Virus record (IMG/VR): IMGVR_UViG_3300037424_001177 | Coordinates: 64,001-128,000 of that record | Reading direction: 5' to 3' (one strand) | Length of the DNA stretch: 64,000 bases | Origin: a virus | Shown: positions 1 through 64,000 of the stretch, in pieces | Layout: each line of letters opens with the position of its first letter | How positions within the stretch are numbered: the first letter of the stretch is position 1 | Translations under genes and position numbers: made by a program | Notes under the pieces: generated by a model | Database searches by the model: none | What the model was told of the DNA's origin: nothing | Seen by the model: the letters and a program-made list of their open reading frames with translations, nothing else

Positions 1-1
1 G

Positions 2-586
2 GAAACCTCTGGTCGTGTACAAATTCTGCACTCTGGGATCCGCAACTCAATTGGGATCCTGACTGTCGATGCGTTCACGCAAGCGAATCCCCCAGTCGTC
101 ACCGCAGTAGCCAACAAATCAACCACTTTGAGTGGGATCACCAGAGTTGGTGTTTTGGGAGCCACGGTGGCGTTCACACGCCCCGATGGTGGTAACGGCT
201 ACATCGGCGGCCCCGTGCAGATTGCTGCGGCCTACGTTGTTGGCCAGAAGCCACTCGGTCTCTTCATCAACGACGCACTCGGAAACCCATTCGAGAACAC
301 GCCTGGCGTCGCTTCAGGCCGAGGACCCTTCCTCTGTGGTTTCGGCACACATGCCGTGAGCCTGTGGGAAACCCAGCAACAAGTTGGCGGCTCTGCTGCT
401 CTCACATACGCGCAGGGCGACAAACTCTACGCGAGCGTCAATGGTCTTTTGACGAATCGCGTCGAGGACGCTTACGAGTGGAACGTTGCCGGCCAGAACG
501 ACCGGGACTTCGTCACCCTCATGGGGATCGTACGAATCGCCCCAGACGCTAACAACTCACTACTGGTTCTGGATCTCCGGGTCTGA
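2..586 (+). CDS. Probable capsid decoration/head protein (5' truncated by window edge)
   Basis: Frame is open from position 2 (ETSGRVQILHSG...) into the 128..586 ORF. Gly/Ala-rich, beta-type composition; immediately upstream of the major capsid gene. Confidence 0.6.
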   Translation, partial: ETSGRVQILHSGIRNSIGILTVDAFTQANPPVVTAVANKSTTLSGITRVGVLGATVAFTRPDGGNGYIGGPVQIAAAYVVGQKPLGLFINDALGNPFENTPGVASGRGPFLCGFGTHAVSLWETQQQVGGSAALTYAQGDKLYASVNGLLTNRVEDAYEWNVAGQNDRDFVTLMGIVRIAPDANNSLLVLDLRV

Positions 587-606
587 TCTCGGATTTGAGG
601 TGAAAC

Positions 607-1491
607 ATGTCAGCTTCCATAATCAGTAACGAGATCCGACAGCGCCTAATCGGCGAACACATCAGAACACCGCAAGGGCGTGAGAAGCTTGCGGCTTCGA
701 TGATTCAATCGTTGCGTCTACGACGCGACTACGTGGCAGTCATCCGGAAGAGCTTCCTCGTGGAAGAGCTGCCTGACGGCGCCTTGCCTGTTTACGACAA
801 GGATCCTGAAGTCACGGCGTTCGTCGTCGGTGAAGAAGGCGCCAACATCCAGTCGATCCAGAAGTCACGTCGTGTGATCTTCCCGGTCTTCGAGATTGCT
901 TCGAATCCTGAGATCCCGCTCTCCCAGATCAAGGAGCGCAGGTTCGACATGATCGAACGTGCTCAGGACCTGGCGAAAGCGCAGATTGCAGCAGCTGAAG
1001 ACGAGCGTGGTTTCGCAATCGTTGACAGCGTTGCTGTCAGCGGCTTCGACACACTACCCGGTCAGACCAACCCTGACTTGGCTGTGGTCGCACCGGTCTC
1101 ACCGTCGTTCTTGGCCGATGCATTCGCAGAGGTCGAGCGTCACGGGCTTCGGGTCGCCCGGATCTTCATGAACGCAACTGACTACGCGGACATCCGCAAG
1201 TTCGGTCGGGACATCCTGGATATCGAAAGCCAGGCTGTTCTACTCAACACAGGTCTACAAGCCGTGTTGTGGGGAGCGCAGATCATCACGAGCAGAATCG
1301 TACCGGTTGGGTTCATCTACATCTGCGCGGAAGCGGAGAACTTTGGCCGCTTCCCTGTTCGCACAGAACTCACCGTTTTGAGCGCTGATGATCCGAAAAA
1401 TAGGTTGATCGGATTTTCGGTTTTTGAGAACATCGGCATAGGGGCGTTCAACCCACGCGCCATCAGCCGACTGGTCGTGACCAGAGTTTGA
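607..1491 (+). CDS. Major capsid protein (HK97/encapsulin-like fold)
   Basis: 294 aa, GAGGTG RBS. HK97-like signatures (FEIASNPEIPLSQIKERRFDMIERAQ...AAAEDE; IFMNATDYADI; C-terminal IGFSVFENIGIGAFNPRAI). Followed by a strong terminator. Confidence 0.8.
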   Translation: MSASIISNEIRQRLIGEHIRTPQGREKLAASMIQSLRLRRDYVAVIRKSFLVEELPDGALPVYDKDPEVTAFVVGEEGANIQSIQKSRRVIFPVFEIASNPEIPLSQIKERRFDMIERAQDLAKAQIAAAEDERGFAIVDSVAVSGFDTLPGQTNPDLAVVAPVSPSFLADAFAEVERHGLRVARIFMNATDYADIRKFGRDILDIESQAVLLNTGLQAVLWGAQIITSRIVPVGFIYICAEAENFGRFPVRTELTVLSADDPKNRLIGFSVFENIGIGAFNPRAISRLVVTRV

Positions 1492-1524
1492 TTTAGGTCA
1501 ACTTCCCTAGATCACTGTTTTGAG

Positions 1525-1558
1525 AAGCCCGAATCGGAAACCCCGATTCGGGCTTTTC
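1525..1558 (+). terminator. Rho-independent terminator (likely bidirectional)
   Basis: 13-bp perfect stem AAGCCCGAATCGG/CCGATTCGGGCTT with 5-nt loop and T-rich tail, between convergent genes. Confidence 0.85.
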
Positions 1559-1582
1559 TGATTTGGTGGTACGTTGCTTCGA

Positions 1583-1951
1583 TCAAGTTTTAGGACCAAC
1601 ACCAAAGTATCGCGTTGCGTGACCTTGTTTGATTAGTTCCTCGTTGACGTCAATCTCCGTACCGTCAGCTTGTTTGACGTGGATGACTGCCAGGTACCGA
1701 CCGTACTTGTCAGACTTCGTGCTCTCAATCTTCAAGGGGTTTCCAAGTTGTGCAGCTACGGCAAGAAGTCGTTCAAGCTCAGCCTTGGCCGCGAGCCCAG
1801 CTGTCTTAGTTGTGCCGATCACTTCCGGAGTGTTGATTCCGTAAAGTCGAAAGTCTAGTGTGGCATGGATCCCGAAGCCGAGGTTGACATCAAGCCAAAT
1901 TGTGTCTCCGTCGACAACGCGTAGAAGCTTGGCGTTGTACTCGTAAATCAT
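1583..1951 (-). CDS. Thermonuclease (SNase-like) family nuclease
   Basis: VVDGDT, RLYGINTPE and DKYGRYL motifs; start placed at ATG 1951. Confidence 0.9.
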   Translation of the reverse strand: MIYEYNAKLLRVVDGDTIWLDVNLGFGIHATLDFRLYGINTPEVIGTTKTAGLAAKAELERLLAVAAQLGNPLKIESTKSDKYGRYLAVIHVKQADGTEIDVNEELIKQGHATRYFGVGPKT

Positions 1952-2053
1952 GGTGCAGTCCTCCACTGGTAGCGATCCCATCAAACGGACCTGAGACGGA
2001 AACTACTTTTGAACCCGCTGCATTGTTAGTCAGTCAGTACACCTCCTTGAAGA

Positions 2054-2788
2054 GTGAAAGAGCCAGGAACCCATAGGCTCCTGGCTCTTTCGTTATTGGT
2101 GTTCGCTCACGGAGTGTCGAACACGAACAACTTGTGGGGTGCATGGGCGGAACTCTTTCGTACTGAGACGCGAAAACCATACTTCCGCGACTTGGTTGCT
2201 TTCGTGCGCAGCGAACGGAAGCAGTTTCAGGTTTATCCGCCTTCACACAAAGTATTCAACGCCTACAAGGCGACCCATCTCGAAGACGTCCGCGTGGTGA
2301 TCTTGGGGCAGGACCCCTATCACAAGCTCGGACAGGCTCATGGCCTCTGTTTCTCCGTGCCCCACGGTTACGTCCCACCACCGAGCCTACAGAACATCTA
2401 CGTCGAGCTTGAGCGGGACGTAGATGTTTCGAGACTCAAGGGAGGCTCCTTGTGGGGATGGGCTCGACAAGGGGTCTTGCTTCTCAATTCGGTGCTGACA
2501 GTTCGTGACAGTGAGCCTGGTTCGCACCGAGACCACGGCTGGGAAACGTTTACAGACGCGACCCTTCAAGCTGTCAATGCTCTTGACCGACCCGTTGTCT
2601 TCGTTCTTTGGGGCCGCTATGCGCAAGCAAAGCGGCGTTTTGTCGATGAGTCCACGCACACAGTGATCGCCTCCTCACACCCTTCACCACTTTCTGCAAG
2701 CAATGGGTTTTTCGGTAGTCGCCCTTTCTCTAGAATCAACGCAGCCCTCGCACAACACCAAACCAAACTGATCGACTGGGCACTCTAA
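2054..2788 (+). CDS. ung: Uracil-DNA glycosylase, family 1
   Basis: GQDPYH catalytic motif, GVLLLN, HPSPLS; true start may be GTG near 2114. Confidence 0.95.
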   Translation: MKEPGTHRLLALSLLVFAHGVSNTNNLWGAWAELFRTETRKPYFRDLVAFVRSERKQFQVYPPSHKVFNAYKATHLEDVRVVILGQDPYHKLGQAHGLCFSVPHGYVPPPSLQNIYVELERDVDVSRLKGGSLWGWARQGVLLLNSVLTVRDSEPGSHRDHGWETFTDATLQAVNALDRPVVFVLWGRYAQAKRRFVDESTHTVIASSHPSPLSASNGFFGSRPFSRINAALAQHQTKLIDWAL

Positions 2789-3462
2789 TGCTTTTGTCAG
2801 TTTGTGTGTATGTGGTCTCCAACACTATTTCGAACATCGTCTCTAGATTTAAGTGCCTTGCTTCAAGCACCTCTAGAGAAGCTGGTGTCCCGGGCCGATT
2901 TCACGTACCCCGCTCGTTCCATCTTCCCCCTGAGGTCCGAGACAAGGACCCCATTACTCCTGAGGGTACAGATCTCGCGATTTGGACTTGGGAATCGAAC
3001 GGCAAGCCGTACGGGATCGCTTTCTCAGGCAAAGCCAACAAGCCACTCTGGAACTATCGTTTCCTCAGTGAGGCCGATCGAGCCCGGAGAATCGAGGAAA
3101 CAATTGCGGGCCAGAGAACCCGGCTCAAGATGAAAGAGGATCGCCAACAGGAGCGGCGTGAGTTCAAACACGAGTCGGATGTTGGTGATATTTACTACAC
3201 GAGTTGGGGCTATGATCAGACAAACATCGACTTCTATGAAGTGGTCGAGGTTCGAGGCAAGGTACTCCTCGTTCGAAAGATCGCAGAGAAGTCTACAGGC
3301 GGACACGAGGCTACTGACTACGTAGTAGCCGTTCCTGGCAAGTTCACGGGACCTGTCAAACGCGTCCGTCCGTCGGGACAGTCATTCACCATCGACGGTC
3401 ACTCCGCCAGCAAGTGGGACGGAAAGCCCAAGTACCAAACTGCGTTCGGTTACGGGCATTGA
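2788..3462 (+). CDS. Hypothetical phage protein
   Basis: 224 aa ORF abutting ung; SWGYDQTNIDFYEVV is a motif seen in conserved phage hypotheticals. Confidence 0.65.
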   Translation: MLLSVCVYVVSNTISNIVSRFKCLASSTSREAGVPGRFHVPRSFHLPPEVRDKDPITPEGTDLAIWTWESNGKPYGIAFSGKANKPLWNYRFLSEADRARRIEETIAGQRTRLKMKEDRQQERREFKHESDVGDIYYTSWGYDQTNIDFYEVVEVRGKVLLVRKIAEKSTGGHEATDYVVAVPGKFTGPVKRVRPSGQSFTIDGHSASKWDGKPKYQTAFGYGH

Positions 3463-3514
3463 CACTCTACGGATCTTGGACGATCCGCCAAAAACAAATA
3501 GAAGGAGATCCAAA

Positions 3515-4426
3515 ATGGGAACACAACAATACGTCGAATACACAGTCACTCAACGCTTCTTGTTGGGAGGCTTAAACGTTCCAGTTGAAAAAGACACCAC
3601 CATCATGTTTGACGGGACTCGAGTGGTGATCGATGGCCAAGATCCTGTCGTTTTGCCTCAGCTTCGCGGGGCCATCAAAGCCGGTTGGCTAAAGAGTCGA
3701 GTTGCGACTGAAACACCAAGTCTTGCACGTACAGCTGCGAAGAGACATTCTCCGCCAAGGGCTGGGATCAGAGTCGGTCCAGCGCAAGGTGGCAATGTCA
3801 TGGATCCAACGGTCCAGCAGAAGAACTTGGCGAGCACAGAGGCGCCCATCGAGACGGGTAATGTGACCACCGTTCGAACGCTTCGCACAGCGGCAAAAAG
3901 TTCGACAAATCTAGGACTGGAAAACCTTTCCGAGATCAACAACCAACTCAACCAAGTTCAGATCGATCCCGCAGAGAGGCAGACGGTTGACGAAATGTCA
4001 TCAGATGACGCCGAGTTCTTTCAAGCTAGCATGGATGTTGGGCGCGATGCAGTTTCAAAGCGCATTGCCAGTGAAGACGGGATCATGTCTACTGTGACAC
4101 TCGGTACTCCCAAGACTTCTGCACGTCCTGGGGACGATGTTGTCGTTCAGGACGGCTTTCGGATCACAAACACGAATGGCCCGGGTTCGATGAAGCCGTT
4201 AACTCCGCGTGTTGCCACGACCGACACTCGTAGGAAAGTCGCGAGATCCATTGCCTCAGACTTCCCAGACAACTACGATTTCGATCAGCCCGTGAAGCGC
4301 AAGGTCGCCCGTTTGGTGGCGGACTACGGAGATCGTCAGGATGTGATTCGAGCCGCTATGGCAGCTGAGACTTCTGTCGAGACCCGTGACGCGATCATCT
4401 CTGAGTTCCCGGAGATTTTCGCATGA
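3515..4426 (+). CDS. Hypothetical protein
   Basis: AAGGAG RBS before ATG 3515; ATGA overlap with next gene. Confidence 0.7.
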   Translation: MGTQQYVEYTVTQRFLLGGLNVPVEKDTTIMFDGTRVVIDGQDPVVLPQLRGAIKAGWLKSRVATETPSLARTAAKRHSPPRAGIRVGPAQGGNVMDPTVQQKNLASTEAPIETGNVTTVRTLRTAAKSSTNLGLENLSEINNQLNQVQIDPAERQTVDEMSSDDAEFFQASMDVGRDAVSKRIASEDGIMSTVTLGTPKTSARPGDDVVVQDGFRITNTNGPGSMKPLTPRVATTDTRRKVARSIASDFPDNYDFDQPVKRKVARLVADYGDRQDVIRAAMAAETSVETRDAIISEFPEIFA

Positions 4427-4827
4427 AGCACATGACGGAAGAACTCCTTCTGGAGAGGATTTCGGCTCTCCAGAAGGACGGTTTGACGGTTTACCGGGCG
4501 GATGATTCTGAGCGTGGCATGTTCGGGATCATCGTCCAAAACCCTGGACAGAAGCAGGTTCTTGAGTCGTTCCCCATGTTTGGCAACGGCCCTCTGACAC
4601 CTGAGCCAAAGGTCGTCTCTGCTCTCGAGCTTGTTGACTTCGCAAGGCAGGGAGGGGACTTGAAAATTTGTGACAACCCAATGGCGCGGCTTTGGGGACT
4701 CGTGCGCTACGAACCCGCACGAGGAGCCTCCGTTGTCCGTCAAACTACCTTGCGGTCTCTCAAAGAGAATACCAACGCCCTAGCGTACTTGAAAGATCTT
4801 CGGAAGAAATTGGATCCATCAGGTTGA
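4423..4827 (+). CDS. Hypothetical protein
   Basis: 134 aa, translationally coupled (ATGA overlap). Confidence 0.65.
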   Translation: MKHMTEELLLERISALQKDGLTVYRADDSERGMFGIIVQNPGQKQVLESFPMFGNGPLTPEPKVVSALELVDFARQGGDLKICDNPMARLWGLVRYEPARGASVVRQTTLRSLKENTNALAYLKDLRKKLDPSG

Positions 4828-6083
4828 ACACGTCAGATGTTGAGAGGCAACGGGCTTCGCACCAGACCAAGGAGGCGGGGGCTCTTCTCTATTTGATGGA
4901 GGAGTTAGGTGATGCGCGTCTTCGTTGTGACCAACTGGTTCGTTACATCGCAGACACAACTGTGTTGATCAACAAGTCTTCACATAAGGATCACATTTTC
5001 GAAACCGCGGGCCATCTCATCAACAGCATCCCTGAGACAGCCTTCAAGCTTCAAAAGGCTCTAGAGGCGACGGCTCTCGCAGCAGACCGTCTTGACTACG
5101 AGGAAATCAAGCAAGGGCTTTTGCCGGAGAAGGTGGAAGAGTTGGAACGTGTTCTCAAAGACGTGAGGATTCGTTATGTGCAGCGTCGTTCGGAGGATCG
5201 TCAGATGCAAGAAAATAGAGTGTCTATGAAGCCGAAACAAGCCGCGGACGAACTCCGTGAGATCGCAAAACTAGCTCGTGAGAGCGGAGCACTGGCGCTG
5301 GATCGTGTGGCCTCGTTGGTTGAGGGCTTGGATCCGGAAGGAGTAGTAACAACTCCTATGGTAGTTGCCTCGTCGATGCCTGACATTGGACAGGTTGCTG
5401 ATCAGCTAGAGCATTTGGCAAGCTCTTTGGAAGATCGGTCTTCACGTCCTAGCCCTCGTGAACTCGCTACAGTTTTGAGCCACACAGTCCCGGATGCTGT
5501 TGTCAACAAATTGGCGGCGGTAGATGACGCGCAAATAGCGATCGCGTTTGAGACCATGCGGAAGAGCATTGTGGTAGCCATGCGTCAGGCTAACGCGAAA
5601 CGTTATCGATTGTCTCTGACCAATTTGCTTGGAGTGGTCGACAGCATTGCGACAGTCTTAGTCCATCTCGGATCAACTGACACACAGAAATCGGAAGCTT
5701 TCAAGCGTGAGATCATGAGGACGCGTCTTGGGCTAGGGCGTGCTTTGAATGAGCTTTCCTTGGATCCTTCTGTTTTGGCAAGTTCTGATGACGCCAAACG
5801 CTCTCGCTTCGAAGAAGGCAAGCCGGCGGATCCTACCGAGAACATGTCCGAGGCCGACGCCAAGAAGTGGAAGATTGAACACGAGAAGAACAAGGACAAC
5901 TTCACGAAGGAAGCAGGAGATCCCACGGATAACATGTCCGAAGAGGACAAGAAAAAGTGGGAGGCAAACCAGTTCAAGAAGAAAGAGGCGGGAGACCCCA
6001 CTGAGAACATGTCTGAAGAAGACAAGAAGAAGTGGGAGGCAAATCAGTTCAAGAAGGAAGCAGCTCTCGCTTGGAAGGTTTGA
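4824..6083 (+). CDS. Hypothetical helical protein with C-terminal charged repeats (possible internal head protein)
   Basis: Start placed at TTG 4824, overlapping the upstream stop; three DPT(E/D)NMSExDxKKW repeats. Confidence 0.65.
   Translation: MNTSDVERQRASHQTKEAGALLYLMEELGDARLRCDQLVRYIADTTVLINKSSHKDHIFETAGHLINSIPETAFKLQKALEATALAADRLDYEEIKQGLLPEKVEELERVLKDVRIRYVQRRSEDRQMQENRVSMKPKQAADELREIAKLARESGALALDRVASLVEGLDPEGVVTTPMVVASSMPDIGQVADQLEHLASSLEDRSSRPSPRELATVLSHTVPDAVVNKLAAVDDAQIAIAFETMRKSIVVAMRQANAKRYRLSLTNLLGVVDSIATVLVHLGSTDTQKSEAFKREIMRTRLGLGRALNELSLDPSVLASSDDAKRSRFEEGKPADPTENMSEADAKKWKIEHEKNKDNFTKEAGDPTDNMSEEDKKKWEANQFKKKEAGDPTENMSEEDKKKWEANQFKKEAALAWKV
5826..6062 (+). repeat. Intragenic tandem repeat, ~75 bp unit x3
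   Basis: KEAGDPT(D/E)NMSEEDKKKWEANQFKK twice plus one diverged earlier copy. Confidence 0.9.
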
Positions 6084-6089
6084 CAGATC

Positions 6090-6398
6090 ATGTCTTACAG
6101 TTATGACCGGCGGGCGTCCATGTTAGTACCTCCAAACAAGCTTCTCGGTCACATGAATCAGTCCGTGGACAAGCTTTTGTCAGCTCGGATTGAGGTTCGC
6201 AAACTACACCTGGCTTTGGGTGAGGTGCGTCGAGATGCTAGCGGCTCAATGTACACTGACAACTACGACAATCCTGAAATCGAGAAGGTCGAAAAAGACT
6301 TGTATGAACTTGACCGTACGATTGGGGAAGCTTTTCGGTACATAGAGCGTCTCGAGAGGGATTTCAAATCGAAGTGGATCGTCCGATCGTTCGGTTGA
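6090..6398 (+). CDS. Hypothetical coiled-coil protein
   Basis: 102 aa ORF in operon context. Confidence 0.65.
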   Translation: MSYSYDRRASMLVPPNKLLGHMNQSVDKLLSARIEVRKLHLALGEVRRDASGSMYTDNYDNPEIEKVEKDLYELDRTIGEAFRYIERLERDFKSKWIVRSFG

Positions 6399-6406
6399 AG
6401 TAAGTT

Positions 6407-7207
6407 GTGTCACAGGCTTTCACAACACAGCGTGCGGTTTCGGAGACTCCTACAGGGGACCAGCCTAGTCGCGGACTTTCGTTACCTGCCGACATCCCTG
6501 GTCAGTCAACGCATGCGAAGCCTGTTGATGACACTCGTCGTCGGCCTAATCGTGATGAGCCCATTTGGAGAATCACGAACCCTACTGACAAGACCAAGGA
6601 GCACTCTCGTGTAGATGTCCGGGACGTCGGTGGTGAGACGAGCTACTTTGGTCTCGGCACACCGAACCCTCCGACCAAAACACAGTATCCGTACCGAGAC
6701 GACACCGACAACACCTACAAGGCTGCGGCATTTGTTGTCGAGCTTTGGCGTTTGGAAGGAGCCCCGACACTGTTGTTGTCCGTGGATTCAAGCATTCGGA
6801 CATCCACAACTCTGGAACAGATCTTGGAAGGTTTGGATACGAAATTCAAAGAGCGATCACTTGGGTGCTCCGCTGCTTTGAAGCGAGTTGACCCTAGAAA
6901 CCTTCGTTGGATCTTTAGCGTGAATTGCGGCAACGGAGCCAAAGCTGTCAAGGTTCGAGCCGTTCGTCGGGGATCGGCGGTACACTTCACGAAACTTGAC
7001 TTAGAGCTTTCGTGCTCTTGCCCTGCATGGCAGTGGCTGGGTCCAGAGTTTCATGCTCGGCAAGAAGCTTTTCAGCTCGGCAAGGCTCGTGGAACCGCCT
7101 CTCCACCCAACATACGAGACCCTGAGCGTGACAATCGTGTCTGTAAGCATGTAGCCGCGGTGTTAGCTACTACCAGACAGTGGGTTGTTCCACGTCGGGA
7201 AAAATAA
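6407..7207 (+). CDS. SWIM-type zinc finger protein
   Basis: CSCPAW...CKHVAAV (CxC...CxH). Confidence 0.7.
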   Translation: MSQAFTTQRAVSETPTGDQPSRGLSLPADIPGQSTHAKPVDDTRRRPNRDEPIWRITNPTDKTKEHSRVDVRDVGGETSYFGLGTPNPPTKTQYPYRDDTDNTYKAAAFVVELWRLEGAPTLLLSVDSSIRTSTTLEQILEGLDTKFKERSLGCSAALKRVDPRNLRWIFSVNCGNGAKAVKVRAVRRGSAVHFTKLDLELSCSCPAWQWLGPEFHARQEAFQLGKARGTASPPNIRDPERDNRVCKHVAAVLATTRQWVVPRREK

Positions 7208-7609
7208 ATGCCTGTTTACACATTTCAAGATCAGAACGGGGTTCAGGTGTCTCGTCGACTCTCGTTCGAGGAGTTCGACTCTGTCAAGTCTGGGGCTAGA
7301 CAAATGCTCGACGGTGAAAACCGGCCGCTCAAGTTGGTGCTGACGGCATCCTTTCGCACTGTGTTGAAAGATGGAGTCTCCGGTGGCTGGATGTCGAAGG
7401 CTGGCAAGGAGAATAAATATCGAGCCCAGCATCGGAACGTTCTCGCTAAGCGTGAGAGAGATCACGTGGAAAAGCCACGTCTAGTACCCAACCTAGCAGG
7501 GGCTGAAGCTGCAACTTGGGCCGATGCCCAAGAGCAGGTTCGGGCAACAAAGGGCAACGAAGCCGCTTCTACTTATGACGCACTTGTTGCAAAGGAAGCG
7601 ACCTCATGA
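7208..7609 (+). CDS. FmdB-like small protein lacking the zinc-ribbon cysteines
   Basis: MPVYTF N-terminus typical of FmdB family; no CxxC pairs. Confidence 0.5.
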   Translation: MPVYTFQDQNGVQVSRRLSFEEFDSVKSGARQMLDGENRPLKLVLTASFRTVLKDGVSGGWMSKAGKENKYRAQHRNVLAKRERDHVEKPRLVPNLAGAEAATWADAQEQVRATKGNEAASTYDALVAKEATS

Positions 7610-8253
7610 GGGATTTTTCGATCTTTCGCCGTCGGCCACATCTCGTCGACTTGTTGACGCCCAAGCGGTCCGGCGTCAAAGGATACCGTTTGGAAGCGGC
7701 TACCAATTTCGATGCCGTTTTCACGCCGATTTTGACCGCAGACATTTCCTCAGGGTATTTGGATCCAAATCTCAATTCAGCCGTTTTGCAGGCAATCAGC
7801 AACTCGCGCGACGAGATCCGGATCGCTTTCGATCCTACGTCGTTTGCTGCGTTAGCAGGGATCTCCGATACGCAACACTTTTGGCTGCGGTTCGTTCCCG
7901 TGGATTATGCCGGGGTTGCCGGCACGGCGGGCCCTCCGACTATCGTTTTGACCGATGCGGAACGCTATGGGCACGCACGAGTGCAAATCGCCGGTACGGC
8001 ACCAAACGCTGCGACTGTGGCCGGCTCACTCGAGCTTTGGCTGTTTCGTACCCGTGATCTCTACGTCAAGAACGAGGCCGCTGTAGGCGGTAGCGACTTG
8101 TACGTGGCAGTTCAAAGGGGTGGTCCAGAACGTCAGGTGTCTCCCCAGACAGTTTTGACTTACGAGGAAGGCCCACAGGACACTGTCTTGGTGAGAGGCG
8201 CTGGGGGCACGGTAGTGTTCTCGGCTGCGTTCGTGAACTACTTGCCTCGCTAG
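7606..8253 (+). CDS. Hypothetical virion protein
   Basis: 215 aa, coupled to upstream gene, beta-rich. Confidence 0.6.
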   Translation: MRDFSIFRRRPHLVDLLTPKRSGVKGYRLEAATNFDAVFTPILTADISSGYLDPNLNSAVLQAISNSRDEIRIAFDPTSFAALAGISDTQHFWLRFVPVDYAGVAGTAGPPTIVLTDAERYGHARVQIAGTAPNAATVAGSLELWLFRTRDLYVKNEAAVGGSDLYVAVQRGGPERQVSPQTVLTYEEGPQDTVLVRGAGGTVVFSAAFVNYLPR

Positions 8254-8289
8254 TTCCTTTATTGGGCTCCTGAACGTAGGAGCCTCAAA

Positions 8290-8895
8290 ATGCTGCGACT
8301 CATACACGCCCAGACGGTTCAGGGTTCGATTCTTGTCGACGACATCGACGACGGTCTACCAAATAAAGGCGCTCACCGCCTAGGTAGTACAGGGGATCCC
8401 CGAGCCTACAAACGCGACGGCTATGCGAATGAGCCGAAGCAACCGTGCTATATCCGACGCACGAAAGCCAGTGAGCCGTTGATCCCTGGCTACATCGATT
8501 TGCGACTCACGACGCGTGTCACACACAGTCGTGATGGTGGCAAGATTCGTGGCCTCCTGAATGCAGGGTTGATCACCAGTCTCACATTCAGTCCGAGTGA
8601 TTTGACAGCTCCTGTCATCACAGCCTTGACGCTCAACTCCCCGGCAGCCGGAGATTTGACGATCACAGGAACAGGTTTCGTTTCAACGTCACCTGACATC
8701 ACCAGTGTGACGCTGACTGGGGCCGGAGTTGGAAGTGTTACGTTGACGCAAGCGCAAATCATTGCGGTTCCACCGGGTGCTGTAGGCGCTACGTCGATCG
8801 TGATCGACTCGACTTTGATTGCTGGCCTTGCTCCAGGGGACGTGGTTCGAGTTCGTGCCGACGGTCAGTTTAGCAACCAGTTCACACTTGTTTGA
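8290..8895 (+). CDS. Putative virion protein with IPT/Ig-like C-terminal domain
   Basis: AGGAG RBS; APVIT...LTITGTGF Ig-like pattern. Confidence 0.6.
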   Translation: MLRLIHAQTVQGSILVDDIDDGLPNKGAHRLGSTGDPRAYKRDGYANEPKQPCYIRRTKASEPLIPGYIDLRLTTRVTHSRDGGKIRGLLNAGLITSLTFSPSDLTAPVITALTLNSPAAGDLTITGTGFVSTSPDITSVTLTGAGVGSVTLTQAQIIAVPPGAVGATSIVIDSTLIAGLAPGDVVRVRADGQFSNQFTLV

Positions 8896-8905
8896 GTGAA
8901 GTCGT

Positions 8906-9259
8906 GTGGCGTTCAGCATCATCCCACAAATTCTGGATGCAGAAGGCCAGAATTTTTATCGGACGGATCGTCGGTGGCAACCAAAAAACCTCATTCCCGA
9001 CCCGTACCGGAGAAACCTACTCAAGTTCGCAGAAACCAAACTCAACCAAGTTGTAGCTGCAATCCCAGAATTCAGGCAACTTGATCGCGCACCACTCTAC
9101 GTCAAACTCATCAACCGAATGCGGATCGATTTCAGGAAAGCAAAGTTTGCTTGGAACACAGACGACCTTGAGTTCATTCGGTCAATCAGCAAGTTTTTCA
9201 CTGACTACGGTCAGATACTACAGAATTTGAAGTTCGATGAGGCTCGAGGCCGTCTCTAG
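8906..9259 (+). CDS. Hypothetical protein
   Basis: 117 aa ORF filling the gap between structural genes. Confidence 0.6.
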   Translation: MAFSIIPQILDAEGQNFYRTDRRWQPKNLIPDPYRRNLLKFAETKLNQVVAAIPEFRQLDRAPLYVKLINRMRIDFRKAKFAWNTDDLEFIRSISKFFTDYGQILQNLKFDEARGRL

Positions 9260-9275
9260 TAAGGAGCAAAAGCAA

Positions 9276-10445
9276 ATGCGTTTAGGAGTTGTTCGTGGCG
9301 ATCTACCGGGGCCTCTTCTCATCGGAGACGTAGAACCCATCTCCCAACATCGAGCACCTGTTGAGCCTCGGGGTCAAGAGCGTTATGTGGGTCGTCCCAC
9401 GGTGGCGGAAGTTGAAGCTGTCTTGGCGCACGCCACGACAGGTGCGGGAGCTACCATTCAAGGATCTGACATTGCCGGATCCTTTCCGTTGACGATTGAC
9501 GGAACCAACGACGACCTGCGGATCCGTACGAGTGCTGCTGCATCGTTCACTGTGCTGCTTGTTCCTCAGGCGGTTTACGCTTCTCTGACAACGCTTCTGG
9601 CGGCTCTCAATACGGTTTTGACTGCCTTGGGTGTCACCGCACGCCAGGGTACAGGAAGCGGTTCCAGAGTCGCTCTGGAAGGCCCACACGGGGTCTCTTC
9701 CTATGTGGAAATCGACTCGGTTGCGAACGGGTCTGTTGCGAACACTCCTCTCGGTCTTGGTGCTGCGGCTCTTGCTCGGACGATGCCTGCTGCTGCGACG
9801 TACATCACGGCTTTGAACCCGGTTGCCGGAGTCCTAGACGTATCGGTTGCAACGATCAGTGGGGTTGGCGCAAGCACCAATTCGTCTGCCTTGTCTTTGG
9901 TACCGACGAGTCGCGGTACGCATGAGAATTTGGCGGACGCGATTGCGCCGCAGTTCATCGAAACCACTGTCGCAGTTGAAAGCTTCATGTCAGGCCATAT
10001 TTTTGGTTATCTGAGTTCATCTTTCAACCCAGATTCCCGTCGTGGTTTGCCCAGTGGTGCAGCTGTATCTGCGGTACAAGACGATGGAGTTTCACTCTTC
10101 ACTGCACCGCTGCCTAACATCACACTCGTGGTTTTGGCTGGGACCGTGACGATTACTGGCGTAGGCCTTGGCTCGTTCGACAGCAAGGAAACTGTCGTTC
10201 AGTTGGTTACCGGACAGACTGTCATCCGGCTTGATCAGGTTCGAATCGAGCAGGCAGGCGGATCTGTTTCGGCGACTTCAATCGTGGTTCCGGCTTCGTT
10301 GGTTTCAGGGCTTACGCTGGCTACGCTAGTTCGTGTTCAAGTTCGAGGCCACGTGTCCTCACAAGTCTCCATCAATTCGCTAGATGTCGTGTTGGGCGAT
10401 ACGATGGCCGCGACGGATTCGGCGCCTACAGTCGACATTCTGTAG
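9276..10445 (+). CDS. Putative virion protein, IPT/Ig-like C-terminus
   Basis: AAGGAG RBS before ATG 9276. C-terminal part resembles 8290..8895 (VTITGVG...VSATSIVV...VRVQVRG). Confidence 0.65.
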   Translation: MRLGVVRGDLPGPLLIGDVEPISQHRAPVEPRGQERYVGRPTVAEVEAVLAHATTGAGATIQGSDIAGSFPLTIDGTNDDLRIRTSAAASFTVLLVPQAVYASLTTLLAALNTVLTALGVTARQGTGSGSRVALEGPHGVSSYVEIDSVANGSVANTPLGLGAAALARTMPAAATYITALNPVAGVLDVSVATISGVGASTNSSALSLVPTSRGTHENLADAIAPQFIETTVAVESFMSGHIFGYLSSSFNPDSRRGLPSGAAVSAVQDDGVSLFTAPLPNITLVVLAGTVTITGVGLGSFDSKETVVQLVTGQTVIRLDQVRIEQAGGSVSATSIVVPASLVSGLTLATLVRVQVRGHVSSQVSINSLDVVLGDTMAATDSAPTVDIL

Positions 10446-10543
10446 GCCTTCACACTCAAAATCAATATCCCGATTCGATCAAAACTCCCGATCCAGAAAC
10501 CCTATCCCTTTATCGTCAATTGACGTTTTAGGTCCAAAACAAG

Positions 10544-10819
10544 ATGGAAAAATCAGAACCCAATAACTCAGCGCAAAAATCAGAACCCAATTCTCCTCAA
10601 TACAAAACTACTGACTTGTATTTCGCGGCTTACTTGTCGGTTGCTGGATGCCAGCTGCTGCGGACGGAGAAAGCGAACAACAAAACGACTTTCGTTCTCG
10701 ACACGAGTCTGGCTAACTTCGATTCTTTGCGAAACGGCTGGTATTCGAGTCAGGGCAAGGTTGCCGCTCTCCCGTACGCAACGACTCTGAAGAACCTTAA
10801 AGCTGCCTGTCACGCCTGA
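10544..10819 (+). CDS. Small conserved phage protein (DUF5659-like)
   Basis: YKTTDLYFAAYL motif. Confidence 0.55.
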   Translation: MEKSEPNNSAQKSEPNSPQYKTTDLYFAAYLSVAGCQLLRTEKANNKTTFVLDTSLANFDSLRNGWYSSQGKVAALPYATTLKNLKAACHA

Positions 10820-10843
10820 TCGATTGAAAGTGGAGAACCTACC

Positions 10844-11230
10844 GTGAACAAGAGTGATTATCTGCGAGTCGCAGTCCTGAACCATGTTCTTCGGGGGATC
10901 CCTTTCACGCCTCCGACGACTTTGTATTTGGCTCTTGCGACAACCACTCCGACAAGCGCTGGTGGTGGATCGGAAGTTACTGCTCCGTCCTACGTGCGGC
11001 AACTCATGACGTTTGCAGTGCCCGTGTTGAACGTGTCGAGCGTCTCAGCTCCAATCATGTTTCCGACTCCTCTTGAGGCTTGGGGTAATCCTGCCGTTGG
11101 TGTCAAAGTGTACGACGCGTTGACGGCTGGCAACATGCTCTACTTTGGGGATCTAGCTACCCCAAAAGACATCGACATTGGCAATGACGTATTTTTTCCG
11201 GCTGGGTTTTTCAGCATTGCCGAGACCTGA
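10844..11230 (+). CDS. Phage tail-associated structural protein
   Basis: LYLALAT...GGSEV...YVRQ...FPT...WG...YDALTAGNMLYFG pattern common to small tail proteins. Confidence 0.75.
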   Translation: MNKSDYLRVAVLNHVLRGIPFTPPTTLYLALATTTPTSAGGGSEVTAPSYVRQLMTFAVPVLNVSSVSAPIMFPTPLEAWGNPAVGVKVYDALTAGNMLYFGDLATPKDIDIGNDVFFPAGFFSIAET

Positions 11231-11241
11231 TCTGAGCCGAG

Positions 11242-11631
11242 ATGGCTGCGACATTTCGCAATCGGTCGGTACAAATCAACCAGGTCGTTTTTGATCAGGT
11301 TGACATCTTCAACTCGGACTTTTTCAATCCAGTCACCGGCCTCTTGCCAGCGAGCATCGGATTCACACTGACAGTCAACAATCAAGCTGTTGGTTGGACT
11401 CTAGTCGATGGTGTCGGCGTTGCAGATGGTTTGATCGTCGCAGGTTCAGTCTACTGGTCTGAGCTGCCTTCCTCAAGCTACGGGATCCGCTTTTTTCCTT
11501 CGTCTCTTGGTCGCTGGGTCCTCGATTTTGCTTTTGCGCCGTCTCCGTCGCAAAAGATCATGTTGGGGTTTGACGTTGTGAATTTGCCGACCTTCGTTGA
11601 ACAAGGTCTCCGTTCCAGTTTCTGTGTGTGA
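11242..11631 (+). CDS. Hypothetical virion protein
   Basis: 129 aa, beta-rich, ends ...SSFCV*. Confidence 0.65.
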   Translation: MAATFRNRSVQINQVVFDQVDIFNSDFFNPVTGLLPASIGFTLTVNNQAVGWTLVDGVGVADGLIVAGSVYWSELPSSSYGIRFFPSSLGRWVLDFAFAPSPSQKIMLGFDVVNLPTFVEQGLRSSFCV

Positions 11632-11640
11632 GGTGTTGTT

Positions 11641-11681
11641 GTTTCAATTTATCCGCCATCTCACAATGAGGCGACGGAAAA
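11641..11681 (-). CRISPR. Solitary CRISPR-repeat-like unit, copy 1
   Basis: Minus strand TTTT-CCGTCGCCTCA-TTG-TGAGATGGCGG-ATAA-ATTGAAAC: hairpin plus canonical 8-nt handle. Homologous to 45180 and 59123. Confidence 0.6.
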
Positions 11682-11684
11682 CTC

Positions 11685-11713
11685 AACTTAGCAGAAGGAA
11701 TCTTGCGTCACAA
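11685..11713 (-). promoter_or_regulatory. Sigma70-type promoter driving repeat unit 1
   Basis: Minus strand TTGTGA (11713-11708), 17 bp, TGc, TAAGTT (11690-11685); same spacing in all three copies. Confidence 0.6.
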
Positions 11714-11751
11714 GCAACTCCTTCTTTCTGTGTCTGAAGAAGAGGAAACCT

Positions 11752-12639
11752 ATGGCACTTTTTGATGTGACTTCGGATGAGCTTGTTGGGGTTCTCGACG
11801 AACCTGCGTTCGATTTGTTGTCGACAGGCACGTCAACGTTCGACCGCCAACCTTCGGAAGATGAGGACGCGTCAACCGATACGTTGTTGGATGACTTGAG
11901 TTACGAGCGTGTTTTTGGCGACGTTGCCTCTTTGGATCCGGATACTACGGTAGGAAGCCTGGAGTATGGCAGATCTTCGGATGATACTGCGTCTCTCGAT
12001 CCTGACGTTCTTGTGTCTGCTTTGGAGTACGGCAGATCTTCGGACGATGTGTTGTCGTTGGATCCAGACCTGATCGCTCTTGCCGCAGAGTACCAATACA
12101 CGTTAGGGGACGCCGCAGTTGTCGTCGACACCGTCACGGCTGGTCTTACACAAGAAAGCACGTCGACAGACAACATGTCGACTACTGACACTGTCTCGGC
12201 TGTGACAGAGCTGGGACGCGTTGTTTCGGATTCCGCGTTGTTGGCGGATTCAGTGGCTTACGCGATCGACGTCGCGTTGACACTTTCAGATGCGGTTACC
12301 GTTGCTGAGTTTTTAGCCGCGGGTCTCATCAAAGACGTCTTTCCTCAAGACTCAGTTGCTGCGTCAGATGAAACAAGTACAGCAGCTGCCTACGATCGGG
12401 ATCCAGTGCTCGACGTGTTCACAACTTCGGACGAGACGTATTCGTGGGTCAACGGGATCTTGTCAGCGACGCTTACAGGCGAAGCTGATTTGACTGCGAT
12501 CCTGGTCAAGCGACGACCGCCCCCGGCATTCACAAATGCTGCCCCTGCGCGAACGCAAGTGATCCCGCGGACGCAACCTGAGACGATTGAGCATTTCGTC
12601 GTCAATCCCGCACCTCCACGTCGACGCGAAGACCGCTGA
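11752..12639 (+). CDS. Acidic Ser/Thr-rich repeat virion protein
   Basis: GAGG RBS; ~20-aa periodic D-x5-D motifs. Confidence 0.7.
   Translation: MALFDVTSDELVGVLDEPAFDLLSTGTSTFDRQPSEDEDASTDTLLDDLSYERVFGDVASLDPDTTVGSLEYGRSSDDTASLDPDVLVSALEYGRSSDDVLSLDPDLIALAAEYQYTLGDAAVVVDTVTAGLTQESTSTDNMSTTDTVSAVTELGRVVSDSALLADSVAYAIDVALTLSDAVTVAEFLAAGLIKDVFPQDSVAASDETSTAAAYDRDPVLDVFTTSDETYSWVNGILSATLTGEADLTAILVKRRPPPAFTNAAPARTQVIPRTQPETIEHFVVNPAPPRRREDR
11929..12069 (+). repeat. Intragenic 63-bp tandem repeat
   Basis: SLDPD at 11929, 11992 and 12055 with LEYGRSSDD repeated. Confidence 0.85.
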
Positions 12640-12684
12640 CGATTGTTCAGCCGGTGTTCTAAAGAGCACGGCAAAGGAGAATAC

Positions 12685-14592
12685 ATGGATACCTCGGATG
12701 TGACCGGCACGGTCACGGCGGACAGGGCTGCCTTGGATGCAGCTATGGCAGAGCGTCAGGCACGTCTGGCTAACTCCCCGGATCTTTGGAACCGTCTTTG
12801 GAAAGACAAGGATCAAGAGGAGTGGCGTAAACAAGCGTTGAGTCAAGTTTACACGAGGATTGAACGCATTCTTCCGTACCATACCCGTGTCGTAGATCTC
12901 GGTGGCGGTACAGGGGTTTTGGGAGCACGTCTTAGAGATACCCGAAAAGCCAGCGTCCTGGTTGTTGATCACAGTACGGAGGCTTTGCAGCAAGCTAAGG
13001 AAAAAGACCTCGAGACAGTGGTCGCGGACTTGAATCAGGAATCTGAAATCCGTCGAGTGCTAACAGGTCGCGCCTTGGTTGGTACCAACGGTGACTTGAT
13101 GCACCAAGAGCCCCCAGCAATAGTGATAGCGACAGAGTTCGTCGAGCACATGAGTGCTGAGACGCGGGCCTTGATCTTCAAGTTGGCGGCTCAAGAGGGA
13201 CGAGCGTTGCTCTCGGTACCGAATGATCGTTTAGGTCCTGATGAAGAACCTCAGCACACCGTGAAATACAATGCCATGAGCTTCAAGCGTGACTTGGCAC
13301 AATACTTCAAAGATGTGCGAATCGAGGTACTCGGCCCGTATTTGTTAGCGGTCTGCGGTTTCCCTAAGCCGTTCACATTGTCTGTGACGATGCCTGTTCG
13401 TGACGAGGCTGAGGACCTCGAAGCAACGCTTGCAAGCTTTCGCGGAGTCGCTGATGAGATGGTGATCGGAATCGATCCGAGAACTGTCGACAACACACGA
13501 GAGATCGCTGAGAAGTACGCAGACGTAGTATTCGATTTGGATCAGCCTTCAGGCCCGCCGAAGATGGGTACAGGTGAGCTGAGCGAGCCAGATCAATCAG
13601 TTTCTGAAGAAGAGAAAATCCAAAAGCAGATCCATTTTGCGTGGGTTCGCAACCAGTGCTTGGATCACTGCACGTCTGACTGGATTTTCATGACGGAAGG
13701 TCATGAAAGATTGATTTCAGGCTTTGAAGCATTGCTTGGGCTTGATCAGCTGCCGAAGGGCGCGAAAGTTGGCGTTGTTTTTCGTACAGGTACAGGTCAA
13801 CGGTGGGTGTTTCCTTGGCTCTGTCGTAACGACCCGAAGATTCGCTACACACGCGGGACACACAACACATTGGACTATCCGCCGGATTATCTGGCGATCA
13901 CACTGCCGCAGGTTCAAACCTTACATGAACGTGCAAAGGATCGTGAGCTGGCGCGACAGAAGCAGCGGAAGGTACAGAACCGCAAGTCGTTGATGGACGA
14001 TTGGGTCACAAATCACAACGAGAACTCGTTACACTATTTGGGTGCTGAGTGGCGAGAGCATGATCCAAAGCGTGCGATTGCACGACTCGAAGAGTTCTTG
14101 TCGTTGCCACCCAAGAACGGACCTCTTCGATATCACACACGACTGGTGCTCGCGAAGCTCTATACTCAAGAGCAGCAGTGGGGGAAGGCCAGAGAGGCGT
14201 TGATCCGCGCCACTGAGGACGACTGGAGTCGTACTGAGCATTGGCTTCGTCTCGGAGATTTGGCTTACATTGCCGAGCGATACGAAGAGGCACTGGCTTT
14301 TTATCTCTACGCTTCGACCACGATAGGCACTCCCCCCTTCACAATCTGGTGGATCGACATGGCTAGCTATACTTGGCTGCCGTGCCAGCGACTGGCCACT
14401 GTTTTTGCCGAATTGGGGAAGCTTGACGAAAGTCTTTATTACGCCCGCAGAGTGTTAGAGCTGCTTCCAGACGATGCCGAATCCGTGGCGTTCGAGGAGG
14501 CGCAAGCCAATATCAAATTGTTGGAGGAAACACTCAATGCAGCCCATCGAAGCAACGGAGACCCTGACGGCCCGCGGGATCTTCACAGTTGA
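12685..14592 (+). CDS. SAM-dependent methyltransferase / GT2 glycosyltransferase / TPR fusion protein
   Basis: VVDLGGGTG (SAM motif I); LSVTMPVRDEAEDL...GVADEMVIG...DNTREIA...FAWVRN (GT2); C-terminal TPR-like helices. AAGGAG RBS before ATG 12685. Confidence 0.85.
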   Translation: MDTSDVTGTVTADRAALDAAMAERQARLANSPDLWNRLWKDKDQEEWRKQALSQVYTRIERILPYHTRVVDLGGGTGVLGARLRDTRKASVLVVDHSTEALQQAKEKDLETVVADLNQESEIRRVLTGRALVGTNGDLMHQEPPAIVIATEFVEHMSAETRALIFKLAAQEGRALLSVPNDRLGPDEEPQHTVKYNAMSFKRDLAQYFKDVRIEVLGPYLLAVCGFPKPFTLSVTMPVRDEAEDLEATLASFRGVADEMVIGIDPRTVDNTREIAEKYADVVFDLDQPSGPPKMGTGELSEPDQSVSEEEKIQKQIHFAWVRNQCLDHCTSDWIFMTEGHERLISGFEALLGLDQLPKGAKVGVVFRTGTGQRWVFPWLCRNDPKIRYTRGTHNTLDYPPDYLAITLPQVQTLHERAKDRELARQKQRKVQNRKSLMDDWVTNHNENSLHYLGAEWREHDPKRAIARLEEFLSLPPKNGPLRYHTRLVLAKLYTQEQQWGKAREALIRATEDDWSRTEHWLRLGDLAYIAERYEEALAFYLYASTTIGTPPFTIWWIDMASYTWLPCQRLATVFAELGKLDESLYYARRVLELLPDDAESVAFEEAQANIKLLEETLNAAHRSNGDPDGPRDLHS

Positions 14593-15025
14593 AGTCATTC
14601 GTTCCGGAAAGCACGGGCCAAAGGTCGTTCAGCGTCGGACCGCGTTGAACTTGGTCGTGAATACTGGCAAGCGCCAAATCTGGCGCCAGGCCACAGGCCT
14701 GAACGCTAACGACTTCGATCAGATGAGGATCGGAACGTCGGGTGTGGCGGCTAACAGCGGTCACACGAACGTGGTTTCGCCGGTGACGGGTACTCTCAAT
14801 ACCGTTGACAGCAAAACCCTTTTGGCGGCCACCAGGACGTTCCAGTGGGTGATCTCGTATGCTTCCGGCGCAGGTACGAAGTCGGCGACCAACATCCGTG
14901 AGGTCGTTGTGCTGAACCAGAACACGAGCCCCGGTGGTTCGGCTTTGTCGCGGTCTACGTTCACGGCAGTGAACAAGACTACCGCGGACAAGCTTAGAAT
15001 CACATATAGAGCACGCGTAACCTGA
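14537..15025 (+). CDS. Phage tail/baseplate-associated protein
   Basis: NLVVNTG...MRIGTSG...IREV...VNKTTADKLRITY pattern; related to 34058..34717. Confidence 0.7.
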   Translation: MQPIEATETLTARGIFTVEVIRSGKHGPKVVQRRTALNLVVNTGKRQIWRQATGLNANDFDQMRIGTSGVAANSGHTNVVSPVTGTLNTVDSKTLLAATRTFQWVISYASGAGTKSATNIREVVVLNQNTSPGGSALSRSTFTAVNKTTADKLRITYRARVT

Positions 15026-15066
15026 TTTTCTTGACCGTTGGTTGAGTTTTTGACATCCTTCGTTGG

Positions 15067-15453
15067 GTGAGCAAGAAGATCAACTTAACAGGTCAGACTT
15101 TCGGATCACTCCAAGTTGTTGGCGAAGCGTCGAATCCATCTGGTGGGGAGGCCAGGTGGATTTGTCGTTGCTTAGCTTGCGAGAAACCAAATCACGTAGT
15201 TAGGGGGACCCTTCTACGTGATGGTAGGGCCAAGTCTTGCGGTTGTCAGATAGGTGGATCTGATGATCTTACGGACCAGCGATTTGGTCGTTGGTCCGTA
15301 TTTCATCGGTGTGCTGCCCCTGCGATAAAAGGCAGGAGGACCCCCCACAGGTCGAAGTGCTTGGTGGTGGTGTCGTTGCACTTGTCCAAACACACACAGG
15401 GCACAGTCCTTACGTCTTGGATAAGGACGTTCGCTCACGTCATGCTCGCTTAG
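15067..15453 (+). pseudogene. Decayed HNH/AP2-type homing endonuclease (N-terminal Cys-rich repeats only)
   Basis: LTGQTFGSLQV...WICRC..C...LRDGRAKSCGC. The second repeat shifts frame near 15360 (WWCRCTC...SLRLG* is in another frame); no nuclease domain. Confidence 0.65.
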
Positions 15454-15644
15454 CTCACGCAAGTCAGCGACGATACGGGTACAAGATCAACCGATGAGGT
15501 GCTGCGTCTGAAGCAAATCACGGGCCTGGCGGAGCTTTTCGTCGACCGAGAGTTCTCTGAGGCCTGGGACTCACCCTAGTTGTTGCGACGCTCAGTATCG
15601 AACAAAGTAGAGCCTTTGTTGAGCTGGTGTAAAGTGAGCCTTCT

Positions 15645-16331
15645 ATGTCGATTTTGTTGACCGGATCCAATTGGGTCAGTTGTGGGGATAATCACGATAC
15701 GACGAACAACATGACGGTCACGGCCTGGATCCGTCGTGACAGCACAGGATCGCGTGACGAGATCATTTCCAAAGAGAGTAGTCTCGGATCAGGATTGGGG
15801 TGGGAATTCAGCGTTCTGGGATCCAACGTCTTAGAGTTCGGTACTTTTAATGGGTCCTATCCCGTCGCTGTGGGAGCTACAACCATCTCGGCTAATACGA
15901 CGTACTTTGTTGTCGGAATCCGAGATGGCACTACGGAACATCGAGTCTACGTGAATGGTGTGGAGGACGGCTCTGGAGGTGTCCCAACTTCGGTTGGGGC
16001 TAACACCTCTAATCTGCTAATCGGGGCTAGTCCGGTTGCCGGTGGTCGTGAATTTGGTGGTTATCTGGAAGACATTCGGCTCTACACCAGGGTTCTGTCA
16101 GACAACGAAATCCAGGCTTTGTCTACGGCTCGTGGTAGCGACCACATCGTCAACGGCCTACAGAGCCGATGGAAGCTCAACCACGGCTCGCCAGGGACTT
16201 CTATGAACGGAATCTCACTTCGCGACGTTGGGATCGCAGGTATCCACGGATCATCTGTAGCGTCACCTACTCATGGAACTTTTGAATTTTTCCTGGTTCG
16301 ACCTCGTGCCCGAAGAGGCCGTGGTGCCTAA
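15645..16331 (+). CDS. LamG/concanavalin A-like domain virion protein
   Basis: TVTAWI...VYVNG...LLIG...FGGYLEDIRLYTRVLSDNEI. Confidence 0.85.
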   Translation: MSILLTGSNWVSCGDNHDTTNNMTVTAWIRRDSTGSRDEIISKESSLGSGLGWEFSVLGSNVLEFGTFNGSYPVAVGATTISANTTYFVVGIRDGTTEHRVYVNGVEDGSGGVPTSVGANTSNLLIGASPVAGGREFGGYLEDIRLYTRVLSDNEIQALSTARGSDHIVNGLQSRWKLNHGSPGTSMNGISLRDVGIAGIHGSSVASPTHGTFEFFLVRPRARRGRGA

Positions 16332-16333
16332 AT

Positions 16334-16579
16334 TCATTCTTCGCTGTCCGTGTAGTGTACTGCCGCGTCACGTCGTTCTTGTTTCTCACCCTCAGCTTGC
16401 GCGATCTCCTCTGAGAAGATGTCTTCAACAAAACTTCGCGGACTCTGTTGCGCTTTGTAAGCTTCTTGACTCATGCGGAAGATTTCGTAAGGATCGTCGG
16501 AATCCCACAAGTCGTCAATGAGTAGTCCGATGTCCTCTAGCGTCGTGAGGCAGGCTTGCTTCCATTCTGTGTAAGTCAT
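16334..16579 (-). CDS. Hypothetical acidic protein
   Basis: Start MTYTEW at 16579, ATGA-coupled to the upstream minus-strand gene. Confidence 0.6.
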   Translation of the reverse strand: MTYTEWKQACLTTLEDIGLLIDDLWDSDDPYEIFRMSQEAYKAQQSPRSFVEDIFSEEIAQAEGEKQERRDAAVHYTDSEE

Positions 16580-16893
16580 GCGTTGAGTTCGGCTGTGGCT
16601 GCGGCGTCCCAATTTTCTGGCGTGTTGTTCTCGAGCCAGAAGGCATCGATCTCTTCCGTTTCATTTCGGTAACTGGCTTGAACGTCGTAGTATGTCCCGT
16701 AATCGTGCTCGTTACCGATAATGACGAGACGACATGTAGGCTCTGCACCATCATGATTGGCTGCGAAATGGCGCTCTAGCTGGGCCTTGAAAGCCTTGAG
16801 TTCTTTCTTGACGAGTTCGTCGTAGCCAGGCTGTCCGAGCTGTGCGCAGTCTTCGCCCCAAGGAGTACAACCGATTGTGATTTTGGAAGCCAT
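16576..16893 (-). CDS. Hypothetical phage protein
   Basis: Start MASKIT at 16893; GCTPWGEDCAQLG...NEHDYGTYYDV. Confidence 0.7.
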   Translation of the reverse strand: MASKITIGCTPWGEDCAQLGQPGYDELVKKELKAFKAQLERHFAANHDGAEPTCRLVIIGNEHDYGTYYDVQASYRNETEEIDAFWLENNTPENWDAAATAELNA

Positions 16894-16900
16894 GTTGGTA

Positions 16901-17935
16901 CTACGAATCAGAAACGTCAGAAATTGAATCGAAGTTGTGGAGCGCGGAGAGCGTTTCGTCCATTTCGGTATGGAGGCAGTGTGGACTGAACCAAATTGTC
17001 TCTTCGTGGCGCGTACGACTGCGGTTCTTTCCGCGTGAGTAGCCGGAAGCCCCCGTCCAACGATGGACACGCCAAGTCGCCGGCATGTGGCCGTCGTGCT
17101 CCGACGCAAGCCCACACAGTGCAATCCTGATGTCTGGGTCGTTGCCGTGCTCGAGAGCCCAAATGCGAACGCTTACTGCGAGGTTTTTGGTGTCCTCGAC
17201 GTAGAGGCCCGGGTCCCGCAACTCGTCGTCGTAGGGTGGATCGAGGAAGATAGCTGTAGGTCGTCTTCCTCCGACGTTCCTGCCCTTCCCGAGCGTCGAA
17301 TCCCCGAGTACCCTGGTCCAGTCGCCGTGAACCAATCGAACTCTCCTGAGGCGTTGTGAGAGCGTCTGAAACCATTCGAGCGCCGGTGGTGCCGTCAGGC
17401 CATTGAGGGCTCGGTCGTTTCCAATTGCCGGGAGGTGCGTTCCAAAGCTGTGCACACCATCTGCGTTCACGCCCCGGTCGCCGTCATGTAGGTGCGGCCT
17501 TTGTTGGTAGACGGTTTTGCACCATCCGCCGCCGATCCATTGGCAGATCCCCCAAACCCACCAGCCTGCGATTTTGGCGTCGTGGTAGTCGGGATCAGAT
17601 CGGAGTTTCTCGCGGAGATCGATCGATTGCTGGATAAGCCATGTGTGGCGCGCGTGGAGATCAAGTTCGGACACGGGGTAGTTGCACCATTCGGCTGTTT
17701 CTTGCGGGTTGTGTTTGATTGACCTCCAGAAATTGCAAATGTAGGAACAACCGTCGTTGACAGTTTCAATCTTTCCGGGCCCACCAGGACGTGCAAGAAG
17801 CACTGCACAAGAACCGCAGAACGGTTCTATGTAGTTCGGTACGTTTTCTCCGAACGCCTTCCAGACAGCTTGAGCGACCCGGCTCTTGCCGCCGAAGTAG
17901 GGGAATGGTGCTTTCAACACAGAAACACAGGACAC
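16901..17935 (-). CDS. DNA N6-adenine methyltransferase (Dam/D12 class)
   Basis: PFPYFGGKS, YIEPFCGS, ND and FLDPPY motifs in D12 order. Confidence 0.9.
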   Translation of the reverse strand: MSCVSVLKAPFPYFGGKSRVAQAVWKAFGENVPNYIEPFCGSCAVLLARPGGPGKIETVNDGCSYICNFWRSIKHNPQETAEWCNYPVSELDLHARHTWLIQQSIDLREKLRSDPDYHDAKIAGWWVWGICQWIGGGWCKTVYQQRPHLHDGDRGVNADGVHSFGTHLPAIGNDRALNGLTAPPALEWFQTLSQRLRRVRLVHGDWTRVLGDSTLGKGRNVGGRRPTAIFLDPPYDDELRDPGLYVEDTKNLAVSVRIWALEHGNDPDIRIALCGLASEHDGHMPATWRVHRWTGASGYSRGKNRSRTRHEETIWFSPHCLHTEMDETLSALHNFDSISDVSDS

Positions 17936-17947
17936 CGGTCCCGTCGG

Positions 17948-18553
17948 CTATCGACGCTTGACAAATCTGACAGGTATTTTGTACTGTGTTTTTTCGTGCC
18001 GCGTGCGATCGCTGGCTGTCATGACGGCGACCGGGGTGTTGTAGTACCCGAGAAACCCAATGATCAAGTTTTGGATCAACGCATCAGGGTCCAGATCCAT
18101 GTCTTGGCCGTTAAGGGTAGAGGCTCTAAGAGCGTGTTTTCCTACTGCTCGAATTGCTTCTTCTAGAGCTTTTCGTCTCGGACTACCGTCGTCTGTACGC
18201 CACGGCATTGGAGGCTCATTGTGGCCTGGTTGTGTGAGCCAGTGGTCTTTCGGGAGAGGGAAGCTCCCCACTGCAAAAGCACTGCCGTTCGGTAGAACCG
18301 TGACGGGATCCAACTGAACTTCGGCCCGATGACGCTCAGCGATGCGTTGAGCTGCTGTCTTAGGTCTGGCTTTCCAGATCTTGAAGAGCCCCATGGTCTT
18401 TGGTTGTTTACGCCCCTTCGGTACGGGCTCGATTGTGACTGTCGGGTTCTGTTTTAAGTCGAGTCCGAAGCTGATGATTTTCGCTAATTTGTTCTTGTAT
18501 TTTCCGAAGTAGACCAAGTCACCGGCTCGGAAATATGTCGCATCGGTAGTCAC
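17948..18553 (-). CDS. Hypothetical protein
   Basis: 201 aa; GKYKNK N-terminal motif. Confidence 0.6.
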   Translation of the reverse strand: MTTDATYFRAGDLVYFGKYKNKLAKIISFGLDLKQNPTVTIEPVPKGRKQPKTMGLFKIWKARPKTAAQRIAERHRAEVQLDPVTVLPNGSAFAVGSFPLPKDHWLTQPGHNEPPMPWRTDDGSPRRKALEEAIRAVGKHALRASTLNGQDMDLDPDALIQNLIIGFLGYYNTPVAVMTASDRTRHEKTQYKIPVRFVKRR

Positions 18554-18583
18554 TATCTAGAGCCCGCACAAAAGAACTTTCGC

Positions 18584-18898
18584 TCAGTTCGAGCCGAAAC
18601 CATCGAGTAGGCTTTGCAAGCGTACGACCAACGACTTTTGATCGTGAAGTTCCATCCCCGTAGTGTGTGTCTTGGCGTTCCCCTGGTTGGGCCGGATTTC
18701 GAATCCGTCGGGGGTCACATCAACGCGTACGTCGATTTGTTTGCAACTCACAACGAAGTACAGAGACGCGATGGTGCTTGGATTTCGAGGCGTGTGTGTG
18801 ACGTAGGCGACGAGTCGGAAGGTCTGCTTGAGGCAGCTCCCTAGAGACCTCATAAGCTCGTGCGCGAGCCGTTGGTGGTTTTGAATGTTGTGGGTCAT
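18584..18898 (-). CDS. Hypothetical protein
   Basis: Minus-strand ORF in the island; start uncertain (ATG 18898 chosen). Confidence 0.45.
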   Translation of the reverse strand: MTHNIQNHQRLAHELMRSLGSCLKQTFRLVAYVTHTPRNPSTIASLYFVVSCKQIDVRVDVTPDGFEIRPNQGNAKTHTTGMELHDQKSLVVRLQSLLDGFGSN

Positions 18899-19034
18899 GA
18901 CAGGTCCAATCCTCGCTGGCACTTCGCCTTCTCTGTTTAACCTGGTCCAGAAACAGATGGAAGTCACTCCGCTTAGGCTGGAAATCACTTTTGATCCGGT
19001 TCGTTAGTAGGCGTTCGGATTTGGGCGGCAGTGT

Positions 19035-22000
19035 GTGATCGACGTTACACTAGACGATTCCATTGCGGTTGAGGACCCGCACACGCTCAGCGAGGTCATA
19101 TCGACCGGTACGCTTTACTCGGCGACTATTGACGAGTTCGACGTTCCGATCGCAGATGTTGCGTCGAGTGACAGCGCTTACGACCGATCAGCTACAGACT
19201 CTGTAGACACGACCGACACTTCATTTTCTGACTTGTTTTTCGATCGTGCAATCACAGATTCGGATGGTGTCAGTGACGCCCTGCTTGTTGATTTATTTTT
19301 TCAAAGGACAATCACGACCGATACCTTTGAAACGACTGATTCGCCTGCTCTCACGATTTTCTATGAACGAACAGTAGCGGACACTGTCTCGCTGACGGAT
19401 CTTCTTAGCGCAGGGAACTCGTATGACCGTGAGCTTTCTGATTCGGACTCGATCGTTGTAGCGGCTCCACTTACGAGTCTAGATTTCCAAAGAACGCTTT
19501 CGCCGGATGTTTTGGGCGCTGTCGATGAGCGGCTTGCCGAAACCGACTACGTACGTATCGTCAGCGACGTCTTCAGTGTCGTTGACCAACTAGTTATCGA
19601 GGGGTTCTACGCAGTAAACGACAACGTCAGCTTTACTGACGAGATTGCTGCAAGCACGGATTACGTTCGTGACGCGAGCGACACTGCGTCACTCACGGAT
19701 CAGGTCACTTCAGAGCCTAATGTTTCTGGGGACGACGCAATTTCCGTCACCGACCAATTGGAAGTTGTCACTAACTACGTACGAGATGTTTCGGACGCCC
19801 CGAGCTTTACCGATCAGATCAACACCGAGGCTGATACCGCTCGGGAAGCATCCGACACGATCAGTGTTTCGGACACCTCTTTGTTGGTCGAAACGGTCTT
19901 CCCTGTCGATACGATTTCAGTTTCCGACGAACTCACGAGAACCGCTGAGTTTCAGCGGAGTTCTGAAGACGCGGACTCGACTACTGATTCGACTGACCTT
20001 ACGACCTCCTACGAACGAGCAGTAGCGGACATTGTTTCGCTGACGGAGCTGCTTAGCGCAGGCAACTTGTACGAGCGGGAGCTTTCTGTCGCGATCGTTG
20101 TTACCGACACAACCACCATAGAGACGACACTTGGCGGTCTTGCTAGCGACGCGATCACCGTCGATGACACACTCTCGATCGATGTTCCTTACGAGCGATT
20201 CGCTACCGACACAGATACCGTATTGGACTCAGTTTCCGCTTCGGTGGCTGTCTCGGTTTTACTGGCGGACACTGCGTCGGTCACTGATCAAGTCCTTGTC
20301 ACGACTGAGCGTGGCGTCGTCGTTTCAGATTCGTTGTCGCTGACAGAAACGGTTCTGCGCGATGTCGACTGGGTACGAGAATTCCTCGAAACGCTCATTG
20401 TTTTTGACGATCTGACTGTTCTCTTGAATCGCCTGGTCGACGTTTCCTTGTCGGACGCTTTAGCTAGTCCGACGGATACCGTCTCGGCGGAATCGATCGA
20501 TGTCGACATTGATGTTGACGACACGATTTTCGACATTCCAGACGAGGTCTCTCGGGACTCTGACAACGTACGTGTTCTCGATGACGCTGCTGTCACGATT
20601 GTCGATACCGTCTTAGCTGAGCGTGCTGAGGTCGATCGGATCCTGTCTGATTCCGATACGGTCACAGACAGTGTCGCACGAGACTCAGACAATGTGCGAG
20701 TCCTCGAAGACATCGTTACAATATTTGAATTTGTAACGATTGAACTCGAGACTCCTGTGCCTGTCGTTGTTTCGAGCGATGGGTTCGGGTTCACGTTGAC
20801 CGTGCCTGAGCTGATGTTCGCCGGCGTTCAAGATCTCACACACTATCGACTTCTCGTATTACCTGGCGGTGTGCCTGCACAGGTTCAGCTGGCGAACCCT
20901 ATCGCGACCGTGCTCCAAACGGGCAGTACAGGGTTGCTGGTAGACGTACAGGACCCCAACTTTCTTTCGGACACTTTGCGTCTCGATGGTGGGTTCATCG
21001 GTCACGATGTTGGTTCCTACATTGAAATTCTCAATGGTCGTGTGCCGGGGATCTATCGGATCGTTTCGGTAGGTCCTATCATTGTGTCGGGAGACACCGT
21101 CGGTATTTCCGACCAAGTGAACGTCAACGGAACAGACTTTCCTGTCACAACCGGTTCTGCTTCGACTGCTGGACTAACTACAACCGACGTTCAGATCGAC
21201 CGTCGGTTACCTTTGGTGGACCCCCAGAACGGATCGCTCAGCTGGCGTCATCTCTCGGCCGTCGAACAGATAGCTTTTGAGACGACGAACAAGCTGACTA
21301 ATCAAGCGAACTACTTGCTTGAGATCCGAGGTCTCCGCACACGATCAGACACGCTGTTTGATTTCGATCACGTGTTTTACACGTCAGGCATTCTTGGTCC
21401 TCAAGTCCAGTCTGCGACAGCCACAGACGAAGGCGTTGTGACGGTTGTGTTTGATCAGCCGATGCGGACCAATGGTGTGTTCACGACGCCTGTTGAGTAT
21501 TCGATTACAGGTCCTACGGACGTTGCAATCAAGCGTGCGTGGTCGATCAGTCCAGAAAGCGTTTCTCTAGAAACGCTGGGACTTGGCAGTGGGTCATACC
21601 AGTTGACGGTCAATATTTTGGGTACGCCTACGGACGTGGCAGGTAACCCGACCGATCCGACTTTCAATACCGCAATCTTCTCGTCTTCTGTCCCTTTGAC
21701 TGTACGCAGTGTTTTCACAGATCGTGGTCCCATTGCCCGCCCACCGCTGGTTCTACAGAGGGGTTCCGGGGCTTCGATCACCAGTGTGTCACAGGTAACG
21801 TTGCCTGGTGCGACGCTCACAGCACAGCATGTCGGCTTGTACTTGCGTCTCGGATCTTTGGGACTTCCTCCAACGACGAGTTCGTCCGTGGTCGGGTTGG
21901 TTGTTCAGATCAACGATTCACTGTCCGCCGCGGACAGTGTGAAGCTGGAACTGATTACGGGTTCGGCTACCCGAACTGTCTACTCGACGGTTTCCGGCAC

Positions 22001-25000
22001 TTTCAAAATCTTGTCCGTACCGTCTTCGACGCAAGCACGCTTGCAAGCAAGCTTTACTGTTCCGGAGCCGTCCAGCGGAACCTTGTTTTGGGAACTCTTT
22101 GATCCGCGCAACGGCGAGATTGCAGATGATCCTTCCGATGTTGAAGTCATCGTCAACGGCAATCTTGTCGTTCCGGATGCTGTGATCGGATTGTTGGGTC
22201 AGGTGGTCTTGTCTACGACTCCTGACCCTGACGACTCCGTGTCTGTGAACTACAGCTGGTGTTGCAACCCGACCGTAGAAATTCGGCGTTTGAACTCGAA
22301 GGAGTTTCGCCTCAACAACGTCTCGCCACGATCAGCTCACGTTTATCAGTACCGAAATGTTTTGATTCGTCCGAGTGACTACACACCCCTCGACATCTCG
22401 GCACCTCTTGATCCTCCTCAGCTTCGGGAATTACACTATCGAGCCTACGAAAGAGCCTACACTCCGGTCCTGAACGATCCGACGCTTCTACTGCTCAACA
22501 GCCCGACGCATCGAATCGCATACCCCCCGGAAACACGAATTGTCAGCGAGTTGTTCGTAAGCTACGAAGCTACAACATTACCTGAGCTTGACACTGTCCC
22601 TTGGGTGCGCCGTGGAACAGGCATCGCGAGCACGTCTGCTGGCGTCTTAACGGTGACCGATGCGTCGACAGGAGCTTTCCCTTTTGGGCAGCCGATTTTC
22701 TGGACTCGAACAGTCGATACGTCCTTCCCTCACATCCTAGCTCTTTCCTGGCGCTTTCAGATCACTTCTGCGACGCTCGACGGCGTCTTTACAGGAGTGG
22801 CCGCTGGCTTCACTGAAGATGTCTCGGCTTTCGTAATCGGGTTTTTGGATGTTGCCGGCGTCAAGAAAATTGGACTTTTGAAACGTGGATCTGCTGACAA
22901 TCCTGCCTTAGTGTCTGCGTGGACAGGAGGAGTCGACACACTCGGCAACCCAACCAATCTGCCTGCCAATTTTGATTGGAGTGTGTTGCACAGTTACAGA
23001 TTCTACCGTGACCTCTCCGGGACAGTTCGGCTCTATGTCGATGGTGAAGTTGTTGAGACCCTGCGTATTCTTGCTGTTGAAGCCCCGTTTCTGGAAGAGC
23101 TGGCTGCACCATTCGACGAAGTCCAGGATGTTTTCTTTGGTTCAATTTCTCGTCCTGCTGCGAGCGTGTCTGCGTGGGATTTCGTTCGGTATTTAGTCCT
23201 GCCGACCAATGCATTGCAGACTGCTCCGTCCAGTTTTGTGAGTTATGAGGCGAATGTCGAGCCTGAGGTCGATGTCAAACCGTGGATCCCAGTTGGTTTC
23301 CATGGAACGGAAACGATTCTAGCGACTAACACTCTGCTGCTTGATTCGACAAGCGCTACTGACGCTTCTACCGCTACGCAAGTTGGTTTGATAGGTGGTG
23401 ACTTCCGAGGCTTCGTGCGCCTGGAACCGTTGCTTACTTCAGCTTCGCAGTTCGTTCTTGACGTCGAAGTACAAGGCCGAACACAAACACACGGTGTCGA
23501 TCCGTACGGTTTGATGTTCGCTGTAGACGACAGTCAGCGGCTGACACAAGTCTGTTTTCTCGCTGACGTTTCGGCTCCAAAGTTTAGCTATGGAGGACGT
23601 TCTCTGCCTGAGGACTTCTCGCCTTACGTTTGGACTAGGACCGGCGGCAGTGCTGTTGCAATGGTGGGGCGTATTCTTCGTCTGACGGACGCTTCGGTCG
23701 CAGACGGGGTTCTCTACTTCATTGAAGACCTGGAACCCGTTCTCTCAGACCAGCGGGTGATTGCCTCAGGGATCGACTACATTTTCGAGTTTCGAGTTGA
23801 AGTGGTTTCTTACGTCATCGACGGCTCTGGTTTTGCAGGGGTCTTCACTCAAGCGTACGATGGGACCAGAGCGGTTGGTGTGCAATTCGAGGTTTTGGCA
23901 GGGATACGTTATGTGACGTTTTGTTCGGACGGCGTTCCCTTTGTTCCTGGACGTTTTGCATTCGATTGGTTCGATGGGGACCCTCACACATATCGTTTGT
24001 CGAAGAGTACGACAGGCGATTTGGTTTCACTGTTTATTGATGGGATATTTGTAGGATCACTTGCCTACAGCTCGTTTGCTGTTCCGGTCCCGGCTGACGC
24101 CATGGTTTCGTTCGGATCGGCAACACCTGCAAGTGTTGGATCGATTTCGGCGGTAGATTGGCACTACTGTAACGCTTGGCGTGTTCAGCTTGGTTTGCAA
24201 CGCTTCGTCGGCATCTGGAAGGGCTACGATCCTAACGCTTTAACGGGCTACCACACTTCGACCAAGATCACAGGGCGAAACGCCACTATCAATGGCAACG
24301 CTTTGGGAGATCCGATAGCTGACTTTTTCGGCGCAGGGGTAGTATCCGGTGATTTGTTGGTTGTTGATTCCGGCGCCAACAAGGGCGTGTACGAAGTTGC
24401 TGGTGTGAGTAGCTCAACGACTCTTACTATTACGTCGACGTGGCCACTTGCTCCATCGTTGGCTGACTACCGCATACTGCGTGAAACTGACTGGTCGGTT
24501 TCTCACAAGTATCGGTTGTCCAAGGACAGCACGGGTGAAGTCGATCTGTTTCTCGATACGGATACGGATCCACTGATCAGGATCAGCTACAGCTCTACTG
24601 ACTTGCCAGGTAGCAGTTCGGGGATCGTGTTGACGTTGTCAGCCACGTTACCCGCGATCGTGTTTGGTTCGTTCAGTCCAGAAAACCTGTGTCAATCGAG
24701 TTGGGACTACGTTCGATACGGAATCACTCGGAGCCCGACCGAGCTACGTATTGCTCCACATCATCAAGTCATCAACCAGTGGAACGTGATGGAGAGTCCT
24801 GAGCGCCTCTACACAGTTTTGCCTCATGAGCTGACAAGCTTCAAGTCTAGCTCGACCGGCATTGTTCCTAGGAAGGATCCTGACTTCTTAGCAGACCCTG
24901 GCTTGCCTGCTTGGACGCAACTTAATGAAGGTACGCCGTTGGTGCCGAGCACACAGACTTTTGAGACGCGTGCTCCTTACGTAGTCACAGAGTTCGTCTC

Positions 25001-25673
25001 GGTCCTGAACAACCCAGAAGATGTGCTCAACAATGACGGCGATTTCGTTCTGAATGACGGTTCGACTCGCATTCGGCTTGAGGTGCCGGATGACATTTTG
25101 TATTCGTGTTTGGACGTCATCGAACAGTCGACTGGGGCCCTGGCGCTGATCGCGCCGGCTGATGATTCGTGTGGACCTGAGTTTGGGGGATTCCAGTACG
25201 TTAGGGAGGTCTGTTTGACCTACGACGGCACAGTTCTGCCTGAGAATGACACGACGGCTCCGACGCCTTGGGAGCTTGTGAGCGACGTTCCTGTGGACGT
25301 TTCCGCCAGTGTCGTTGGGGGCGCCTTGTCCTACGGCACAGTTGGTGGAGCAACAGTGTATCGCAATCCTACGCCTTTGTTCGACGCTCCTGGCCTCATC
25401 ACGGAGGCCGTTTTCAGGCTGCGAGTTGTTGCGGATTCGACACTTGGTGTCGGAGATACACAGATTCGGTTCGGAATTTCTGCTCCAGGGTTCACTGTCG
25501 CGATTGCTTTGTTGACTTCTGAGATAGCGGAACGTTTTGCTGTTGTCACGGATCAACAAGACGGAAAATACTTTGGGACTATCAGCCTCGACTATTTGGA
25601 CGGACAGTACCGTACTTATCGGATTGTGCGAGATCCTGGCGCTGGTGTAGTGCGAGTGTCCGTGGATCTGTGA
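19035..25673 (+). CDS. Giant virion (tail/baseplate) protein, 2212 aa
   Basis: N-terminal ~580 aa of D-x5-D Ser/Thr repeats, Ig-like domains, then repeated lectin-like modules (DWSxxHxYRL...V.L.VD...FGS...WD.VRY). Confidence 0.8.
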   Translation: MIDVTLDDSIAVEDPHTLSEVISTGTLYSATIDEFDVPIADVASSDSAYDRSATDSVDTTDTSFSDLFFDRAITDSDGVSDALLVDLFFQRTITTDTFETTDSPALTIFYERTVADTVSLTDLLSAGNSYDRELSDSDSIVVAAPLTSLDFQRTLSPDVLGAVDERLAETDYVRIVSDVFSVVDQLVIEGFYAVNDNVSFTDEIAASTDYVRDASDTASLTDQVTSEPNVSGDDAISVTDQLEVVTNYVRDVSDAPSFTDQINTEADTAREASDTISVSDTSLLVETVFPVDTISVSDELTRTAEFQRSSEDADSTTDSTDLTTSYERAVADIVSLTELLSAGNLYERELSVAIVVTDTTTIETTLGGLASDAITVDDTLSIDVPYERFATDTDTVLDSVSASVAVSVLLADTASVTDQVLVTTERGVVVSDSLSLTETVLRDVDWVREFLETLIVFDDLTVLLNRLVDVSLSDALASPTDTVSAESIDVDIDVDDTIFDIPDEVSRDSDNVRVLDDAAVTIVDTVLAERAEVDRILSDSDTVTDSVARDSDNVRVLEDIVTIFEFVTIELETPVPVVVSSDGFGFTLTVPELMFAGVQDLTHYRLLVLPGGVPAQVQLANPIATVLQTGSTGLLVDVQDPNFLSDTLRLDGGFIGHDVGSYIEILNGRVPGIYRIVSVGPIIVSGDTVGISDQVNVNGTDFPVTTGSASTAGLTTTDVQIDRRLPLVDPQNGSLSWRHLSAVEQIAFETTNKLTNQANYLLEIRGLRTRSDTLFDFDHVFYTSGILGPQVQSATATDEGVVTVVFDQPMRTNGVFTTPVEYSITGPTDVAIKRAWSISPESVSLETLGLGSGSYQLTVNILGTPTDVAGNPTDPTFNTAIFSSSVPLTVRSVFTDRGPIARPPLVLQRGSGASITSVSQVTLPGATLTAQHVGLYLRLGSLGLPPTTSSSVVGLVVQINDSLSAADSVKLELITGSATRTVYSTVSGTFKILSVPSSTQARLQASFTVPEPSSGTLFWELFDPRNGEIADDPSDVEVIVNGNLVVPDAVIGLLGQVVLSTTPDPDDSVSVNYSWCCNPTVEIRRLNSKEFRLNNVSPRSAHVYQYRNVLIRPSDYTPLDISAPLDPPQLRELHYRAYERAYTPVLNDPTLLLLNSPTHRIAYPPETRIVSELFVSYEATTLPELDTVPWVRRGTGIASTSAGVLTVTDASTGAFPFGQPIFWTRTVDTSFPHILALSWRFQITSATLDGVFTGVAAGFTEDVSAFVIGFLDVAGVKKIGLLKRGSADNPALVSAWTGGVDTLGNPTNLPANFDWSVLHSYRFYRDLSGTVRLYVDGEVVETLRILAVEAPFLEELAAPFDEVQDVFFGSISRPAASVSAWDFVRYLVLPTNALQTAPSSFVSYEANVEPEVDVKPWIPVGFHGTETILATNTLLLDSTSATDASTATQVGLIGGDFRGFVRLEPLLTSASQFVLDVEVQGRTQTHGVDPYGLMFAVDDSQRLTQVCFLADVSAPKFSYGGRSLPEDFSPYVWTRTGGSAVAMVGRILRLTDASVADGVLYFIEDLEPVLSDQRVIASGIDYIFEFRVEVVSYVIDGSGFAGVFTQAYDGTRAVGVQFEVLAGIRYVTFCSDGVPFVPGRFAFDWFDGDPHTYRLSKSTTGDLVSLFIDGIFVGSLAYSSFAVPVPADAMVSFGSATPASVGSISAVDWHYCNAWRVQLGLQRFVGIWKGYDPNALTGYHTSTKITGRNATINGNALGDPIADFFGAGVVSGDLLVVDSGANKGVYEVAGVSSSTTLTITSTWPLAPSLADYRILRETDWSVSHKYRLSKDSTGEVDLFLDTDTDPLIRISYSSTDLPGSSSGIVLTLSATLPAIVFGSFSPENLCQSSWDYVRYGITRSPTELRIAPHHQVINQWNVMESPERLYTVLPHELTSFKSSSTGIVPRKDPDFLADPGLPAWTQLNEGTPLVPSTQTFETRAPYVVTEFVSVLNNPEDVLNNDGDFVLNDGSTRIRLEVPDDILYSCLDVIEQSTGALALIAPADDSCGPEFGGFQYVREVCLTYDGTVLPENDTTAPTPWELVSDVPVDVSASVVGGALSYGTVGGATVYRNPTPLFDAPGLITEAVFRLRVVADSTLGVGDTQIRFGISAPGFTVAIALLTSEIAERFAVVTDQQDGKYFGTISLDYLDGQYRTYRIVRDPGAGVVRVSVDL

Positions 25674-25697
25674 TTGAAAGGGAGTGGTTAGTAGGGC

Positions 25698-26588
25698 ATG
25701 GCCGCAATCGCACTTTCAAAATTCACGCAGGGTCTCAATGTCGGGGGTGACGGCGAAGCTCTTAAGGGTACGACAGGGTCTTCGGCATCCATCACGAATA
25801 GCGACAACACGGATGTTGCAAGTTGGCAGATCGATTTGTTGTACGTCGATCCGGCAAGCTCGCTTGTTCCTGCGACTCCGTTCACGTTCCACAACAACAA
25901 CAACACACCCATTGCGAACTTCACACCCGACGTTCGCGGCTGTTATCGCTTTGCACTAAAGGTCTGGAACGTCATCAACCGGGTTGGGCTCCCGACCGAC
26001 GTTGACCAGCGAATCTTTGCTGTTCCTGAGGCCAATGGAATTGTAGTCCCTCCACCACAACTTTGGCCGGTGCCATTACCCGATCCGGCAAGTGGTACGA
26101 TGGGTGCTAAGCCCAACGAATTCAATTTCGGAGGCCAGCTTGATGGGTGGGCCGGAGATACCGCGGACGGGCTCCTGAACCACTTGCTGAGACGCTTTAA
26201 GGATGCCGGGACTAGGAAGGTAGTCGGGTCTTCGGGCCCGTGGACAACCAATCAGACAGGCCCTTACAGCATTGGTATGATTGTTGTCGATCCGACGGAG
26301 TTTCCTGGGGCGTCGTTCTACTTGGAAGCCGTGATCGAAACCACCGACGCTGCTGCTCTCTCGACTGTCGAGCTTTGGAATTTGGATGACGCTGAGACAG
26401 TGACTGGCTCGACGATTACAACAGCTGTGACTTCTCCGACGCGCGTTGTCTCTAGTGCACTGACCGTCGGCGGTGCAGCCGGAAACTTGCGAAACGCGCT
26501 CAGGACCTATGAAGTTAGGTTGTATCGAAACGGAGGAACTGCGTCTGACTTCGTAGGGTCGAAACTCGTCCAGCTTTCGATTGTGTGA
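25698..26588 (+). CDS. Putative virion structural protein
   Basis: 296 aa; Ig/PKD-like FTPDVRGCYRF segment. Confidence 0.65.
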   Translation: MAAIALSKFTQGLNVGGDGEALKGTTGSSASITNSDNTDVASWQIDLLYVDPASSLVPATPFTFHNNNNTPIANFTPDVRGCYRFALKVWNVINRVGLPTDVDQRIFAVPEANGIVVPPPQLWPVPLPDPASGTMGAKPNEFNFGGQLDGWAGDTADGLLNHLLRRFKDAGTRKVVGSSGPWTTNQTGPYSIGMIVVDPTEFPGASFYLEAVIETTDAAALSTVELWNLDDAETVTGSTITTAVTSPTRVVSSALTVGGAAGNLRNALRTYEVRLYRNGGTASDFVGSKLVQLSIV

Positions 26589-26594
26589 GCCCTG

Positions 26595-27686
26595 ATGGCC
26601 TACCCTACTATACAACGGACGTGGCAGTACCAGGTCAATGTCGTTGTGGCCGCAGGTGGAACACAACTCATCACAGCTCAAACCATTTGGCGGACTCTCA
26701 AAGACATTTTGAAGGGATCCGGGACTTGGACCAACCGTAATGGGGAGACTGTGGCGTCTCTGGCGAACTGGACCGTTAGCGGTTCGTCCAATGCAGGTAC
26801 GGCAGGAATGGATGGCGTCGATCGTTGGACGAACAATGCTGCCTTAGTCTGGGCAGATTCTGGGGAAGCCAGATCATGGATCGTGTTGCGACAGCCTGGG
26901 ATCCACGCACAATCTGAAATATTGTTTGCTCTCGAAGGATTCGTATCAGCAGTTCCGGAAGCCGCTACTACAGCAGCTTCACCTTCTGTGGGTTACACGG
27001 GAGGTAGCACTACAAGCCGGCCAACAGCTACTGATGCTATTGGTATGACTTCTGGGTTGAACTCTGCGTCACCGGGGCTAGTACCAAACACAAATGTCGG
27101 GGTGGTCCTACATGTGATGAAGTCATCGGATGGAGCTGCAACACGAGTTATTACGTGTCGCAGCGGCTTCTCGACAACTTTTTGGGGTTGGGAGCGACCA
27201 ATACACTCAGTCGATGGTTGGACTGTCCCTTACGTTGGTTGGACACTGGGGAACTCCGGATCTCCGTCGAGTTCCCTCTTGACCTATGTAGAAATGGCAA
27301 AACAAACTTCAGGAACTGGTGGTTCCTGCTCTAGAATTAACGGTCTTGCCCCAGACAGTGCATTAGGTGCGGGTTCTAGGGCGGCCCTTCCTTTTTCAAC
27401 AGAGTGTATAGGTTCGGCTACATCAACTTCGATAGATCCTATTGGTGATCGTATGGGCCTCAACGATTTGAGTAGTAAGTACCCTATCACACCAGTTGGT
27501 CTTGATCGTAGTAACACAAGTTACGCATCTGTTCGAGGTCGTCATGCCTGGATGTCTGATCTTTGGTTTGGCAGCGATGCTGTAGTAGATGGTTCAACGT
27601 ATCCTCTCGACAGTTCAAAGCAGTTCGCCCAATTCGGAGTTGTGATTGTTCCTTGGAACGGCACAGTTCCTGTCATGACAGCGTGA
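26595..27686 (+). CDS. Putative tail fibre/virion protein (paralog A)
   Basis: N-terminal ~110 aa clearly homologous to 27693..28724 (WQ.QVN, ANWTVSGSS, GMD.VDRWT, RSWIVLRQ.GI). Confidence 0.7.
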   Translation: MAYPTIQRTWQYQVNVVVAAGGTQLITAQTIWRTLKDILKGSGTWTNRNGETVASLANWTVSGSSNAGTAGMDGVDRWTNNAALVWADSGEARSWIVLRQPGIHAQSEILFALEGFVSAVPEAATTAASPSVGYTGGSTTSRPTATDAIGMTSGLNSASPGLVPNTNVGVVLHVMKSSDGAATRVITCRSGFSTTFWGWERPIHSVDGWTVPYVGWTLGNSGSPSSSLLTYVEMAKQTSGTGGSCSRINGLAPDSALGAGSRAALPFSTECIGSATSTSIDPIGDRMGLNDLSSKYPITPVGLDRSNTSYASVRGRHAWMSDLWFGSDAVVDGSTYPLDSSKQFAQFGVVIVPWNGTVPVMTA

Positions 27687-27692
27687 TCGTTT

Positions 27693-28724
27693 ATGCCTTT
27701 ACCGATCCCTGTTCGACGTTGGCAGTTTCAAGTCAACCAAACTGTTTCCGCTTTGGGTAGCAGTTTGTCGACTAATCGACGCTTGCTAAGGAGCATCAAA
27801 AACTCACTCTTGGGGACAGGTAGTTGGACCAATAGTGCAGGCGGTTTGGTTACCAGTCAGGCCAATTGGACCGTTAGCGGTTCGTCTGACAGCGTCACGT
27901 CAGGCATGGACTCTGTTGACCGTTGGACGGTGGACAGCGATCTTGATTGGTCTTCCGCTAGCGTTCGCTCGTGGATTGTTCTTCGTCAGGCCGGGATCTC
28001 TTCAAAATTTGAGTTGCTCATCCATCTCAACAACAGTAATGACGACTTCGCTTTGCTGGCTGTTTCACCTGTCGCGGGATTCGGTTCGGTCAATGGAGGT
28101 ACTGACGGATCAACGTCCGCTGCGCCGACGGCCACAGACCAGATGACCTTGGTTAGTTCGACGGTTAACACATGGGGCGGTGGCGGTAACAACACAGCAC
28201 GATATCATGTTATGAAGTCCGTTGACGGCTCATCGAACCGCGTAGTCATCACACGAAACACTAATTTGGTTGGGTTTTGGATTTTTGATGTTCCTCGAGA
28301 TCCTGTCACGGGTTGGACGAGTCCGTCGGTTTCGATGTTGAGAGCTAATAGCTCAACAGGGCCCGCAGTGTCTGCAATCAGCTACGACAATTTGACAGAC
28401 GTCGCGGACGCGCGAGGTCATAGTACTGCGACTATGAACTTGAATTTGACAGGTGAAGCCGACATGGAAAATCGGCCATTCATTGGTGAAGACCTGAATG
28501 TCCCTAGTGATGTTACGAATCTATACTCGTTACTACCAATTGGTATTTACTGTGACACCGCGGGTAGGCAAGGGCGTCACGGGTTCCTGGCAGATCTTTG
28601 GTGGGTTGCGGGCAACTTGGACGGCTCGAATGGTCCCAACACATTTCCAGCAAGCGGGACCTTGAAGCGTTTCATGCAGCTTGGCCCGTTGTGTTGGCCG
28701 TGGAATCGATCAACGCCAGTCTAA
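27693..28724 (+). CDS. Putative tail fibre/virion protein (paralog B)
   Basis: Tandem paralog of 26595..27686; shared HVMKS.DG, GRH..DLW and PWN. Confidence 0.7.
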   Translation: MPLPIPVRRWQFQVNQTVSALGSSLSTNRRLLRSIKNSLLGTGSWTNSAGGLVTSQANWTVSGSSDSVTSGMDSVDRWTVDSDLDWSSASVRSWIVLRQAGISSKFELLIHLNNSNDDFALLAVSPVAGFGSVNGGTDGSTSAAPTATDQMTLVSSTVNTWGGGGNNTARYHVMKSVDGSSNRVVITRNTNLVGFWIFDVPRDPVTGWTSPSVSMLRANSSTGPAVSAISYDNLTDVADARGHSTATMNLNLTGEADMENRPFIGEDLNVPSDVTNLYSLLPIGIYCDTAGRQGRHGFLADLWWVAGNLDGSNGPNTFPASGTLKRFMQLGPLCWPWNRSTPV

Positions 28725-29542
28725 GCTGCAAGTTGGAACGTGGTCCCTTTGGTCGGAACCCAGAGATCACTTGTTTCTTTGGATGCCAAGACGTGTGGTT
28801 TGACAACACAGAAGCCGTTGAACCCAAAGTTTGTCCGGCCCCATGAGTTCTTGATGATGAATCCTACTGCCGCAAGGTAGCCGACAACAAGCATGGCGTG
28901 TCCTCCAAGGATCTGGCCCTTTGGCCCCTCCCACGGGGTCTCATCGCGGATTTGTTGGAAGGTTGTATCGACGACGGTCCCGAAAGTGACCGGGTGGTTT
29001 GCTCGTAAGGCGGCAACGATCCGTTCAAGCCTACTATCTCCTGTCTCGTTGATTCTGTAGTAGCCGTGAATGCGATGTGCAGTAGCCGCACGCATTGCCA
29101 TGAGGTCGGGCAGTGTGTGAACCTTGTTGATGTCGTAAGGCCACCCGCCCTTGCCGGCAGGCAAGTCTTCTCTGCAAATTCCGAACTTTGACAGAACTTC
29201 GAAGCAGAGCCGGAGAAAGGCGCCGTCATCTTTGTCGATGTCCCCTTTTCCGTCACCGTCCTGGTCCATGAAGTTTCTGGCTAACGTGTAGACGAAAAGC
29301 CTCGAAAGCTGGACTCCCGGTTTGCCTTCGATGGCGTTCAAGACCTCGACGGAGTCTGCCGACGCATTTCCTGTGCACGACCCAATCGAATACTGGTGAC
29401 TCTCGGTACAGAAAGCCATGAGATCGACATCGCCTTGCGAAACTTGTGGAAGTTTCGGGAGAAGATCTGTCGTGAAGTCGAAGTCTGGCTTTTGATCCGC
29501 CTTCTTTGGAGGGTCTGCTCTGTACCCAAATTTCGTCAGCAT
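28721..29542 (-). CDS. Papain-like cysteine peptidase (C1 family)
   Basis: QYSIGSCTG (Gln/Cys), LSRLFVY, GGHAMLVVGY (His), IKNSWG (Asn). Confidence 0.92.
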   Translation of the reverse strand: MLTKFGYRADPPKKADQKPDFDFTTDLLPKLPQVSQGDVDLMAFCTESHQYSIGSCTGNASADSVEVLNAIEGKPGVQLSRLFVYTLARNFMDQDGDGKGDIDKDDGAFLRLCFEVLSKFGICREDLPAGKGGWPYDINKVHTLPDLMAMRAATAHRIHGYYRINETGDSRLERIVAALRANHPVTFGTVVDTTFQQIRDETPWEGPKGQILGGHAMLVVGYLAAVGFIIKNSWGRTNFGFNGFCVVKPHVLASKETSDLWVPTKGTTFQLAA

Positions 29543-29589
29543 TTTTATACACTCCTCTAGGTGTAGCGAATCGAAAAGAGGAAACCATC

Positions 29590-29925
29590 ATGTACAAGCT
29601 CCCACTGGCAGTTCTCCTTTTCGTTGTCGGGTGTATCCCGTCGCAAGACATCGAGACGCCAAGACCGCAGCCACCCGACAACGAGCCGGGGCAGTGCGAA
29701 ATCATGTGCGAGCACTTGGTGTCGCTAGGTTGTGAAGAGGGGAAGCCTGTTTACAACAACGATCTGCCGGGACCTGCGGACGTACCGAACCAAAGTTGCC
29801 CAGACTTTTGCGAGGACTTGCAAGGCAAAGGTGTGCCTGTGAATCCGCAGTGTGTGGCGTTGATCGAGATTTGCGATCAAGTCGAAGAATACCGCACCAG
29901 AGACTCCGCTTCTTGTGTCAGGTGA
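29590..29925 (+). CDS. Small Cys-rich lipoprotein
   Basis: GAGG RBS; signal peptide with lipobox VVGC; eight further cysteines. Confidence 0.75.
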   Translation: MYKLPLAVLLFVVGCIPSQDIETPRPQPPDNEPGQCEIMCEHLVSLGCEEGKPVYNNDLPGPADVPNQSCPDFCEDLQGKGVPVNPQCVALIEICDQVEEYRTRDSASCVR

Positions 29926-29940
29926 TCTTGGAGGTTTCTT

Positions 29941-30171
29941 GTGGCGGACATTGACGGAGAACTCATTTCGTTCGGAGCAGGTGGTTTGGCACCACCGGGC
30001 ACGTTTCTGTACAAGATGAGGGCTATTGATCTGAACTGTGGGTCACTGACTTACAGAACTTGGCTCGCGCTTGATGAGCCTGATTTTACCGCAAGTCAGT
30101 TCAGCGGAACGCACTGCGGCGGGACGATCAACTTCTCCGACATCACTTTGTTGGCGGTCATTAGCGTATAA
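29941..30171 (+). CDS. Hypothetical protein
   Basis: GGAGG RBS; TAATG overlap with next gene. Confidence 0.6.
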   Translation: MADIDGELISFGAGGLAPPGTFLYKMRAIDLNCGSLTYRTWLALDEPDFTASQFSGTHCGGTINFSDITLLAVISV

Positions 30172-32612
30172 TGGCTGGGTACGGCGGCATAGGCTGGGGA
30201 GGCGGTGCTTGGGGGGACTCGGGCGCTGGGGAAGTCGCTGAGCTGTTCGACATCGAGATCGATGAAACGATCTCGATCACAGAAACAATCGAAGGGATTG
30301 TCCCACTTCGCGTAGTTTCTGCTGCGTCCTCTGCGTCGACGCTGGTCGTTATCGAGTTCTCCAGACCGCTCAACATTGCGTACCCTCCGCTCGTCAATCC
30401 GGCGAACTACACGATCCCTGGATTGTCAGTCACAGGGGCGGTTGTACTTGATTCGACGCATGTCCGACTCAACACATCGTTTCAGCTGGCGATTCTCTAC
30501 GTCGTCACCGTTACCGACGCTCAAACCACAACCGGCGTTGATTTAGGAACGGATGATTTTGCGTCGTTTGTCGGATTCTCAATTGGAACGACGACCTTTT
30601 TTGTCGGGGCTCAGGCTCTGTCGAAAATTGAGTTCGTGTTTTCGAACCCGATGTTGGTGAACGCAGCATTCACCAACACAGGAAACTACACGATACGGAC
30701 CACGACTGGTGGAGCTGTAATCCCGGTTTTGACCGCGACTGTTTCAGGTCCTCTGCCGATCCAACGACTCACACTCACTCTTGGCGCTGAGCTGAACTCC
30801 AAAGAGTACTACGCAGCGATCATCAGTACTGTCGTCAAAGATGTTCTGAATCAAGCTGTCGTCAACGATACCGACATTTTTCAGTGGGCAGATGCGACCG
30901 AGGCTATTGCAGTCTCTCCGCTTGAGATCCCCATCGAAAACTTTTCTGGTGAGGTCACAGGCGGGATCTTGGGTGATCCTGCTGGGCTTGTTTTCTTCTC
31001 GCCGGCTCTTGAGGCAGTTTCGAATCCGTCATTCATTGACGTGGAGGACGTATCTGTCTGCACTCGTGCTTACGACGAGTATCACTTTCCTGATCCCCCA
31101 GATCCGGAACCGTTGTTCACGTGGCGTCCTGGGATCACAAGTGTCATTGGCACTTCCGTTGTCTGGGCGCCGTTTGATCGGTTAGGTCAAGCTCGCATAG
31201 AGCTGCACCCACAGCACGCGAACGACGCGTTGCCTCCGATCTATGATTTTGCGATCTCCGACTTTGGTTCGATGATCACCGATACGCCGGTCGACGCGAT
31301 ACTTGGAGAACCGATCGATGTTTCACGTGGAGGGTTTCTCAACGATCCTCGTTTCGTGACATTTGGCTCCCAGAACGTCGCACAAGTGTCTGGCACGAAC
31401 GTCACCGTCGACAACACGCTGCTGGCTCTCGACGCGGTCACTGTCGAGCGTATTACTCCGAGCTTCACGACTGTGTGGGCAGGAGCACTGCCTCAATCGT
31501 TTCGAGCCCTCGACAATCTAACGCCAGTTGGTCCTGGACCGACGGTAACGCAACGGCTCTACTGGCCGGACATTCGTCATTTGTACGACGATGTAGCAGT
31601 CGACGATCAAGTGGTCATCAACATCTTGGAATCCTTTGCACAAGATACGATTTCGATGGTCGACCAGACGACAGTCCTCTCTTCGGGCGCAATTGTCGTT
31701 GAAGTAGAAGACGTCGTCAGCATTGTAGATAGTGTCGTCGCAGGGTTGACTTTGTTGGTTAGTGTCTCCGACACATTGTCCGTAACAGACACAGTCGCCG
31801 CTGGCCGGGAGATTGGGGCCACACTCACGGACACGATTGCGCTCACAGACACCGTGATCAGGGGCTTCGAGTACGACAGATCCAACAATGACACAGCAGT
31901 GGTTGTGGACTTTACGTGGACGCAGGCACCTGTTCAGTTGCACGACACAACGTTCAGTCCAGTCGGGTTGTGGCAGTTCCAGAATGACCTCACTGACAGT
32001 AGCGGCAACGGTTTCAGCCTAACTGTCGAGACCGGTAGCGAGCGTTACACAGATATCTTCCCAGGGGTCCGCGGTTTCAAATTCGATGACTTGACGGGTC
32101 TAATTTACAACGTCGCGGAAGCAACGCTTGCGATCACAGGGGATCTCACGATTGAGATGTTGTTGAATCTACAGGCTTACACGAGTCTTCGGAATTTGGT
32201 GAGCCACGCAGGTACTTTCGGTAGCGGGGCATCAGCTGACAATGCTTTCTACTGCATGCAGGTTTTGGACGCGACAGGAGAGTTTGGATACCTCCAAGAG
32301 TCTGGGTCAGGGGCAGACTCCGCCGTCACGTACAGTACGGATCGTCCGCCTTTGAACAATCTGTGTCATCTGGCGTTAACTAGAATATCCCAGGTCATAC
32401 GCCTCTACATTGACGGAGTTTTGATCGCTACGTCTGGGACGTTGACGACACCGGATGGTGGAACGAGTGGGCGTTTCCGTGTGGGTGTCTCGACGCAACG
32501 AGCCCCTGATTGCGATGTCGCGTCCTTAAAGGTGATCGCGTCCGGGTTGTCAGGACCGGACATCGTGTCCGAGTACAACAGAACACTTGGTCGATTCTAC
32601 GGAGAGATTTGA
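30171..32612 (+). CDS. Virion protein with Ig-like domains, D-x5-D repeats and C-terminal LamG domain
   Basis: GYGG.GWGGGAWG N-terminus; PVGLWQF.NDL.DSSGNG...LTIE...SGRFRVG. Confidence 0.8.
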   Translation: MAGYGGIGWGGGAWGDSGAGEVAELFDIEIDETISITETIEGIVPLRVVSAASSASTLVVIEFSRPLNIAYPPLVNPANYTIPGLSVTGAVVLDSTHVRLNTSFQLAILYVVTVTDAQTTTGVDLGTDDFASFVGFSIGTTTFFVGAQALSKIEFVFSNPMLVNAAFTNTGNYTIRTTTGGAVIPVLTATVSGPLPIQRLTLTLGAELNSKEYYAAIISTVVKDVLNQAVVNDTDIFQWADATEAIAVSPLEIPIENFSGEVTGGILGDPAGLVFFSPALEAVSNPSFIDVEDVSVCTRAYDEYHFPDPPDPEPLFTWRPGITSVIGTSVVWAPFDRLGQARIELHPQHANDALPPIYDFAISDFGSMITDTPVDAILGEPIDVSRGGFLNDPRFVTFGSQNVAQVSGTNVTVDNTLLALDAVTVERITPSFTTVWAGALPQSFRALDNLTPVGPGPTVTQRLYWPDIRHLYDDVAVDDQVVINILESFAQDTISMVDQTTVLSSGAIVVEVEDVVSIVDSVVAGLTLLVSVSDTLSVTDTVAAGREIGATLTDTIALTDTVIRGFEYDRSNNDTAVVVDFTWTQAPVQLHDTTFSPVGLWQFQNDLTDSSGNGFSLTVETGSERYTDIFPGVRGFKFDDLTGLIYNVAEATLAITGDLTIEMLLNLQAYTSLRNLVSHAGTFGSGASADNAFYCMQVLDATGEFGYLQESGSGADSAVTYSTDRPPLNNLCHLALTRISQVIRLYIDGVLIATSGTLTTPDGGTSGRFRVGVSTQRAPDCDVASLKVIASGLSGPDIVSEYNRTLGRFYGEI

Positions 32613-33311
32613 GTGGCCGGCGCAGTCAATCTACACACAACGCTCCACAGTCCTGCGGGCCTGTGGCAGTTGCAAAACGATCTCCTCGACAGCTCAGGTA
32701 ATGGGCTGACTTTGACAGCCATTGCAGGCACGGCGCGTTACACAGACATTTTCCCAGGAGTTCGTTGCTTGTTTTTGGATGCCTTAACGACTTTTGGGCG
32801 AAGTGCTTTCACAGCGTCCTTGAATATCTTGGGGGATCTGACGATTGAGTGCCTGCTCTACGTTATCACGAACAATGTGACTACTGGCGTTGTGTCACAC
32901 GGCGCTTCTGGAGAGACGGAAGCGACGAACTATTCTTATGCAACGCAGTTCACCACAACTACCTTCCAGTACCTTCACGAGTTCAGTGCAGGGACCAACC
33001 AAACATTGGTCACCACAAATTTACCGCCCCGCAGACTCTCTCATCTGGCTCTTGTCAGAGCGTCCAACGTTGTTCAGTTTTACTTAAACGGCCGTACATT
33101 TGGAGCTGCGTCTGGCACTCTTACAGCACCAACGGGCAGTACGAGCGGTCGATTTCGAATTGGGGCTTCCGAGGGTTTAGGCACTCCTGGCGGTACAGGA
33201 GTGCCTAACATGATTTCATCCGTCAAGGTGATTGCAAGCGCTCTTACTGAGGCACAGATCAAGGCTGAATACAACCTGACATTGGGATCTTTTTTTGGGT
33301 TCGTAAACTGA
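32613..33311 (+). CDS. Stand-alone LamG-like domain protein
   Basis: Paralog of the C-terminal domain of 30171..32612. Confidence 0.8.
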   Translation: MAGAVNLHTTLHSPAGLWQLQNDLLDSSGNGLTLTAIAGTARYTDIFPGVRCLFLDALTTFGRSAFTASLNILGDLTIECLLYVITNNVTTGVVSHGASGETEATNYSYATQFTTTTFQYLHEFSAGTNQTLVTTNLPPRRLSHLALVRASNVVQFYLNGRTFGAASGTLTAPTGSTSGRFRIGASEGLGTPGGTGVPNMISSVKVIASALTEAQIKAEYNLTLGSFFGFVN

Positions 33312-33323
33312 TTCGGTGGTCAT

Positions 33324-34007
33324 GTGGCGTTGATACAGAGACACGGCTTACACCACAACCCCGTTGGGTTGTGGCAGTTCGACGGGGACTTGAATGACAG
33401 TTCTGGAAATGGTTTTACGCTAACTGTTGAGTTTGGAGCAGTTCGTTACACCAATATCTTCCCTGGGATTCGGGCTCTTCTGATTATCAATCCTCTTGGA
33501 TTGATTTACAACGTTGCTGAACCTGTGTTGCGGATTACAGGCAATCTTACGATCGAGATGTTGTTGCAACTGGCACCTGCGTATGAAACTGCAAAAGTGA
33601 TTTGCTCACATGGCGCGGCTGGTGAGACCGCTGAGACGAACTTTGCTTACCAAATCGACATGATGGCGGTGACGACGGCTAATATGGGTCTTTTCAGTGA
33701 GTCTGGGGCCGGTGTGAATGCCCTTTATGCGATCACGCCACGGCCGCCTTTGGCGCTTTGCCATTTAGCCGTGACCAGGATCTCCAATGTTGTTCAGTTT
33801 TACTTGAACGGAAGAACATTGGGGGCTGCTTCGGGCACGCTTACCACTCCGACTGATAGTACCAGCGGTAGGTTCAGAGTCGGTACTACGTCGTCAGGAT
33901 TCGCTCCTTCGAGCGTATTGTCTTCACTGAAAATCTTGAGTGCTGGGTTGACTTCTGCGCAAATTCTTGACGAGTTCAACCGCACTTTGGGGACCTTCAG
34001 CCCATGA
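33324..34007 (+). CDS. Stand-alone LamG-like domain protein
   Basis: Third tandem paralog (NVVQFYLNGRT.GAASGTLT.PT.STSGRFR.G). Confidence 0.8.
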   Translation: MALIQRHGLHHNPVGLWQFDGDLNDSSGNGFTLTVEFGAVRYTNIFPGIRALLIINPLGLIYNVAEPVLRITGNLTIEMLLQLAPAYETAKVICSHGAAGETAETNFAYQIDMMAVTTANMGLFSESGAGVNALYAITPRPPLALCHLAVTRISNVVQFYLNGRTLGAASGTLTTPTDSTSGRFRVGTTSSGFAPSSVLSSLKILSAGLTSAQILDEFNRTLGTFSP

Positions 34008-34057
34008 AGGGTGGTGTCTTGTTGCTTGAGACCAATTAAGCCTCTTATGCCCGACGC

Positions 34058-34717
34058 TTGCCAGAAGGTGAGGACGATTTGAAAGGCTCGGAAAGTCTTA
34101 GGGAACCGACGGAGCAAGTAGGGTTCTCGTTCGCGGTTCGAGCTGCGGATCAGGGTCCTCACATTCGTGGGGAAGTCTTTCTCTGTTTGCGTGACGGAGA
34201 GACTGGGGAGATCCAGGAGGAACGCCACCTCGAAAACTTGGTTGTTCTGGACGCGTCGATTTTGCTAGCCCGTTTGGCCCGCGACAACCAAGAACCACCG
34301 CATGGCATTTTCGCTTTAGCCATCGGTACTGGAGACACAGGTTGGGACCCAATGTCTCCGCCAGCACCGACCAATACGCAACGGGCTCTCTACGGTGAGA
34401 TCACACGCAAGACCTTTGCGTCTGTCCAGTTCGTCGACGGGTCGGGTGCGCCTGTTGCTTACCCGACGCGAGTCGTGGACTTCAACACGATCTACACGGA
34501 GTCCGAAGCCGTGGGACCCTTGGTCGAGATGGGGCTTATCGGAGGAAACATCTCGTCCAACATGTCCATACGGAACCCTGTGACACCTCCCAACGGCCCC
34601 TACGATCCGACGGTGGACCTCACAGCGTTCGAGACTTTATTCAATTTCCTCACGTTCGCAGTTGTGAACAAGCCCCCTACGTCAACGCTAGCGATCACGT
34701 GGCGCCTTTCATTCTGA
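34058..34717 (+). CDS. Baseplate/tail-collar-like protein
   Basis: NLVV...LAIGTG...LYGEITRK...LVEMGL...VVNK...ITWRLSF; start uncertain. Confidence 0.7.
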   Translation: MPEGEDDLKGSESLREPTEQVGFSFAVRAADQGPHIRGEVFLCLRDGETGEIQEERHLENLVVLDASILLARLARDNQEPPHGIFALAIGTGDTGWDPMSPPAPTNTQRALYGEITRKTFASVQFVDGSGAPVAYPTRVVDFNTIYTESEAVGPLVEMGLIGGNISSNMSIRNPVTPPNGPYDPTVDLTAFETLFNFLTFAVVNKPPTSTLAITWRLSF

Positions 34718-34729
34718 GTTTATACTTGC

Positions 34730-37357
34730 ATGGCAATCAAGGACTATGGGCCGGCCACGTCCGGGTATTTGGACCCTGCGGATCGTGCTTGGGAAACAGT
34801 CGTAATTCAGGCTGGAAAACCGATCCTTGATAAGGAACTCAACCTTGTACAAGATGTTGAGCAAGAAGCGGAGCTAGTCACCCGTCGCCGCTCCTTTCCT
34901 TCAGGGTGGATGTCGGACCAGTTTCTCAATGTAACTCAATCCGGTCTCTTGAACGCGCTCGTTACGACAGCCAACACGATCCAGCTCGCGACACAGCGTG
35001 CGCACGTCAATGGCTGGCTTGTCCACGTTGCCGATACAGGCGATGCGACAGAGTTGAACGTTTTGAGTCTTGGTGCAGGACCTGTCGGTGCTGGGACCAA
35101 ACGGACTGACCTCATCATTCTGGAGGTCTGGCGTCGTCTTATTCCTGCTGCTCCTACAGCGACCGGGAAGAGTCCAGCAGCGAGGATCTGGCGCTACGGA
35201 AACGTCAAGATCCCGTCGGCTAGCGACTTGGCGCTGAACTTCGCTGACGACATCTTGGACGGAGCTGTAGGGTCTGAAACCACGAAGCGCGTTCAGATCC
35301 AGTATCGACTCCGCGTCATCAGTGCAGTCGATCTGTTCACCTTTCCTAACGGTATCGACGATCCGACTGTCGTGGCTAACACTGTGCCGGCCACGGCTGC
35401 GGCTCCTGACGGAACGGCTACGATCTACACGTATACGAATCAGTCTTCGCTGGGCGACCCTGGTCTTTGGCGAACCGGCAATGGAGACCCAACCAACACA
35501 CTAGGCACGGTCGACGGTTACATGTACGCGTTGCCTTTGTGCGCTGTGTTTCGACGCAACACGACGGCTTTTGCAAGAAACACAAACCACAACGGCGGTG
35601 TAGCGTTTCCTGGTCCTTCGGACCGTCCGGACAGTTTGTTCAGCGACAACATCGTTGCCAGGGACATTCTCGACTTGCGGTTTGGTACGTCGCCAACTGG
35701 TTGGGATCTGCAAGAGGTAGCGCAACGTAACTTGCACCTCTTGCTCGACAACCAAATCCAAACTGAGATTGGTGCAACGTTGTTGGGTGGGGGTCTTCAC
35801 GGGCACACTGTCATGTGGGCCGATGAAATCGGAGTGTCGAACGCGAACGGCGGTGACGGAACGACGACGGGTGACACCCCGGGCGCAGAATTCATTGGCG
35901 AGTTTGACGCCGTACGCCGAACATTTTCGGACCGCACGATCTACGAAACGATCGTTTTGAGGTTTACGCCGGCAGACGGCTCGGGCGGTGGCCCTAGCTG
36001 GGCGGACGGAGACACCATCACTATCTCGCCGTCTGCGCTGCCCATTTGGCCATACACAGCATTCAACTGGACAGCTTTTGCCCCATCCACGATTTCGTTC
36101 GTAGACATCGTCCGTGTTGCGTACCTTGGTGAATCATTGGGACAGAATTCCGTCAATGTTACGACGGACACAACGTCGCCTCGTTGGAGCATTGAGGGCC
36201 TCGGTAGTGTTCCACAGGGCGCTCTGACGTTTCGGATTCACACAACGATCGGTGGGGCATCACCCATCTACATTTCGGTTCTCATCGCGTATCCGTCCGG
36301 AGCCGGCCTTTTTCGTACACCAACAGCTATTTTTGCAAACAATGCTGTTCTTCCAACTTTGCAAGGTGTGTTCATCAACAACCCTGCACAACTTCCAGCT
36401 GGATCTCCGATTCTTTACAGTGCTCTCCAGATCCCGACTTTCAACACACCGAACCGTGAAGTGTCGTTGTCCTATACGACTGTTTCGCATTCTAGGACGT
36501 TCTTCTCGACTTCAACCACGACAACGATCGCCCTGCCTGAGCGTGCAATCACAGGCACGGTTTCCATCTCACAAGCTCCGGGCGGTCCTTACGGTGGTTC
36601 CATCACGGTCTCGAGTGATGGGTACCTTCTGACATTGAGCCCTGCGGTTGGCGGGGGTGGCGTCACTGTCACCGTCACCTACCAGTCGATCCGTCCATTG
36701 CCGCAGAATGACGAGCAGCTGACCGTCTACTACGAGGCGCGTTTGCCGCAAACAGTACGCGAAGCTCTGCTCGGTACGAGTTTGAGTTTGATCCCTCGAC
36801 TGGTCACACAAGATGTCTACGCGTTGACTGCGGGGAGTGGTAGTGATGGCCAAGGTTACCCGTTTCCGTCTGCGTACGTCCAATCAGGGGGCGTTTACCC
36901 GACATCCGGCGGCACGTTTACAGGGGATCACGAACTTGACGGCGCTCTGCGTGTATCCGTAACCACGTTGTTTGCGGATACGGGTTTTCTACGTCTCCCT
37001 GCACACGTGCCCGTTGTTCCCTTGCCTGACGACTTTGTGTTCAGCCGCGTCCCAGGGGATGTCGACGCAGAAGGACGTACCTTTTTCAAGGCTTTGACTA
37101 GCGCGTATAAGCCGTTGGGCGTCGCGCAGCCACTGAGCGACCCGAAGCGTCACAAGAACTTTTTGCCAATCCTTTGTGAGTTGTCCGTCGACACTCCGTT
37201 TGGGTTCAAGGGCGAACTTGTGCTGCTCTTGCTTACGAGATGGGCTTCTTTCGATGACGAAAACACGATCGCTTTCATGTCGAGTCTTGTATCGAACCGT
37301 TCGAGCGCCAGCGTGTACAAGCTCAAGGGACAACTGCTAGGCAATCGTAGGAGCTAG
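34730..37357 (+). CDS. Large baseplate/tail protein (paralog of 39997..44052)
   Basis: Shared Q.GKP.LD.E.N, VNGWL, D...LEVW, RYGNV, ETT.RVQ.QYR.RV, GLWR.G.G, LG.VDGY.YA.P...VFRRN, RPD.LF.D.I...DILDLR. Confidence 0.75.
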   Translation: MAIKDYGPATSGYLDPADRAWETVVIQAGKPILDKELNLVQDVEQEAELVTRRRSFPSGWMSDQFLNVTQSGLLNALVTTANTIQLATQRAHVNGWLVHVADTGDATELNVLSLGAGPVGAGTKRTDLIILEVWRRLIPAAPTATGKSPAARIWRYGNVKIPSASDLALNFADDILDGAVGSETTKRVQIQYRLRVISAVDLFTFPNGIDDPTVVANTVPATAAAPDGTATIYTYTNQSSLGDPGLWRTGNGDPTNTLGTVDGYMYALPLCAVFRRNTTAFARNTNHNGGVAFPGPSDRPDSLFSDNIVARDILDLRFGTSPTGWDLQEVAQRNLHLLLDNQIQTEIGATLLGGGLHGHTVMWADEIGVSNANGGDGTTTGDTPGAEFIGEFDAVRRTFSDRTIYETIVLRFTPADGSGGGPSWADGDTITISPSALPIWPYTAFNWTAFAPSTISFVDIVRVAYLGESLGQNSVNVTTDTTSPRWSIEGLGSVPQGALTFRIHTTIGGASPIYISVLIAYPSGAGLFRTPTAIFANNAVLPTLQGVFINNPAQLPAGSPILYSALQIPTFNTPNREVSLSYTTVSHSRTFFSTSTTTTIALPERAITGTVSISQAPGGPYGGSITVSSDGYLLTLSPAVGGGGVTVTVTYQSIRPLPQNDEQLTVYYEARLPQTVREALLGTSLSLIPRLVTQDVYALTAGSGSDGQGYPFPSAYVQSGGVYPTSGGTFTGDHELDGALRVSVTTLFADTGFLRLPAHVPVVPLPDDFVFSRVPGDVDAEGRTFFKALTSAYKPLGVAQPLSDPKRHKNFLPILCELSVDTPFGFKGELVLLLLTRWASFDDENTIAFMSSLVSNRSSASVYKLKGQLLGNRRS

Positions 37358-37359
37358 AG

Positions 37360-39141
37360 ATGCCGAGTACCGCTGACCCTAGTACTATTACGACCGGCCC
37401 TGGAAAGCTTCACAACGATGTTGTGAACGCTGCGGCGGACTTGTACGCACAGACCAGCTCGGCTGTTCTAGGTGTATTGGTAGGCGTCCTCAATCAACCG
37501 TTGGCGGCCCCTAGTGTAACGGCCTCGTTTGCTTCAGGTTCTTCAGCTGACGCAACGCTGCTGTTGGTCAACACAACTTACGGGCCTTTCTACGTTGGGG
37601 ATTCCGGTGGAGACCAATTGCAGGACCTGTTTCGTGTTGTCAATGCCGCTGACGACACAGAAATTTTTGATCCGGTCAGTCGAACTTACGTTGCAGTTAC
37701 TGCCATTTCTCCAGCAGCAATTGGTGCGGGGTTCTTTGCAGCGAACTTGACGCTGACATTCACGCCCTCAATCCCACAGAACGTCACTTACAAGGTCTAC
37801 TACGGAAAGCAAGCTTTGGTCGGTAGTTTGCCGATCGAGTTGGCAAGTCACCCAACGATACGTCGTTCGCCCGACCGTGTACGTTTTCCTGAGTACCTGC
37901 GTAGTGGTATTGCACCGACGGTCATCGTCAATACAGCAACAGATCTGGGTCTTTATTTAGACCCCTACAAATCACACTGGCGTGCCCATCTACGAGGCGC
38001 GACTGTGCACCCCACGACCGGCGCGTCCAGTGGCTCTACCGGATACGTCTACGTTGGACGAAAAAAGAACGTTGCTGACGCCAACGACCGAGGACTTGTC
38101 GGTCACCAAGCGGCCGGATTCCTAGCCGTCTACGAAAAAGACATCGCATCAGGAACTCTTGGCGGTGCAACTGCGTGGACTAGGGTCAATGCTTCTTCAG
38201 TTGGGACGGTTTCGGCAACTGATGAATTGGAGCTGGCGGCCTCAGACTACTGGTACCTTTCAGGACCGTTCCGCACGGCGGTCAGAGTGGGTGTTGATCT
38301 CGCTGAAATCACGTACACGACGGGCACCAAGATCGGAACAAGGGAAGTCTACATCATACGTTCCCTTGACCCCCTGAACTCGAGACAATGCTCCGTGAAT
38401 GTGTTGGGCGGGGAGTCTTCAGGCTCTGCTGTGCTTCCGGATGTTGGGGAGTCCGTGAACATTCGTTGGATTCGCACAGGGTTCTTTGCTGGGGGTGACA
38501 CGGATCAATTTGGGGACGCAGAAAATCGACTAAATGGTTTCGGGCATTTGGTGCCAGGCGCCATAACCGCGACGCCGACTTCCGAGATTGCCCAAACCCC
38601 ACCGTTCTGGTCAGCTGGAACGCTTGACACAGCTCGTGGGGGGACAAGCGATTGGAACTTGCGTGCTTTGGAGTGGGGCGCGTACACTGAGCAAGGGGCT
38701 GCCGTAACTGATCTCGGACGCAAGACCGTCAAAGGTGAGCTTTGGGGTGACGGATCTATTGAAAGTCGTGGAGGTCGAGTTCGAGGCCTCTTGAGCAGCC
38801 GATCACAATCTACGATTGCCATTGGCTCCACACAGACTCAGACTTTTGACCCGAGAGTCGTCAGCACGATCTATTTCGGGTTCACGGGCGCCAGCAGTTT
38901 TGTGCTGACGGTCGCTCTGGACGGGACGTACACTCCTGAGTTTGGGGACCGCATCACAATCTATGTTGCTTACAACGTCACCGCTGGTAGCTTCGGTGAG
39001 TTGTCGTCTGTTGTTTGGCCCTTAGACTTTCGGTTTTCCGGAACTGACGCCACAACGCCAAGTTCGGCAGGGACGGTGTTGAAGTTCGAGGCTCAGTACA
39101 TACTTGAGTGGTTCTTGACGAGAACTGATTACGGACCGTAA
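37360..39141 (+). CDS. Putative tail fibre/virion protein
   Basis: 593 aa, AGGAG RBS, beta-rich, in tail module. Confidence 0.65.
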   Translation: MPSTADPSTITTGPGKLHNDVVNAAADLYAQTSSAVLGVLVGVLNQPLAAPSVTASFASGSSADATLLLVNTTYGPFYVGDSGGDQLQDLFRVVNAADDTEIFDPVSRTYVAVTAISPAAIGAGFFAANLTLTFTPSIPQNVTYKVYYGKQALVGSLPIELASHPTIRRSPDRVRFPEYLRSGIAPTVIVNTATDLGLYLDPYKSHWRAHLRGATVHPTTGASSGSTGYVYVGRKKNVADANDRGLVGHQAAGFLAVYEKDIASGTLGGATAWTRVNASSVGTVSATDELELAASDYWYLSGPFRTAVRVGVDLAEITYTTGTKIGTREVYIIRSLDPLNSRQCSVNVLGGESSGSAVLPDVGESVNIRWIRTGFFAGGDTDQFGDAENRLNGFGHLVPGAITATPTSEIAQTPPFWSAGTLDTARGGTSDWNLRALEWGAYTEQGAAVTDLGRKTVKGELWGDGSIESRGGRVRGLLSSRSQSTIAIGSTQTQTFDPRVVSTIYFGFTGASSFVLTVALDGTYTPEFGDRITIYVAYNVTAGSFGELSSVVWPLDFRFSGTDATTPSSAGTVLKFEAQYILEWFLTRTDYGP

Positions 39142-39143
39142 CC

Positions 39144-39812
39144 ATGGGAACCATTTATCTCGTTGATGCACATTCCACGGTTCTCGGCACGTCGAGGATT
39201 CGCGATACTGTGAACTTGCAGAGTGGAGCGTTGAATTTGCGGGGCAGCTTTCCTGTCAATGTGCCGTTTGACGTTCCGGTTGATGGCGTGCCTTCAGACC
39301 TTACTGATCTGGTGACCAAGAAATACACAGGTCTCTTGTCGTTGTACCCTGGCTACACGACCATCTTGTACGACGAGCAGATTGACGGCATTGGATGGGA
39401 TGAGGCTACTTCAATCACACTCGGCAATGGTATTGGCGGCTTCTTCATTGGTGAACGACAGACGACAGGGGTTGTGCCTGTTGGTTCAAGCGGGGACGGT
39501 CTTCTTGCCACTGATTTACACGTTCTTACGTCGACCCCGACTTCGTGTATCGTGCGTTACGAAGCTTTCCGTTACGGACTCACGGATCCAATCAGCGGCA
39601 TTGCGGCTCGTACCTACCAAGAGACGATTGATTCAAATTTCCAAGTGTACGTTACGTTCAACAACGACCCAGATCCGTCTGCTTGGTTGTTGGTCACCAA
39701 TGGTGCGATGTTGACCATACCGCTAGTAAATCAAGGAAATCAATTCAGGTTGTCATTGTTCAACGAAACAACTCAGAAGACGTGGTTGGGTTCATGGGCC
39801 TTGATTTACTAA
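39144..39812 (+). CDS. Putative virion protein
   Basis: 222 aa in operon. Confidence 0.65.
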   Translation: MGTIYLVDAHSTVLGTSRIRDTVNLQSGALNLRGSFPVNVPFDVPVDGVPSDLTDLVTKKYTGLLSLYPGYTTILYDEQIDGIGWDEATSITLGNGIGGFFIGERQTTGVVPVGSSGDGLLATDLHVLTSTPTSCIVRYEAFRYGLTDPISGIAARTYQETIDSNFQVYVTFNNDPDPSAWLLVTNGAMLTIPLVNQGNQFRLSLFNETTQKTWLGSWALIY

Positions 39813-39996
39813 CTAAGCCGCCTTACTGGGGGTGGCCACAAAATTGGGCACCGCCTGTGGACAAGCTACACCCTGAGCGTGAAGTGTCTGAGTGGGATCT
39901 TTTCGTGTTGCGCCGTGAGATCCAGGAAATATGTCGCAAGTTTAGAACCCAAAATCAAACCGGTGTTGAGGTTCATCGTATCGTGGAGATTGATCA

Positions 39997-42900
39997 GTGA
40001 CTGATTACCTTGGACCTGGAGTTTCGAGAGTCCTCTCTGCAAAGCAGAGTGGCTTCAATACTGTGATTTGGCAGTCCGGAAAACCTCCGCTTGATGCGGA
40101 ATACAATTTGATGCAGTCGATTTCAACGGAGGGTGAGAGAAATCTTGCGCTTCGAGCGGCGCCTAGCGGCTTTTTGGGAGACGCCGCAAACCCAATCGAC
40201 TCGTTCGTGACGAACAGGATCTGGTCCAATTGGTTCAAGTTTGGTCCACAGTTTGCCGGTGAGAAGCAAGCGATCATGTGGTCCAATGTCAACGGTTGGC
40301 TGATACCAGTGACAGGCACCTTGACAGGCACGCCTCCTGGGTCGCCCAATGACGCGGATACGTGGAACAGAATCACCCTTCCACCGCCACCTGCGAACAC
40401 AGGGGACGCAAGGATCGACTTCGTGTTTCTGGAGGTTTGGCAGGCTCGCGTACCACCGAACCCTTCGACGCTCAACAAACCGGGTTCGTCAGCGCTCTAC
40501 CGCTACGGCAATGTGGAAGGCGGATATACCTTTCTAGCTGACGACTTGCAGGACCCTACGATCGGATTTGAAACCACGCAACGGGTCCAGTTGCAGTACC
40601 GGATTCGTGTTGTCTCCAACGTCGGTCTTGCGAGCTACCCTGACGGGTTTGATCCTGCAACCGTCAAAGGGCAGGGGGCGAGTGCGACGGCGACTAGCTT
40701 CGTCTTCACGAATATGCGGATCGAGCTTGGGGATGTTGGCCTCTGGCGTGCAGGTGATGGAACACAGAGCACGCTAGGCTCGGTCGACGGCTACACCTAC
40801 GCGGTTCCTATCGCAGTTGTCTTTCGTCGAAATCGTGTTTCGTGGACGGGGGACCCTGGACAGAATCTGAACGGTGCCTTCGATCGCAATCCGACTGCTG
40901 TCGATCGGACAGGTTACAAGACGTTTTCTACAATCCCGTCGCTGGCGAGTGCGTTGACGAGTAGCGCCCTGACGCTGACTTTGGCGACAGTGGTCAACAT
41001 ACCGCTTCCGTTGACGCCAGCGACTCCTGTAGCCATTCAAATCGGTGACGAGATTCTGACCTACTCGTCCATTACAGGGACGACAATGACTCTCGCAGCC
41101 CGAGGACAGTTTGGGTCTTTGGCTGAGGCCCACGTATCAGGGTCGATAGTCACAGTGCTTTCAGGCCGACCTGATGGACTGTTTGCGGATCAAATCATCA
41201 AGGACGATATCCTGGATTTGCGACACTTGACTGGGCCATCGTTGGACTACGAGGCACTGTTGCGAGGAAACCTGGACCGTCTCCTGCGAGGTCGCCTCAG
41301 GGCAACGTGGAAGCGTACAGGTGGAGGTCCACAAGGTTCGTTCGTATTCTACCAAGACAAGATTTCGGCCTCTCCAGGAGCACTTGGAGTCACGAAGTTA
41401 GACGCACCTGACGGGATTCGACAAGTTTGGGGTGATCCCGTGCTTTTGCAGGCCGTTGTGATCCCTATCAATACACCTAGCACCACTACAGGTTCGGTTT
41501 CAATAGGCGGCACATTAGGCGCCCCATTTAGCAGTGTTGTATTGAATCATCCAGCCCCGGCCGCAGGCTTCCAAGTTGGGGACATAATCACGGTTCCTAA
41601 AAGCTTGTTCATAGGCTCACTGCCTGGATCAGACGTTGACCAAATCACGCTTGTTGCGGTTCAATCGTACGTCAAGTTACGGTTCCTTGGCGAATCCGCC
41701 GATTTGTCGCTAGCGCAATACAGTGTTGCCAACAACGGGTCTGGCGACCTGCTCATTACTTTCACAGGGTCATTTGTCGTACGCACTGTTGGGGCATTCA
41801 TCACGATGCATGTGTTGTACGGTGCCGGACGCGGGCTTTCACGTCGACCTGACGCGATACATAGCCTTGCGTATTTGTCAGGCCATCCAGATATCCTGTT
41901 ACAAATTCAAGGTCTCCCTGCCGACAATCAAAGCTTGCGTACTACGTGGCTTGCGCAGTGGAGTCGGTACCGCAACGCCATGTTCAATGGAGGCCTGCCT
42001 TCGACCTGCGAATCGTACGCCGATCCGGGGAGCAAGACTGTTGTGTTGACTCCCTTTCGACGGATTCCGTACACAGCGGGTTCTGGTGGAACCCCGGCAA
42101 ACTCTACTTTCAAAACGGCCCAAAAAACAGCTGGAGCGACTCTTGGTGCTATGCCCGCTAACACGCCTGCGGGAGGCGTGAAATGGGTAGCCACAGATCC
42201 TCTTGCTTTGTTTTCGAATTATCTTGATGTGTCCGCTGGCGGAAACATGGTTGTTGTCGTCCCTCGACGACTGCTCCCCGGTTGGGGTGAAGTGAGAGTC
42301 CCCATCTTACCAGTTGATTCAGGATCTTTCGCTCAAGGAATTAACTTCTGTATCGAAGCGAAAAAAGGATCTGCCCCGCTACCAGCTGTCGTCGCGAATT
42401 ACGTACCGCAGACATCCGGTAGTGGTTCGGCGAGCTATCAAATATTTTCGACGACGGACAACTTCACTACGTTCACGTCCGCTGTGTACAACACGTCATT
42501 TATAGGCGTAGGAAACAAGATGGCGGGGATGCGGTTTTTTACGGATGGCCGAGGTCTGGGACGTCAGGGATTAGAGTTACCACCTTTTTACGGTATTGCG
42601 CGGTTGTTCGCTGTGTATGAAGCGCAGGACTACGGCACCAATAACAGTGCGTTTGATCCTACAACTCGTGAACCTTTGGTATCGGGAGGTGCAAAAAACC
42701 TCTTGCGTCAAAATTTCTCTGGTCCTACATTTTGGATTGAATCAGATGTTGACGGAGATCCAACGTTCATTTTGAACGCTGATGTGATCGACATTACGAA
42801 GAGTCCAAATCCTATTGCGTCGTTCAGTGCCGCAGACTATGTGATCGAGGCCTCAATCTTTGGGTGTGATCGTGGGTTTTTTGACTTCAACCAGGATGCA

Positions 42901-44052
42901 CGCATCGTACTTAATCGTGGATGGATCCCCACTGATTTAAGCGCACAAGGTGCAGGAAAACATATTGTCAATCCTGTGTTCATTCTTCCTGGTGCGCCTC
43001 AAGTTGGAGACGAGATCGCGATCAACTACAGCCGGACTCCGTACCAGGGAGATGTTTGGGGCAGCCAAAGCACCCAATCGGATCTTGGGTACAAGCCGGG
43101 AACACTCACGACAGCGATCCGCTACCAGCTGTTGAACACCGAGTTGACTTACTCGAACCTCACACGACCAAATCAAAAGGTTCTCGAGGTCCTGGCTAGT
43201 GTCAAATTCGTAACCACTCTCGGCACGGGACGGCTTTCAGGCGACGTCCCAGCCAACGACGAAGACGTTCGTGTGCCAGGATACGAGCCGTGGCTGATCC
43301 CGGCGACTGCCGTTGTTCCACGTGCAACGCCAACCCCTGAGGCCCTGTCTACGTCTGAGAAAGGTCTCCCGATCGGAAACGATTACCTGGGGATGACCGA
43401 GCGACTCCCGTTGGGAGCGCTCTTTCGGGACAAGGACTTCCGGGGGAACTACATCGGAGACATTGGGCCGTTTTCGGTCGATTACAGTGCGCCTGGGATC
43501 CAAGCAGCTTCAGTTGCACCGGTCCAGAATCTCGAATACGAAACCGTACCCGTCCACACAGGTTCGGTGACTGGCGGGAGTGCTGGGGAGACCGTGGTCC
43601 ATGTGGACGGTAACGACGGCAACTACTCGGTCCTGACCAACTACCGCACCAATCGAGGCGGTAGCGCGTTTTCCGTGTTCGGGCACTCCGGTGGGGACGT
43701 GGGGGCGATCACCCCTCCCAGCGCCAGCCACACGACCTCTGGAGGGGTTTTGGCGGGTCTTGCTATGTTGGTTCGGAATGTGCCGACGAACGTTGGAGCC
43801 AACGAGGTGTCGGCGGGTGATGAGCTGTTGTTGCTCATTGCGACGACAGCACGACCTATGGACAGCGGGGCGGACAACATCAATGCCGTCCAGGTGAGTA
43901 CGTCAGGTACGGGTGAGGGTTACGGGGCCGCCGATTTGTACCGGCTGACAGGTCACCCAATCACCAACAATCCGGCACGTTCAACGATTGACCCGTCGAC
44001 AGTCGTACTGGCACGCGCCTCCGACTTGTTGTTGACTAACGAAGTGCTCTAG
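39997..44052 (+). CDS. Large baseplate/tail protein, 1351 aa
   Basis: N-terminal ~430 aa paralogous to 34730..37357. Confidence 0.75.
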   Translation: MTDYLGPGVSRVLSAKQSGFNTVIWQSGKPPLDAEYNLMQSISTEGERNLALRAAPSGFLGDAANPIDSFVTNRIWSNWFKFGPQFAGEKQAIMWSNVNGWLIPVTGTLTGTPPGSPNDADTWNRITLPPPPANTGDARIDFVFLEVWQARVPPNPSTLNKPGSSALYRYGNVEGGYTFLADDLQDPTIGFETTQRVQLQYRIRVVSNVGLASYPDGFDPATVKGQGASATATSFVFTNMRIELGDVGLWRAGDGTQSTLGSVDGYTYAVPIAVVFRRNRVSWTGDPGQNLNGAFDRNPTAVDRTGYKTFSTIPSLASALTSSALTLTLATVVNIPLPLTPATPVAIQIGDEILTYSSITGTTMTLAARGQFGSLAEAHVSGSIVTVLSGRPDGLFADQIIKDDILDLRHLTGPSLDYEALLRGNLDRLLRGRLRATWKRTGGGPQGSFVFYQDKISASPGALGVTKLDAPDGIRQVWGDPVLLQAVVIPINTPSTTTGSVSIGGTLGAPFSSVVLNHPAPAAGFQVGDIITVPKSLFIGSLPGSDVDQITLVAVQSYVKLRFLGESADLSLAQYSVANNGSGDLLITFTGSFVVRTVGAFITMHVLYGAGRGLSRRPDAIHSLAYLSGHPDILLQIQGLPADNQSLRTTWLAQWSRYRNAMFNGGLPSTCESYADPGSKTVVLTPFRRIPYTAGSGGTPANSTFKTAQKTAGATLGAMPANTPAGGVKWVATDPLALFSNYLDVSAGGNMVVVVPRRLLPGWGEVRVPILPVDSGSFAQGINFCIEAKKGSAPLPAVVANYVPQTSGSGSASYQIFSTTDNFTTFTSAVYNTSFIGVGNKMAGMRFFTDGRGLGRQGLELPPFYGIARLFAVYEAQDYGTNNSAFDPTTREPLVSGGAKNLLRQNFSGPTFWIESDVDGDPTFILNADVIDITKSPNPIASFSAADYVIEASIFGCDRGFFDFNQDARIVLNRGWIPTDLSAQGAGKHIVNPVFILPGAPQVGDEIAINYSRTPYQGDVWGSQSTQSDLGYKPGTLTTAIRYQLLNTELTYSNLTRPNQKVLEVLASVKFVTTLGTGRLSGDVPANDEDVRVPGYEPWLIPATAVVPRATPTPEALSTSEKGLPIGNDYLGMTERLPLGALFRDKDFRGNYIGDIGPFSVDYSAPGIQAASVAPVQNLEYETVPVHTGSVTGGSAGETVVHVDGNDGNYSVLTNYRTNRGGSAFSVFGHSGGDVGAITPPSASHTTSGGVLAGLAMLVRNVPTNVGANEVSAGDELLLLIATTARPMDSGADNINAVQVSTSGTGEGYGAADLYRLTGHPITNNPARSTIDPSTVVLARASDLLLTNEVL

Positions 44053-44684
44053 AGGTCACTCCAGTCCTTCTGGGGTGATCGTTGGTCTTTCCTGGTGTTG
44101 CGCAAGAACTGTTGTTTGTACGAGCCCATGTAGCCGTCGGGTCGCTTGTGCTTTTGGTACTTCTTGTGCAAGAAGTTGATCATCGGAATTGTCTCTTCGT
44201 CGACGGATGACCAGATGTCGAACCAAATCGTACTCCATTTTCGCTTGTACGGTTTCCATTCAGTAATGTCTGCGTGAACGAAGCCGAGTTTCCGTTGGGC
44301 GTCGGGCAACTTTTTGAGAACGTCTCCGACAACACGAAGGACTTCAGCATCGGATTCGACGACGGTGACCGTGCGCACTGTTGGTTTTTGTAAGATCGCG
44401 ACCGTAGTCATGCCGATTCCGAGTCCTGCGATGAGCACGTCGCCAAAGGCCTCCGACACAACTTGACGGTTTGCTAGTTGCTCAGCAGGTGAATCTTGTG
44501 CGAGCAACTTGGGCAGCAAGATCGCTGTACGATAGAGGCGGCAACAACATGCCTTAGGGAATTTGACTTCCGTTCCTTTACCGTCAGGCGTGTCGATGTA
44601 GTGGGTTTCCTCGACCTCCTCGTGCTTGATTTCTATGTGTCCACTGATGGTGGGGCGGAAAACGGAAATCATGGGAACGAACAT
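44049..44684 (-). CDS. Spermidine-synthase-like SAM-dependent methyltransferase
   Basis: DVLIAGLGIG, VTVVE, HADI, IWFDIW. Confidence 0.75.
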   Translation of the reverse strand: MFVPMISVFRPTISGHIEIKHEEVEETHYIDTPDGKGTEVKFPKACCCRLYRTAILLPKLLAQDSPAEQLANRQVVSEAFGDVLIAGLGIGMTTVAILQKPTVRTVTVVESDAEVLRVVGDVLKKLPDAQRKLGFVHADITEWKPYKRKWSTIWFDIWSSVDEETIPMINFLHKKYQKHKRPDGYMGSYKQQFLRNTRKDQRSPQKDWSDL

Positions 44685-44690
44685 TTTTGA

Positions 44691-45005
44691 TCAAACTCCG
44701 GTGAGTTCCTTGGCTACAGCTAACCAAGCGAGGCGTTCGTCGTCCAACACGAGGTATGGTTTGATTCCCACAGTGCGCCTGGCGATGATTTCCGGCTTTG
44801 TCAGATGCTTGCCTTGAAGGAACTCGTCGCTGACGCCTACGGTCGGGTGTGTGTCCGAAATGCTGAATGTCTTTTTGCATTCGAGGCACAGATGCTTCTT
44901 GTGTAGCCGCGTCAACCAGGGCCCTATGTCGAGGTGCCTTGCTTCACAAGATGGACAGAATATGGGGCAGGGATAGGGTGGAACGATGTCAGAAAGACCC
45001 GACAT
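44691..45005 (-). CDS. Small zinc-binding protein
   Basis: CPSC...H...HLCLEC. Start moved to ATG 45005 because the longer ORF runs through the repeat cluster. Confidence 0.6.
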   Translation of the reverse strand: MSGLSDIVPPYPCPIFCPSCEARHLDIGPWLTRLHKKHLCLECKKTFSISDTHPTVGVSDEFLQGKHLTKPEIIARRTVGIKPYLVLDDERLAWLAVAKELTGV

Positions 45006-45018
45006 GAAGTCTACCCAC

Positions 45019-45216
45019 GTTTCAATTTTTATTGGCCATTCGAAGGATGACGGATAAAGCTTAACCACTTTTAGCACCTGTTTTTTCAATTTATCCGCTG
45101 TCCTTGTCACCGGGGCCCGATAAAGCGTCTGAGGAGTCACCACGTCAGGACCGTCTATCCGATATTGGTACTCGTTCCAGTTTCAATTTATCCGCTGTCC
45201 TAAGACCAACGGAAAG
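45019..45216 (-). CRISPR. Degenerate mini-array: repeat (45180-45216), ~74-nt insert, partial repeat (45084-45104), ~31 nt, degenerate repeat (45019-45057)
   Basis: Minus strand CTTT-CCGTTGGTCTTAGGACAGCGG-ATAA-ATTGAAAC. 21-nt exact direct repeat at 45084-45104 and 45181-45201; third unit ends ATAAAAATTGAAAC. Confidence 0.6.
45106..45181 (-). repeat. Diverged copy of the 3' end of the adjacent lipoprotein gene (45280-45355)
   Basis: Ungapped alignment, 68/76 identical. Confidence 0.95.
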
Positions 45217-45219
45217 ACC

Positions 45220-45248
45220 AATTTAGCAGAGTGGTCTTTCCGTTGCAA
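45220..45248 (-). promoter_or_regulatory. Sigma70-type promoter with overlapping 14-bp inverted repeat
   Basis: Minus strand TTGCAA (45248-45243), 17 bp, TGc, TAAATT (45225-45220). Perfect IR CAACGGAAAGACCA (45207-45220) / TGGTCTTTCCGTTG (45232-45245). Confidence 0.65.
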
Positions 45249-45260
45249 GTGTTGAACACT

Positions 45261-47798
45261 CTAGAACGCCTGGTACGTAGTCACTGGGGCCCGATACAGC
45301 GTCTGAGGAGTCACCACGTCAGGACCGTCTACCTGATACGGGTATTGGTTCCAGTAGCCCCAGCTCAGCCAGTACACGTAGTCGTCGTCAGCGACATCGG
45401 CAATGACCGCGTAGGCTTGGTGCGAATACCCTGTCCAATAGCCGCTCGTGAAGTTTCTCGTGTCCAGGTATTGATAGTTTGTGTAGATCAGGTCGCCTTT
45501 GCTGAACTGGTACTCGCTACCGACCCCGAGGCTTCCTGTGGTTTGAAAATGCAACAGATCGGCTGTCGCGTCCTCGGGGTAGGCGCCGAAGATGAAGTAT
45601 TTGTTGTCGGAGGTCGCGATGATTTGGCCCGACTCCATTCTGATCAAGTCGACAGGCCAGTGCAGAGGTTGACCTGTAACAAGGAAACCATTTTCGTTGA
45701 TGTATGTGGCGGAGAACGCTAACGAGGTCTCGTTTTCGATGGTTGACGGTATCGGCGAGGGGCCCGTCGTCGAGTGCTTCAACAACCCTGCGACGTAGGA
45801 AGGTTGGACGTTCCAGTAGTAGATGAAGTCTTCGTCGACGACAATTTTTGGTGGTATCCACCAAGTACCTGTGATTGCGAAGACGACTTCTCCGTACGAC
45901 AGTGAATCAATTGGCGCACGGTAGAACGTCACGGTTCTGAACGGGTAGCCGATCGGATCGCAGCCATTGCCAACCCCGTAACACGGTCCTTCCTGGTCCT
46001 CGTTGTGCCAGTAAACGTGTGTCGAGTTCTTCGTGAGGCGCTGGACTAAGCGTCCACTATAGACTTGCGTGCAGTTGAGCGGATCTGGAATCGTTGTCGC
46101 GCAGCGTATGATTTCGGACGTATTGGCGCCGTTAGAGACTGATCCTTTGATGATGTACAGGTGTTGCCCAGCCGCTAATATGCCGCCGATGCCAGTGTTG
46201 ATGTCGAAACTCGTGATGAGTTCGGACGCGCTTCCGTCCTTGGGCATTTTTCGAACAATGGCTTGATTTGCGTCGTAGTCGTATTCGGAGGTGTAGAGGT
46301 TGTTCTCGTCTTGGGTCAGACCTTGCCATCCACTGCTCCCCCCACCTGGATGGACCGCAATCGGTTCGATCCCCGGGTACTCGCAGGTCCCGTTGAGGCA
46401 TTGGCCGCCGTTGCACGCGAGCCCACACACGCCGCAGTTCGTGTCGTCGTTCTGGATGTTTGTTTCACATCCGGGAGCGGCCGTGCAGTCAGCGAAACCT
46501 TGGATGCAGGTGAAGCCGCATCCTTCGACGGCGCCGACACAAATTGGATCAGCGTTCTCGGGTGTCGCCGTGCAAGCGTCGCCACACGACGTGCAGTTGG
46601 TCGAAGAGCCGAACGTGGTTTCACATCCTGGAGCAGCCGTACAGTCGGCGAAGCCAGTCACACAGGCGGTGCTACACACGCCAGCCCCTGAGCAGATTGG
46701 CGCCGTGTTCGGATCGACCGGACACGAGACGATCGAGCCCCATTCTCCCGTAGCGTCGCAAGTCTCAGTCGCAGAGCCACTGCAACGCATCGTCCCTGGC
46801 TCACAGTTGCCCGTACAGGCTCCGTTCAGGCAGGCGTAGGGGCAAGTTGTCGTTGGCGGCTGCCAAGCCCCCTGGGTGTCACAAGATTCGATTCCGAGCC
46901 CGGAGCAACGTAGGTCTCCTGGCTCACACGTCCCGGCACAGACGCCGTCACCGTCGCAAGCGAATTCACAGTCAGTGTCCGGGATCCATTCCCCGTTCGA
47001 GTCACAAACTTCGACGGTCGGCCCTCCGACACATCGCTTGGTTCCGGGGATGCATTCCCCGGTACAGGAGGCCGTGCCCGATTCCTCTTTGCACACGAAG
47101 TCACAAATGTTGGTCTGGACAAATAGACCTTGTCCGTCACACAAGGCAGTGATCAGGGTCATGGTCAGGTCGGGAACTTGTAGGCACGCGTTGGTCCCAG
47201 GCACACATACGCCTGTACATGCACCGTTTTCGCAGCCGAAGGGACATGATTCAGTAGACCATTGTCCGAAGGCGTCGCAGATCTCGTGTTCCCCTGTGTT
47301 GAGCGTACAGCGAGCGTCTTCGGGAACACACTCACCGATGCATCCGAATTCGTTGTCACAGGCGAACGGACACGTTTCGGTTGGGATCCATTCCGAGCCG
47401 TCTTGGCGACAGGATTCGAACGCGGAGCCGTTGCACTGGGTCGTGCTTGGTTCGCAAAATGTCGTCGCAGGTGAGCCAGCTGTTCCTGTTCCTCCGATGC
47501 CAGTCACTCCTGCGCTTCCGCCAGGGGAGCTGCCACCAGATCCACCAGAACCGCCTAGGTTATCGGCACCCGCGTCTGGCTCAGGTGTGGTGACGGGATC
47601 CGTTCCACTTTGAGAGCCTCCAGAACTTGCGTTTATAGCGGGCTCGAGTTCGGGCGGAATAGGGGCGGAACCCGGTATGCCGATTTGCTTCGGCCCGTAG
47701 AGGCTTTCTCCGCAACCTGCGACAGCGAGCAAGATCGCGAATAATGTGCCAAATCTGGACGGGCAGGTCTTCCGGTTACCTTTGAAGTCGTGTACCAT
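45261..47798 (-). CDS. Cys-rich repeat lipoprotein with C-terminal beta-propeller-like domain (myxobacterial style)
   Basis: Lipobox LAVAGC, GGSGG linker, repeated C.PG..RC...E.C...G.W...C.F.C..G.C.G units, GFADC...PGCET repeats, D...VYW propeller blades. Confidence 0.8.
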   Translation of the reverse strand: MVHDFKGNRKTCPSRFGTLFAILLAVAGCGESLYGPKQIGIPGSAPIPPELEPAINASSGGSQSGTDPVTTPEPDAGADNLGGSGGSGGSSPGGSAGVTGIGGTGTAGSPATTFCEPSTTQCNGSAFESCRQDGSEWIPTETCPFACDNEFGCIGECVPEDARCTLNTGEHEICDAFGQWSTESCPFGCENGACTGVCVPGTNACLQVPDLTMTLITALCDGQGLFVQTNICDFVCKEESGTASCTGECIPGTKRCVGGPTVEVCDSNGEWIPDTDCEFACDGDGVCAGTCEPGDLRCSGLGIESCDTQGAWQPPTTTCPYACLNGACTGNCEPGTMRCSGSATETCDATGEWGSIVSCPVDPNTAPICSGAGVCSTACVTGFADCTAAPGCETTFGSSTNCTSCGDACTATPENADPICVGAVEGCGFTCIQGFADCTAAPGCETNIQNDDTNCGVCGLACNGGQCLNGTCEYPGIEPIAVHPGGGSSGWQGLTQDENNLYTSEYDYDANQAIVRKMPKDGSASELITSFDINTGIGGILAAGQHLYIIKGSVSNGANTSEIIRCATTIPDPLNCTQVYSGRLVQRLTKNSTHVYWHNEDQEGPCYGVGNGCDPIGYPFRTVTFYRAPIDSLSYGEVVFAITGTWWIPPKIVVDEDFIYYWNVQPSYVAGLLKHSTTGPSPIPSTIENETSLAFSATYINENGFLVTGQPLHWPVDLIRMESGQIIATSDNKYFIFGAYPEDATADLLHFQTTGSLGVGSEYQFSKGDLIYTNYQYLDTRNFTSGYWTGYSHQAYAVIADVADDDYVYWLSWGYWNQYPYQVDGPDVVTPQTLYRAPVTTYQAF

Positions 47799-47854
47799 GA
47801 CATAGCTAAATACGGTTGAGGGCCTTCAAAACTTGAAAATGAAAGTGTGAATTT

Positions 47855-48607
47855 GTGAGCAGAAAAGTCACAATCGGAGCAGCGTCCAAGACGGTCCCGA
47901 TCAAACGAGGCGTGACGTTTGGTCACTGGACCGTAATGTCAGCACCGTATCGGCAAGGTCGCAAACCGTACGTCAAATGTCGTTGCGCTTGTGGCACACA
48001 ACGAGGTGTCCAAGTTGACAGTTTGTGTGCAGGTCGCAGCAAGGGCTGTGGTTGTCGTTTAAGTGGACGCGGGCGTCCCGCACGACACGGTTTCGCCTGT
48101 AAAGGGAACCCTCAAAATAACACGTATCAGTCTTGGGCGCACATGCGTTATTTTGTTGAGAAGCGAGGAGTTCGAGTAGCCCCTCGGTGGCAAGTGTTCG
48201 AAGAATTCCTGGCGGACATGGGACCTTGCCCGGTTGGCAAGATGCTAGGGCGCTTACATCCGAGCCGGGGGTATCACGTCAATAATTGTGTGTGGACTCA
48301 ACACGAACGATTCAACAATCGGAAGCGAACGACTTTTTGGGTGACGTGGAAAGGGCGATCGCAAAGTCTGGCGGATCTCGCACGACTTGAAAACGTGAAC
48401 TACGAAAAGTTGCGAGGTCGGCTGAGGAAGACATCGATTGAAGCCCTGCGAGAAATTGTTCAGCAGTTGAGAGCGGAAGGATCTACTTACGTTCCCTACA
48501 TCGACCGCCGTCCTGGACGTCGTCGCCCCAAATCATGGCGTCATGAAATTCGAGGGGACGAACGACGATCAATGCCTGTCGGTGTTCCAGTTTTGGATGT
48601 CGCGTAG
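47855..48607 (+). CDS. HNH/AP2-type homing endonuclease, probably degenerate
   Basis: FGHWTV...CRCACG...SKGCGC...TYQSW..M...W..FEEFLADMG..P...GY...NC.W. The usual (S/T)IDRID appears as MLGRLH. Confidence 0.75.
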   Translation: MSRKVTIGAASKTVPIKRGVTFGHWTVMSAPYRQGRKPYVKCRCACGTQRGVQVDSLCAGRSKGCGCRLSGRGRPARHGFACKGNPQNNTYQSWAHMRYFVEKRGVRVAPRWQVFEEFLADMGPCPVGKMLGRLHPSRGYHVNNCVWTQHERFNNRKRTTFWVTWKGRSQSLADLARLENVNYEKLRGRLRKTSIEALREIVQQLRAEGSTYVPYIDRRPGRRRPKSWRHEIRGDERRSMPVGVPVLDVA

Positions 48608-48692
48608 CACCATAGGACTGCGCCCATTTTTCAGTTACTACGGCGGCAAATGGCGGGAAACTCTGAAACTCCCGCAGTGGTCTACACGGTAG
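48597..48692 (+). pseudogene. N-terminal remnant of a Dam-like DNA methyltransferase
   Basis: Manual translation: MSRSTIGLRPFFSYYGGKWRETLKLPQWSTR*. PFFSYYGGK is D12 methylase motif X. Confidence 0.7.
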
Positions 48693-48916
48693 CTGCTGGC
48701 GCTTCTGTTGACAAGTATAAGACCTGGCTGAAGTCGATGTTGCGTGACAAGAAGACGGTCTCACAGTGGTCAAGGGACGTTTTGTCCGCTGCTCGTGTTC
48801 ACGCGGCCACACGTACAGATGAGACTCTTCGGCTTTTGGGTGATGCTGCTTGTGCAGAGGCCCCTATCGCACACTCCTCTGTCGATACTTGGCTGGAGGA
48901 CTTTGGGTTTATCTGA
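48650..48916 (+). CDS. Hypothetical protein or 3' remnant of a larger gene
   Basis: 88 aa ORF overlapping the methylase remnant in another frame. Confidence 0.35.
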   Translation: MAGNSETPAVVYTVAAGASVDKYKTWLKSMLRDKKTVSQWSRDVLSAARVHAATRTDETLRLLGDAACAEAPIAHSSVDTWLEDFGFI

Positions 48917-48940
48917 TTTTGTTTATCACCACAGTTGTGT

Positions 48941-49141
48941 ATGGCAGCGCGAACACTGACCTACCTCGATATTCCACCTAATCGCCGACAAGCGATGGCG
49001 GTGAAACATCACGCGAAGCTCTTGGAACGTTTGGCGGATCCAAGTAACACGCTAAGTCAAGCTCAGGAGCTAGTACAACAGTTGACGCGCCTCAACCAGT
49101 GGGCAAATGGTGTGTTGCCGGTTCCAGCTTCGGAGAATTGA
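48941..49141 (+). CDS. Hypothetical small protein
   Basis: MAARTLTY..., directly upstream of the membrane protein cluster. Confidence 0.55.
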   Translation: MAARTLTYLDIPPNRRQAMAVKHHAKLLERLADPSNTLSQAQELVQQLTRLNQWANGVLPVPASEN

Positions 49142-49142
49142 C

Positions 49143-49562
49143 ATGGATGATGTAGTCTCTCAGTTTCTGAGTCGCGGAACCGCGATCATTGCGGTTTCTG
49201 TTGTCATATTTGTGTTCTTCACTCGACGCCTTGTCGAGATCGCATTTCCCTCTCTGAAGCCTCTTGCACGTGAAATGGATCACGGGCCCATGTACACGAG
49301 TCGGGGTTCCCTGTTATGGAACCAAGTCGGGCTCTACGCACTACCTGTCATTGCAGGCGCTCTGTTCGGGATGTTCGTCAAAGAGCCTGCCATTTACGGC
49401 GGGACCGAGATCACTACGACCTCTGGTCGCATCTTTTACGCAATGGTGGTCGGGTGGTTCTCCGACTTCTTGTACGAGGTCGTGCAGAAAACGCTGTACA
49501 AGAGTACGGGTATTGCGCTACCAGATCCAACTCCCAGTGTCCCCCCAACCGAACGAAACTAA
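49143..49562 (+). CDS. Membrane protein, holin-like
   Basis: GGAG RBS; three hydrophobic segments in ~140 aa. Confidence 0.55.
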   Translation: MDDVVSQFLSRGTAIIAVSVVIFVFFTRRLVEIAFPSLKPLAREMDHGPMYTSRGSLLWNQVGLYALPVIAGALFGMFVKEPAIYGGTEITTTSGRIFYAMVVGWFSDFLYEVVQKTLYKSTGIALPDPTPSVPPTERN

Positions 49563-50055
49563 GGCTCAGAAGGTCTGGGCCTGGATCCGTCGTTGGATCC
49601 TTGCACCGTTACCTGCGCTCTTGCTCGTCATTGGGGCGATCGTCCTGGTCATGTTGGGCGTCAAGAACTTGCAAATCGGTGGTCTCTTGGCCCGTTTGCT
49701 TGGCAGGTCCGGTAGCGACAAGAAAGCCGTCGACGTTGCCAACACTATACCGAAGGACCGTGTCGACAAGGACGGTAAGTTGATACCCATTGGGGTGCCT
49801 GATGAGCACGGGATCACGCAAGCCAAGGTAGTGGCGATTGAGCCCCCAGGTTTATTTTCGAACCCGAAACAAGTAACAATCAAAGCGGAAGACGGCACCA
49901 AGCACGTCGTTGATCTGCCTACAGGTGTCAGGGCGCGAGATGTCGACAAGGTCGTGATCGTGAAGCCTGAAATTTTCGCAGTGACCGTTACCGACTCTTC
50001 GAAGGTTCCGAAGAAGACTGTGGACGATCTTCTGAAGCGATACGGCGGCAGCTGA
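49537..50055 (+). CDS. N-terminally membrane-anchored protein
   Basis: Start at GTG 49537; one TM helix (LAPLPALLLVIGAIVLVMLG) then a soluble domain. Confidence 0.6.
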   Translation: MSPQPNETKAQKVWAWIRRWILAPLPALLLVIGAIVLVMLGVKNLQIGGLLARLLGRSGSDKKAVDVANTIPKDRVDKDGKLIPIGVPDEHGITQAKVVAIEPPGLFSNPKQVTIKAEDGTKHVVDLPTGVRARDVDKVVIVKPEIFAVTVTDSSKVPKKTVDDLLKRYGGS

Positions 50056-50082
50056 CGTTCGGTGTTGTGATCATCGTCCTAG

Positions 50083-50694
50083 GTGGAGGCCTGGATGTTG
50101 ATTCGCACATTGTCTTTTTTGTTGGCGTTCGGATTCGTACGGACATCGTACGGCGCTGAGTGTGACGCGGGTTCGACTTGTGTCGCGGAGCCAGATTTGC
50201 ACACGATGATCGAGATCGTTCGTGAGAAGCAGTGTCTCAGTCAAACCGTTCCAACTTTTGAACTCGACCCTGTGATCATCACAGTGGACCGAGCCGGGAG
50301 GATCTTTTACTCGACGAAAGGTCCTCAGCCGTACAAGCTGCGAATGAAGTGGTGTGTGTACGACATCGAAGCCCAGGGCAAACTCAATGTCGTCGCTGCC
50401 GTGCAGGAGCCACCCTGGATTGGGTTTCGGTTTCGTCCCAAAGCGTACTTGGGCGCGTTGCTTGCTGAGCCACTCCAAGAAGGACGCAGGTTTCGGGATG
50501 CCTGGGATGCAGGCGCCATGATTGACGTGTTTTACGTACGAGACTTCAATCTCAATGCACACATTGGATTTCGAGCCGTTGGTTTAGGCCTCGGTGTTGA
50601 TCTGGTCAAGAACTTTGGAGTTTACGTAGGCTACGCCTACGGTTGGACGGCGAAACACAATCCTGAAGCTGCTGTGTGGTTCGCGTTTTTCTGA
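50083..50694 (+). CDS. Secreted protein with C-terminal amphipathic beta-strands (outer-membrane-protein-like)
   Basis: Signal peptide; alternating strands LGLGVDLV, FGVYVGYAYG; ends AVWFAFF. Confidence 0.6.
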   Translation: MEAWMLIRTLSFLLAFGFVRTSYGAECDAGSTCVAEPDLHTMIEIVREKQCLSQTVPTFELDPVIITVDRAGRIFYSTKGPQPYKLRMKWCVYDIEAQGKLNVVAAVQEPPWIGFRFRPKAYLGALLAEPLQEGRRFRDAWDAGAMIDVFYVRDFNLNAHIGFRAVGLGLGVDLVKNFGVYVGYAYGWTAKHNPEAAVWFAFF

Positions 50695-50706
50695 TCTTGG
50701 TGTTAC

Positions 50707-51057
50707 GTGAAGCCGATCGTGATCATTGAATCACCTTACGGTTCAGGCTCCGGACCAAATGGCCGGGCGACGCAAAAGGACCTTGCGCGCAACAAGGAAT
50801 ATTTGGAGCGTGCCATACGAGATTCACTTCTTCGTGGAGAAGCGCCGTTTGCTTCTCATCGGATGTATCCTGGAGCGCTAGATGACCACATACCCGAAGA
50901 ACGAAAGCTCGGAATAGAGGTCGGTTTGGTGTTCTACGAAGTCGCGGACATGGTAGCTGTCTACACGGATTACGGGATCACTGAAGGTATGAAGAAGGGG
51001 ATTGAGCACGCCAAGATCAATTACTTGGGGATTGAGTACAGAAACCTCAACGACTGA
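50707..51057 (+). CDS. Nucleoside 2-deoxyribosyltransferase-like protein (DUF4406-like)
   Basis: VIIESPY...RGEAPFASH...ER..GI...VY.D.GI.EGM..GI. Confidence 0.65.
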   Translation: MKPIVIIESPYGSGSGPNGRATQKDLARNKEYLERAIRDSLLRGEAPFASHRMYPGALDDHIPEERKLGIEVGLVFYEVADMVAVYTDYGITEGMKKGIEHAKINYLGIEYRNLND

Positions 51058-52838
51058 TGGAGGCCCCGACTAAATCGAACCCGTTGCTGGAGAAGCTGCG
51101 GGTTATCAGGTCTCGAAAAGACTTGAAGCCATTGCCGCCGACGCCTCTGTTGAAAACGGAGATTCGAGGACTCGACGGAGAGTTGACACCGCTTCAGATC
51201 CGGTACTACCAGATCCAAGCTATCCTCACCATGCTCGCGATGAAGCGCATGGTGCTTGGTGATGATACTGGGATCGGGAAGACGTTTGAAACTTTAGCGA
51301 CACTTTGTTATCTGTGGGGGAAGCACCCAAATACAAAAGTCGTGGTCGTCGCACCGAAGAGTGCGCTTCGCCAGTGGGCGAGTGAGATCGCCAAATTCAC
51401 ACAAGGTGTCAAGTCCTTCGTCGTCGCGGATCAAAAGATCAAAGACAAGCCACCGGCTGAAGCGCGCCGCCTAGTTTACGAGGAATGGCTTCGAACAGAC
51501 CAGTCTGTTCTCATCTTGAGTTACAAGACGCTGATCATCGACTGGAACTACGACGGCTATCGACCGTTGTTGCCTGGTACGGCACGCCCCGATCCCAAGC
51601 AACCTGTGATACCAGGAATGCTCGATCGACTTTTCAAGTCTTCCGGTCCGAACCTTGTCCTCATTTACGACGAGTGCACAGCATTCAAGGAGACCCGCAC
51701 GAAGACGTGGGAGATTTGCCGATACGCTGCGCAGTCAGCTGATCGTGTGTACGGCCTCACCGCAACCTTGCTCAAAAATCGCCTCTTCGAGGGGTACGGT
51801 ATTTACAAGGTCATCGTGCCTACTTTATTCCGCACGAAGACCGGTTTCATGAAGGACTTCTGTTACGTCGAGTTGTTGGAGGTGCAGCGTGGTAGAAAGA
51901 TCCCAATCATCAAGGGTTACAAGAATCTAGACCAGTTTCGACGGACGATCGAACCTGTCTACCTCGGTCGGGCTAAGCATACGGTCACGACTGACCTTCC
52001 TGTCCTCACTACTCGGGAGTTTTTGATCGAGCTCAATCGCGCTGAACGGATCAAGTACCAGGAGGCGTTGCGAGGCTTGATTGAACTTGGCGACGGCGAT
52101 TTGAAGTCCTTCAGTGAGACCAAGGCTTTGACCAGCCTCATTTACTGTCAACAGGTTGTGAACTCCCTCGCACTGCTGAAGTTTCAAGAAGGCGACGACG
52201 TAGGAGATTTCAGCGATGTTTTGAGCGGGGACACCGCTAAGGTTGGCAGTTTGAGCAGCAAGGAAGCCGCTCTGATCGATCTTTTGACGGATGAGTTGGA
52301 TGGGGCCAAGGTCATCGTCTACACGCGTTTCGCGAGCCACACCACGCGGTTGTGTGAGATCTTAGCAAAGCACAAAATCAGGGCCGTAAAAATCACAGGG
52401 GCTGAAAACACACGACAGCGTGATGAGGCGCAAGCTGCGTTTCAAGACCTGAAGTCCGACGTGCGTGTTGTCGTGATCACGAACGCGGGTTCTGAAGCCA
52501 TCAACCTGCAAGCTGGGGCAGCTCTCATTTACTTCGACATGCCGTGGTCGTGGGGGGACTTCGTTCAGATCCTAGGACGCATGGTCCGGATCGGATCCCC
52601 TCACCGCGGTGTCTTAGTGTACTTGTTCTTGGCTGAGCTGGACGGTGAGGGCAAAGCCAGGAAGACGATCGACCATCACGTACTGACCTTGTTGCGAAAG
52701 AAGAAGCGCTTGATCGAACAAGTTCTGTCGGCAGACAAAGTGGGAGCGATCGAACTGGAGAAGGACAAAGATGGCAGTACCCGCGACTTATTCCGTCTGA
52801 TGAGAGAGTCACAGAAGGTCGTGAGGGGAGAAGTCTAG
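51057..52838 (+). CDS. SNF2-family helicase
   Basis: LGDDTGIGKT, VVAPKS..RQW..E, YDEC, LTAT, AGSEAINLQ, DMPWS...Q..GR..RIG. Confidence 0.92.
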   Translation: MEAPTKSNPLLEKLRVIRSRKDLKPLPPTPLLKTEIRGLDGELTPLQIRYYQIQAILTMLAMKRMVLGDDTGIGKTFETLATLCYLWGKHPNTKVVVVAPKSALRQWASEIAKFTQGVKSFVVADQKIKDKPPAEARRLVYEEWLRTDQSVLILSYKTLIIDWNYDGYRPLLPGTARPDPKQPVIPGMLDRLFKSSGPNLVLIYDECTAFKETRTKTWEICRYAAQSADRVYGLTATLLKNRLFEGYGIYKVIVPTLFRTKTGFMKDFCYVELLEVQRGRKIPIIKGYKNLDQFRRTIEPVYLGRAKHTVTTDLPVLTTREFLIELNRAERIKYQEALRGLIELGDGDLKSFSETKALTSLIYCQQVVNSLALLKFQEGDDVGDFSDVLSGDTAKVGSLSSKEAALIDLLTDELDGAKVIVYTRFASHTTRLCEILAKHKIRAVKITGAENTRQRDEAQAAFQDLKSDVRVVVITNAGSEAINLQAGAALIYFDMPWSWGDFVQILGRMVRIGSPHRGVLVYLFLAELDGEGKARKTIDHHVLTLLRKKKRLIEQVLSADKVGAIELEKDKDGSTRDLFRLMRESQKVVRGEV

Positions 52839-53708
52839 TTGTCTTGCGATCGTTGTGGCTTGACGCCTTATGATGGGTGTAAGGACGGGGAAATCTCGGT
52901 CAACGACATCACAGTACGTCGCTGCCCGAACATCTGTGTCCGCGAAGCCGTTGATTCCATCCATCGGCGTTTGGGCTCTGAAATAGCCTCTGCTGCTAAT
53001 ATTTTGGAGAGTCCATTCTATCGACCGCGTAAAGACGAGTCAGCAACATCTGAGGTCGACTGCACAACAAAAAACGTTCGTATCCGAGGCACAACTTGGT
53101 CCGAATTCCTTCCTCATCTCAAGTTAGTGTTGGTTTGTCATCCGACACTGACTTTCAAGATAGTTGACGACGGCCGTTTGCGTGACGTGTTCGTCGGAGG
53201 AGAAGCCTACAGGTCGACGGCTGTTTCAAAGCGTGACCAGCGTGAAACACATAACGTGATCCGAGAGTTGGTAGGACAGGAATTCGGTTTGGTCATTCTT
53301 CGTCTAGGACATCTTGGTTGGAGGAACGTGGCCGCGAGCGGTGTCCTAGAAGAGGCTCTCAAAATCCGTGAAACAGACAATCAGCCTACGTGGGTATTTG
53401 AGTCCTGTGACCCGGCTTACGTGTGGAAACATTCACACAGTATTGAGGTGGAGTCCTACATTGAGTCCCGTTACGAAGAGGTGCATTTGACTTCTGAATT
53501 GGGCGTGGAAGTCGCGTCTGGCGATATCGGTCTTGATTCACCGGAGACCTCGGAAGACTTGTTTGTGGATGTGGAGACCGCGCCGGTTGAACATTCGTCT
53601 TTCGTGCCGGAAACGGCTCAAGGCAGTTTCGGGGAACCCTCTGACGAGAGCGACAGGTTGGATGTTATGTTGGGCGGAGGTTCGAAACGTCCTAAGTACA
53701 GACGTTGA
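52839..53708 (+). CDS. Degenerate DnaC/IstB-like protein (possible helicase loader)
   Basis: N-terminal Cys cluster; LVILRLG...LEEAL.IR...QPTW resembles the DnaC C-terminus without Walker residues; directly upstream of dnaB. Confidence 0.45.
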   Translation: MSCDRCGLTPYDGCKDGEISVNDITVRRCPNICVREAVDSIHRRLGSEIASAANILESPFYRPRKDESATSEVDCTTKNVRIRGTTWSEFLPHLKLVLVCHPTLTFKIVDDGRLRDVFVGGEAYRSTAVSKRDQRETHNVIRELVGQEFGLVILRLGHLGWRNVAASGVLEEALKIRETDNQPTWVFESCDPAYVWKHSHSIEVESYIESRYEEVHLTSELGVEVASGDIGLDSPETSEDLFVDVETAPVEHSSFVPETAQGSFGEPSDESDRLDVMLGGGSKRPKYRR

Positions 53709-53714
53709 TCCACT

Positions 53715-55187
53715 ATGTCCAAACGGCTTTTACGTGGCATCATCGATTTCGGTGATGCCAAGCTCACGATCGAGCAAATAGACGGCAACTATCGTCGTCT
53801 ATTGAGGTCAGGGTTTGAGTGGTACAACCCTGATGAGACCAAGATCTGGACCTACGTACAAGAGTACGTTCAACAGAATCTTGAACCTCCGGACTGGGCG
53901 TCGATACGCGACTACTTCGAGCGAAATAATGAAATAACGGTTGTCGAAAAACTTGCCGACATCAAAACAGTCGAAGCCTACACTCGCAGTAACTACGGCA
54001 CGCTGCTCAAAACGCTACGTGAGGAGCAGGCCCAAAACAAGGTTCGAAAACTGCTACGCGATGTCGAAGAGATCATCACGAAGGGGCGCGTCGAAGGCAA
54101 GACACAGCTGAAAGGTGTCACACATGCCCTACAGTACTTCAACCAACACATCTACGAGGAGGTCCCTCGAGACCACAATATTCAAATTGAAGGGGACATC
54201 GTACACGATACAGAGCGTGTGTGGGCAGAGTACCAAGATGCCAAGTCACAAAAAGACAAGGCTTATGGGAAATTCACAGGCATTGATCACATTGACAAAA
54301 CCTGCCACGGTATCAAGAAAGGCGAACTGTGGGTTCACGCTGCCGCGACCGGCGAATTGAAATCTTCATTTGCGATCAATTGGTGCTATAACCTGGCGAC
54401 ACGCTATCGCACACACAGCTTGTACGTCAGCCTTGAAATGCGATACGAGCATTTGCGGCGTCTCTTGGCGGTGATGCACACGTCCAATGGGAAGTTTGTG
54501 GCTCAGGGGCGCCAACCCCTGGACTATCGCAAGGTGCGCGACGGGGAGCTGACCAAAGAGGAAGAAGCCTTCTACAAAGAAGCTCTGCACGATCTCGAGA
54601 ACAATCCTGAATACCACAAGATTCGGGTTTACTCACCTGATCGGAAAGTCGGTATCGATGACATTCGTGTGTACGCGGAGTCCGTCCATCGATCGATGGA
54701 TGTAGGTCTATTAGTTGTCGATCATAGCGGTCTTGTCAAAGCCGCTCGGGCACACAAGGACTACACCGTTGAGCACAACACGGTAATCGTTGACGCTAAG
54801 CTTCTTGCACTACACTTCAATGGTGGAACTGGCTTACCGGTTTTGCTGTTGCATCAGATCAACCGCCAGGGCAAGGACGCAGCGGACAAGCAGGAGGGGA
54901 CTGAGAAGGAGGGCGTGTATCGGTTCAGCAATCTAAGTTACGCAAATGAAGCAGAACGCTCCGCTGACTACGTGACGACGTCGTATTTGTGTGACTCCTT
55001 GCGGGCCGCAGGAGAGACCATTTTTTGCAATCTGAAGAATCGTGACAACGACTTGTTCAGCAAGGTGAAGGTGAAGGTCGACTTCGCGAACGCTCGAAGG
55101 TTGCGTAACCTGGAAGGTCAGGAATCCTTCAACAACAAGGAGCTGACCAAAGAGGATTTGCGCCTGTTGAACGAGGCTGGACTGTGA
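53715..55187 (+). CDS. dnaB: Replicative DnaB-like helicase
   Basis: TGIDHID...GIKKGEL...AATGELKSS, YVSLEM, LVVDH, LLHQINR, ERSAD, LKNRD. Confidence 0.88.
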   Translation: MSKRLLRGIIDFGDAKLTIEQIDGNYRRLLRSGFEWYNPDETKIWTYVQEYVQQNLEPPDWASIRDYFERNNEITVVEKLADIKTVEAYTRSNYGTLLKTLREEQAQNKVRKLLRDVEEIITKGRVEGKTQLKGVTHALQYFNQHIYEEVPRDHNIQIEGDIVHDTERVWAEYQDAKSQKDKAYGKFTGIDHIDKTCHGIKKGELWVHAAATGELKSSFAINWCYNLATRYRTHSLYVSLEMRYEHLRRLLAVMHTSNGKFVAQGRQPLDYRKVRDGELTKEEEAFYKEALHDLENNPEYHKIRVYSPDRKVGIDDIRVYAESVHRSMDVGLLVVDHSGLVKAARAHKDYTVEHNTVIVDAKLLALHFNGGTGLPVLLLHQINRQGKDAADKQEGTEKEGVYRFSNLSYANEAERSADYVTTSYLCDSLRAAGETIFCNLKNRDNDLFSKVKVKVDFANARRLRNLEGQESFNNKELTKEDLRLLNEAGL

Positions 55188-55804
55188 GTGACGAGCTTCG
55201 CGCGTGGTACAAACAACGGGTTGCGAAAATTCACGACCAGGTGTCTGTGCACAGCGTTCTACGCCAACACGGCATTAAGCTTTCAAGCCACGACAAGGAA
55301 GAGCAAATTTCTTGCCCCTTTCATGGCAAGGACGAGAAGCCGAGTGCTCGAGTCTACCTTTCGTCTTCAGGGGGACCCAGCGGAGCCTGGTGTTTCGTCT
55401 GTCGCGAGCGTTGGGATGTCATTGCTCTTTGGCGAAAGTTCAACGACTCAGAGCAACCATTCGGGAAAACTCTTTCGGAAATTGAGCGCGCCTACCAGAT
55501 CACGACGCCTCCAGTTCCTGAAGGTGTTGATGTCGTAAAAGAGGTTTCTGATCGTCGACACGAGTCGTGGTCAGAGTTTCAGGAGCAAGTAGAGACTAGG
55601 TTGCGCAGCACGCGAGACGATTTTCTTCGGGCCGACAACTTCAAGAGCTACGCCGCTGCGGGCATCGTATTGGATCGCATCGATTACGCGGTTCGACACG
55701 GAACTTTGAGCTACGAGGAAGCCAAAAAATCTCTCAACGCTTTGCTGAACAAGATCGGTGAGAGAGTTCGTCATGGCCCGGCAAGTCAAAATCCCGACAC
55801 ATGA
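55184..55804 (+). CDS. CHC2 zinc finger (primase-type zinc-binding domain) protein
   Basis: CPFH...KPSA...WCFVC...DVI; no TOPRIM domain. Confidence 0.8.
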   Translation: MSDELRAWYKQRVAKIHDQVSVHSVLRQHGIKLSSHDKEEQISCPFHGKDEKPSARVYLSSSGGPSGAWCFVCRERWDVIALWRKFNDSEQPFGKTLSEIERAYQITTPPVPEGVDVVKEVSDRRHESWSEFQEQVETRLRSTRDDFLRADNFKSYAAAGIVLDRIDYAVRHGTLSYEEAKKSLNALLNKIGERVRHGPASQNPDT

Positions 55805-56201
55805 GCGAGGCGAAATCTCAGCGTTGTTGGTTCAGTCCCACAACGGTATTTGGGAGTCAGAGTGGGATTCATTGCGTGGGACTATCTACGAAGGCTTGGT
55901 CACCAAGGTCGATTTTGAAATCTTAGAGCAAGCTCTTCAGGGGTGGAGTCGCCCCTTGTCAGAGGCCCTCGGTTTGCCGCCAGTCGGATCGATCAAAAAG
56001 TTACCTATTGAAGCGAAACAGTGCTCACAAAAACAAACCTGTCCGTTTCACGACAAGCATTGCCAAGCTGAGCATCGACAACGCCCGCCATGTTACATGC
56101 CCGGCGGTGTTGTAGGAGACGTGCAGGAGACATTGACGCGGGCTCTCGACCTCTGGAAGCTAGACGTCTACATTTTGGTGGTCGAACGCGATGGCATCTG
56201 A
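55773..56201 (+). CDS. Hypothetical Cys-containing protein
   Basis: C..K..CPFH...C...PPC cluster; overlaps both neighbours. Confidence 0.6.
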   Translation: MARQVKIPTHERGEISALLVQSHNGIWESEWDSLRGTIYEGLVTKVDFEILEQALQGWSRPLSEALGLPPVGSIKKLPIEAKQCSQKQTCPFHDKHCQAEHRQRPPCYMPGGVVGDVQETLTRALDLWKLDVYILVVERDGI

Positions 56202-59115
56202 AGACGACGACCTCTTGAGTTTTTTGGGACTCGTCGAAACTCCCAAAAAATCCGAACCAAAAAAGGCAATGACTCCTATTGCGGTGGGAGGTAACGCCGA
56301 AGCATTTCTAGCGTTGCAGAACGACATTGCGGACAAGGTCAAAGAAACTTCTCTACGTAAACGGTGGATGAAGTTTCATCGTTTCACTTTGGTGAAGACG
56401 GTCGAGGAAGTTCGTGCTTTGGTAGACCGTGCGCTAGCACATGGCCGCTGTTCCCTGGATCTTGAAACTGGAGGATTCGACAACCGCATTGACTACGTCG
56501 ACGGGCGTCCGAGAACCAAACATCAAATTGTAGGGTACGCCATTTCAGTTCGCGGACACGGACACTACATTCCGGTGCGTCACCACTACGACGCCAATTA
56601 CGAGGAGCGTGACCCAAACGTTCCTGTTGAGTCCGTGGAGCAAGAGATCACACGACTTTGCCGAGCATCCCAACCTGTCTTGACTCCGGAAGGGTTAGCC
56701 GACGATCCGTTAGGATCAAAGGCAATACAAGAACCTGGAAAGGTCATCGTCTATTTCGCCAATGCCAAGTTCGACCAGGAGTTTCTGTACCCTGTTACCG
56801 GCATCGACTTCTGGCATCCGTCGAGCTTTGAAGACGCGGAGCTTGCGATTTATGCTGTGCACTCTGACGCTGATCTCGGCTTGAAGGACAACGCTCTACG
56901 GTTTCTCAAGATCAAAGACCCTGAGACGAAGGAATACGTCCCGTATGAGATGATCAACTACGACGAGCTGTTTCCTCCCAACACGCCTCGTAGGGAGCGC
57001 AAGATTGCCACGCGCTATCCTGACGACGACAGTGACATCGTCGTCTACGGCTGCTCGGATGCTATTTGCACCGAATTGCTTTGCGAGCATCGCAAGACGG
57101 ATTGGGAACACACGCAGCCCGGTCTGGAGTATGATTATCGGGAGGTCGTCAGCGCTGTCATCGAGTCCAAGTACACGTTCACGTATCGTCTGGAGAAACA
57201 GACTGTACAGGTGATTCGTGTCATGGAGCGAAACCGCTCCAAGATTGATCGGGCAGAAATCCAAAGACTGTTAACTGAGGCTGAGGCCGAACTAGCGACG
57301 TTACTGACGGAAATACGAAAGGTTGGGATAGCGCGTGACAGGACCTTGTTCGCGGAACTGAACCCAGGATCGCCGAAGCAATTGTCGGATTTCTTGTTCT
57401 CGGAAAGAGGACTTGATCTAAAACCGAAACCGAATTTCACGGAGGCTAAGCAGCAATACGAGACCAACGCCAAGGTCCTCGAGAAGCTCGGTGACGCCCC
57501 AGGGGCCTCTAAGGTCCTGACCGACATCATCAAGTACAAGCAAATCGACAAGATCAAGGGCACCTATCTACAGGGGATGTTGGATACGTGTGATGACCAG
57601 GACCAACTGAGGTACAAGTTCAATCAGTTGGGGGCCATCACAGGTCGATTTACTGCACCCCAAGGTGATACTAGCGACGGCTACGCGGGAATCCCAATTC
57701 AGGGGATCCCTGTTCGAGACGATCCCAAAAAACCCAAGGTCGCACATTCGCTGCGGCGAGCCTTCATCGCACGTGACGGCTACACCTTGGTGAAGTGCGA
57801 CTACTCAGGGCAAGAGCTTCGAATTTCCACCAATCTGTCTGGCGAGGACGTGTGGATCAATGAGTTTTTGCACGGCACTGGCGATATCCATACGATCACA
57901 GCCAAGAACATCTTCGGTCCACACATCACCAAGAAAGATGAAGTCGAGCGAGACAAAGGCAAGCGCGTCAACTTCTCCATCTTGTATGGAGGTGGGATCA
58001 AGGCTGTTCAACGGAACGCAGGATGTGCGGAGCATGACGCTGCTCGCTGGATCGAACAGTTCCTAGCGGGGGTGCCCAAGATAGAGCAATGGATCAAGAA
58101 GCAACACGCGTTTGTCAAAGCCAACAAGGGTGTCTATTCGGCATTCCGTCGTTGGATTGAGGTTCCTGGTGCGGCCATCAAAGAGGGGGATCTTTCGTGT
58201 CAACGGTGTGGGCACTGTTTTACCCCGAAGAAAGCTGAGACAGAACCTTGTTCAAATTGCGGAGAGAAAATACGTCTAGCCGTAATTGACAAGAAAGAAG
58301 CCTGGTCAAGAAAGGGCTCAGCCGAACGCGAGTCCGTTAACTACCCTGTGCAGGCCACAGGAGCTGACATCATGAAAGTTGCTTTGGTGCTCCTCACTAA
58401 AGCATTTCGCAAGCTCAATTGGGACCGGTATTACGATCAGAATTGGAACCAACTCGGAGACGACCGGGTTCGTATGATTCTGACAGTGCACGACGAAATC
58501 GTGTTCGAGATCAAGCATCAACATTTGATGGAGGTGATTCCTGTCGTCATTGAGCTCATGGAATATCCGAGTCAGCTGCTACAATGGAAAGTCCCTTTAG
58601 TTGTCGATGTCTCACTGGGCCTGAACTGGGGCAGCAAGATCGCGTGGGACAAGGTGATTTCCAAGAAGACCCCTGTGCCAGAGTGGCTGGTGGAGTTCGT
58701 GACTCCAGACGCTTTGCCTGAGAAGATACCAGCCGGTCTACCACTGGTCCCGACGATTTCGTCAACTGCGACGACTTTTACTCCGCCTGCTGCTTCTGTC
58801 TCGACGGTTCGTGCCGCGTCGCCGGTAGACCCCTTGCCAAAGACCGCGACAAATGGTATCCAAAAACCAGTCGCGAAAAAAATTGCTCGATTCGTACTGT
58901 GCCAGACGTACCTCACAGAAGCTTCTGTGAGACTGACCTATGAGGCGGTGGCTGGATCGCTCCAACCTGGAGGGGATGTGTTATTGTGTCTGGTCGATCA
59001 GCACGATAACGTGCTGATCGACCCTTTGGAGAAACCGATACCGATTGACCCTGTATGTTTTGGTCACAAGATGGCGGATCGCGGGTTGGGTCCTGTAACT
59101 TACGTGCTGACTTGA
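56191..59115 (+). CDS. polA: Family A DNA polymerase with 3'-5' exonuclease
   Basis: ExoI DLET, ExoII NAKFD, ExoIII YGCSD; TGRF; motif A DYSGQELRI, motif B R..GK.VNFSILYG, motif C TVHDEIV. Confidence 0.95.
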   Translation: MASEDDDLLSFLGLVETPKKSEPKKAMTPIAVGGNAEAFLALQNDIADKVKETSLRKRWMKFHRFTLVKTVEEVRALVDRALAHGRCSLDLETGGFDNRIDYVDGRPRTKHQIVGYAISVRGHGHYIPVRHHYDANYEERDPNVPVESVEQEITRLCRASQPVLTPEGLADDPLGSKAIQEPGKVIVYFANAKFDQEFLYPVTGIDFWHPSSFEDAELAIYAVHSDADLGLKDNALRFLKIKDPETKEYVPYEMINYDELFPPNTPRRERKIATRYPDDDSDIVVYGCSDAICTELLCEHRKTDWEHTQPGLEYDYREVVSAVIESKYTFTYRLEKQTVQVIRVMERNRSKIDRAEIQRLLTEAEAELATLLTEIRKVGIARDRTLFAELNPGSPKQLSDFLFSERGLDLKPKPNFTEAKQQYETNAKVLEKLGDAPGASKVLTDIIKYKQIDKIKGTYLQGMLDTCDDQDQLRYKFNQLGAITGRFTAPQGDTSDGYAGIPIQGIPVRDDPKKPKVAHSLRRAFIARDGYTLVKCDYSGQELRISTNLSGEDVWINEFLHGTGDIHTITAKNIFGPHITKKDEVERDKGKRVNFSILYGGGIKAVQRNAGCAEHDAARWIEQFLAGVPKIEQWIKKQHAFVKANKGVYSAFRRWIEVPGAAIKEGDLSCQRCGHCFTPKKAETEPCSNCGEKIRLAVIDKKEAWSRKGSAERESVNYPVQATGADIMKVALVLLTKAFRKLNWDRYYDQNWNQLGDDRVRMILTVHDEIVFEIKHQHLMEVIPVVIELMEYPSQLLQWKVPLVVDVSLGLNWGSKIAWDKVISKKTPVPEWLVEFVTPDALPEKIPAGLPLVPTISSTATTFTPPAASVSTVRAASPVDPLPKTATNGIQKPVAKKIARFVLCQTYLTEASVRLTYEAVAGSLQPGGDVLLCLVDQHDNVLIDPLEKPIPIDPVCFGHKMADRGLGPVTYVLT

Positions 59116-59122
59116 CGCCATG

Positions 59123-59161
59123 GTTTCAATTTATCCCCCATCTAACGAAGACGACGGAAAA
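59123..59161 (-). CRISPR. Solitary CRISPR-repeat-like unit, copy 3
   Basis: Minus strand TTTT-CCGTCGTCT-TCGTT-AGATGGGGG-ATAA-ATTGAAAC. Cassette flanked by the 11-bp direct repeat TGACGCCATGG. Confidence 0.6.
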
Positions 59162-59164
59162 CTC

Positions 59165-59193
59165 AACTTAGCAGAAGTAATCTTTCGTCACAA
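59165..59193 (-). promoter_or_regulatory. Sigma70-type promoter driving repeat unit 3
   Basis: TTGTGA (59193-59188), 17 bp, TGc, TAAGTT (59170-59165). 59152-59203 is 50/52 identical to 11672-11723. Confidence 0.6.
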
Positions 59194-59216
59194 GCAACTC
59201 CTTACTTTCTGACGCC

Positions 59217-59741
59217 ATGGCGAAGCAAGACTACCTCCGGCTCTGCAACGACCACAATGTCTCTCACGAGGACTTCACGTTGCAGTTCTGTTCTCGTTGT
59301 CAGCAGGCGGAGTGCTCTCGCAGTCAGCATGGAAGATCCAGATTTGATCAGCGCGTCCTCTCCTGGGAGAGTCGTCTCTTTACGGGGGTGTCTCGCATGT
59401 CCCAAGACGACAGCCGGTACTCTGAAATCACGGCCAAGCATTTTGTCGAGGTCGAGCAGCCCAGATCAGAGTGGGTGGATCCTAGGGAAGTCCCTTCCAC
59501 GACGACTATCTCGATTCCTGCGCCCAATGTACATACTGACGTTTCGGAACCTGAACCGGTTGTACAGGTGACCGACCTTGACCCGGTTGCACGGATCCCC
59601 AGTTACAACACACCTGTGCGCCAAGGCCAAATGATCGGCACGCCGATAACAACGCCGAGCGTCAAGGCTGATCCGTGGGAAGCCCCAATCAAGAGCAATG
59701 AGCGGATTGTGAAGCCTGGAGCCAAGATTAGGTTTCAGTGA
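59217..59741 (+). CDS. Hypothetical protein with N-terminal Cys cluster
   Basis: C...FCSRC...CSRS followed by a Pro-rich tail. Confidence 0.7.
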   Translation: MAKQDYLRLCNDHNVSHEDFTLQFCSRCQQAECSRSQHGRSRFDQRVLSWESRLFTGVSRMSQDDSRYSEITAKHFVEVEQPRSEWVDPREVPSTTTISIPAPNVHTDVSEPEPVVQVTDLDPVARIPSYNTPVRQGQMIGTPITTPSVKADPWEAPIKSNERIVKPGAKIRFQ

Positions 59742-59766
59742 TTCGGTGTTTCGTAAAATCGGCCTC

Positions 59767-61416
59767 ATGACCACTAGCTTGTCAGCGGATTTGGACTTCC
59801 ACCGATGTGCGGGAAACCGGTTCCTCTACTACGTGACGGACGAAGAAGATCGTTTCCTGTTAGACCTCGGGAAACTCTTCAAGGATAGGCCTGAGCTAGT
59901 CAATCTCTATTCTCCGGCGATGGGTCTCGTCAACTTGGTGTCAGCGCTCAAAAGTTGGCATGATCCGACGATCAAGGCTGAGCCGACCACAAAGGACGCG
60001 GACAAGGCTCTCAGAAAGATCCGCCCTTTGGTTCAGGAGGAGTGTTGCTGGGTATTCACCGATCCTGAGCGGCTGTTTCGAGATGCCCTAATTGTTCGGC
60101 TGATCCTGGATCTCATTCACGTTTGCAACCACGCACCGAAGGTTGGTGTGACAGTGATCTTTCTTGGGCCAAGGATCACGATCCCGGCCTCTTTGGAAAG
60201 GTACCTTCAAGTCGTTCGTGATCCGGGGATCAGCAAGCGGCGACTGGAAAACCTCGTGGGTCGCATCTGTCGAGAGTACAAGGTCGAACCACCTGCGGAT
60301 CTTTCTTTGTTTCGCGACATGTCGACGTACGAGATCCGTTCCGCCATTGGACAAAGCGCTGCTTCTACGGTACCTGAGTCACGTGTTGATCCGCAATACG
60401 TGACTCAGCTGAAGAGTCGCCGCCTTCTGGCGACTGGACTTGTGACGTTGGTCAAAGACGTTGCGTCTTTGGATGATTTAGGCGGAGCCGATCGGTTCAA
60501 GTCGTGGGCTCAGGATCAGAAAGCAACCTGGTCGCCTGAAGGACAGAAACAAAGACTTGTTCCGCCTCGCGGGTTGATCCTGCTTGGCTTCTGGGGGTGT
60601 GGCAAAAGCCTATCTGCGCGTGCTCTTGCAGGATGTTGGCAACTTCCCCTGTTCGAACTCGATTTCGGACGTCTAAGAGAACGAGGTCTTGGGGACTCTG
60701 AAGGTAACGTTCGCAAGGCAATTGATATTCTGGAAGCGTCTGCGCCTGCTTTGGTTTGGATCGATGAAGCCGAAAGAAACCTGTCAGGTGACCCGTCATC
60801 GACGTACAGTGATGCAGGTACTACCTCGCGTATGCATGCTCGGTTCGCTACCTGGCTACAAGAGACTAAAGCCTCGCTGTGCTTCGTATTCACTGTCAAC
60901 AACATGGCTGCCCTTCCTGTTGCTTTCGTTCGACGCAGTAATGAGCGGTTTTTCTTTGGTCCGCCAACTCCTGCTGAGTGTTTGGAGATCCTGAAGATCC
61001 ATCTTCGCAAACATACATCTTCGAAGCTCACGAACATAGAATGCAGCGAACTGATGCAGGCTGCACACGGCCTTGTCGGTAGTGAAATCGAGCAATCGAT
61101 CAACGACGCCTTGTTGCAGTCCTACCTAAAGCAGTCCTACCTCATTTATGAGGTAGGAGTGGCGTTGACCAACAGACCAAGGCTGCTACGCGCCTTTTCT
61201 CGTGAGGCTGAGGCACTGCACGATTGGATCGGGTACGATCCGATTGCAAGAGACGGCGTTCGAGCCAGATACGCGTCGTCGCTAGAAGGAGACAGTAATG
61301 GATCAATTGTCGAAAGAACCACCGATACGATCCCTTGCGATGACTGTCCGGCCGATTCCTCCGGATTTGTTGGCAGCCCGATTGATACTCAAGGCGCGTC
61401 CGGACCTTCTGTATGA
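59767..61416 (+). CDS. AAA+ ATPase (Ycf46-like)
   Basis: DDLGG, PRGLILLGFWGCGKS (Walker A), WIDEAE (Walker B), GSEIEQ. Confidence 0.88.
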   Translation: MTTSLSADLDFHRCAGNRFLYYVTDEEDRFLLDLGKLFKDRPELVNLYSPAMGLVNLVSALKSWHDPTIKAEPTTKDADKALRKIRPLVQEECCWVFTDPERLFRDALIVRLILDLIHVCNHAPKVGVTVIFLGPRITIPASLERYLQVVRDPGISKRRLENLVGRICREYKVEPPADLSLFRDMSTYEIRSAIGQSAASTVPESRVDPQYVTQLKSRRLLATGLVTLVKDVASLDDLGGADRFKSWAQDQKATWSPEGQKQRLVPPRGLILLGFWGCGKSLSARALAGCWQLPLFELDFGRLRERGLGDSEGNVRKAIDILEASAPALVWIDEAERNLSGDPSSTYSDAGTTSRMHARFATWLQETKASLCFVFTVNNMAALPVAFVRRSNERFFFGPPTPAECLEILKIHLRKHTSSKLTNIECSELMQAAHGLVGSEIEQSINDALLQSYLKQSYLIYEVGVALTNRPRLLRAFSREAEALHDWIGYDPIARDGVRARYASSLEGDSNGSIVERTTDTIPCDDCPADSSGFVGSPIDTQGASGPSV

Positions 61417-62398
61417 AGCCGCGGCCAAATCACTTGAACAGCTCACGACCGAAATACACGAACGTCTGAAGCTGTGTGAGGACATTCACGATCCTCAAAT
61501 CACAGCTCAGTACTTAGCCGAAGAAGTTTTGCAGGCCGGCGATCGGATCATCCTCTCGTCAACCGAGACAGGTTACGCAATCGGGGCACTAGATCCGTCC
61601 TGTCTCGAGGAACAGCCTCGAGTCATGCGTGAGGACGGTAGGCTCGGAATCGGGCTTCCGAGGCTGAAACCAGAGGTAGAGGCAGCCCTCACCCTCTGGT
61701 TCTCTGAGCGGGGGCGGGAGAAGGAGGCGATTGACTTATTTTCCGCCCGTCTTGGAATTTCTGCTCTCGACACCAGCCTACTCGTGCTCTCGAGGTCTGG
61801 TCGACAAGCTATCGCCACAGCCATTGGACAGTTGGACCCGACTACCCTCCTAGACTCCGCCAGAGGCATTTTGAGGGAGTTCTGGTCTAGACTCCAACCG
61901 GTAACGACGGAGCCTGACACAATGCCTTCTGTGAGCGGCCAGACCGTCTCCGGCACGGATATCGGGATCAGCGACTTACGTGGCTTGTCTGTCGTGCACC
62001 AGCACGCGTCCAACACACGGGCCAGCTTAGCTGCTGGTGTGTTGCGGGAGATGGCGCGTTTGATCTCGGGCATATCTGGCAAACCTCACGTAAGTTCGGA
62101 TTCCGGCCCCGGATTCTGGATTGCTCCGCCGGAAGCGGTTGGAGCCTTGCTACAGAAAAATCCGCTGAACCGTGTATTGCCGGTAGTTGGCGCGAAAACT
62201 GTCTCGCTTTCCCCGAGTGCAGGCCGTGTGAAGATCGATTCCTACTCGGTATCTTCCAGAGAGTCCGGCGGTTCTTGGTCGGTTTACGCCAGAGTCCATT
62301 GGCGGGTTTGGTTACACGGGCCTACTTCTGTACGCGCCTATCTATTGGATGTTGACCCGGATACGCAAGTGGTTCACAGCTCGCCGTTTGAGACGTGA
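61298..62398 (+). CDS. Hypothetical protein, possible diverged capsid-fold paralog
   Basis: AAGGAG RBS; weak segmental similarity to the major capsid protein. Confidence 0.5.
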   Translation: MDQLSKEPPIRSLAMTVRPIPPDLLAARLILKARPDLLYEAAAKSLEQLTTEIHERLKLCEDIHDPQITAQYLAEEVLQAGDRIILSSTETGYAIGALDPSCLEEQPRVMREDGRLGIGLPRLKPEVEAALTLWFSERGREKEAIDLFSARLGISALDTSLLVLSRSGRQAIATAIGQLDPTTLLDSARGILREFWSRLQPVTTEPDTMPSVSGQTVSGTDIGISDLRGLSVVHQHASNTRASLAAGVLREMARLISGISGKPHVSSDSGPGFWIAPPEAVGALLQKNPLNRVLPVVGAKTVSLSPSAGRVKIDSYSVSSRESGGSWSVYARVHWRVWLHGPTSVRAYLLDVDPDTQVVHSSPFET

Positions 62399-62405
62399 GA
62401 ACGCA

Positions 62406-62777
62406 GTGACTTACGCGGCTGTCGAGATCAGGTCTTACGAAACACCACACAAGGTGGTGGAGCACATTATGATACACGCCGCTAACGCGGAACAGCGATT
62501 CCTAGGGTTGTACGTTTACGGAATCACTTCGCTGTCGACGACCAATTTCGTGCGTTTCCGTTCCGACGTTTCGCTTGACGTTTTGGAAACTATGCTTCAC
62601 CAAGAGGGTCGCGCGATCATTGTGTGGAAAGATGATCACTACGAGGTCAAGTACCGCGACAGTATTAGGCCCAAGCAAGTCCCAACGTATGTGATGCTAG
62701 CGGCGGAAACACCCATCACGCATCGACGGTACAAAGGCCCAAAAATCAAGACTTGGGAGCAGCAATTTCTTCTGTGA
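62406..62777 (+). CDS. Hypothetical protein
   Basis: Start at GTG 62406, just after the upstream stop. Confidence 0.55.
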   Translation: MTYAAVEIRSYETPHKVVEHIMIHAANAEQRFLGLYVYGITSLSTTNFVRFRSDVSLDVLETMLHQEGRAIIVWKDDHYEVKYRDSIRPKQVPTYVMLAAETPITHRRYKGPKIKTWEQQFLL

Positions 62778-62780
62778 CTC

Positions 62781-63527
62781 TTATGGGATGTCTGCTGTCA
62801 CAACACACGGCTGGTTCCACTTCAGTCCCCGACAGGAGACTTGTCCTTCTGGGCTGACGATGCAGATCCCGCCGTGCCCAAAGTCATTGTTCTGCTCGAG
62901 TCCGTAGCGATTCGAGACGAGAAGCCACACCTTGTTGTTCTTGGCAAACCGGATCCAACTGACCGCAGGAAAGCCTCCCTTGCCAAAGTTGGAACTGAAA
63001 CAAACGATGTCGGCGTCACCCTTTTCGTAGAAGCTATCCACGTCGTCAGATCTGTCTCGGATATCTCGACAGATCAACGTTCCGACTCTTCGCTCACAAA
63101 ATTCGAGAATGGAAGGCGGTTCCGATCCCTCCGTTGCCCAAAGGTAGTCATTGGCCCACATATTGGCCTTCCGGTACACACACCAGAGATTCGGCGTGAT
63201 CAAGACCTGGCTGTTGTAGAGCTTGTGCGTCCCAGGATCTCGTTCTGGGGTGCCGTAAGCGATAGCGACTTCATAGCGGTGGCAGATCTCTTTGAAAATC
63301 GCCATGGAGCTTGAGGTCTCAGGTCCGGACAAGTCCTCCGCAAATCTAGCTGCATGTTCGTAGTCCATGAAGCTGTAGCCTGTTGTGCACAGTTCAGGCA
63401 ACGTGATGAGCCTTGCACCTTCACGGATGGCTTGAGTAACCAACTGGACAGCTGTCGTGAGATTCCGGCTCGATCGTTCGAAGGCCGGCGCAAACTGGAC
63501 GGCCGCAACGCGGAGACTTGCTGTCAC
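62781..63527 (-). CDS. Carbon-nitrogen hydrolase (nitrilase superfamily)
   Basis: VAAVQF, LPELCTTGY (Glu), YNS, YRK (Lys), GTLICRD (Cys), SNRYG.E, G...I.SPEG. Confidence 0.9.
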   Translation of the reverse strand: MTASLRVAAVQFAPAFERSSRNLTTAVQLVTQAIREGARLITLPELCTTGYSFMDYEHAARFAEDLSGPETSSSMAIFKEICHRYEVAIAYGTPERDPGTHKLYNSQVLITPNLWCVYRKANMWANDYLWATEGSEPPSILEFCERRVGTLICRDIRDRSDDVDSFYEKGDADIVCFSSNFGKGGFPAVSWIRFAKNNKVWLLVSNRYGLEQNNDFGHGGICIVSPEGQVSCRGLKWNQPCVVTADIP

Positions 63528-63557
63528 ATTGAGCGTGTGTTATGAGAGGATCCACCC

Positions 63558-63968
63558 ATGTCGCTACCCACGCTCGAAGACTGCAACACGTTACCTACGC
63601 TTGAAGACTCGATCCCAACTGATTGTTGCCTTCCTGAAGAAGACCCAGGTCCTCAGCCGACGAAGTGTGACCTGGACCGCAACAACAACGTCTGGGTCGA
63701 AGGGATAGCCCCCGACGGCACTGGGGGGATTTGCACTCTCGACAATCTGTGTGACGATACGATCGTCTTCATTTTGCAGAGGGACGAGCACGCGAGAGAA
63801 GATCTTTTACGTGTGACAAGCGACGCACATTTGCGAACACTCGCCGCAACGACCCCGCGTCTCCCAACGACGTATCAAGGGGATGAGGAGATGGCCCAGA
63901 TAAACCAAATGCCTGCGAGCATTCCGTTCTATACAGCATTTCGCGGACAACCGCCGTTTGCGCAATGA
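63558..63968 (+). CDS. Hypothetical protein
   Basis: 136 aa, GAGAGG RBS, short LPTLED repeat. Confidence 0.6.
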   Translation: MSLPTLEDCNTLPTLEDSIPTDCCLPEEDPGPQPTKCDLDRNNNVWVEGIAPDGTGGICTLDNLCDDTIVFILQRDEHAREDLLRVTSDAHLRTLAATTPRLPTTYQGDEEMAQINQMPASIPFYTAFRGQPPFAQ

Positions 63969-64000
63969 TCGACAAGAATCGACTACAAGACGTCAGACGC

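Follow-up and report, generated by a model that had tools for sequence, protein, structure and literature searches.

Insertion-polymorphic cassettes with a promoter-like block and one CRISPR-like repeat: candidate mobile solitary repeat units in a huge phage lineage

Cassettes of 80–90 bp, each joining a promoter-like block to one CRISPR-like repeat, were found dispersed in the DNA of a huge phage. Two ~90%-identical genomes of the lineage differ at most cassette sites, with clean empty sites in one genome and duplications left in the other, which amounts to mobile-element behavior. We tentatively favor the reading that the cassettes are mobile solitary repeat units, with a promoter-like block of their own, whose RNA would be bound by host class 1 Cas proteins as a decoy, in the manner of an RNA anti-CRISPR (Racr).

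The analyzed window is a stretch of 64,000 nt and forms part of a 159-kb fragment of the phage genome (G000). Its relative (G001) is 301.5 kb long and has direct terminal repeats; the genome size in this lineage is roughly 300 kb. A megablast search of GenBank phages did not find a close relative of the window phage, and the phage DNA polymerase is <32% identical to any GenBank phage protein. Two IMG/VR pattern scans for further cassettes recovered G001 as the sole genome.

A covariance scan of the phage and its relative, as proposed in the initial annotation, yielded additional copies. The models R1 and R3 represent the cassette and R2 represents the array repeat of G001. Over the 460 kb of G000 and G001, eight clear cassette copies were detected at 48–58 bits (five in G000 and three in G001), and nothing comparable was detected beyond these. 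The three elements originally described in the window are all present at their positions on the minus strand, and the description of the elements as dispersed was borne out, with several copies outside the window (in G000, at contig positions 7124 and 142991). The clear copies share one orientation (8/8), as had been claimed for every unit. A diverged candidate in G001 (23 bits) lies on the opposite strand, so that uniform orientation is true of the clear copies only. The 13-mer GGATAAATTGAAA occurs exactly four times in the window, always on the minus strand, and with up to two mismatches it gave 7 matches vs. 0.97 expected by chance. Copies within the window are 14–34 kb apart and do not form regular repeats with unique spacers, and the cassettes were therefore rejected as a CRISPR array or mini-array.

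Copy 1 (88 bp, 11641–11728, minus strand; 87.9 bits with R1 and 53.3 bits with R3) has a -35-like TTGTGA (11708–11713), a 17-nt spacer, a -10-like TAAGTT (11685–11690) and a CRISPR-like repeat (11641–11682, minus strand) ending in ATAAATTGAAAC. It is accompanied by a 13-nt direct repeat (12/13 identical). The downstream member (11619–11631) includes the TGA stop of the upstream plus-strand gene; 9 nt lie between it and the repeat end, and 5 of them are filler absent from G001. The upstream member (11725–11737) extends into the left end of the cassette, GAAAG. Copy 3 (87 bp, 59123–59209, minus strand; 89.1 bits in the R1 round and 58.5 bits with R3) occupies the intergenic space that separates the DNA polymerase stop codon from the following gene's ATG. 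It is composed of -35-like (59188–59193) and -10-like (59165–59170) elements and a repeat (59123–59162), and is 95% identical to copy 1 across 55 nt. Its target-site duplication consists of a right copy (59113–59122; CATGGCGTCA on the cassette strand), which includes the polymerase TGA, and a left copy (59210–59219), which includes the ATG of the next gene; this 10-mer has a single occurrence in G001.

Copy 2A (81 bp, 45180–45260, minus strand; 80.4 bits in the R1 round and 48.6 bits with R3) directly follows the TAG of an 845-aa minus-strand gene and contains a -35-like TTGCAA (45243–45248), a -10-like TAAATT (45220–45225) and a repeat (45180–45216). The 3' end of this gene recurs as an orphan 76-nt copy (45106–45181), which is 68/76 identical to the in-gene copy (45280–45355); the orphan copy is ~93% identical to the G001 allele and the in-gene copy is less close. 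The extra units reported at 45019 and 45084 were also found. One is a partial repeat (45084–45104, minus strand) made of the 3' arm and tail, 21/21 identical to 2A and devoid of promoter block and 5' arm. The other is a weak, decayed repeat (about 45019–45059, minus strand; 15.3 bits, E = 7.6) with a decayed -10-like block upstream; this repeat stops 16 nt short of the ATG that opens the next minus-strand gene. The units at this site, with its truncated and decayed repeats and the 76-nt self-derived insert, are spaced 97 and about 65 nt apart. Copies 1 and 3 and those at contig positions 7124 and 142991 are single, intergenic and without cas genes in the contig, as solitary repeat units (SRUs) are; site 2 has the extra partial units.

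The proposed layout of the upstream block (TTGTGA or TTGCAA, a 17-nt spacer ending in TGC, and TAAGTT or TAAATT) was seen as described. A sigma-70 consensus scan did not call a promoter at the cassettes, with -10 hexamer matches of 3/6 only, and the block is therefore named promoter-like on account of its conservation. The consensus scan did not call a terminator at the cassettes either, and no terminator follows the cassette repeat. Most copies point antisense to both neighboring genes.

The cassette contains one hairpin of ~40 nt. Its repeat opens with a 5' lead (GYTTTCCGT), continues as a stem that is conserved at the base and unconstrained at the top, and closes with a tail that ends in ATTGAAAC; the overall pattern is CCGTCG..CGGA(T/G)AAATTGAAAC. 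The stem base and the 12-nt tail are conserved among the copies; stem tops, loops and upstream blocks differ. Paired cells reached 93%, vs. 20–52% when partners were slid. Folding of the hairpin gave -11 to -17 kcal/mol on the cassette strand vs. -2 to -10 kcal/mol on the opposite strand. One U.G pair is kept in 7/7 copies and one G.U pair in 5/7; since such pairs would mismatch on the opposite strand, they support an RNA made from the cassette strand. The hairpin with G-U pairs suited to the minus strand thus stands, strand-specific folding supports the claimed minus-strand action, and the proposed anatomy, one class 1 CRISPR-like repeat behind a promoter, is supported as well, the promoter part through conservation. 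A plus-strand promoter or terminator role was dropped, given that the hairpin folds only weakly there and is not followed by a T-run. A gene split after its codon 8 at contig position 142991 obtains a TTG-AAA restart from the tail of the cassette, and another copy, in G001, feeds with its tail the ATG of the downstream gene. The tail serves as ribosome-binding region or start codon of a downstream gene in at least two places, and could therefore have a translational role.

Alignment of orthologous loci with G001, another check suggested at the outset, revealed empty alleles. At base resolution, copies 1 and 3 are missing from the orthologous G001 sites; G000 in turn lacks two of the G001 copies, and an intact cassette is present in both genomes at one site only. 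One empty site in G000 comprises 16 nt at the stop codon of an 875-aa gene (37342–37357), the equivalent of which is replaced in G001 by the cassette at 174203–174283. Judged from these alignments, copies 1 and 3 and the two G001-only copies are recent insertions. The insertions lie at gene boundaries and leave both neighbors intact. The right edge is exact to the base in four copies, GAAAC or GAAAT being followed at once by target DNA. The end of the repeat at site 2 forms a junction between resident DNA (92% identical to G001) and a diverged gene allele (80%).

It had been stated that a copy of the flank lies beyond every cassette. This held for copy 3 and for contig position 142991, where the direct repeats are exact and abut the cassette ends (10 nt and 17–18 nt, respectively), and for site 2A (68/76). 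The duplication at copy 1 is 12/13, offset by 13 nt and with the 5 filler bases, and two G001 copies have no flank duplication; the matches themselves measure between 8 and 76 nt, and with the copies that have none the range is 0 to 76 nt. Because the empty alleles hold the flank sequence once, we take the flank matches to be target duplications made at insertion, and the supposed guide matches look like insertion scars. An ordinary MITE or transposon end was rejected: the cassettes have no terminal inverted repeats, the duplications vary over 0–76 nt, and G000 and G001 contain no longer element sharing the ends. The full-length transposon or MITE copies that would have pointed to such an origin were likewise not found in these two genomes.

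The initial annotation had called the system cas-less, and this description does not apply to the lineage. No cas genes were found in the 159-kb G000 contig. G001 encodes a type I-C variant Cascade (Cas5c, Cas8c, Cas7c and a helicase) and a CRISPR array of ~33 repeats, and the cassettes are on the same strand as this operon and array. Searches of G000 and G001 for Cas1 and the Cas3 HD domain found neither. The array repeat family has a stem base CAGG..CCTG followed by ATGATTTCAAC; R2 found no cassette, and R1 and R3 found no array repeat. The cassette was therefore rejected as a type I-C repeat of this phage's array. The array repeats show an invariant stem base and tail with compensatory changes at the top, and the same pattern is seen in the cassettes. 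No significant similarity was found between the array leader and the cassette, and the array spacers gave only chance 12–14-mers against G000 and G001, so that no PAM was derived from them. Relatives of the phage Cas7c comprised one identical protein and one 50%-identical locus, which is without a cassette in a contig that ends before any downstream array. The search for cas and TnpB genes also detected one TnpB, in the G000 contig (contig positions 37747–38952, plus strand; best match among its homologs 58% identity). It is the sole TnpB, is absent from G001, and has ends unrelated to the cassette. An orphan TnpB or IscB omega-RNA guide, one of the alternatives offered earlier, was rejected because this element shows no sequence relationship to the cassettes and is encoded on the opposite strand.

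Comparison with known CRISPR repeats, also proposed earlier, gave a partial likeness. The tail and 5' lead are shared with real arrays, and the whole repeat matches none of those listed. In the genome scan, among the matches listed, Poribacteria, Pseudanabaena, Dolichospermum, Beggiatoa and other real arrays share the tail or the lead only; the 5' GTTTCCGTC is common to real arrays, e.g., that of Pseudanabaena. Tail-sharing arrays scored 15–19 bits with the cassette repeat model; the matching tail covers 10–12 nt. Arrays with the same 12-nt tail exist, and one in a Poribacteria MAG adjoins Cas10/Csm1; the tail is therefore no marker of subtype I-C. A metagenome scan with the cassette repeat gave 35 chance matches and no array; no natural array with this repeat was found there or among the genome-scan matches listed, and a host Cascade using the cassette repeat thus remains hypothetical. 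Rfam models detected nothing in the whole window at the gathering threshold. In E-value mode (E up to 10) at four cassette loci there was no CRISPR-DR, and two chance hits fell away from the cassettes.

We infer that transcription would start a few bases ahead of the repeat on the cassette strand and would give an RNA composed of the G.U-containing hairpin, the 12-nt tail A(U/G)AAAUUGAAAC and whatever DNA lies downstream. The conserved stem base and tail are the features that a class 1 repeat-binding endoribonuclease, of the Cas6 or Cas5c type, would recognize, and host class 1 Cas proteins would bind the RNA, which would act as a decoy in Racr fashion. Multiplication within the genome would proceed by duplicative, imprecise insertion, usually with a short target duplication of variable length. 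A decoy anti-CRISPR RNA fits best among the alternatives raised in the initial annotation, although no array with the cassette repeat was found in the metagenome scan or among the genome-scan matches listed. Also weighing against a decoy, mimicry of a host repeat is putative and the phage's own array is of a different family. The uncalled promoter, the missing terminator and the possible translational role of the tail count against it as well.

Alternatively, the cassettes could be small selfish mobile elements, or could carry a promoter or regulatory function from place to place; their CRISPR likeness would then be ancestral or coincidental, and they may drive, restart or antisense-regulate neighbors much as the promoter-stem-loop (PeSL) cassettes of T4-type phages do. 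We consider this possible, if on the unlikely side. Promoter and hairpin units of the PeSL kind can be mobile in phages (PMC2839356, PMC4122927), and the fast turnover between genomes, the target duplications, the position at gene boundaries with intact neighbors, the TTG-AAA restart and the ATG fed in G001 all speak for such an element; in addition, the scans listed no matching array. However, the tail and stem base are conserved despite differing tops, which points to selection on an RNA or protein partner and not on DNA ends, and most copies are antisense to both neighbors and so cannot be their promoters. No reverse transcriptase or Y1 transposase was found in G000 and G001, and that no transposase, reverse transcriptase or Y1 enzyme was found in G001 also argues against it. 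PeSLs shuffle genes by mutual recombination, and lone insertion with target duplications is not reported for them; a PeSL-type cassette was rejected since the consensus scan calls neither promoter nor terminator and most copies face away from both neighbors. The base-exact right edge in four copies and the junction of alleles at site 2 would suit a DNA-level site, such as a recombination joint or a nick site at the repeat end. That the cassette is such a site in place of an RNA gene seems highly improbable, since the G.U pairs and one-strand stability fit RNA, or at most one DNA strand, and the conserved upstream promoter-like block would have no role.

In the proposal closest to the initial annotation, the tail is a 5' handle and the adjacent phage DNA a guide for a host or phage Cascade. 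It would attack or bind cassette-free or diverged alleles of related phages, or bind the short upstream duplicate in crlRNA-like fashion, and spacer acquisition, in a system without Cas1, would give way to movement of the repeat. The lineage Cascade, lacking Cas1 and the Cas3 HD domain, needs another guide source and may act by binding alone; the cassettes lie on the strand of its operon and array, and site 2, with a 76-nt insert matching a diverged allele, resembles a small array. At copy 3 and contig position 142991, the 10–18 nt immediately following the repeat have an exact match on the far side, a length resembling the partial matches of CreA, CreR and Cracr RNAs, which use at least 9 PAM-proximal pairs (bioRxiv 10.1101/2024.10.29.618823). 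We nevertheless regard a flank guide as improbable. Insertion explains the matches, given that the empty alleles have the sequence once; copy 1, with its filler, has no match in guide positions 1–13, and two copies have no duplication. The PAM tabulation proposed at the outset gave, for the three bases upstream of the would-be protospacers, CGA and TGC/TTG in empty alleles, and CGC and ATC/TCT for internal copies, with no common motif and none of them the TTC of type I-C. Moreover, the cassette repeat is outside the repeat family of the phage Cascade, no 3' repeat bounds the guide, and homing by repair would leave no target duplications. RNA-guided homing is not supported, and insertion scars are the better reading of the matches. 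A further version, that the cassettes are one-guide CRISPR genes of the phage's nuclease-less, Cas1-less type I-C Cascade, appears quite improbable; each unit would move to new DNA and take its neighbor as guide, the repeat tail in the place of the PAM would protect the resident, and the Cascade would bind and silence relatives without the insertion, or the short duplicate next to the promoter.

The solitary CRISPR repeats known from phages are static decoy genes, and we know of no described Racr that is multi-copy or mobile. CRISPR-mimic RNAs are already familiar from phages; the difference here is that the units have clearly moved around the genome. Should the RNA act as a decoy, copy number and mobility would offer a phage a new means of tuning anti-CRISPR dosage; should the units serve the lineage's own Cas1-less Cascade, guides would be made without spacer acquisition. 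The G000 and G001 pair supplies defined filled and empty alleles, and the Cascade operon is clonable.

Several known systems resemble the cassettes in part. The type I-C variant of huge phages, with no Cas1/Cas2 and a helicase for Cas3, matches the gene set and array of G001 (Al-Shayeb et al., 2020, PMC7162821) and forms the genomic background, the cassette repeat being of a different family than its array. Cracrs and host CreA/CreR combine a degenerate repeat with a short partial spacer for Cascade repression instead of cleavage, and the cassettes have ~9–18-nt matches at two copies. Cracrs, however, target host cas or toxin promoters and are defined by likeness to host CreA/CreR (Liu et al., bioRxiv 10.1101/2024.10.29.618823), whereas the cassette matches, best read as scars, are to their own insertion sites. 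With no shared PAM and no seed match at copy 1, membership in the Cracr or crlRNA class was rejected. Mini-CRISPR arrays of viruses are also CRISPR parts without nearby cas genes, possibly aimed at relatives (PMC11656645), and site 2 has a repeat-insert-repeat order. They carry at least two host-identical repeats and normal spacers matching other viruses (PMC11656645), whereas most cassettes are single-repeat and the 76-nt site-2 insert is a copy of the adjacent gene end.

PeSLs of T4-type phages are likewise short promoter and hairpin units, repeated in a large genome and tied to differences between near relatives, but they are promoter-terminator motifs ahead of genes and shuffle modules by homologous exchange (PMC2839356, PMC4122927). 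The cassettes insert alone, mostly antisense, with target duplications and a CRISPR-type tail. The closest likeness in anatomy is to SRUs and Racrs such as RacrIF1 and RacrIC1, the latter validated for type I-C (Camara-Wilpert et al., 2023, PMC10651486). Viral SRUs, of which 2,103 were reported in viral sequences, are often just downstream of a predicted promoter (PMC10651486), and the cassettes resemble them as lone CRISPR-like repeats that lie between phage genes, distant from cas genes and immediately after a promoter-like block; their hairpin and handle would mimic a class 1 repeat. Prophage SRUs match the host's subtype in 83% (PMC10651486), whereas the scans listed no cognate array for the cassette. 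The cassettes also differ in that their stem tops vary between copies, in that the lineage has its own Cascade with another repeat family, and in their occurrence in at least eight copies per lineage with insertion polymorphism and target duplications.

The three elements that the initial annotation had placed on the minus strand of the window were borne out, with exact extents of 11641-11728 (copy 1), 45180-45260 (copy 2A) and 59123-59209 (copy 3). Each cassette has four parts on that strand: a short left end (copies 1 and 3 have GAAAG(T)AAGGAG there); a promoter-like block with a -35-like TTGTGA/TTGCAA, a 17-nt spacer with TGC at its end and a -10-like TAAGTT/TAAATT; a GYYTTTCCGT..stem..CGG unit of 37-42 nt, beginning 6-7 bases past the -10-like hexamer; and the tail ATAAATTGAAAC. 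Although 47 kb separates copies 1 and 3, they share 95% identity over 55 nt. The 13-mer GGATAAATTGAAA occurs exactly four times, on the minus strand each time, and with up to two mismatches it gives seven matches vs. 0.97 expected.

The window covers bases 64001-128000 of an IMG/VR virus contig (G000; 159,228 bp, 53% G+C) that CheckV estimates to be one third of a genome. Clusters with 21 tRNA genes in all lie on the plus strand just past the window (L052:12191-19812 and L053:1019-1947). No close relative of G000 was found among deposited phages, and an IMG/VR pattern scan yielded a sole relative, G001, a contig of 301,550 bp with direct terminal repeats, which was compared at full length. G000 is collinear with G001 109,790-274,727 in reverse orientation, at identities mostly of 80-96%. 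A coding unit of ~700 nt is repeated in tandem at window 31959-33883, in three to four diverged copies that span the genes at 30171-34007.

The covariance-model scan proposed in the initial annotation, run on both contigs with one model built on the entire cassette (R1) and another on just the repeat (R3), gave eight clear copies (48-58 bits with R3), some beyond the window. G000 has five of them, three inside the window and two outside it (contig positions 7124 and 142991), and G001 has three (174283, 268529 and 271865); the family is known from these two genomes. Once the two contigs are oriented alike, all eight share one strand. In G000 the minus strand has six occurrences of the block TGCTA(A/G)(A/G/T)TT, five of them in cassettes, and the plus strand has none; being almost confined to cassettes, the block is a part of the cassette and not a general promoter used across the phage. 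A promoter-less repeat-like unit is present in antisense orientation where a 264-aa ORF encodes its acidic C-terminal region (L049:10982-11020, minus strand, 41.6 bits; L044:5399-5437, plus strand, 29.6 bits). It is retained in both genomes and may be a chance match or very old. G001 also holds a degenerate unit close to its end (28 bits) and a diverged opposite-strand unit (23 bits) leading directly into an ATG. At window ~7440-7500 (minus strand), 15 nt, CCCTGCTAGGTTGGG, are identical to the -10 block of the contig-7124 cassette and are followed by a different hairpin, CGTGG..CCACG; this site is retained in G001 near 204235 and could represent a remodelled cassette or a separate small RNA gene.

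A hairpin with G-U pairs suited to the minus strand had been proposed, and folding agrees with it: folding energies of the repeats are -11 to -17 kcal/mol for the cassette strand and only -2 to -10 for its complement. In the 8-pair stem 93% of cells are paired vs. 20-52% with the partners slid, and a U.G pair is present in seven of seven copies and a G.U pair in five. The stem base and tail are constant and the stem tops and loops variable. Compensatory changes affect two stem pairs; the covariation among these seven sequences is modest, 10 of 500 shuffles reaching its score. For the suggested promoter, the layout, 17-bp spacing and conservation held, and the consensus scan called no promoter at the cassettes. 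The -35- and -10-like hexamers match consensus at 4/6 and 3-4/6 positions. Their exact spacing and their conservation across copies speak for a role of the block, and from these we infer a putative promoter.

Base-level alignments of filled and empty sites in G000 and G001 show that the cassettes are mobile. An intact cassette is present in both genomes at one site only (G000 7124 = G001 268529). At the copy 3 site, G001 has a single stop-CGCC-ATG junction, and G000 has an 87-bp cassette between two copies of CATGGCGTCA; the copy 1 site has no cassette in G001. Conversely, G000 lacks the cassettes that G001 carries at 174283 and 271865; the former site corresponds to window 37342-37357. The contig-142991 cassette interrupts a minus-strand gene within its 5' end, and the TTG-AAA of the cassette's repeat tail restarts the reading frame. 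G001 retains only the cassette 3' half there, so this cassette was inserted before the two genomes diverged and was later partially deleted.

The flank repeats vary widely. They are exact and abutting at copy 3 (10 nt) and contig 142991 (17-18 nt), extend over 76 nt (68/76) at copy 2A, match at 12/13 with a 13-nt offset and five filler bases at copy 1, and are reduced to 8 nt with a 25-nt offset at the old shared copy (contig 7124). The two G001-only copies have none, and 16-20 nt of target are replaced. The ends are sharp on the repeat side, the duplications vary in length, and filler or loss of target occurs at some sites; this suggests that the cassettes spread by duplication in an imprecise manner, to which template switching or staggered breaks would be suited but a transposase with a fixed stagger would not. 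Neither contig encodes a reverse transcriptase, Y1 transposase or Cas1. A TnpB-only insertion in G000 outside the window (L213:616-1770, contig ~37747-38952; 384 aa, OrfB_IS605 + Cas12f1-like_TNB, E 5e-24) is absent from G001 and unrelated to the cassettes.

Site 2 is not a regular array. Its order is the TAG of an 845-aa gene (45261-47798, minus strand; function unassigned), cassette 2A, a 76-nt copy of the gene's 3' end, a cassette remnant (its final 21 nt) and a decayed unit. The orphan 76-nt copy is ~93% identical to the G001 allele. The gene, its own 76-nt copy included, is 73-80% identical to G001 vs. ~92% for neighbouring DNA, which suggests allele replacement with an endpoint at the cassette. 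Either a 174-nt tandem duplication followed by deletion and gene-allele replacement, or import of a foreign allele with its cassette, joined exactly at the repeat end, would fit.

Searching the rest of the genome for cas genes, as had been advised, was productive in the relative. Comparison of G001 ORFs of at least 150 aa with PADLOC gave Cas5c (E 2e-40), Cas8c (E 3e-23), Cas7c (E 9e-51) and a helicase-like 793-aa protein at 2668-8345, followed by an array of ~33 repeats at 8523-10870 (whole locus L032:2668-10870); no Cas1 and no Cas3 HD domain were found in G001. The locus, without counterpart in the G000 fragment, matches the type I-C variant described for huge phages, in which a helicase replaces Cas3 (PMC7162821). 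A small P-loop ATPase gene (215 aa) lies upstream of cas5c in G001 and in a 50%-identical relative (L212). The first 11 array repeats are identical; the other ~22 keep CAGG..CCTG and ATGATTTCAAC, with compensatory changes in a varying stem top (94% paired; covariation reached by 0 of 500 shuffles), a pattern of conservation shared with the cassettes. A solitary array-type repeat lies far from the array on the opposite strand (L046:18020-18057, minus strand = G001 298020-298057; 43 bits, E 8e-9), with a TGCTAAACT block ~100 nt upstream. Small arrays beside the cas operons, read on the minus strand (L032:11349-11444, L212:7103-7274), have 2-3 repeats spaced ~70 nt apart, with GGGTTCAAAC or GGGTTCCAAC at the repeat end; they are candidates for crRNA-like regulatory mini-arrays of the CreR/CreA type.

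In G000 and G001 the array model (R2) did not match the cassettes, nor did the cassette models match the array repeats, and these are different families. The last bases of the cassette tail are ATTGAAAC, a handle common in class 1 systems. The comparison with known CRISPR repeats gave no full match: real arrays, for example a Poribacteria MAG array next to Cas10/Csm1 and a Pseudanabaena array, share the 12-nt tail and a similar 5' lead at just 15-19 bits with the repeat model, and among the matches listed in the genome-wide array scan no array has the full cassette repeat.

The initial annotation had held that the cassette RNA uses flanking phage DNA as its guide for homing. The empty alleles it proposed to look for do exist, and they weaken this idea by showing the flank matches to be insertion scars; further points against it are the filler and offset match at copy 1, the lack of a duplication at two copies and the lack of a PAM common to the empty alleles (CGA, TGC/TTG). 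That adjacent DNA guides the lineage's own Cascade is improbable, though the presence of a Cascade lacking Cas1 and nuclease and crlRNA precedents with 9-18-nt matches speak for it. The main rival is a mobile cassette that is purely selfish or regulatory; it too is rather unlikely, though less so. We tentatively favor RNA anti-CRISPRs as the most likely function; the decoy partner would likely be a class 1 system of the host, given that the phage's own repeat is unlike that of the cassette. [quoted passage not shown]

Follow-up and report, generated by a model that had tools for sequence, protein, structure and literature searches.

The locus at 45019-45355 of the analysed window (64,000 nt, positions 64,001 to 128,000 of the IMG/VR record IMGVR_UViG_3300037424_001177) is probably a pile-up of lineage-specific mobile regulatory cassettes with a trapped allele fragment, and not a CRISPR array. 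An earlier note on this DNA had described it as a mini-array whose 'spacer' is a diverged allele of the 3' end of the adjacent lipoprotein gene. The record that contains the window (159 kb, here G000) comes from an uncultured huge phage. The sole relative found, G001, is about 90% identical, 301 kb long and bounded by terminal repeats.

Relatives were sought with an exact 32-mer search, protein-guided scans of IMG/VR, GenBank phages, a metagenome scan, a back-translated pattern, exact-protein look-ups, and searches of 5.8 billion and 1.84 billion proteins. None of these found a further relative beyond G001. The metagenome scan returned only a distant Cys-repeat match, and the methyltransferase encoded near the locus was present on one 5.6-kb Logan contig (SRR12684511), which ends before the cassettes.

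Anatomy of the locus

All parts of the locus lie on the minus strand, between the lipoprotein gene (45261-47798) and a zinc-ribbon-like ORF of 104 aa (44691-45005), which is conserved in G001 and followed by the methyltransferase gene (44049-44684). The lipoprotein (845 aa) has a lipobox signal, Cys-rich repeats and an orphan C-terminal domain. It has no match in Pfam, PHROG or PADLOC, and its only homologue among 1.84 billion representatives is the G001 protein.

The first element is a cassette, termed B, which begins 5 nt past the lipoprotein stop codon. Its upstream half (45217-45260) contains a small palindrome and a -35-like TTGCAA (45248-45243), followed after a 17-nt spacer by TGc and a -10-like TAAATT (45225-45220); the -10-like box lies within a perfect 14-bp hairpin (45207-45245). 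The cassette continues into an intact 37-nt hairpin unit (45180-45216), the 'CRISPR-like repeat', which ends in ATTGAAAC. The stem of this unit is conserved, and its G-U pairs fit RNA of the minus strand only. With up to 3 mismatches allowed, the unit occurs only once in the window, and it was not matched in shuffled sequences; the features of the locus are not due to chance.

Behind the unit lies a 75-nt insert in sense orientation (45105-45179), a fragment derived from the 3' end of the lipoprotein gene in an ancestral or G001-like allele. It shares a 2-nt microhomology (AC) with the intact unit at one junction, and has one extra base (a 1-nt filler) at the other. There it meets a 21-nt duplicate of the 3' part of the unit (45084-45104), identical to 45181-45201, which forms no hairpin; the TTG of this duplicate (45089-45087) shares the reading frame of the downstream ORF and would give a 132-aa version of it. 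The next 24 nt (45060-45083), which could pass for a second spacer, hold a -10-like box (45076-45067), assigned to an older cassette by comparison with the cassette alignment. The degenerate unit of that older cassette, 41 nt with indels (45019-45059), keeps its own -10-like box.

The features set out in the earlier note are present: the match of 68/76 between insert and gene, the exact 21-nt partial unit, the peptides WNEYQYRI... and WNQYPYQV..., and TAC before the gene copy. The term 'mini-array' does not describe them well. A CRISPR array has at least two equal repeats separated by spacers of ~26-45 nt, whereas the locus consists of one intact 37-nt unit, a 21-nt tail duplicate unable to form the hairpin, and a decayed 41-nt unit, at intervals of 75 and 24 nt.

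Homology with G001 ends 5 nt past the lipoprotein stop codon and restarts exactly at the last base of the degenerate unit. At this site, the intergenic region of G001 measures 281 nt and contains a small ORF encoding two TM segments and no unit; no cassette remnant above shuffled controls was found in this region.

A family of mobile cassettes

Cassette B belongs to a family of ~80-90-nt cassettes present at seven or more sites in G000 and G001. Each has a promoter-like box (TGc + TAnnTT) covered by a stem-loop, as well as a structured 5' hairpin and a conserved tail, GGA(G/T)AAATTGAAA(C/T), which resembles a ribosome-binding site with a TTG start. Copies are found in G000 at 7124, 75641, 109180, 123123 and 142992, and in G001 at 174250, 268496 and 271828, with only one site in common. 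No other IMG/VR contig contains a member of the family. The two stem-loops of each cassette fold with z values of -2 to -4, and the hairpins show compensatory changes, but their sequence varies between copies.

The cassettes come and go as units. Cassette C (59123-59209, minus strand) is a clean insertion after the stop codon of the polymerase gene, with an exact 10-nt target duplication and an empty site in G001. Two such clean insertions against empty sites were found, with exact target duplications of 10 and 18 nt. Cassette A (11641-11730, minus strand) is present in G000 only; conversely, the G000 sites matching the G001-only copies are empty. The blocks of the whole-genome alignment of the two phages break at cassettes.

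With regard to expression, the hexamers agree with the sigma-70 consensus at 7-8 of 12 positions (8/12 in cassette B) and carry an extended -10 TG, which places them under the scan threshold. At two sites the tail TTG shares the reading frame of the ORF downstream, and at one of these the native G001 start resembles the cassette tail. Cassettes A, C and D are antisense to plus-strand genes and run into their 3' ends, which leaves a promoter/SD module without a gene to serve and sits poorly with a regulatory function. The same applies to two further observations, namely that all seven clear copies lie on a single strand (p = 0.016) and that the promoter is missed by a consensus scan.

Origin of the insert

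The insert (45106-45181) matches the resident 3' end of the lipoprotein gene (45280-45355, minus strand; ...WNQYPYQVDG...) at 68/76 positions, with mismatches at positions 7, 9, 14, 15, 20, 22, 57 and 69, plus 75 at the junction. The homologous G001 gene carries the insert-type allele, matching the insert at 69/75 positions. The two agree throughout the first 19 nt, with mismatches at positions 20, 27, 45, 63 and 69. The insert is therefore nearer to G001, with 6 differences of which one is at the junction, than to the resident gene 174 nt away, with 9; over the first 22 nt, G001 matches it at 21 positions and the resident gene at 16.

At positions 7, 9, 14, 15, 22 and 57 the insert and G001 are alike, and the changes unique to each sequence number 2 in the insert, 6 in the resident gene and 3 in G001. 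Judged from this three-way comparison, the insert retains the ancestral state and the resident gene has six derived changes. Because G001 is the single relative, the polarity and timing of the changes are read from these 75 nt. The constrained coding copy thus has six of the eight derived changes (p = 0.009, or 0.06 with same-codon doubles counted once), and two synonymous changes lie inside changed codons of the resident gene. A test of equal rates (6 vs 2) is not significant (p = 0.145), and the absence of differences in the 21-nt duplicate is unsurprising (p = 0.09). The earlier note had set its proposal against neutral decay of a local tandem duplication: the derived changes in the coding copy exceed what simple neutral decay would give (p about 0.01 to 0.06). 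An insert of junk DNA should have changed more than this one, an observation that does not favour a scar.

The lipoprotein gene has the highest dN of its neighbourhood, and substitution clusters are common within it: in its last 1100 nt, 33% of 16-nt windows have at least 5 mismatches to G001. The clustering of mismatches on the seed side of the insert, which the earlier note took for escape from a guide, is ordinary for this gene. At 0.36-0.52, the dS of the last 125 codons resembles that of the N-terminal part and is inside the range of the genome, so that a swap of the gene-end module from a more distant lineage is unsupported; the sole more diverged part is codons 481-720 (dS about 1). A DGR VR/TR pair was also considered and rejected, as only 3/8 mismatches are at A in either direction and no RVT_1 is found in either phage.

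We propose that an intact cassette, placed just past the stop codon of the lipoprotein gene, at first served the gene downstream. A piece of 75-76 nt from the 3' end of a different, ancestral-type (G001-like) lipoprotein allele would have been spliced directly behind the last base of this cassette, and the splice would have left a second copy of the final 21 nt of the cassette beyond the insert. This duplication would be of the same kind as the 10- and 18-nt target duplications of cassette insertions elsewhere, and would keep the tail and an in-frame TTG ahead of the downstream gene, with the older decayed cassette beyond. The insert may derive from recombination or copy-choice with a co-infecting relative, which we infer to be about twice as likely as a local 174-nt duplication with internal deletion. 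It would have no guide function and would merely lengthen the 5' leader of the downstream operon. The fallback offered in the earlier note, an older gene end displaced by recombination or homing, comes close to this explanation. A scar of this kind does not account for the enzyme behind the duplications, and the comparison draws on one relative only.

Alternative explanations

The main proposal of the earlier note was that the insert is a CRISPR guide directed at a relative's allele. In its fuller form, the locus would be a single-guide unit for conflict or homing between phages: a promoter-driven solitary repeat from which host Cas proteins process a guide out of the 75-nt insert (or its first ~35 nt), matching the ancestral allele in relatives such as G001. 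The resident gene would escape through its changes in the first 22 nt, and the relative would be cleaved, repair from G000 spreading the cassette. We consider this quite improbable. The part of the claim concerning the allele holds, as G001 does carry the insert-type sequence, also on the seed side; this result does not discriminate, however, because an insert that simply keeps the ancestral state would give the same. The surplus of derived changes that the coding copy shows, the two synonymous ones included, is likewise in line with a guide, as are the flanks of cassettes C and D, whose match to the empty alleles extends over 22 and 43 nt. The unit is also a lone intergenic one, away from cas genes and behind a putative promoter (the conserved TGc + TAnnTT box), a frequent placement of viral solitary repeat units. 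Its sole likeness to a CRISPR repeat is the hairpin with a tail ending in the canonical 8-nt ATTGAAAC. That is the architecture of a Cas6/Cas5-processed repeat, and the fragment of the foreign allele follows directly on the last base of the unit, where a spacer would be expected to start; both observations weigh against a scar. The mechanism itself finds no support. Cas6, RAMP, Cas7/DevR and Cas1 were each sought in G000 and G001 and not found, and the neighbour genes gave no defence-model matches. No array with the cassette repeat was found in 185,579 GTDB species genomes (27 single matches, about the number expected by chance), in IMG/VR, or in either phage, and the unit has no Rfam CRISPR-DR match even at E ≤ 10, Rfam covering only some repeat families. 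The insert has about twice the length of a spacer, and the downstream 'repeat' lacks the hairpin. There is no consistent PAM, since the three clean target sites read CGA, TGC and TAC; at site A the first 5 guide bases mismatch the empty allele, and no other viral contig matches the 'guide' of the shared cassette E. Since the guide is sense to the lipoprotein mRNA, RNA-targeting systems can be ruled out at the lipoprotein site. Finally, the mismatch clustering is usual for the gene, and the G001 allele is itself mismatched to the insert at five positions.

The clustering and the high dN also fit a purely local event, namely a 174-nt tandem duplication of gene end plus cassette, followed by a 77-78-nt deletion in the second copy, with the coding copy then diverging by ordinary fast surface-protein evolution and the dead copy remaining ancestral-like by chance. 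The copy spacing of exactly 174 nt equals gene end plus cassette, and neither the equal-rate test nor the unchanged 21-nt duplicate contradicts it. We nevertheless regard it as unlikely: it requires two rare events, the insert resembles G001 more than the sequence it would have been copied from, and a neutral dead copy should out-change a constrained coding copy, the opposite of what is seen. The exact 21-nt duplicate moreover suggests a recent event, yet the insert and the resident gene end are 10% apart. The cassettes might instead serve as decoys of the RNA anti-CRISPR kind (Racr-type solitary repeat units) and sequester the Cas proteins of the host, with the insert as irrelevant cargo. This would be compatible with a recombination scar, and fits units that are solitary, multi-copy, intergenic and behind a promoter-like box with no cas genes nearby, and whose hairpin is conserved through compensatory changes. 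The units are, however, unlike any curated CRISPR repeat family, no host array was found, the hairpin varies among copies more than mimics of one host repeat should, and the tail reads as SD plus start, in frame at two sites; we give decoys, too, only a small chance. Most speculative, and very improbable in our judgement, are cas-less, promoter-driven single-guide units that are loaded into a host Cas effector and use the DNA beside the insertion point as guide. Such units would therefore attack phages lacking the unit or carrying the ancestral allele and be copied in at repair. The insert would then be a retained ancestral target and the recoded first 22 nt self-protection, amounting to an RNA-guided gene drive among huge phages.

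Relation to known systems

The nearest counterparts of the proposed mobile regulatory cassettes are the PeSL (promoter-early stem-loop) cassettes of T4-type phages, which run from a stop codon through a stem-loop/promoter to an SD and a start codon (Arbiol et al. 2010, PMC2839356; PMC4122927). Their stem-loops include G-T pairs and can extend over the -35 or the -10 box, and they lie at indel boundaries of close phages, including around the polymerase gene (PMC2839356; PMC4122927). The cassettes described here are likewise short, repeated and intergenic, combine a promoter-like box with a stem-loop, and extend from an upstream stop codon to a downstream SD and start; they also lie at boundaries of insertion, deletion or replacement between close phages, including beside the DNA polymerase gene. 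They differ in that the promoter-like box is under the sigma-70 consensus, an extra conserved 5' hairpin with a fixed tail is present, and insertions carry exact target duplications of 10-21 nt instead of arising by PeSL-PeSL homologous exchange alone. Several copies here are antisense to their neighbours, and the carrier is an uncultured huge phage, not a known T4-type one.

Solitary repeat units and RNA anti-CRISPRs are lone, intergenic units downstream of a promoter without cas genes, and their definition requires that they resemble a known CRISPR repeat, in most cases that of the host (Faure et al. 2019; Camara-Wilpert et al. 2023, PMC10651486). Under the SRUFinder rule, by which a full and a partial unit within 100 bp make a 'mini-array', the locus would qualify. 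No similarity to a known repeat was found here, however, and multi-copy mobility with target duplications is outside the description of such units. Virus-borne mini-CRISPR arrays in interviral conflict are reported to have full host-type repeats, spacers of normal length, and hosts with known Cas systems (Medvedeva et al. 2019, PMC6858448). The locus shares with them the look of a phage-borne repeat-spacer-repeat and a 'spacer' that fits a relative's gene better than the carrier's own; it differs in the 75-nt spacer, the 21-nt stub in place of a second repeat, and the lack of a known Cas partner.

If a recombination scar is the correct reading, the locus would be a natural record of small regulatory cassettes moving through and reshuffling huge-phage genomes. 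Cassettes would come and go between 90%-identical phages, leave short duplications, and be able to trap allele pieces of a competitor or ancestor, and modular shuffling of the PeSL type would extend past T4-type phages. The locus would also be a warning that a hairpin with a tail ending in ATTGAAAC can imitate a CRISPR repeat in scans that use sequence only. If the insert were a guide, a cas-less, guide-carrying mobile unit driving through phage populations would be a new use of CRISPR-type RNAs.

A link with the omega-RNA of TnpB was also considered. In IS200/IS605 elements, the omega-RNA scaffold ends at the element boundary and the adjacent target DNA serves as guide, an arrangement that would favour retention or spread of the element. 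The cassette is far shorter than such a scaffold and makes target duplications. The only TnpB element (G000 37746-38953) has an unrelated right end, and the link was rejected because its insertion is specific to G000, while cassettes are present in both phages. The best non-self match of this TnpB element is 59% identical.

The lipoprotein gene locus in two related phages

The 159-kb IMG/VR virus record that holds the locus (G000) has a completeness estimate of 33%, and the window covers its bases 64001-128000. Its single known relative, G001, is a 301,550-bp contig bounded by direct terminal repeats; it is collinear with G000 but inverted, at a nucleotide identity of 80-96% and a median dS of 0.27. 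Searches of IMG/VR, the metagenome collection, GenBank phages and two protein libraries yielded no further relative. The ORF at 51057-52838 (593 aa) is near-identical in the two phages (dS 0.017, against that genome median), which suggests that the lineages exchanged it very recently and demonstrates recombination between them.

The whole locus, from the lipoprotein gene to a methyltransferase gene, is oriented on the minus strand. The lipoprotein ORF (45261-47798, 845 aa) contains a lipobox signal, Cys-rich repeats and a C-terminal domain, and ends in …WNQYPYQVDGPDVV…TYQAF-stop. A cassette starts five bases past the stop: a small palindrome comes first, then TTGCAA, a 17-nt spacer and TGc + TAAATT, and a perfect 14-bp hairpin (45207-45245) lies around the -10-like box. 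The 37-nt unit of the cassette (45216-45180) forms a hairpin, and the unit has ATTGAAAC at its 3' end. Its last base is abutted by a 75-nt insert (45179-45105) that matches the 3' end of the gene at 68/76, followed by a 21-nt stub (45104-45084) exactly duplicating the 3' part of the unit, a 24-nt stretch with a second -10-like box, and a degenerate unit (45059-45019). A 104-aa ORF (ATG at 45005) and the methyltransferase gene come next; a TTG in the stub is in frame with this ORF and extends it to 132 aa. All figures for the locus in the earlier note were reproduced on recomputation.

At the same site, between the lipoprotein gene and the 104-aa ORF, G001 has 281 nt of intergenic DNA; this holds a small two-helix ORF, and neither a cassette nor a remnant of one is present. 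Homology between the phages picks up again at precisely the final base of the degenerate unit. The G001 ORF (L008 6620-6845, ~66 codons, two hydrophobic helices) was lost from G000 and replaced by the cassette pile-up.

Several neighbouring features were also recorded. The C-terminal domain of the lipoprotein is an orphan, the G001 protein being its sole homologue among 1.84 billion representatives. Codons 481-720 of the gene (roughly 45640-46358) have a dS of about 1.0, versus 0.4 elsewhere in the gene, and may therefore be a swapped or fast-evolving module. Both phages carry an HNH endonuclease gene (47855-48607; phrog_374, E 4e-24) that diverges from the start of the lipoprotein gene; its 5' end contains an indel. 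The 1351-aa ORF convergent with the methyltransferase gene (39997-44052) ranks with the most diverged genes (dS 0.75, dN 0.085) and had no match in Pfam, PHROG or PADLOC.

A dispersed cassette family

Cassettes comprising the 37-nt unit and the upstream box occur in G000 at 7124 (7124-7215), 75641 (window 11641-11730, minus), 109180 (the lipoprotein locus), 123123 (window 59123-59209, minus) and 142992 (142992-143069), and in G001 at 174250, 268496 and 271828. Within ~80-90 nt, the layout combines a stem-loop enclosing a TGc+TAnnTT box with a 5' hairpin and a tail whose last bases are ATTGAAA[C/T]. The hairpin is conserved: two of its pairs are compensatory, and its G-U pairs are compatible only with minus-strand RNA. 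All seven clear copies lie on the same strand; an eighth copy is degenerate, on the opposite strand and immediately ahead of an ATG.

Only one cassette site is common to both phages, the others being present or absent between these ~90%-identical genomes. The insertion at window 59123 measures 87 nt and has duplicated exactly 10 nt of its target, at a site empty in G001, and that at G000 142992 has an exact 18-nt duplication. For cassettes found only in G001, the matching G000 sites are empty (e.g. window 37341-37358). The tail TTG at G000 142992 is in frame with the downstream ORF, and the native G001 start there resembles the tail.

PeSLs of T4-type phages are short repeated promoter and stem-loop cassettes that extend from an upstream stop codon to a downstream SD and start, and are concentrated at indel or replacement boundaries separating close relatives, including around the polymerase gene (PMC2839356; PMC4122927). 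The cassettes described here have the same layout and behaviour. They differ in that their promoter-like box falls short of the sigma-70 consensus, they carry a conserved second hairpin, their insertions produce exact target duplications, and three copies are directed, in antisense, into genes of the plus strand at their 3' ends, the DNA polymerase gene being one of these. By this analogy, a PeSL-type cassette would be a better fit than a CRISPR repeat.

Origin of the insert

The locus is probably a scar that recombination left in a mobile cassette of PeSL-like type. The simplest prior state would be gene, stop, cassette, older cassette and downstream gene, an ordinary arrangement for the family. 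A single event could then have added 75-76 nt directly after the cassette's final base and duplicated 21 nt of the cassette tail, a length comparable to the duplications of 10 and 18 nt at other cassettes. At the insert junctions there are a 2-nt microhomology and a single filler base.

The earlier note had proposed that the insert is a CRISPR guide against a competing relative's allele, which the resident allele escapes through guide-proximal changes. This proposal finds partial support in the alleles. G001 is a relative with the insert-type allele, its homologous lipoprotein gene ending in …WNEYQYQIDG…. Of the 75 nt compared, 6 separate the insert from G001 (one of them at the junction), 9 separate the resident copy from G001, and 9 separate the insert from the resident copy. 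At positions 7, 9, 14, 15, 22 and 57 the insert agrees with G001 and the resident differs, which makes the resident gene the derived copy. The insert is nearer to G001 than to the resident copy, which lies only 174 nt away, and in 6/8 internal differences it is the constrained coding copy that has the derived base (expectation about 29%; p=0.009, or p=0.06 with same-codon doubles counted once). On these two grounds, the likelier source is a co-infecting relative or an older allele, and a local duplication that then decayed is less favoured. An equal-rates test of insert versus resident was not significant (p=0.145; 75 nt, three sequences).

The guide mechanism itself found no support, and we regard a CRISPR or homing guide borne by the cassette as improbable. 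The similarity of the 37-nt unit to a Cas-processed repeat, with its hairpin and a tail that has the 8-nt ATTGAAAC at its end, is no more than a resemblance. Cas6, RAMP, DevR/Cas7 and Cas1 are absent from both phages, and the neighbouring genes match no defence model. No array of the unit was found in IMG/VR or in 185,579 species genomes, the latter giving 27 single matches, about the chance number, and no Rfam CRISPR repeat matched it even at E<=10. The putative spacer is 75 nt long, the second "repeat" is unable to fold, the PAM position reads CGA, TGC and TAC at the three clean target sites, and the putative guide would have the same sense as the lipoprotein mRNA. Mismatches do cluster beside the unit (p=0.01 taken alone); this evidence is weakened because 33% of 16-nt windows in the last 1100 nt of the gene have at least 5 mismatches to G001, and no gene nearby has a higher dN. 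A DGR reading of the insert/resident pair was rejected.

Outside the window, G000 carries a 1.2-kb element (G000:C1:37746-38953; L092 616-1770) encoding a 384-aa TnpB with a Cas12f-like TNB domain (E 5e-24), whose nearest other TnpB is 59% identical. A link between the cassettes and TnpB was rejected. The element is inserted at a GAAAT-repeat gene junction in G000 only, and the G001 site is empty.

Follow-up and report, generated by a model that had tools for sequence, protein, structure and literature searches.

In this huge phage, an 87-bp non-coding cassette (cassette B) was inserted between the polA stop codon and the ATG of the next gene, which had been 4 nt apart, after the phage had split from the nearest sampled relative. 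We consider it probable that cassette B belongs to a family of non-autonomous cassettes resembling promoter-early stem-loops (PeSLs), that it inserted with a 10-bp duplication, that it is tolerated by means of a short “relay” ORF and that the family is spread by the phage's own machinery. The window, i.e. the whole stretch of 64,000 nucleotides that was analysed, belongs to a phage record of 159 kb (G000), and the closest relative, IMGVR_UViG_3300036760_000522 (G001), is collinear with it and about 90% identical. The features at the junction are as follows.

56191-59115, plus strand: polA, a family A DNA polymerase gene of 974 aa (Pfam DNA_pol_A, E 4e-74)
59113-59122, plus strand: left copy of the junction TGACGCCATG (polA stop, CGCC and ATG), which occurs only once in the relative
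59120-59212, plus strand: 30-codon relay ORF (MVSIYPPSNEDDGKLNLAEVIFRHKQLLTF*), which opens with the left-copy ATG and closes with the right-copy TGA; the cassette makes up exactly 29 codons
59123-59209, plus strand: cassette B, 87 bp, non-coding, its head GTTTCAATTTATCC having the lower coordinates and its tail ...CAAGCAACTCCTTACTTTC the higher ones; absent from the relative
59210-59219, plus strand: right copy of the junction TGACGCCATG, whose ATG (59217-59219) starts the 174-aa gene according to the alignment of homologues
59217-59741, plus strand: conserved cysteine-rich gene of 174 aa, always 3' of polA in this phage group (synteny in 17 phage records)

The polA stop is the TGA at 59113-59115, and the orthologue in the relative is 94% identical over its full length. 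That the 174-aa gene truly starts with the ATG at 59217 follows from 10 homologues, whose N-termini align there. The initial annotation had described an exact repeat TGACGCCATGG at 59113-59123 and 59210-59220, the left copy holding the polA stop and the right copy the next ATG, and this description proved correct. It had further proposed that the cassette is or was mobile, that its removal together with one repeat copy would restore a compact stop-CGCC-ATG junction, and that an alignment of this junction across related phages should reveal filled and empty alleles. The alignment does reveal this polymorphism: the closest relative has an empty allele with a single repeat copy (...GACT-TGACGCCATG-TCG...), matching the predicted compact form, and the junction is compact and cassette-free in 16 of 16 more distant huge phages. 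By itself, the repeat TGACGCCATGG is not improbable, as about 2.3 exact direct repeats of at least 11 bp with a spacing of up to 150 nt would be expected in 64 kb of sequence, and 13 were seen. We judge it to be real because the similarity to another copy of the cassette, copy A, begins exactly at 59123 and because the relative has TGACGCCATG only once. The duplication measures 10 bp (11 bp at most), since the next base in the relative is T and the cassette itself begins with the G at 59123. A third exact copy of TGACGCCATGG is located at 24095 within a gene.

The same junction could also be explained if the cassette were ancestral at polA and had been lost from the relative by deletion between the 10-bp repeats. 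Deletions between short direct repeats are common in these genomes, and such a deletion would give exactly the empty sequence. However, the cassette-free state of all 16 more distant relatives speaks against it, and both 10-bp copies would still need to have originated by duplication upon insertion. We therefore consider an ancestral cassette very unlikely and retain insertion into an empty junction as the polarity of the event.

Because the 10-bp junction TGACGCCATG was duplicated upon insertion, the polA stop was preserved, as was the start of the following gene with its 7 preceding nt unchanged. Between the duplicated ATG and TGA lie 29 open sense-strand codons, so that re-initiation through the insert would be possible. 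We infer that the relay ORF preserves translational coupling: ribosomes leaving polA would re-initiate, translate the 30-codon relay ORF, terminate 4 nt short of the real ATG and start again there as they did without the insert. An in-frame open reading of the insert arises by chance in about 1 of 9 cases, and the relay ORF could be chance. Alternatively, the insert might be a functional micro-gene that makes the 30-aa peptide of the relay ORF, which is open and exactly in frame; in addition, copies of the cassette have peptide-like stretches in common (e.g. DGK-NLAE), and some of the differences between copies B and C look synonymous. Yet the copies have different open frames, are mutually frame-shifted or contain stops, two copies are antisense to local genes, and conservation follows the promoter and hairpin blocks of the minus strand and not codons. 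A functional micro-gene is thus highly improbable, and a conserved micro-protein was rejected on account of the differing open frames or stops among the copies. Tolerance of the insert through the relay ORF remains the reading that we prefer, and the conserved blocks of cassette B lie on the minus strand.

59165-59193, minus strand: putative sigma-70-like promoter as read from the sequence, with the -35 element TTGTGA at 59188-59193, a 17-nt spacer ending in TGC and the -10 element TAAGTT at 59165-59170
59125-59166, minus strand: hairpin of 42 nt, its RNA ending in GGGGGAUAAAUUGAA (dG -13.9 kcal/mol, z -3.4)
59123-59139, minus strand: cassette end GGGGGATAAATTGAAAC, with a TTG (59127-59129) and an RBS-like sequence; no other block of the family is as conserved

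In minus-strand order, the cassette begins with the putative promoter (TTGTGA-N17-TAAGTT, including a TGn), continues with the stable hairpin and ends with GGA(T/G)AAATTGAAAC, which is RBS-like and includes the TTG. The 17-nt spacing of the putative promoter recurs in copy C (TTGCAA-N17-TAAATT), and TTGnnA is found at this distance in 5 of 7 copies. The pattern TTGnnA-N14-TGnTAnnnT was found in the 159-kb record at four cassettes only, and conservation among the copies drops just past the -35 block. In B, the putative promoter matches 7 of 12 consensus positions (7-8 of 12 across copies), which is under the 9-of-12 threshold of the scan; the scan gave no promoter-like sites inside the copies, nor were terminator-like sites found there. 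The inverted repeat bracketing the -10 element spans 12 bp and is perfect in C, but in A and B only about 8-9 of the 12 match. The fold of the whole cassette reaches -20.9 kcal/mol on the minus strand versus -8.7 kcal/mol on the plus strand, and conserved G-U pairs are compatible with the minus strand only. Covariation in the hairpin is minimal, with one compensatory pair among seven distinct sequences. A plus-strand promoter, terminator or leader serving the downstream gene was considered and rejected due to the poor fold of that strand (z -0.2). Searches of the window for known RNA families gave none at gathering score and only noise at E-value thresholds, and a tRNA search found none. Since cassette B lies antisense at polA, any transcript that it drives would enter the 3' end of polA.

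Cassette B scores E 1.4e-21 with nhmmer and 86.6 bits with the covariance model R1. Five full copies were found in this phage and three in the relative, and 6 of the 7 cassette loci are occupied in just one of the two genomes. The further copies within the window are listed below.

11641-11727, plus strand: copy A, the closest relative of B, between two plus-strand genes and flanked by a degenerate repeat of ~17 bp (TTTCTGTGT[G/C]TGA...)
45019-45104, plus strand: a decayed copy, D (45019-45082), and copy E (45083-45104), of which only the head is present
45180-45258, plus strand: copy C, with a minus-strand gene on either side, its -10 element enclosed by a perfect inverted repeat of 12 bp

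Locus A is empty in the relative, where it reads TGAGGTG/AACTATG with the break between G and A. Copies A and B are about 90% identical over 83 nt. The identity blocks of 20/21 and 50/52 nt between B and the copy at 11.6 kb, as quoted in the initial annotation, are essentially right. Its suggestion of recent copying within the genome holds only in part: A and B differ by about 10%, similar to the difference between the two phage genomes. A 76-bp repeat at copy C was considered as a simple target duplication and discarded, as the order of its parts is wrong.

Across the family, the cassettes lie at gene junctions or gene ends and both flanking genes are still readable, in line with the early proposal that they land there without damage. 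At locus F, the terminal TTG of the cassette is in frame and restarts a split gene (MIYDNIFE* / cassette / TTG-KYDNIFELLEA...); at the same locus in the relative, the cassette end alone remains, as RBS and TTG start. A degenerate copy in the relative (G001:120158-120238) reads GGAGAAATTGAAATG, and its 3' extremity supplies an SD and a start codon to the downstream gene. No downstream gene is served in this way at B, A, G and the two relative-specific copies, which face away from genes. All full copies have the same orientation and one degenerate copy is inverted; 5 of the 7 full copies, B included, are directed against the neighbouring genes. The shared orientation was also read in terms of the replication strand, which cannot be separated from gene direction because every locus lies in one genome arm. 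The family is confined to this huge-phage lineage and was found in these two phages only among the collections scanned: pattern scans of viral contigs, metagenomes and 185,579 genomes gave chance or coding matches only, a head-pattern search of five relatives gave no cassette, and neither did the covariance model when run against the complete genomes of three more distant relatives.

The inserted copy probably descended from that at locus A. The tail of B (...CTCCTTACTTTC/TG) carries TTTC(TG), part of the duplicated target at locus A, which we take as a sign of donor flank. The spread of the family would most likely be due to the phage's own replication or recombination machinery, via template switching or short-homology recombination and without a dedicated transposase. 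Copying by phage machinery is favoured because the flanking repeats vary, being 10 bp at B, about 17 bp and degenerate at A, 18 bp and exact at F and lacking at the two relative-specific insertions; because terminal inverted repeats were not found, the ends GTTTCAATTTATCC... and ...CTCCTTACTTTC not being complementary; and because neither genome gave a match to RVT_1 (reverse transcriptase), the 159-kb record being part of a genome, and no Y1_Tnp domain was found. Junction overlaps of 6-29 bp are likewise seen at many other, unrelated indels that distinguish the two genomes.

Movement of the cassette as a MITE-like transposon, by a transposase encoded in an unsampled part of the phage or in the host, would make the 10 bp a true target-site duplication from staggered cuts. 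The cleanness of the insertion, for which a perfect 10-bp duplication and also the empty allele are seen, the exact 18-bp repeat at locus F, the sharp and conserved head end and the single orientation common to all full copies are in agreement with this. Since the record covers only part of the genome, a trans-acting enzyme could be encoded in the missing part. However, the repeat length is not fixed and two insertions have no repeat at all, there are no terminal inverted repeats and the tail is ragged, and the reverse transcriptase and Y1 transposase searches were negative. Moreover, the sole transposon-type gene, TnpB, is missing from the relative, which has unique cassette copies of its own. 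We regard a MITE-like transposon as unlikely and favour copying by the phage's machinery.

The initial annotation also proposed that a predicted guide, antisense to the polA 3' end, would match an empty allele fully. Such a flank match holds for any insertion and lends no support to a guide RNA. As an RNA-guided element, the cassette would combine a repeat-like hairpin with its own flank to guide an effector, either host Cas or phage TnpB, against the empty alleles of rival phages, and would thereby home. The minus-strand RNA would consist of the hairpin and AUAAAUUGAAAC, followed by flank, empty alleles are present in the population, and the ends GUUUCAAU...AAAAC faintly resemble the Rfam family CRISPR-DR2. 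Against this, CRISPR-DR2 scores only 15 bits versus a gathering score of 37 (E about 3), and among 185,579 prokaryote genomes neither a matching CRISPR repeat array nor a relative of the cassette was found, only single chance matches. The only RNA-guided nuclease gene, TnpB (in an IS200/IS605-type element at G000:C1:37747-38953), is located far away from the cassette, and the relative has polymorphic cassettes but no TnpB. A TnpB guide cassette was rejected, as the similarity of the cassette to the 3' end and right end of TnpB is not above shuffled controls and TnpB occurs in one genome only; to our knowledge, insertions of the TnpB family make no duplication. In addition, the transcribed scaffold comprises just about 45 nt, and the filled allele also contains the full target. 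We consider an RNA-guided element extremely unlikely. There is just as little reason to expect a cas-less or trans-served RNA-guided homing unit, in which a hairpin RNA with a 3' extension into the flank would direct an effector encoded elsewhere in the phage or in the host to cut the empty alleles of co-infecting relatives, the cassette then being copied in, although homing of this kind would account for the polymorphism at 6 of 7 loci. The cassette might finally be a solitary mimic of a CRISPR repeat that acts as an RNA anti-CRISPR by sequestering the Cas proteins of the host, and the hairpin followed by an AUAAA-type tail recalls type I repeats as far as the sequence can be read. The score below the Rfam threshold and the lack of a host repeat among the genomes searched count against such a mimic, which would also leave the promoter-like conserved blocks and the terminal start codon unexplained; its probability is minimal.

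The two phages form a clean natural pair in which a very small mobile element of huge phages can be seen before and after its insertion. The 87-bp insert, which needs no gene of its own, entered where only 4 nt separate an essential polymerase gene from its neighbour, and both genes stayed readable. The duplication from stop to start and the in-frame insert of 29 codons suggest a rule for insertions that compact, translationally coupled operons tolerate. For annotation, it should be kept in mind that such units resemble mini CRISPR arrays or guide RNAs while being neither.

Several known systems share traits with the cassette family. Among bacterial MITEs and intergenic repeats with co-transcription or in-frame insertion, Correia elements, ERIC and Rickettsia palindromic elements are small, non-coding, hairpin-forming and dispersed; gene borders or in-frame positions accommodate them, and some have promoters. 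Classical MITEs have terminal inverted repeats and a target duplication of fixed length made by a transposase; the cassette family differs from bacterial MITEs in having neither. The logic of the initial annotation, in which the element end and flank serve as guide against the empty site, is that of IS200/IS605-type TnpB with omega-RNA. Unlike the TnpB family, the cassette duplicates its target, its putative scaffold is far too short and it has no similarity to the end of that element, while the relative has cassettes without TnpB. MPMEs of mycobacteriophages are about 440 bp long, have inverted repeats and encode a small protein, whereas the cassette has 87 bp and no gene of its own. PMC5356059 and PMC4351075 mention MPME1/2 as “ultra-small” mycobacteriophage mobile elements, and the likeness lies in a small phage-borne element with presence/absence between close relatives.

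As described by Arbiol et al. (2010, PMC2839356) and Comeau et al. (2014, PMC4122927), PeSLs of T4-type phages are composed of a promoter, a stem-loop overlapping the -10 element and, at the 3' end, an SD with start codon. The cassettes resemble them as short intergenic units with a putative sigma-70-like promoter at N17 spacing, a stem-loop at the -10 element and an SD-like stretch with a putative start codon at the 3' end, as units repeated within a genome at sites that differ between close relatives, and in needing no dedicated recombinase as far as known. The differences are that the cassettes occur in an unrelated phage group with genomes of 300-450 kb, that their copies are few (3-5 per record) and flanked by variable short target duplications, that their putative promoter matches the consensus more weakly, that cassette B inserted solo with no accompanying ORFan, and that most copies face against neighbouring genes, which is odd for a regulatory cassette. 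PeSL-like cassettes, judged by this layout and its putative promoter, thus extend beyond T4-type phages, and besides mediating gene swaps they can insert alone with short target duplications.

The 11-mer TGACGCCATGG occurs at 59113-59123 and again at 59210-59220, in agreement with the exact direct repeat claimed around the cassette in the initial annotation. The left copy spans the stop codon of the polymerase gene:

56191-59115: family A DNA polymerase gene (polA), 974 aa, Pfam DNA_pol_A, E 4e-74

The right copy includes the ATG at 59217 of a gene for a 174-aa cysteine-rich protein, and this ATG is taken as the real start because the alignments of 10 homologues begin at their first residues. 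Exact 11-bp repeats within 150 nt are in themselves not rare (~2.3 expected per window, 13 observed here). The repeat gains its meaning from the intervening sequence and from the state of the site in relatives.

For comparison we used G001 (IMGVR_UViG_3300036760_000522, 301.5 kb, with terminal repeats), which is collinear at ~90% nucleotide identity with G000, the 159-kb IMG/VR phage record whose bases 64001-128000 form the window. The polA junction of G001 reads ...GTGCTGACT-TGACGCCATG-TCGAAGCAAG..., with one repeat copy, no cassette and a stop-to-start gap of 4 nt, and is therefore the empty allele of the predicted filled/empty polymorphism. The alignment blocks of both genomes overlap at this junction by exactly 10 bp in G001. 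G001 has a T after the repeat, and the cassette starts with the G at 59123; this sets the duplication at 10 bp and the length of the insert at 87 bp. Another 16 huge phages keep polA and the 174-aa gene as a pair (protein identity 27-48%) with junctions from an ATGA overlap up to 42 nt, and none of the 16 carries a cassette there. The empty G001 allele and these 16 phages indicate that the filled site is derived; the outcome that would have spoken against the initial annotation, a cassette at this site in every relative, was thus not what we found, and its proposal of a mobile element that spares the junction is supported by the G001 allele. A third exact TGACGCCATGG lies at window 24095-24109 within a 2212-aa ORF, where 15 nt (TGACGCCATGGTTTC) match the left junction of the polA copy (cassette B) exactly; it is probably native coding sequence and a chance match, because G001 keeps the 11-mer without an indel.

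The duplicated stretch opens with the complete stop codon and closes with the complete start codon; polA retains its stop, and the next gene retains its ATG with the same 7 nt upstream. Since the 87-nt insert equals 29 codons that are open in the left-ATG frame, for which chance gives ~1/9, a 30-codon ORF connects the duplicated ATG with the duplicated TGA. No Shine-Dalgarno (SD) sequence precedes the 174-aa gene in the filled or the empty allele, so that this gene probably depends on re-initiation after polA, and the 30-codon relay ORF would restore the stop-to-start geometry for it. Full copy A has a bridging ORF (11633-11737) ending at a duplicated stop, and a 2-nt indel between A and B leaves each open in its own frame; both features are suggestive and no more.

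A profile search and a covariance model agreed on the census of the cassette family. Common to the sites are a head (GTTTCAATTT(A/C)TCCGCC; at the low-coordinate end in B) and the blocks GACGGAAA, TTAGCAG and CAAG. There are five full copies in G000 (g coordinates) and three in G001:

g7124: full copy G, G000
g75641 (window 11641): full copy A, G000
g109180 (window 45180): full copy C, G000
g123123: full copy B, G000
g142991: full copy F, G000
268529: full copy, orthologue of G, G001
271865: full copy, G001
174283: full copy, G001

These occupy seven loci, one common to both phages, four only in G000 and two only in G001; decayed or head-only pieces are also found in both. Searches of three complete genomes from more distant relatives gave no copies, nor did pattern scans of viral, metagenome and cellular-genome collections. 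Several smaller pieces were seen. A 38-nt head-plus-arm fragment (G000:C1:30982-31019, outside the window; G001:245400-245437) lies in frame within a 264-aa acidic ORF (...GPVSISPPQNEGDGETE...) of both phages. A degenerate copy at G001:C1:120158-120238 (model E 0.025), opposite in orientation to all others, ends in GGAGAAATTGAAATG, an SD and ATG for a gene that runs with the main coding strand; the sequence at this place is different in G000. At window 45019-45258, G000 holds the decayed copy D, the head-only copy E, copy C and 76 bp copied from the 3' end of the neighbouring gene; the G001 allele is more similar to this displaced copy than to G000's own gene end. The G001 counterpart (164655-164937) is an unrelated 282-bp segment with coding capacity for a 75-aa protein that has two hydrophobic stretches.

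Folded as RNA, the minus strand of cassette B reaches -20.9 kcal/mol versus -8.7 for the plus strand. A hairpin occupies the final 44 nt of the minus strand (-13.9 kcal/mol, z -3.4; -15.8, z -3.6 in copy A), and the U-G and G-U pairs of the consensus hairpin become mismatches if the other strand is transcribed; covariation support is thin, because only one pair shows a compensatory change. 5' of the hairpin lie promoter-like blocks, TTGTGA, 17 nt ending in TGC, and TAAGTT, with TTGCAA-17-TAAATT in copy C and TTGCTA-17-TAGTTT at G001:174283. The pattern TTGnnA-N14-TGnTAnnnT is found only at four cassettes across the whole 159-kb record, and likeness between copies declines right past the -35 block. 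Agreement with the consensus is modest (7-8 of 12 positions), and a generic promoter scan gave no match at the cassettes. The minus-strand end reads GGCGGA(T/G)AAATTGAAAC. At locus F, the cassette lies between two minus-strand genes and interrupts the downstream one after codon 8: the upstream remnant reads MIYDNIFE and then a TGA contributed by the cassette tail, and the cassette TTG restarts the gene in frame (TTG-AAA-YDNIFELLEA...), codons 3-8 coming from an 18-bp duplication. G001 retains at this site the cassette end alone, as ribosome-binding site and TTG start. Within polA, at a distance of ~100 nt from cassette B, a perfect inverted repeat of 14 bp (58992-59023; GGTCGATCAGCACG/CGTGCTGATCGACC, 4-nt loop) could stop or process an antisense transcript if the cassette drives one; three synonymous arm differences in the cassette-free G001 break or weaken 3 of the 14 pairs.

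The initial annotation predicted a guide antisense to the polA 3' end. G000 encodes a single TnpB:

g37747-38901: TnpB gene in an IS-type insertion, 85 kb from the cassette, absent from G001

The supposed guide is flank that is also present in the empty allele, as is true of any insertion. The sole Rfam match, CRISPR-DR2, reached 15 bits versus a gathering score of 37 and involved the end motifs alone; no repeat array or relative was found in the scan of cellular genomes, and the tnpB 3' region was no more similar to the cassette than shuffled controls were. An RNA-guided element is very improbable. The TnpB-only element itself (1.2 kb, G000:C1:37747-38953, 26 kb before the window start; 384-aa ORF, Cas12f1-like_TNB, E 5e-24) lies precisely where a stop and a start codon overlap (ATGA), and both neighbouring genes are intact; the empty G001 site reads GAAATGAAATGAAGG. 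A 128-bp insertion outside the window (G000:C1:44661-44790), missing in G001, starts with the first 42 nt of tnpB (ATGATCCGAACCTTCCG...), holds an 11-bp-stem hairpin and looks like a miniature derivative of this element.

The flanking repeats measure 10 bp (B), ~17 bp and degenerate (A) and 18 bp (F), and are absent from both G001-specific insertions; the 76-bp repeat beside C was rejected as a simple target duplication. The cassette has no terminal inverted repeats. Its head boundary is sharp (within 1 nt), and the tail end differs by subfamily (A/B versus C/F). Because the tail of B (...CTCCTTACTTTC|TG) carries TTTC(TG), a piece of the target that was duplicated at locus A, B looks copied from an A-type donor with a few donor-flank bases included, and would have rejoined via TG microhomology. 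No reverse transcriptase or Y1 transposase domains were found in the G000 or G001 records, G000 being a partial genome, and junction overlaps of 6-29 bp occur at many unrelated G000/G001 indels. Taken together, these features favour copying by template switching or short-homology recombination, presumably by the phage's own machinery. At the polA 3' end (59059-59079), TTTGGTCACAAG is 11/12 identical to cassette TTTCGTCACAAG, and (A)GATGGCGGAT directly after it is 10/11 complementary to cassette ATCCCCCATCT; both also exist in the empty G001 allele and are possibly microhomologies or chance (p ~0.1-0.4 each). Among the other indels, a gene-sized insertion outside the window (G000:C1:143403-143677) is bordered by a 26-bp direct repeat encoding MEAKRVVAR, the N-terminus common to two adjacent minus-strand genes, and looks as if conserved N-terminal tags had recombined. 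In ORF 2054-2788, 90 bp close to the 3' end (window 2678-2769) are missing in G001 with a 15-bp junction overlap, which shortens the C-terminus of the protein.

Judged from sequence, the best reading is a putative promoter-hairpin-start cassette inserted antisense behind polA and resembling the promoter-early stem-loops (PeSLs) of T4-type phages. PeSLs have sigma-70-like promoters with N17 spacing, a stem-loop mostly between the promoter boxes or over the -10, and a 3' end that supplies the next gene with its SD and start codon; they occur where close relatives differ by indels, and no dedicated enzyme is known for their recombination (PMC2839356; PMC4122927). The predicted anatomy of the cassette and its behaviour fit this description. 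All full copies share one genomic orientation, but they also lie in the same genome arm, where genes run mostly in one direction, and one degenerate copy is inverted, so that an effect of replication is not separable from that of gene direction. Unlike PeSLs, the cassette belongs to an unrelated phage group, has few copies and a weaker promoter match, inserts solo without an accompanying gene, is bordered by target duplications at several copies, and is directed against the neighbouring genes at five of seven full-copy loci, the polA locus among them.
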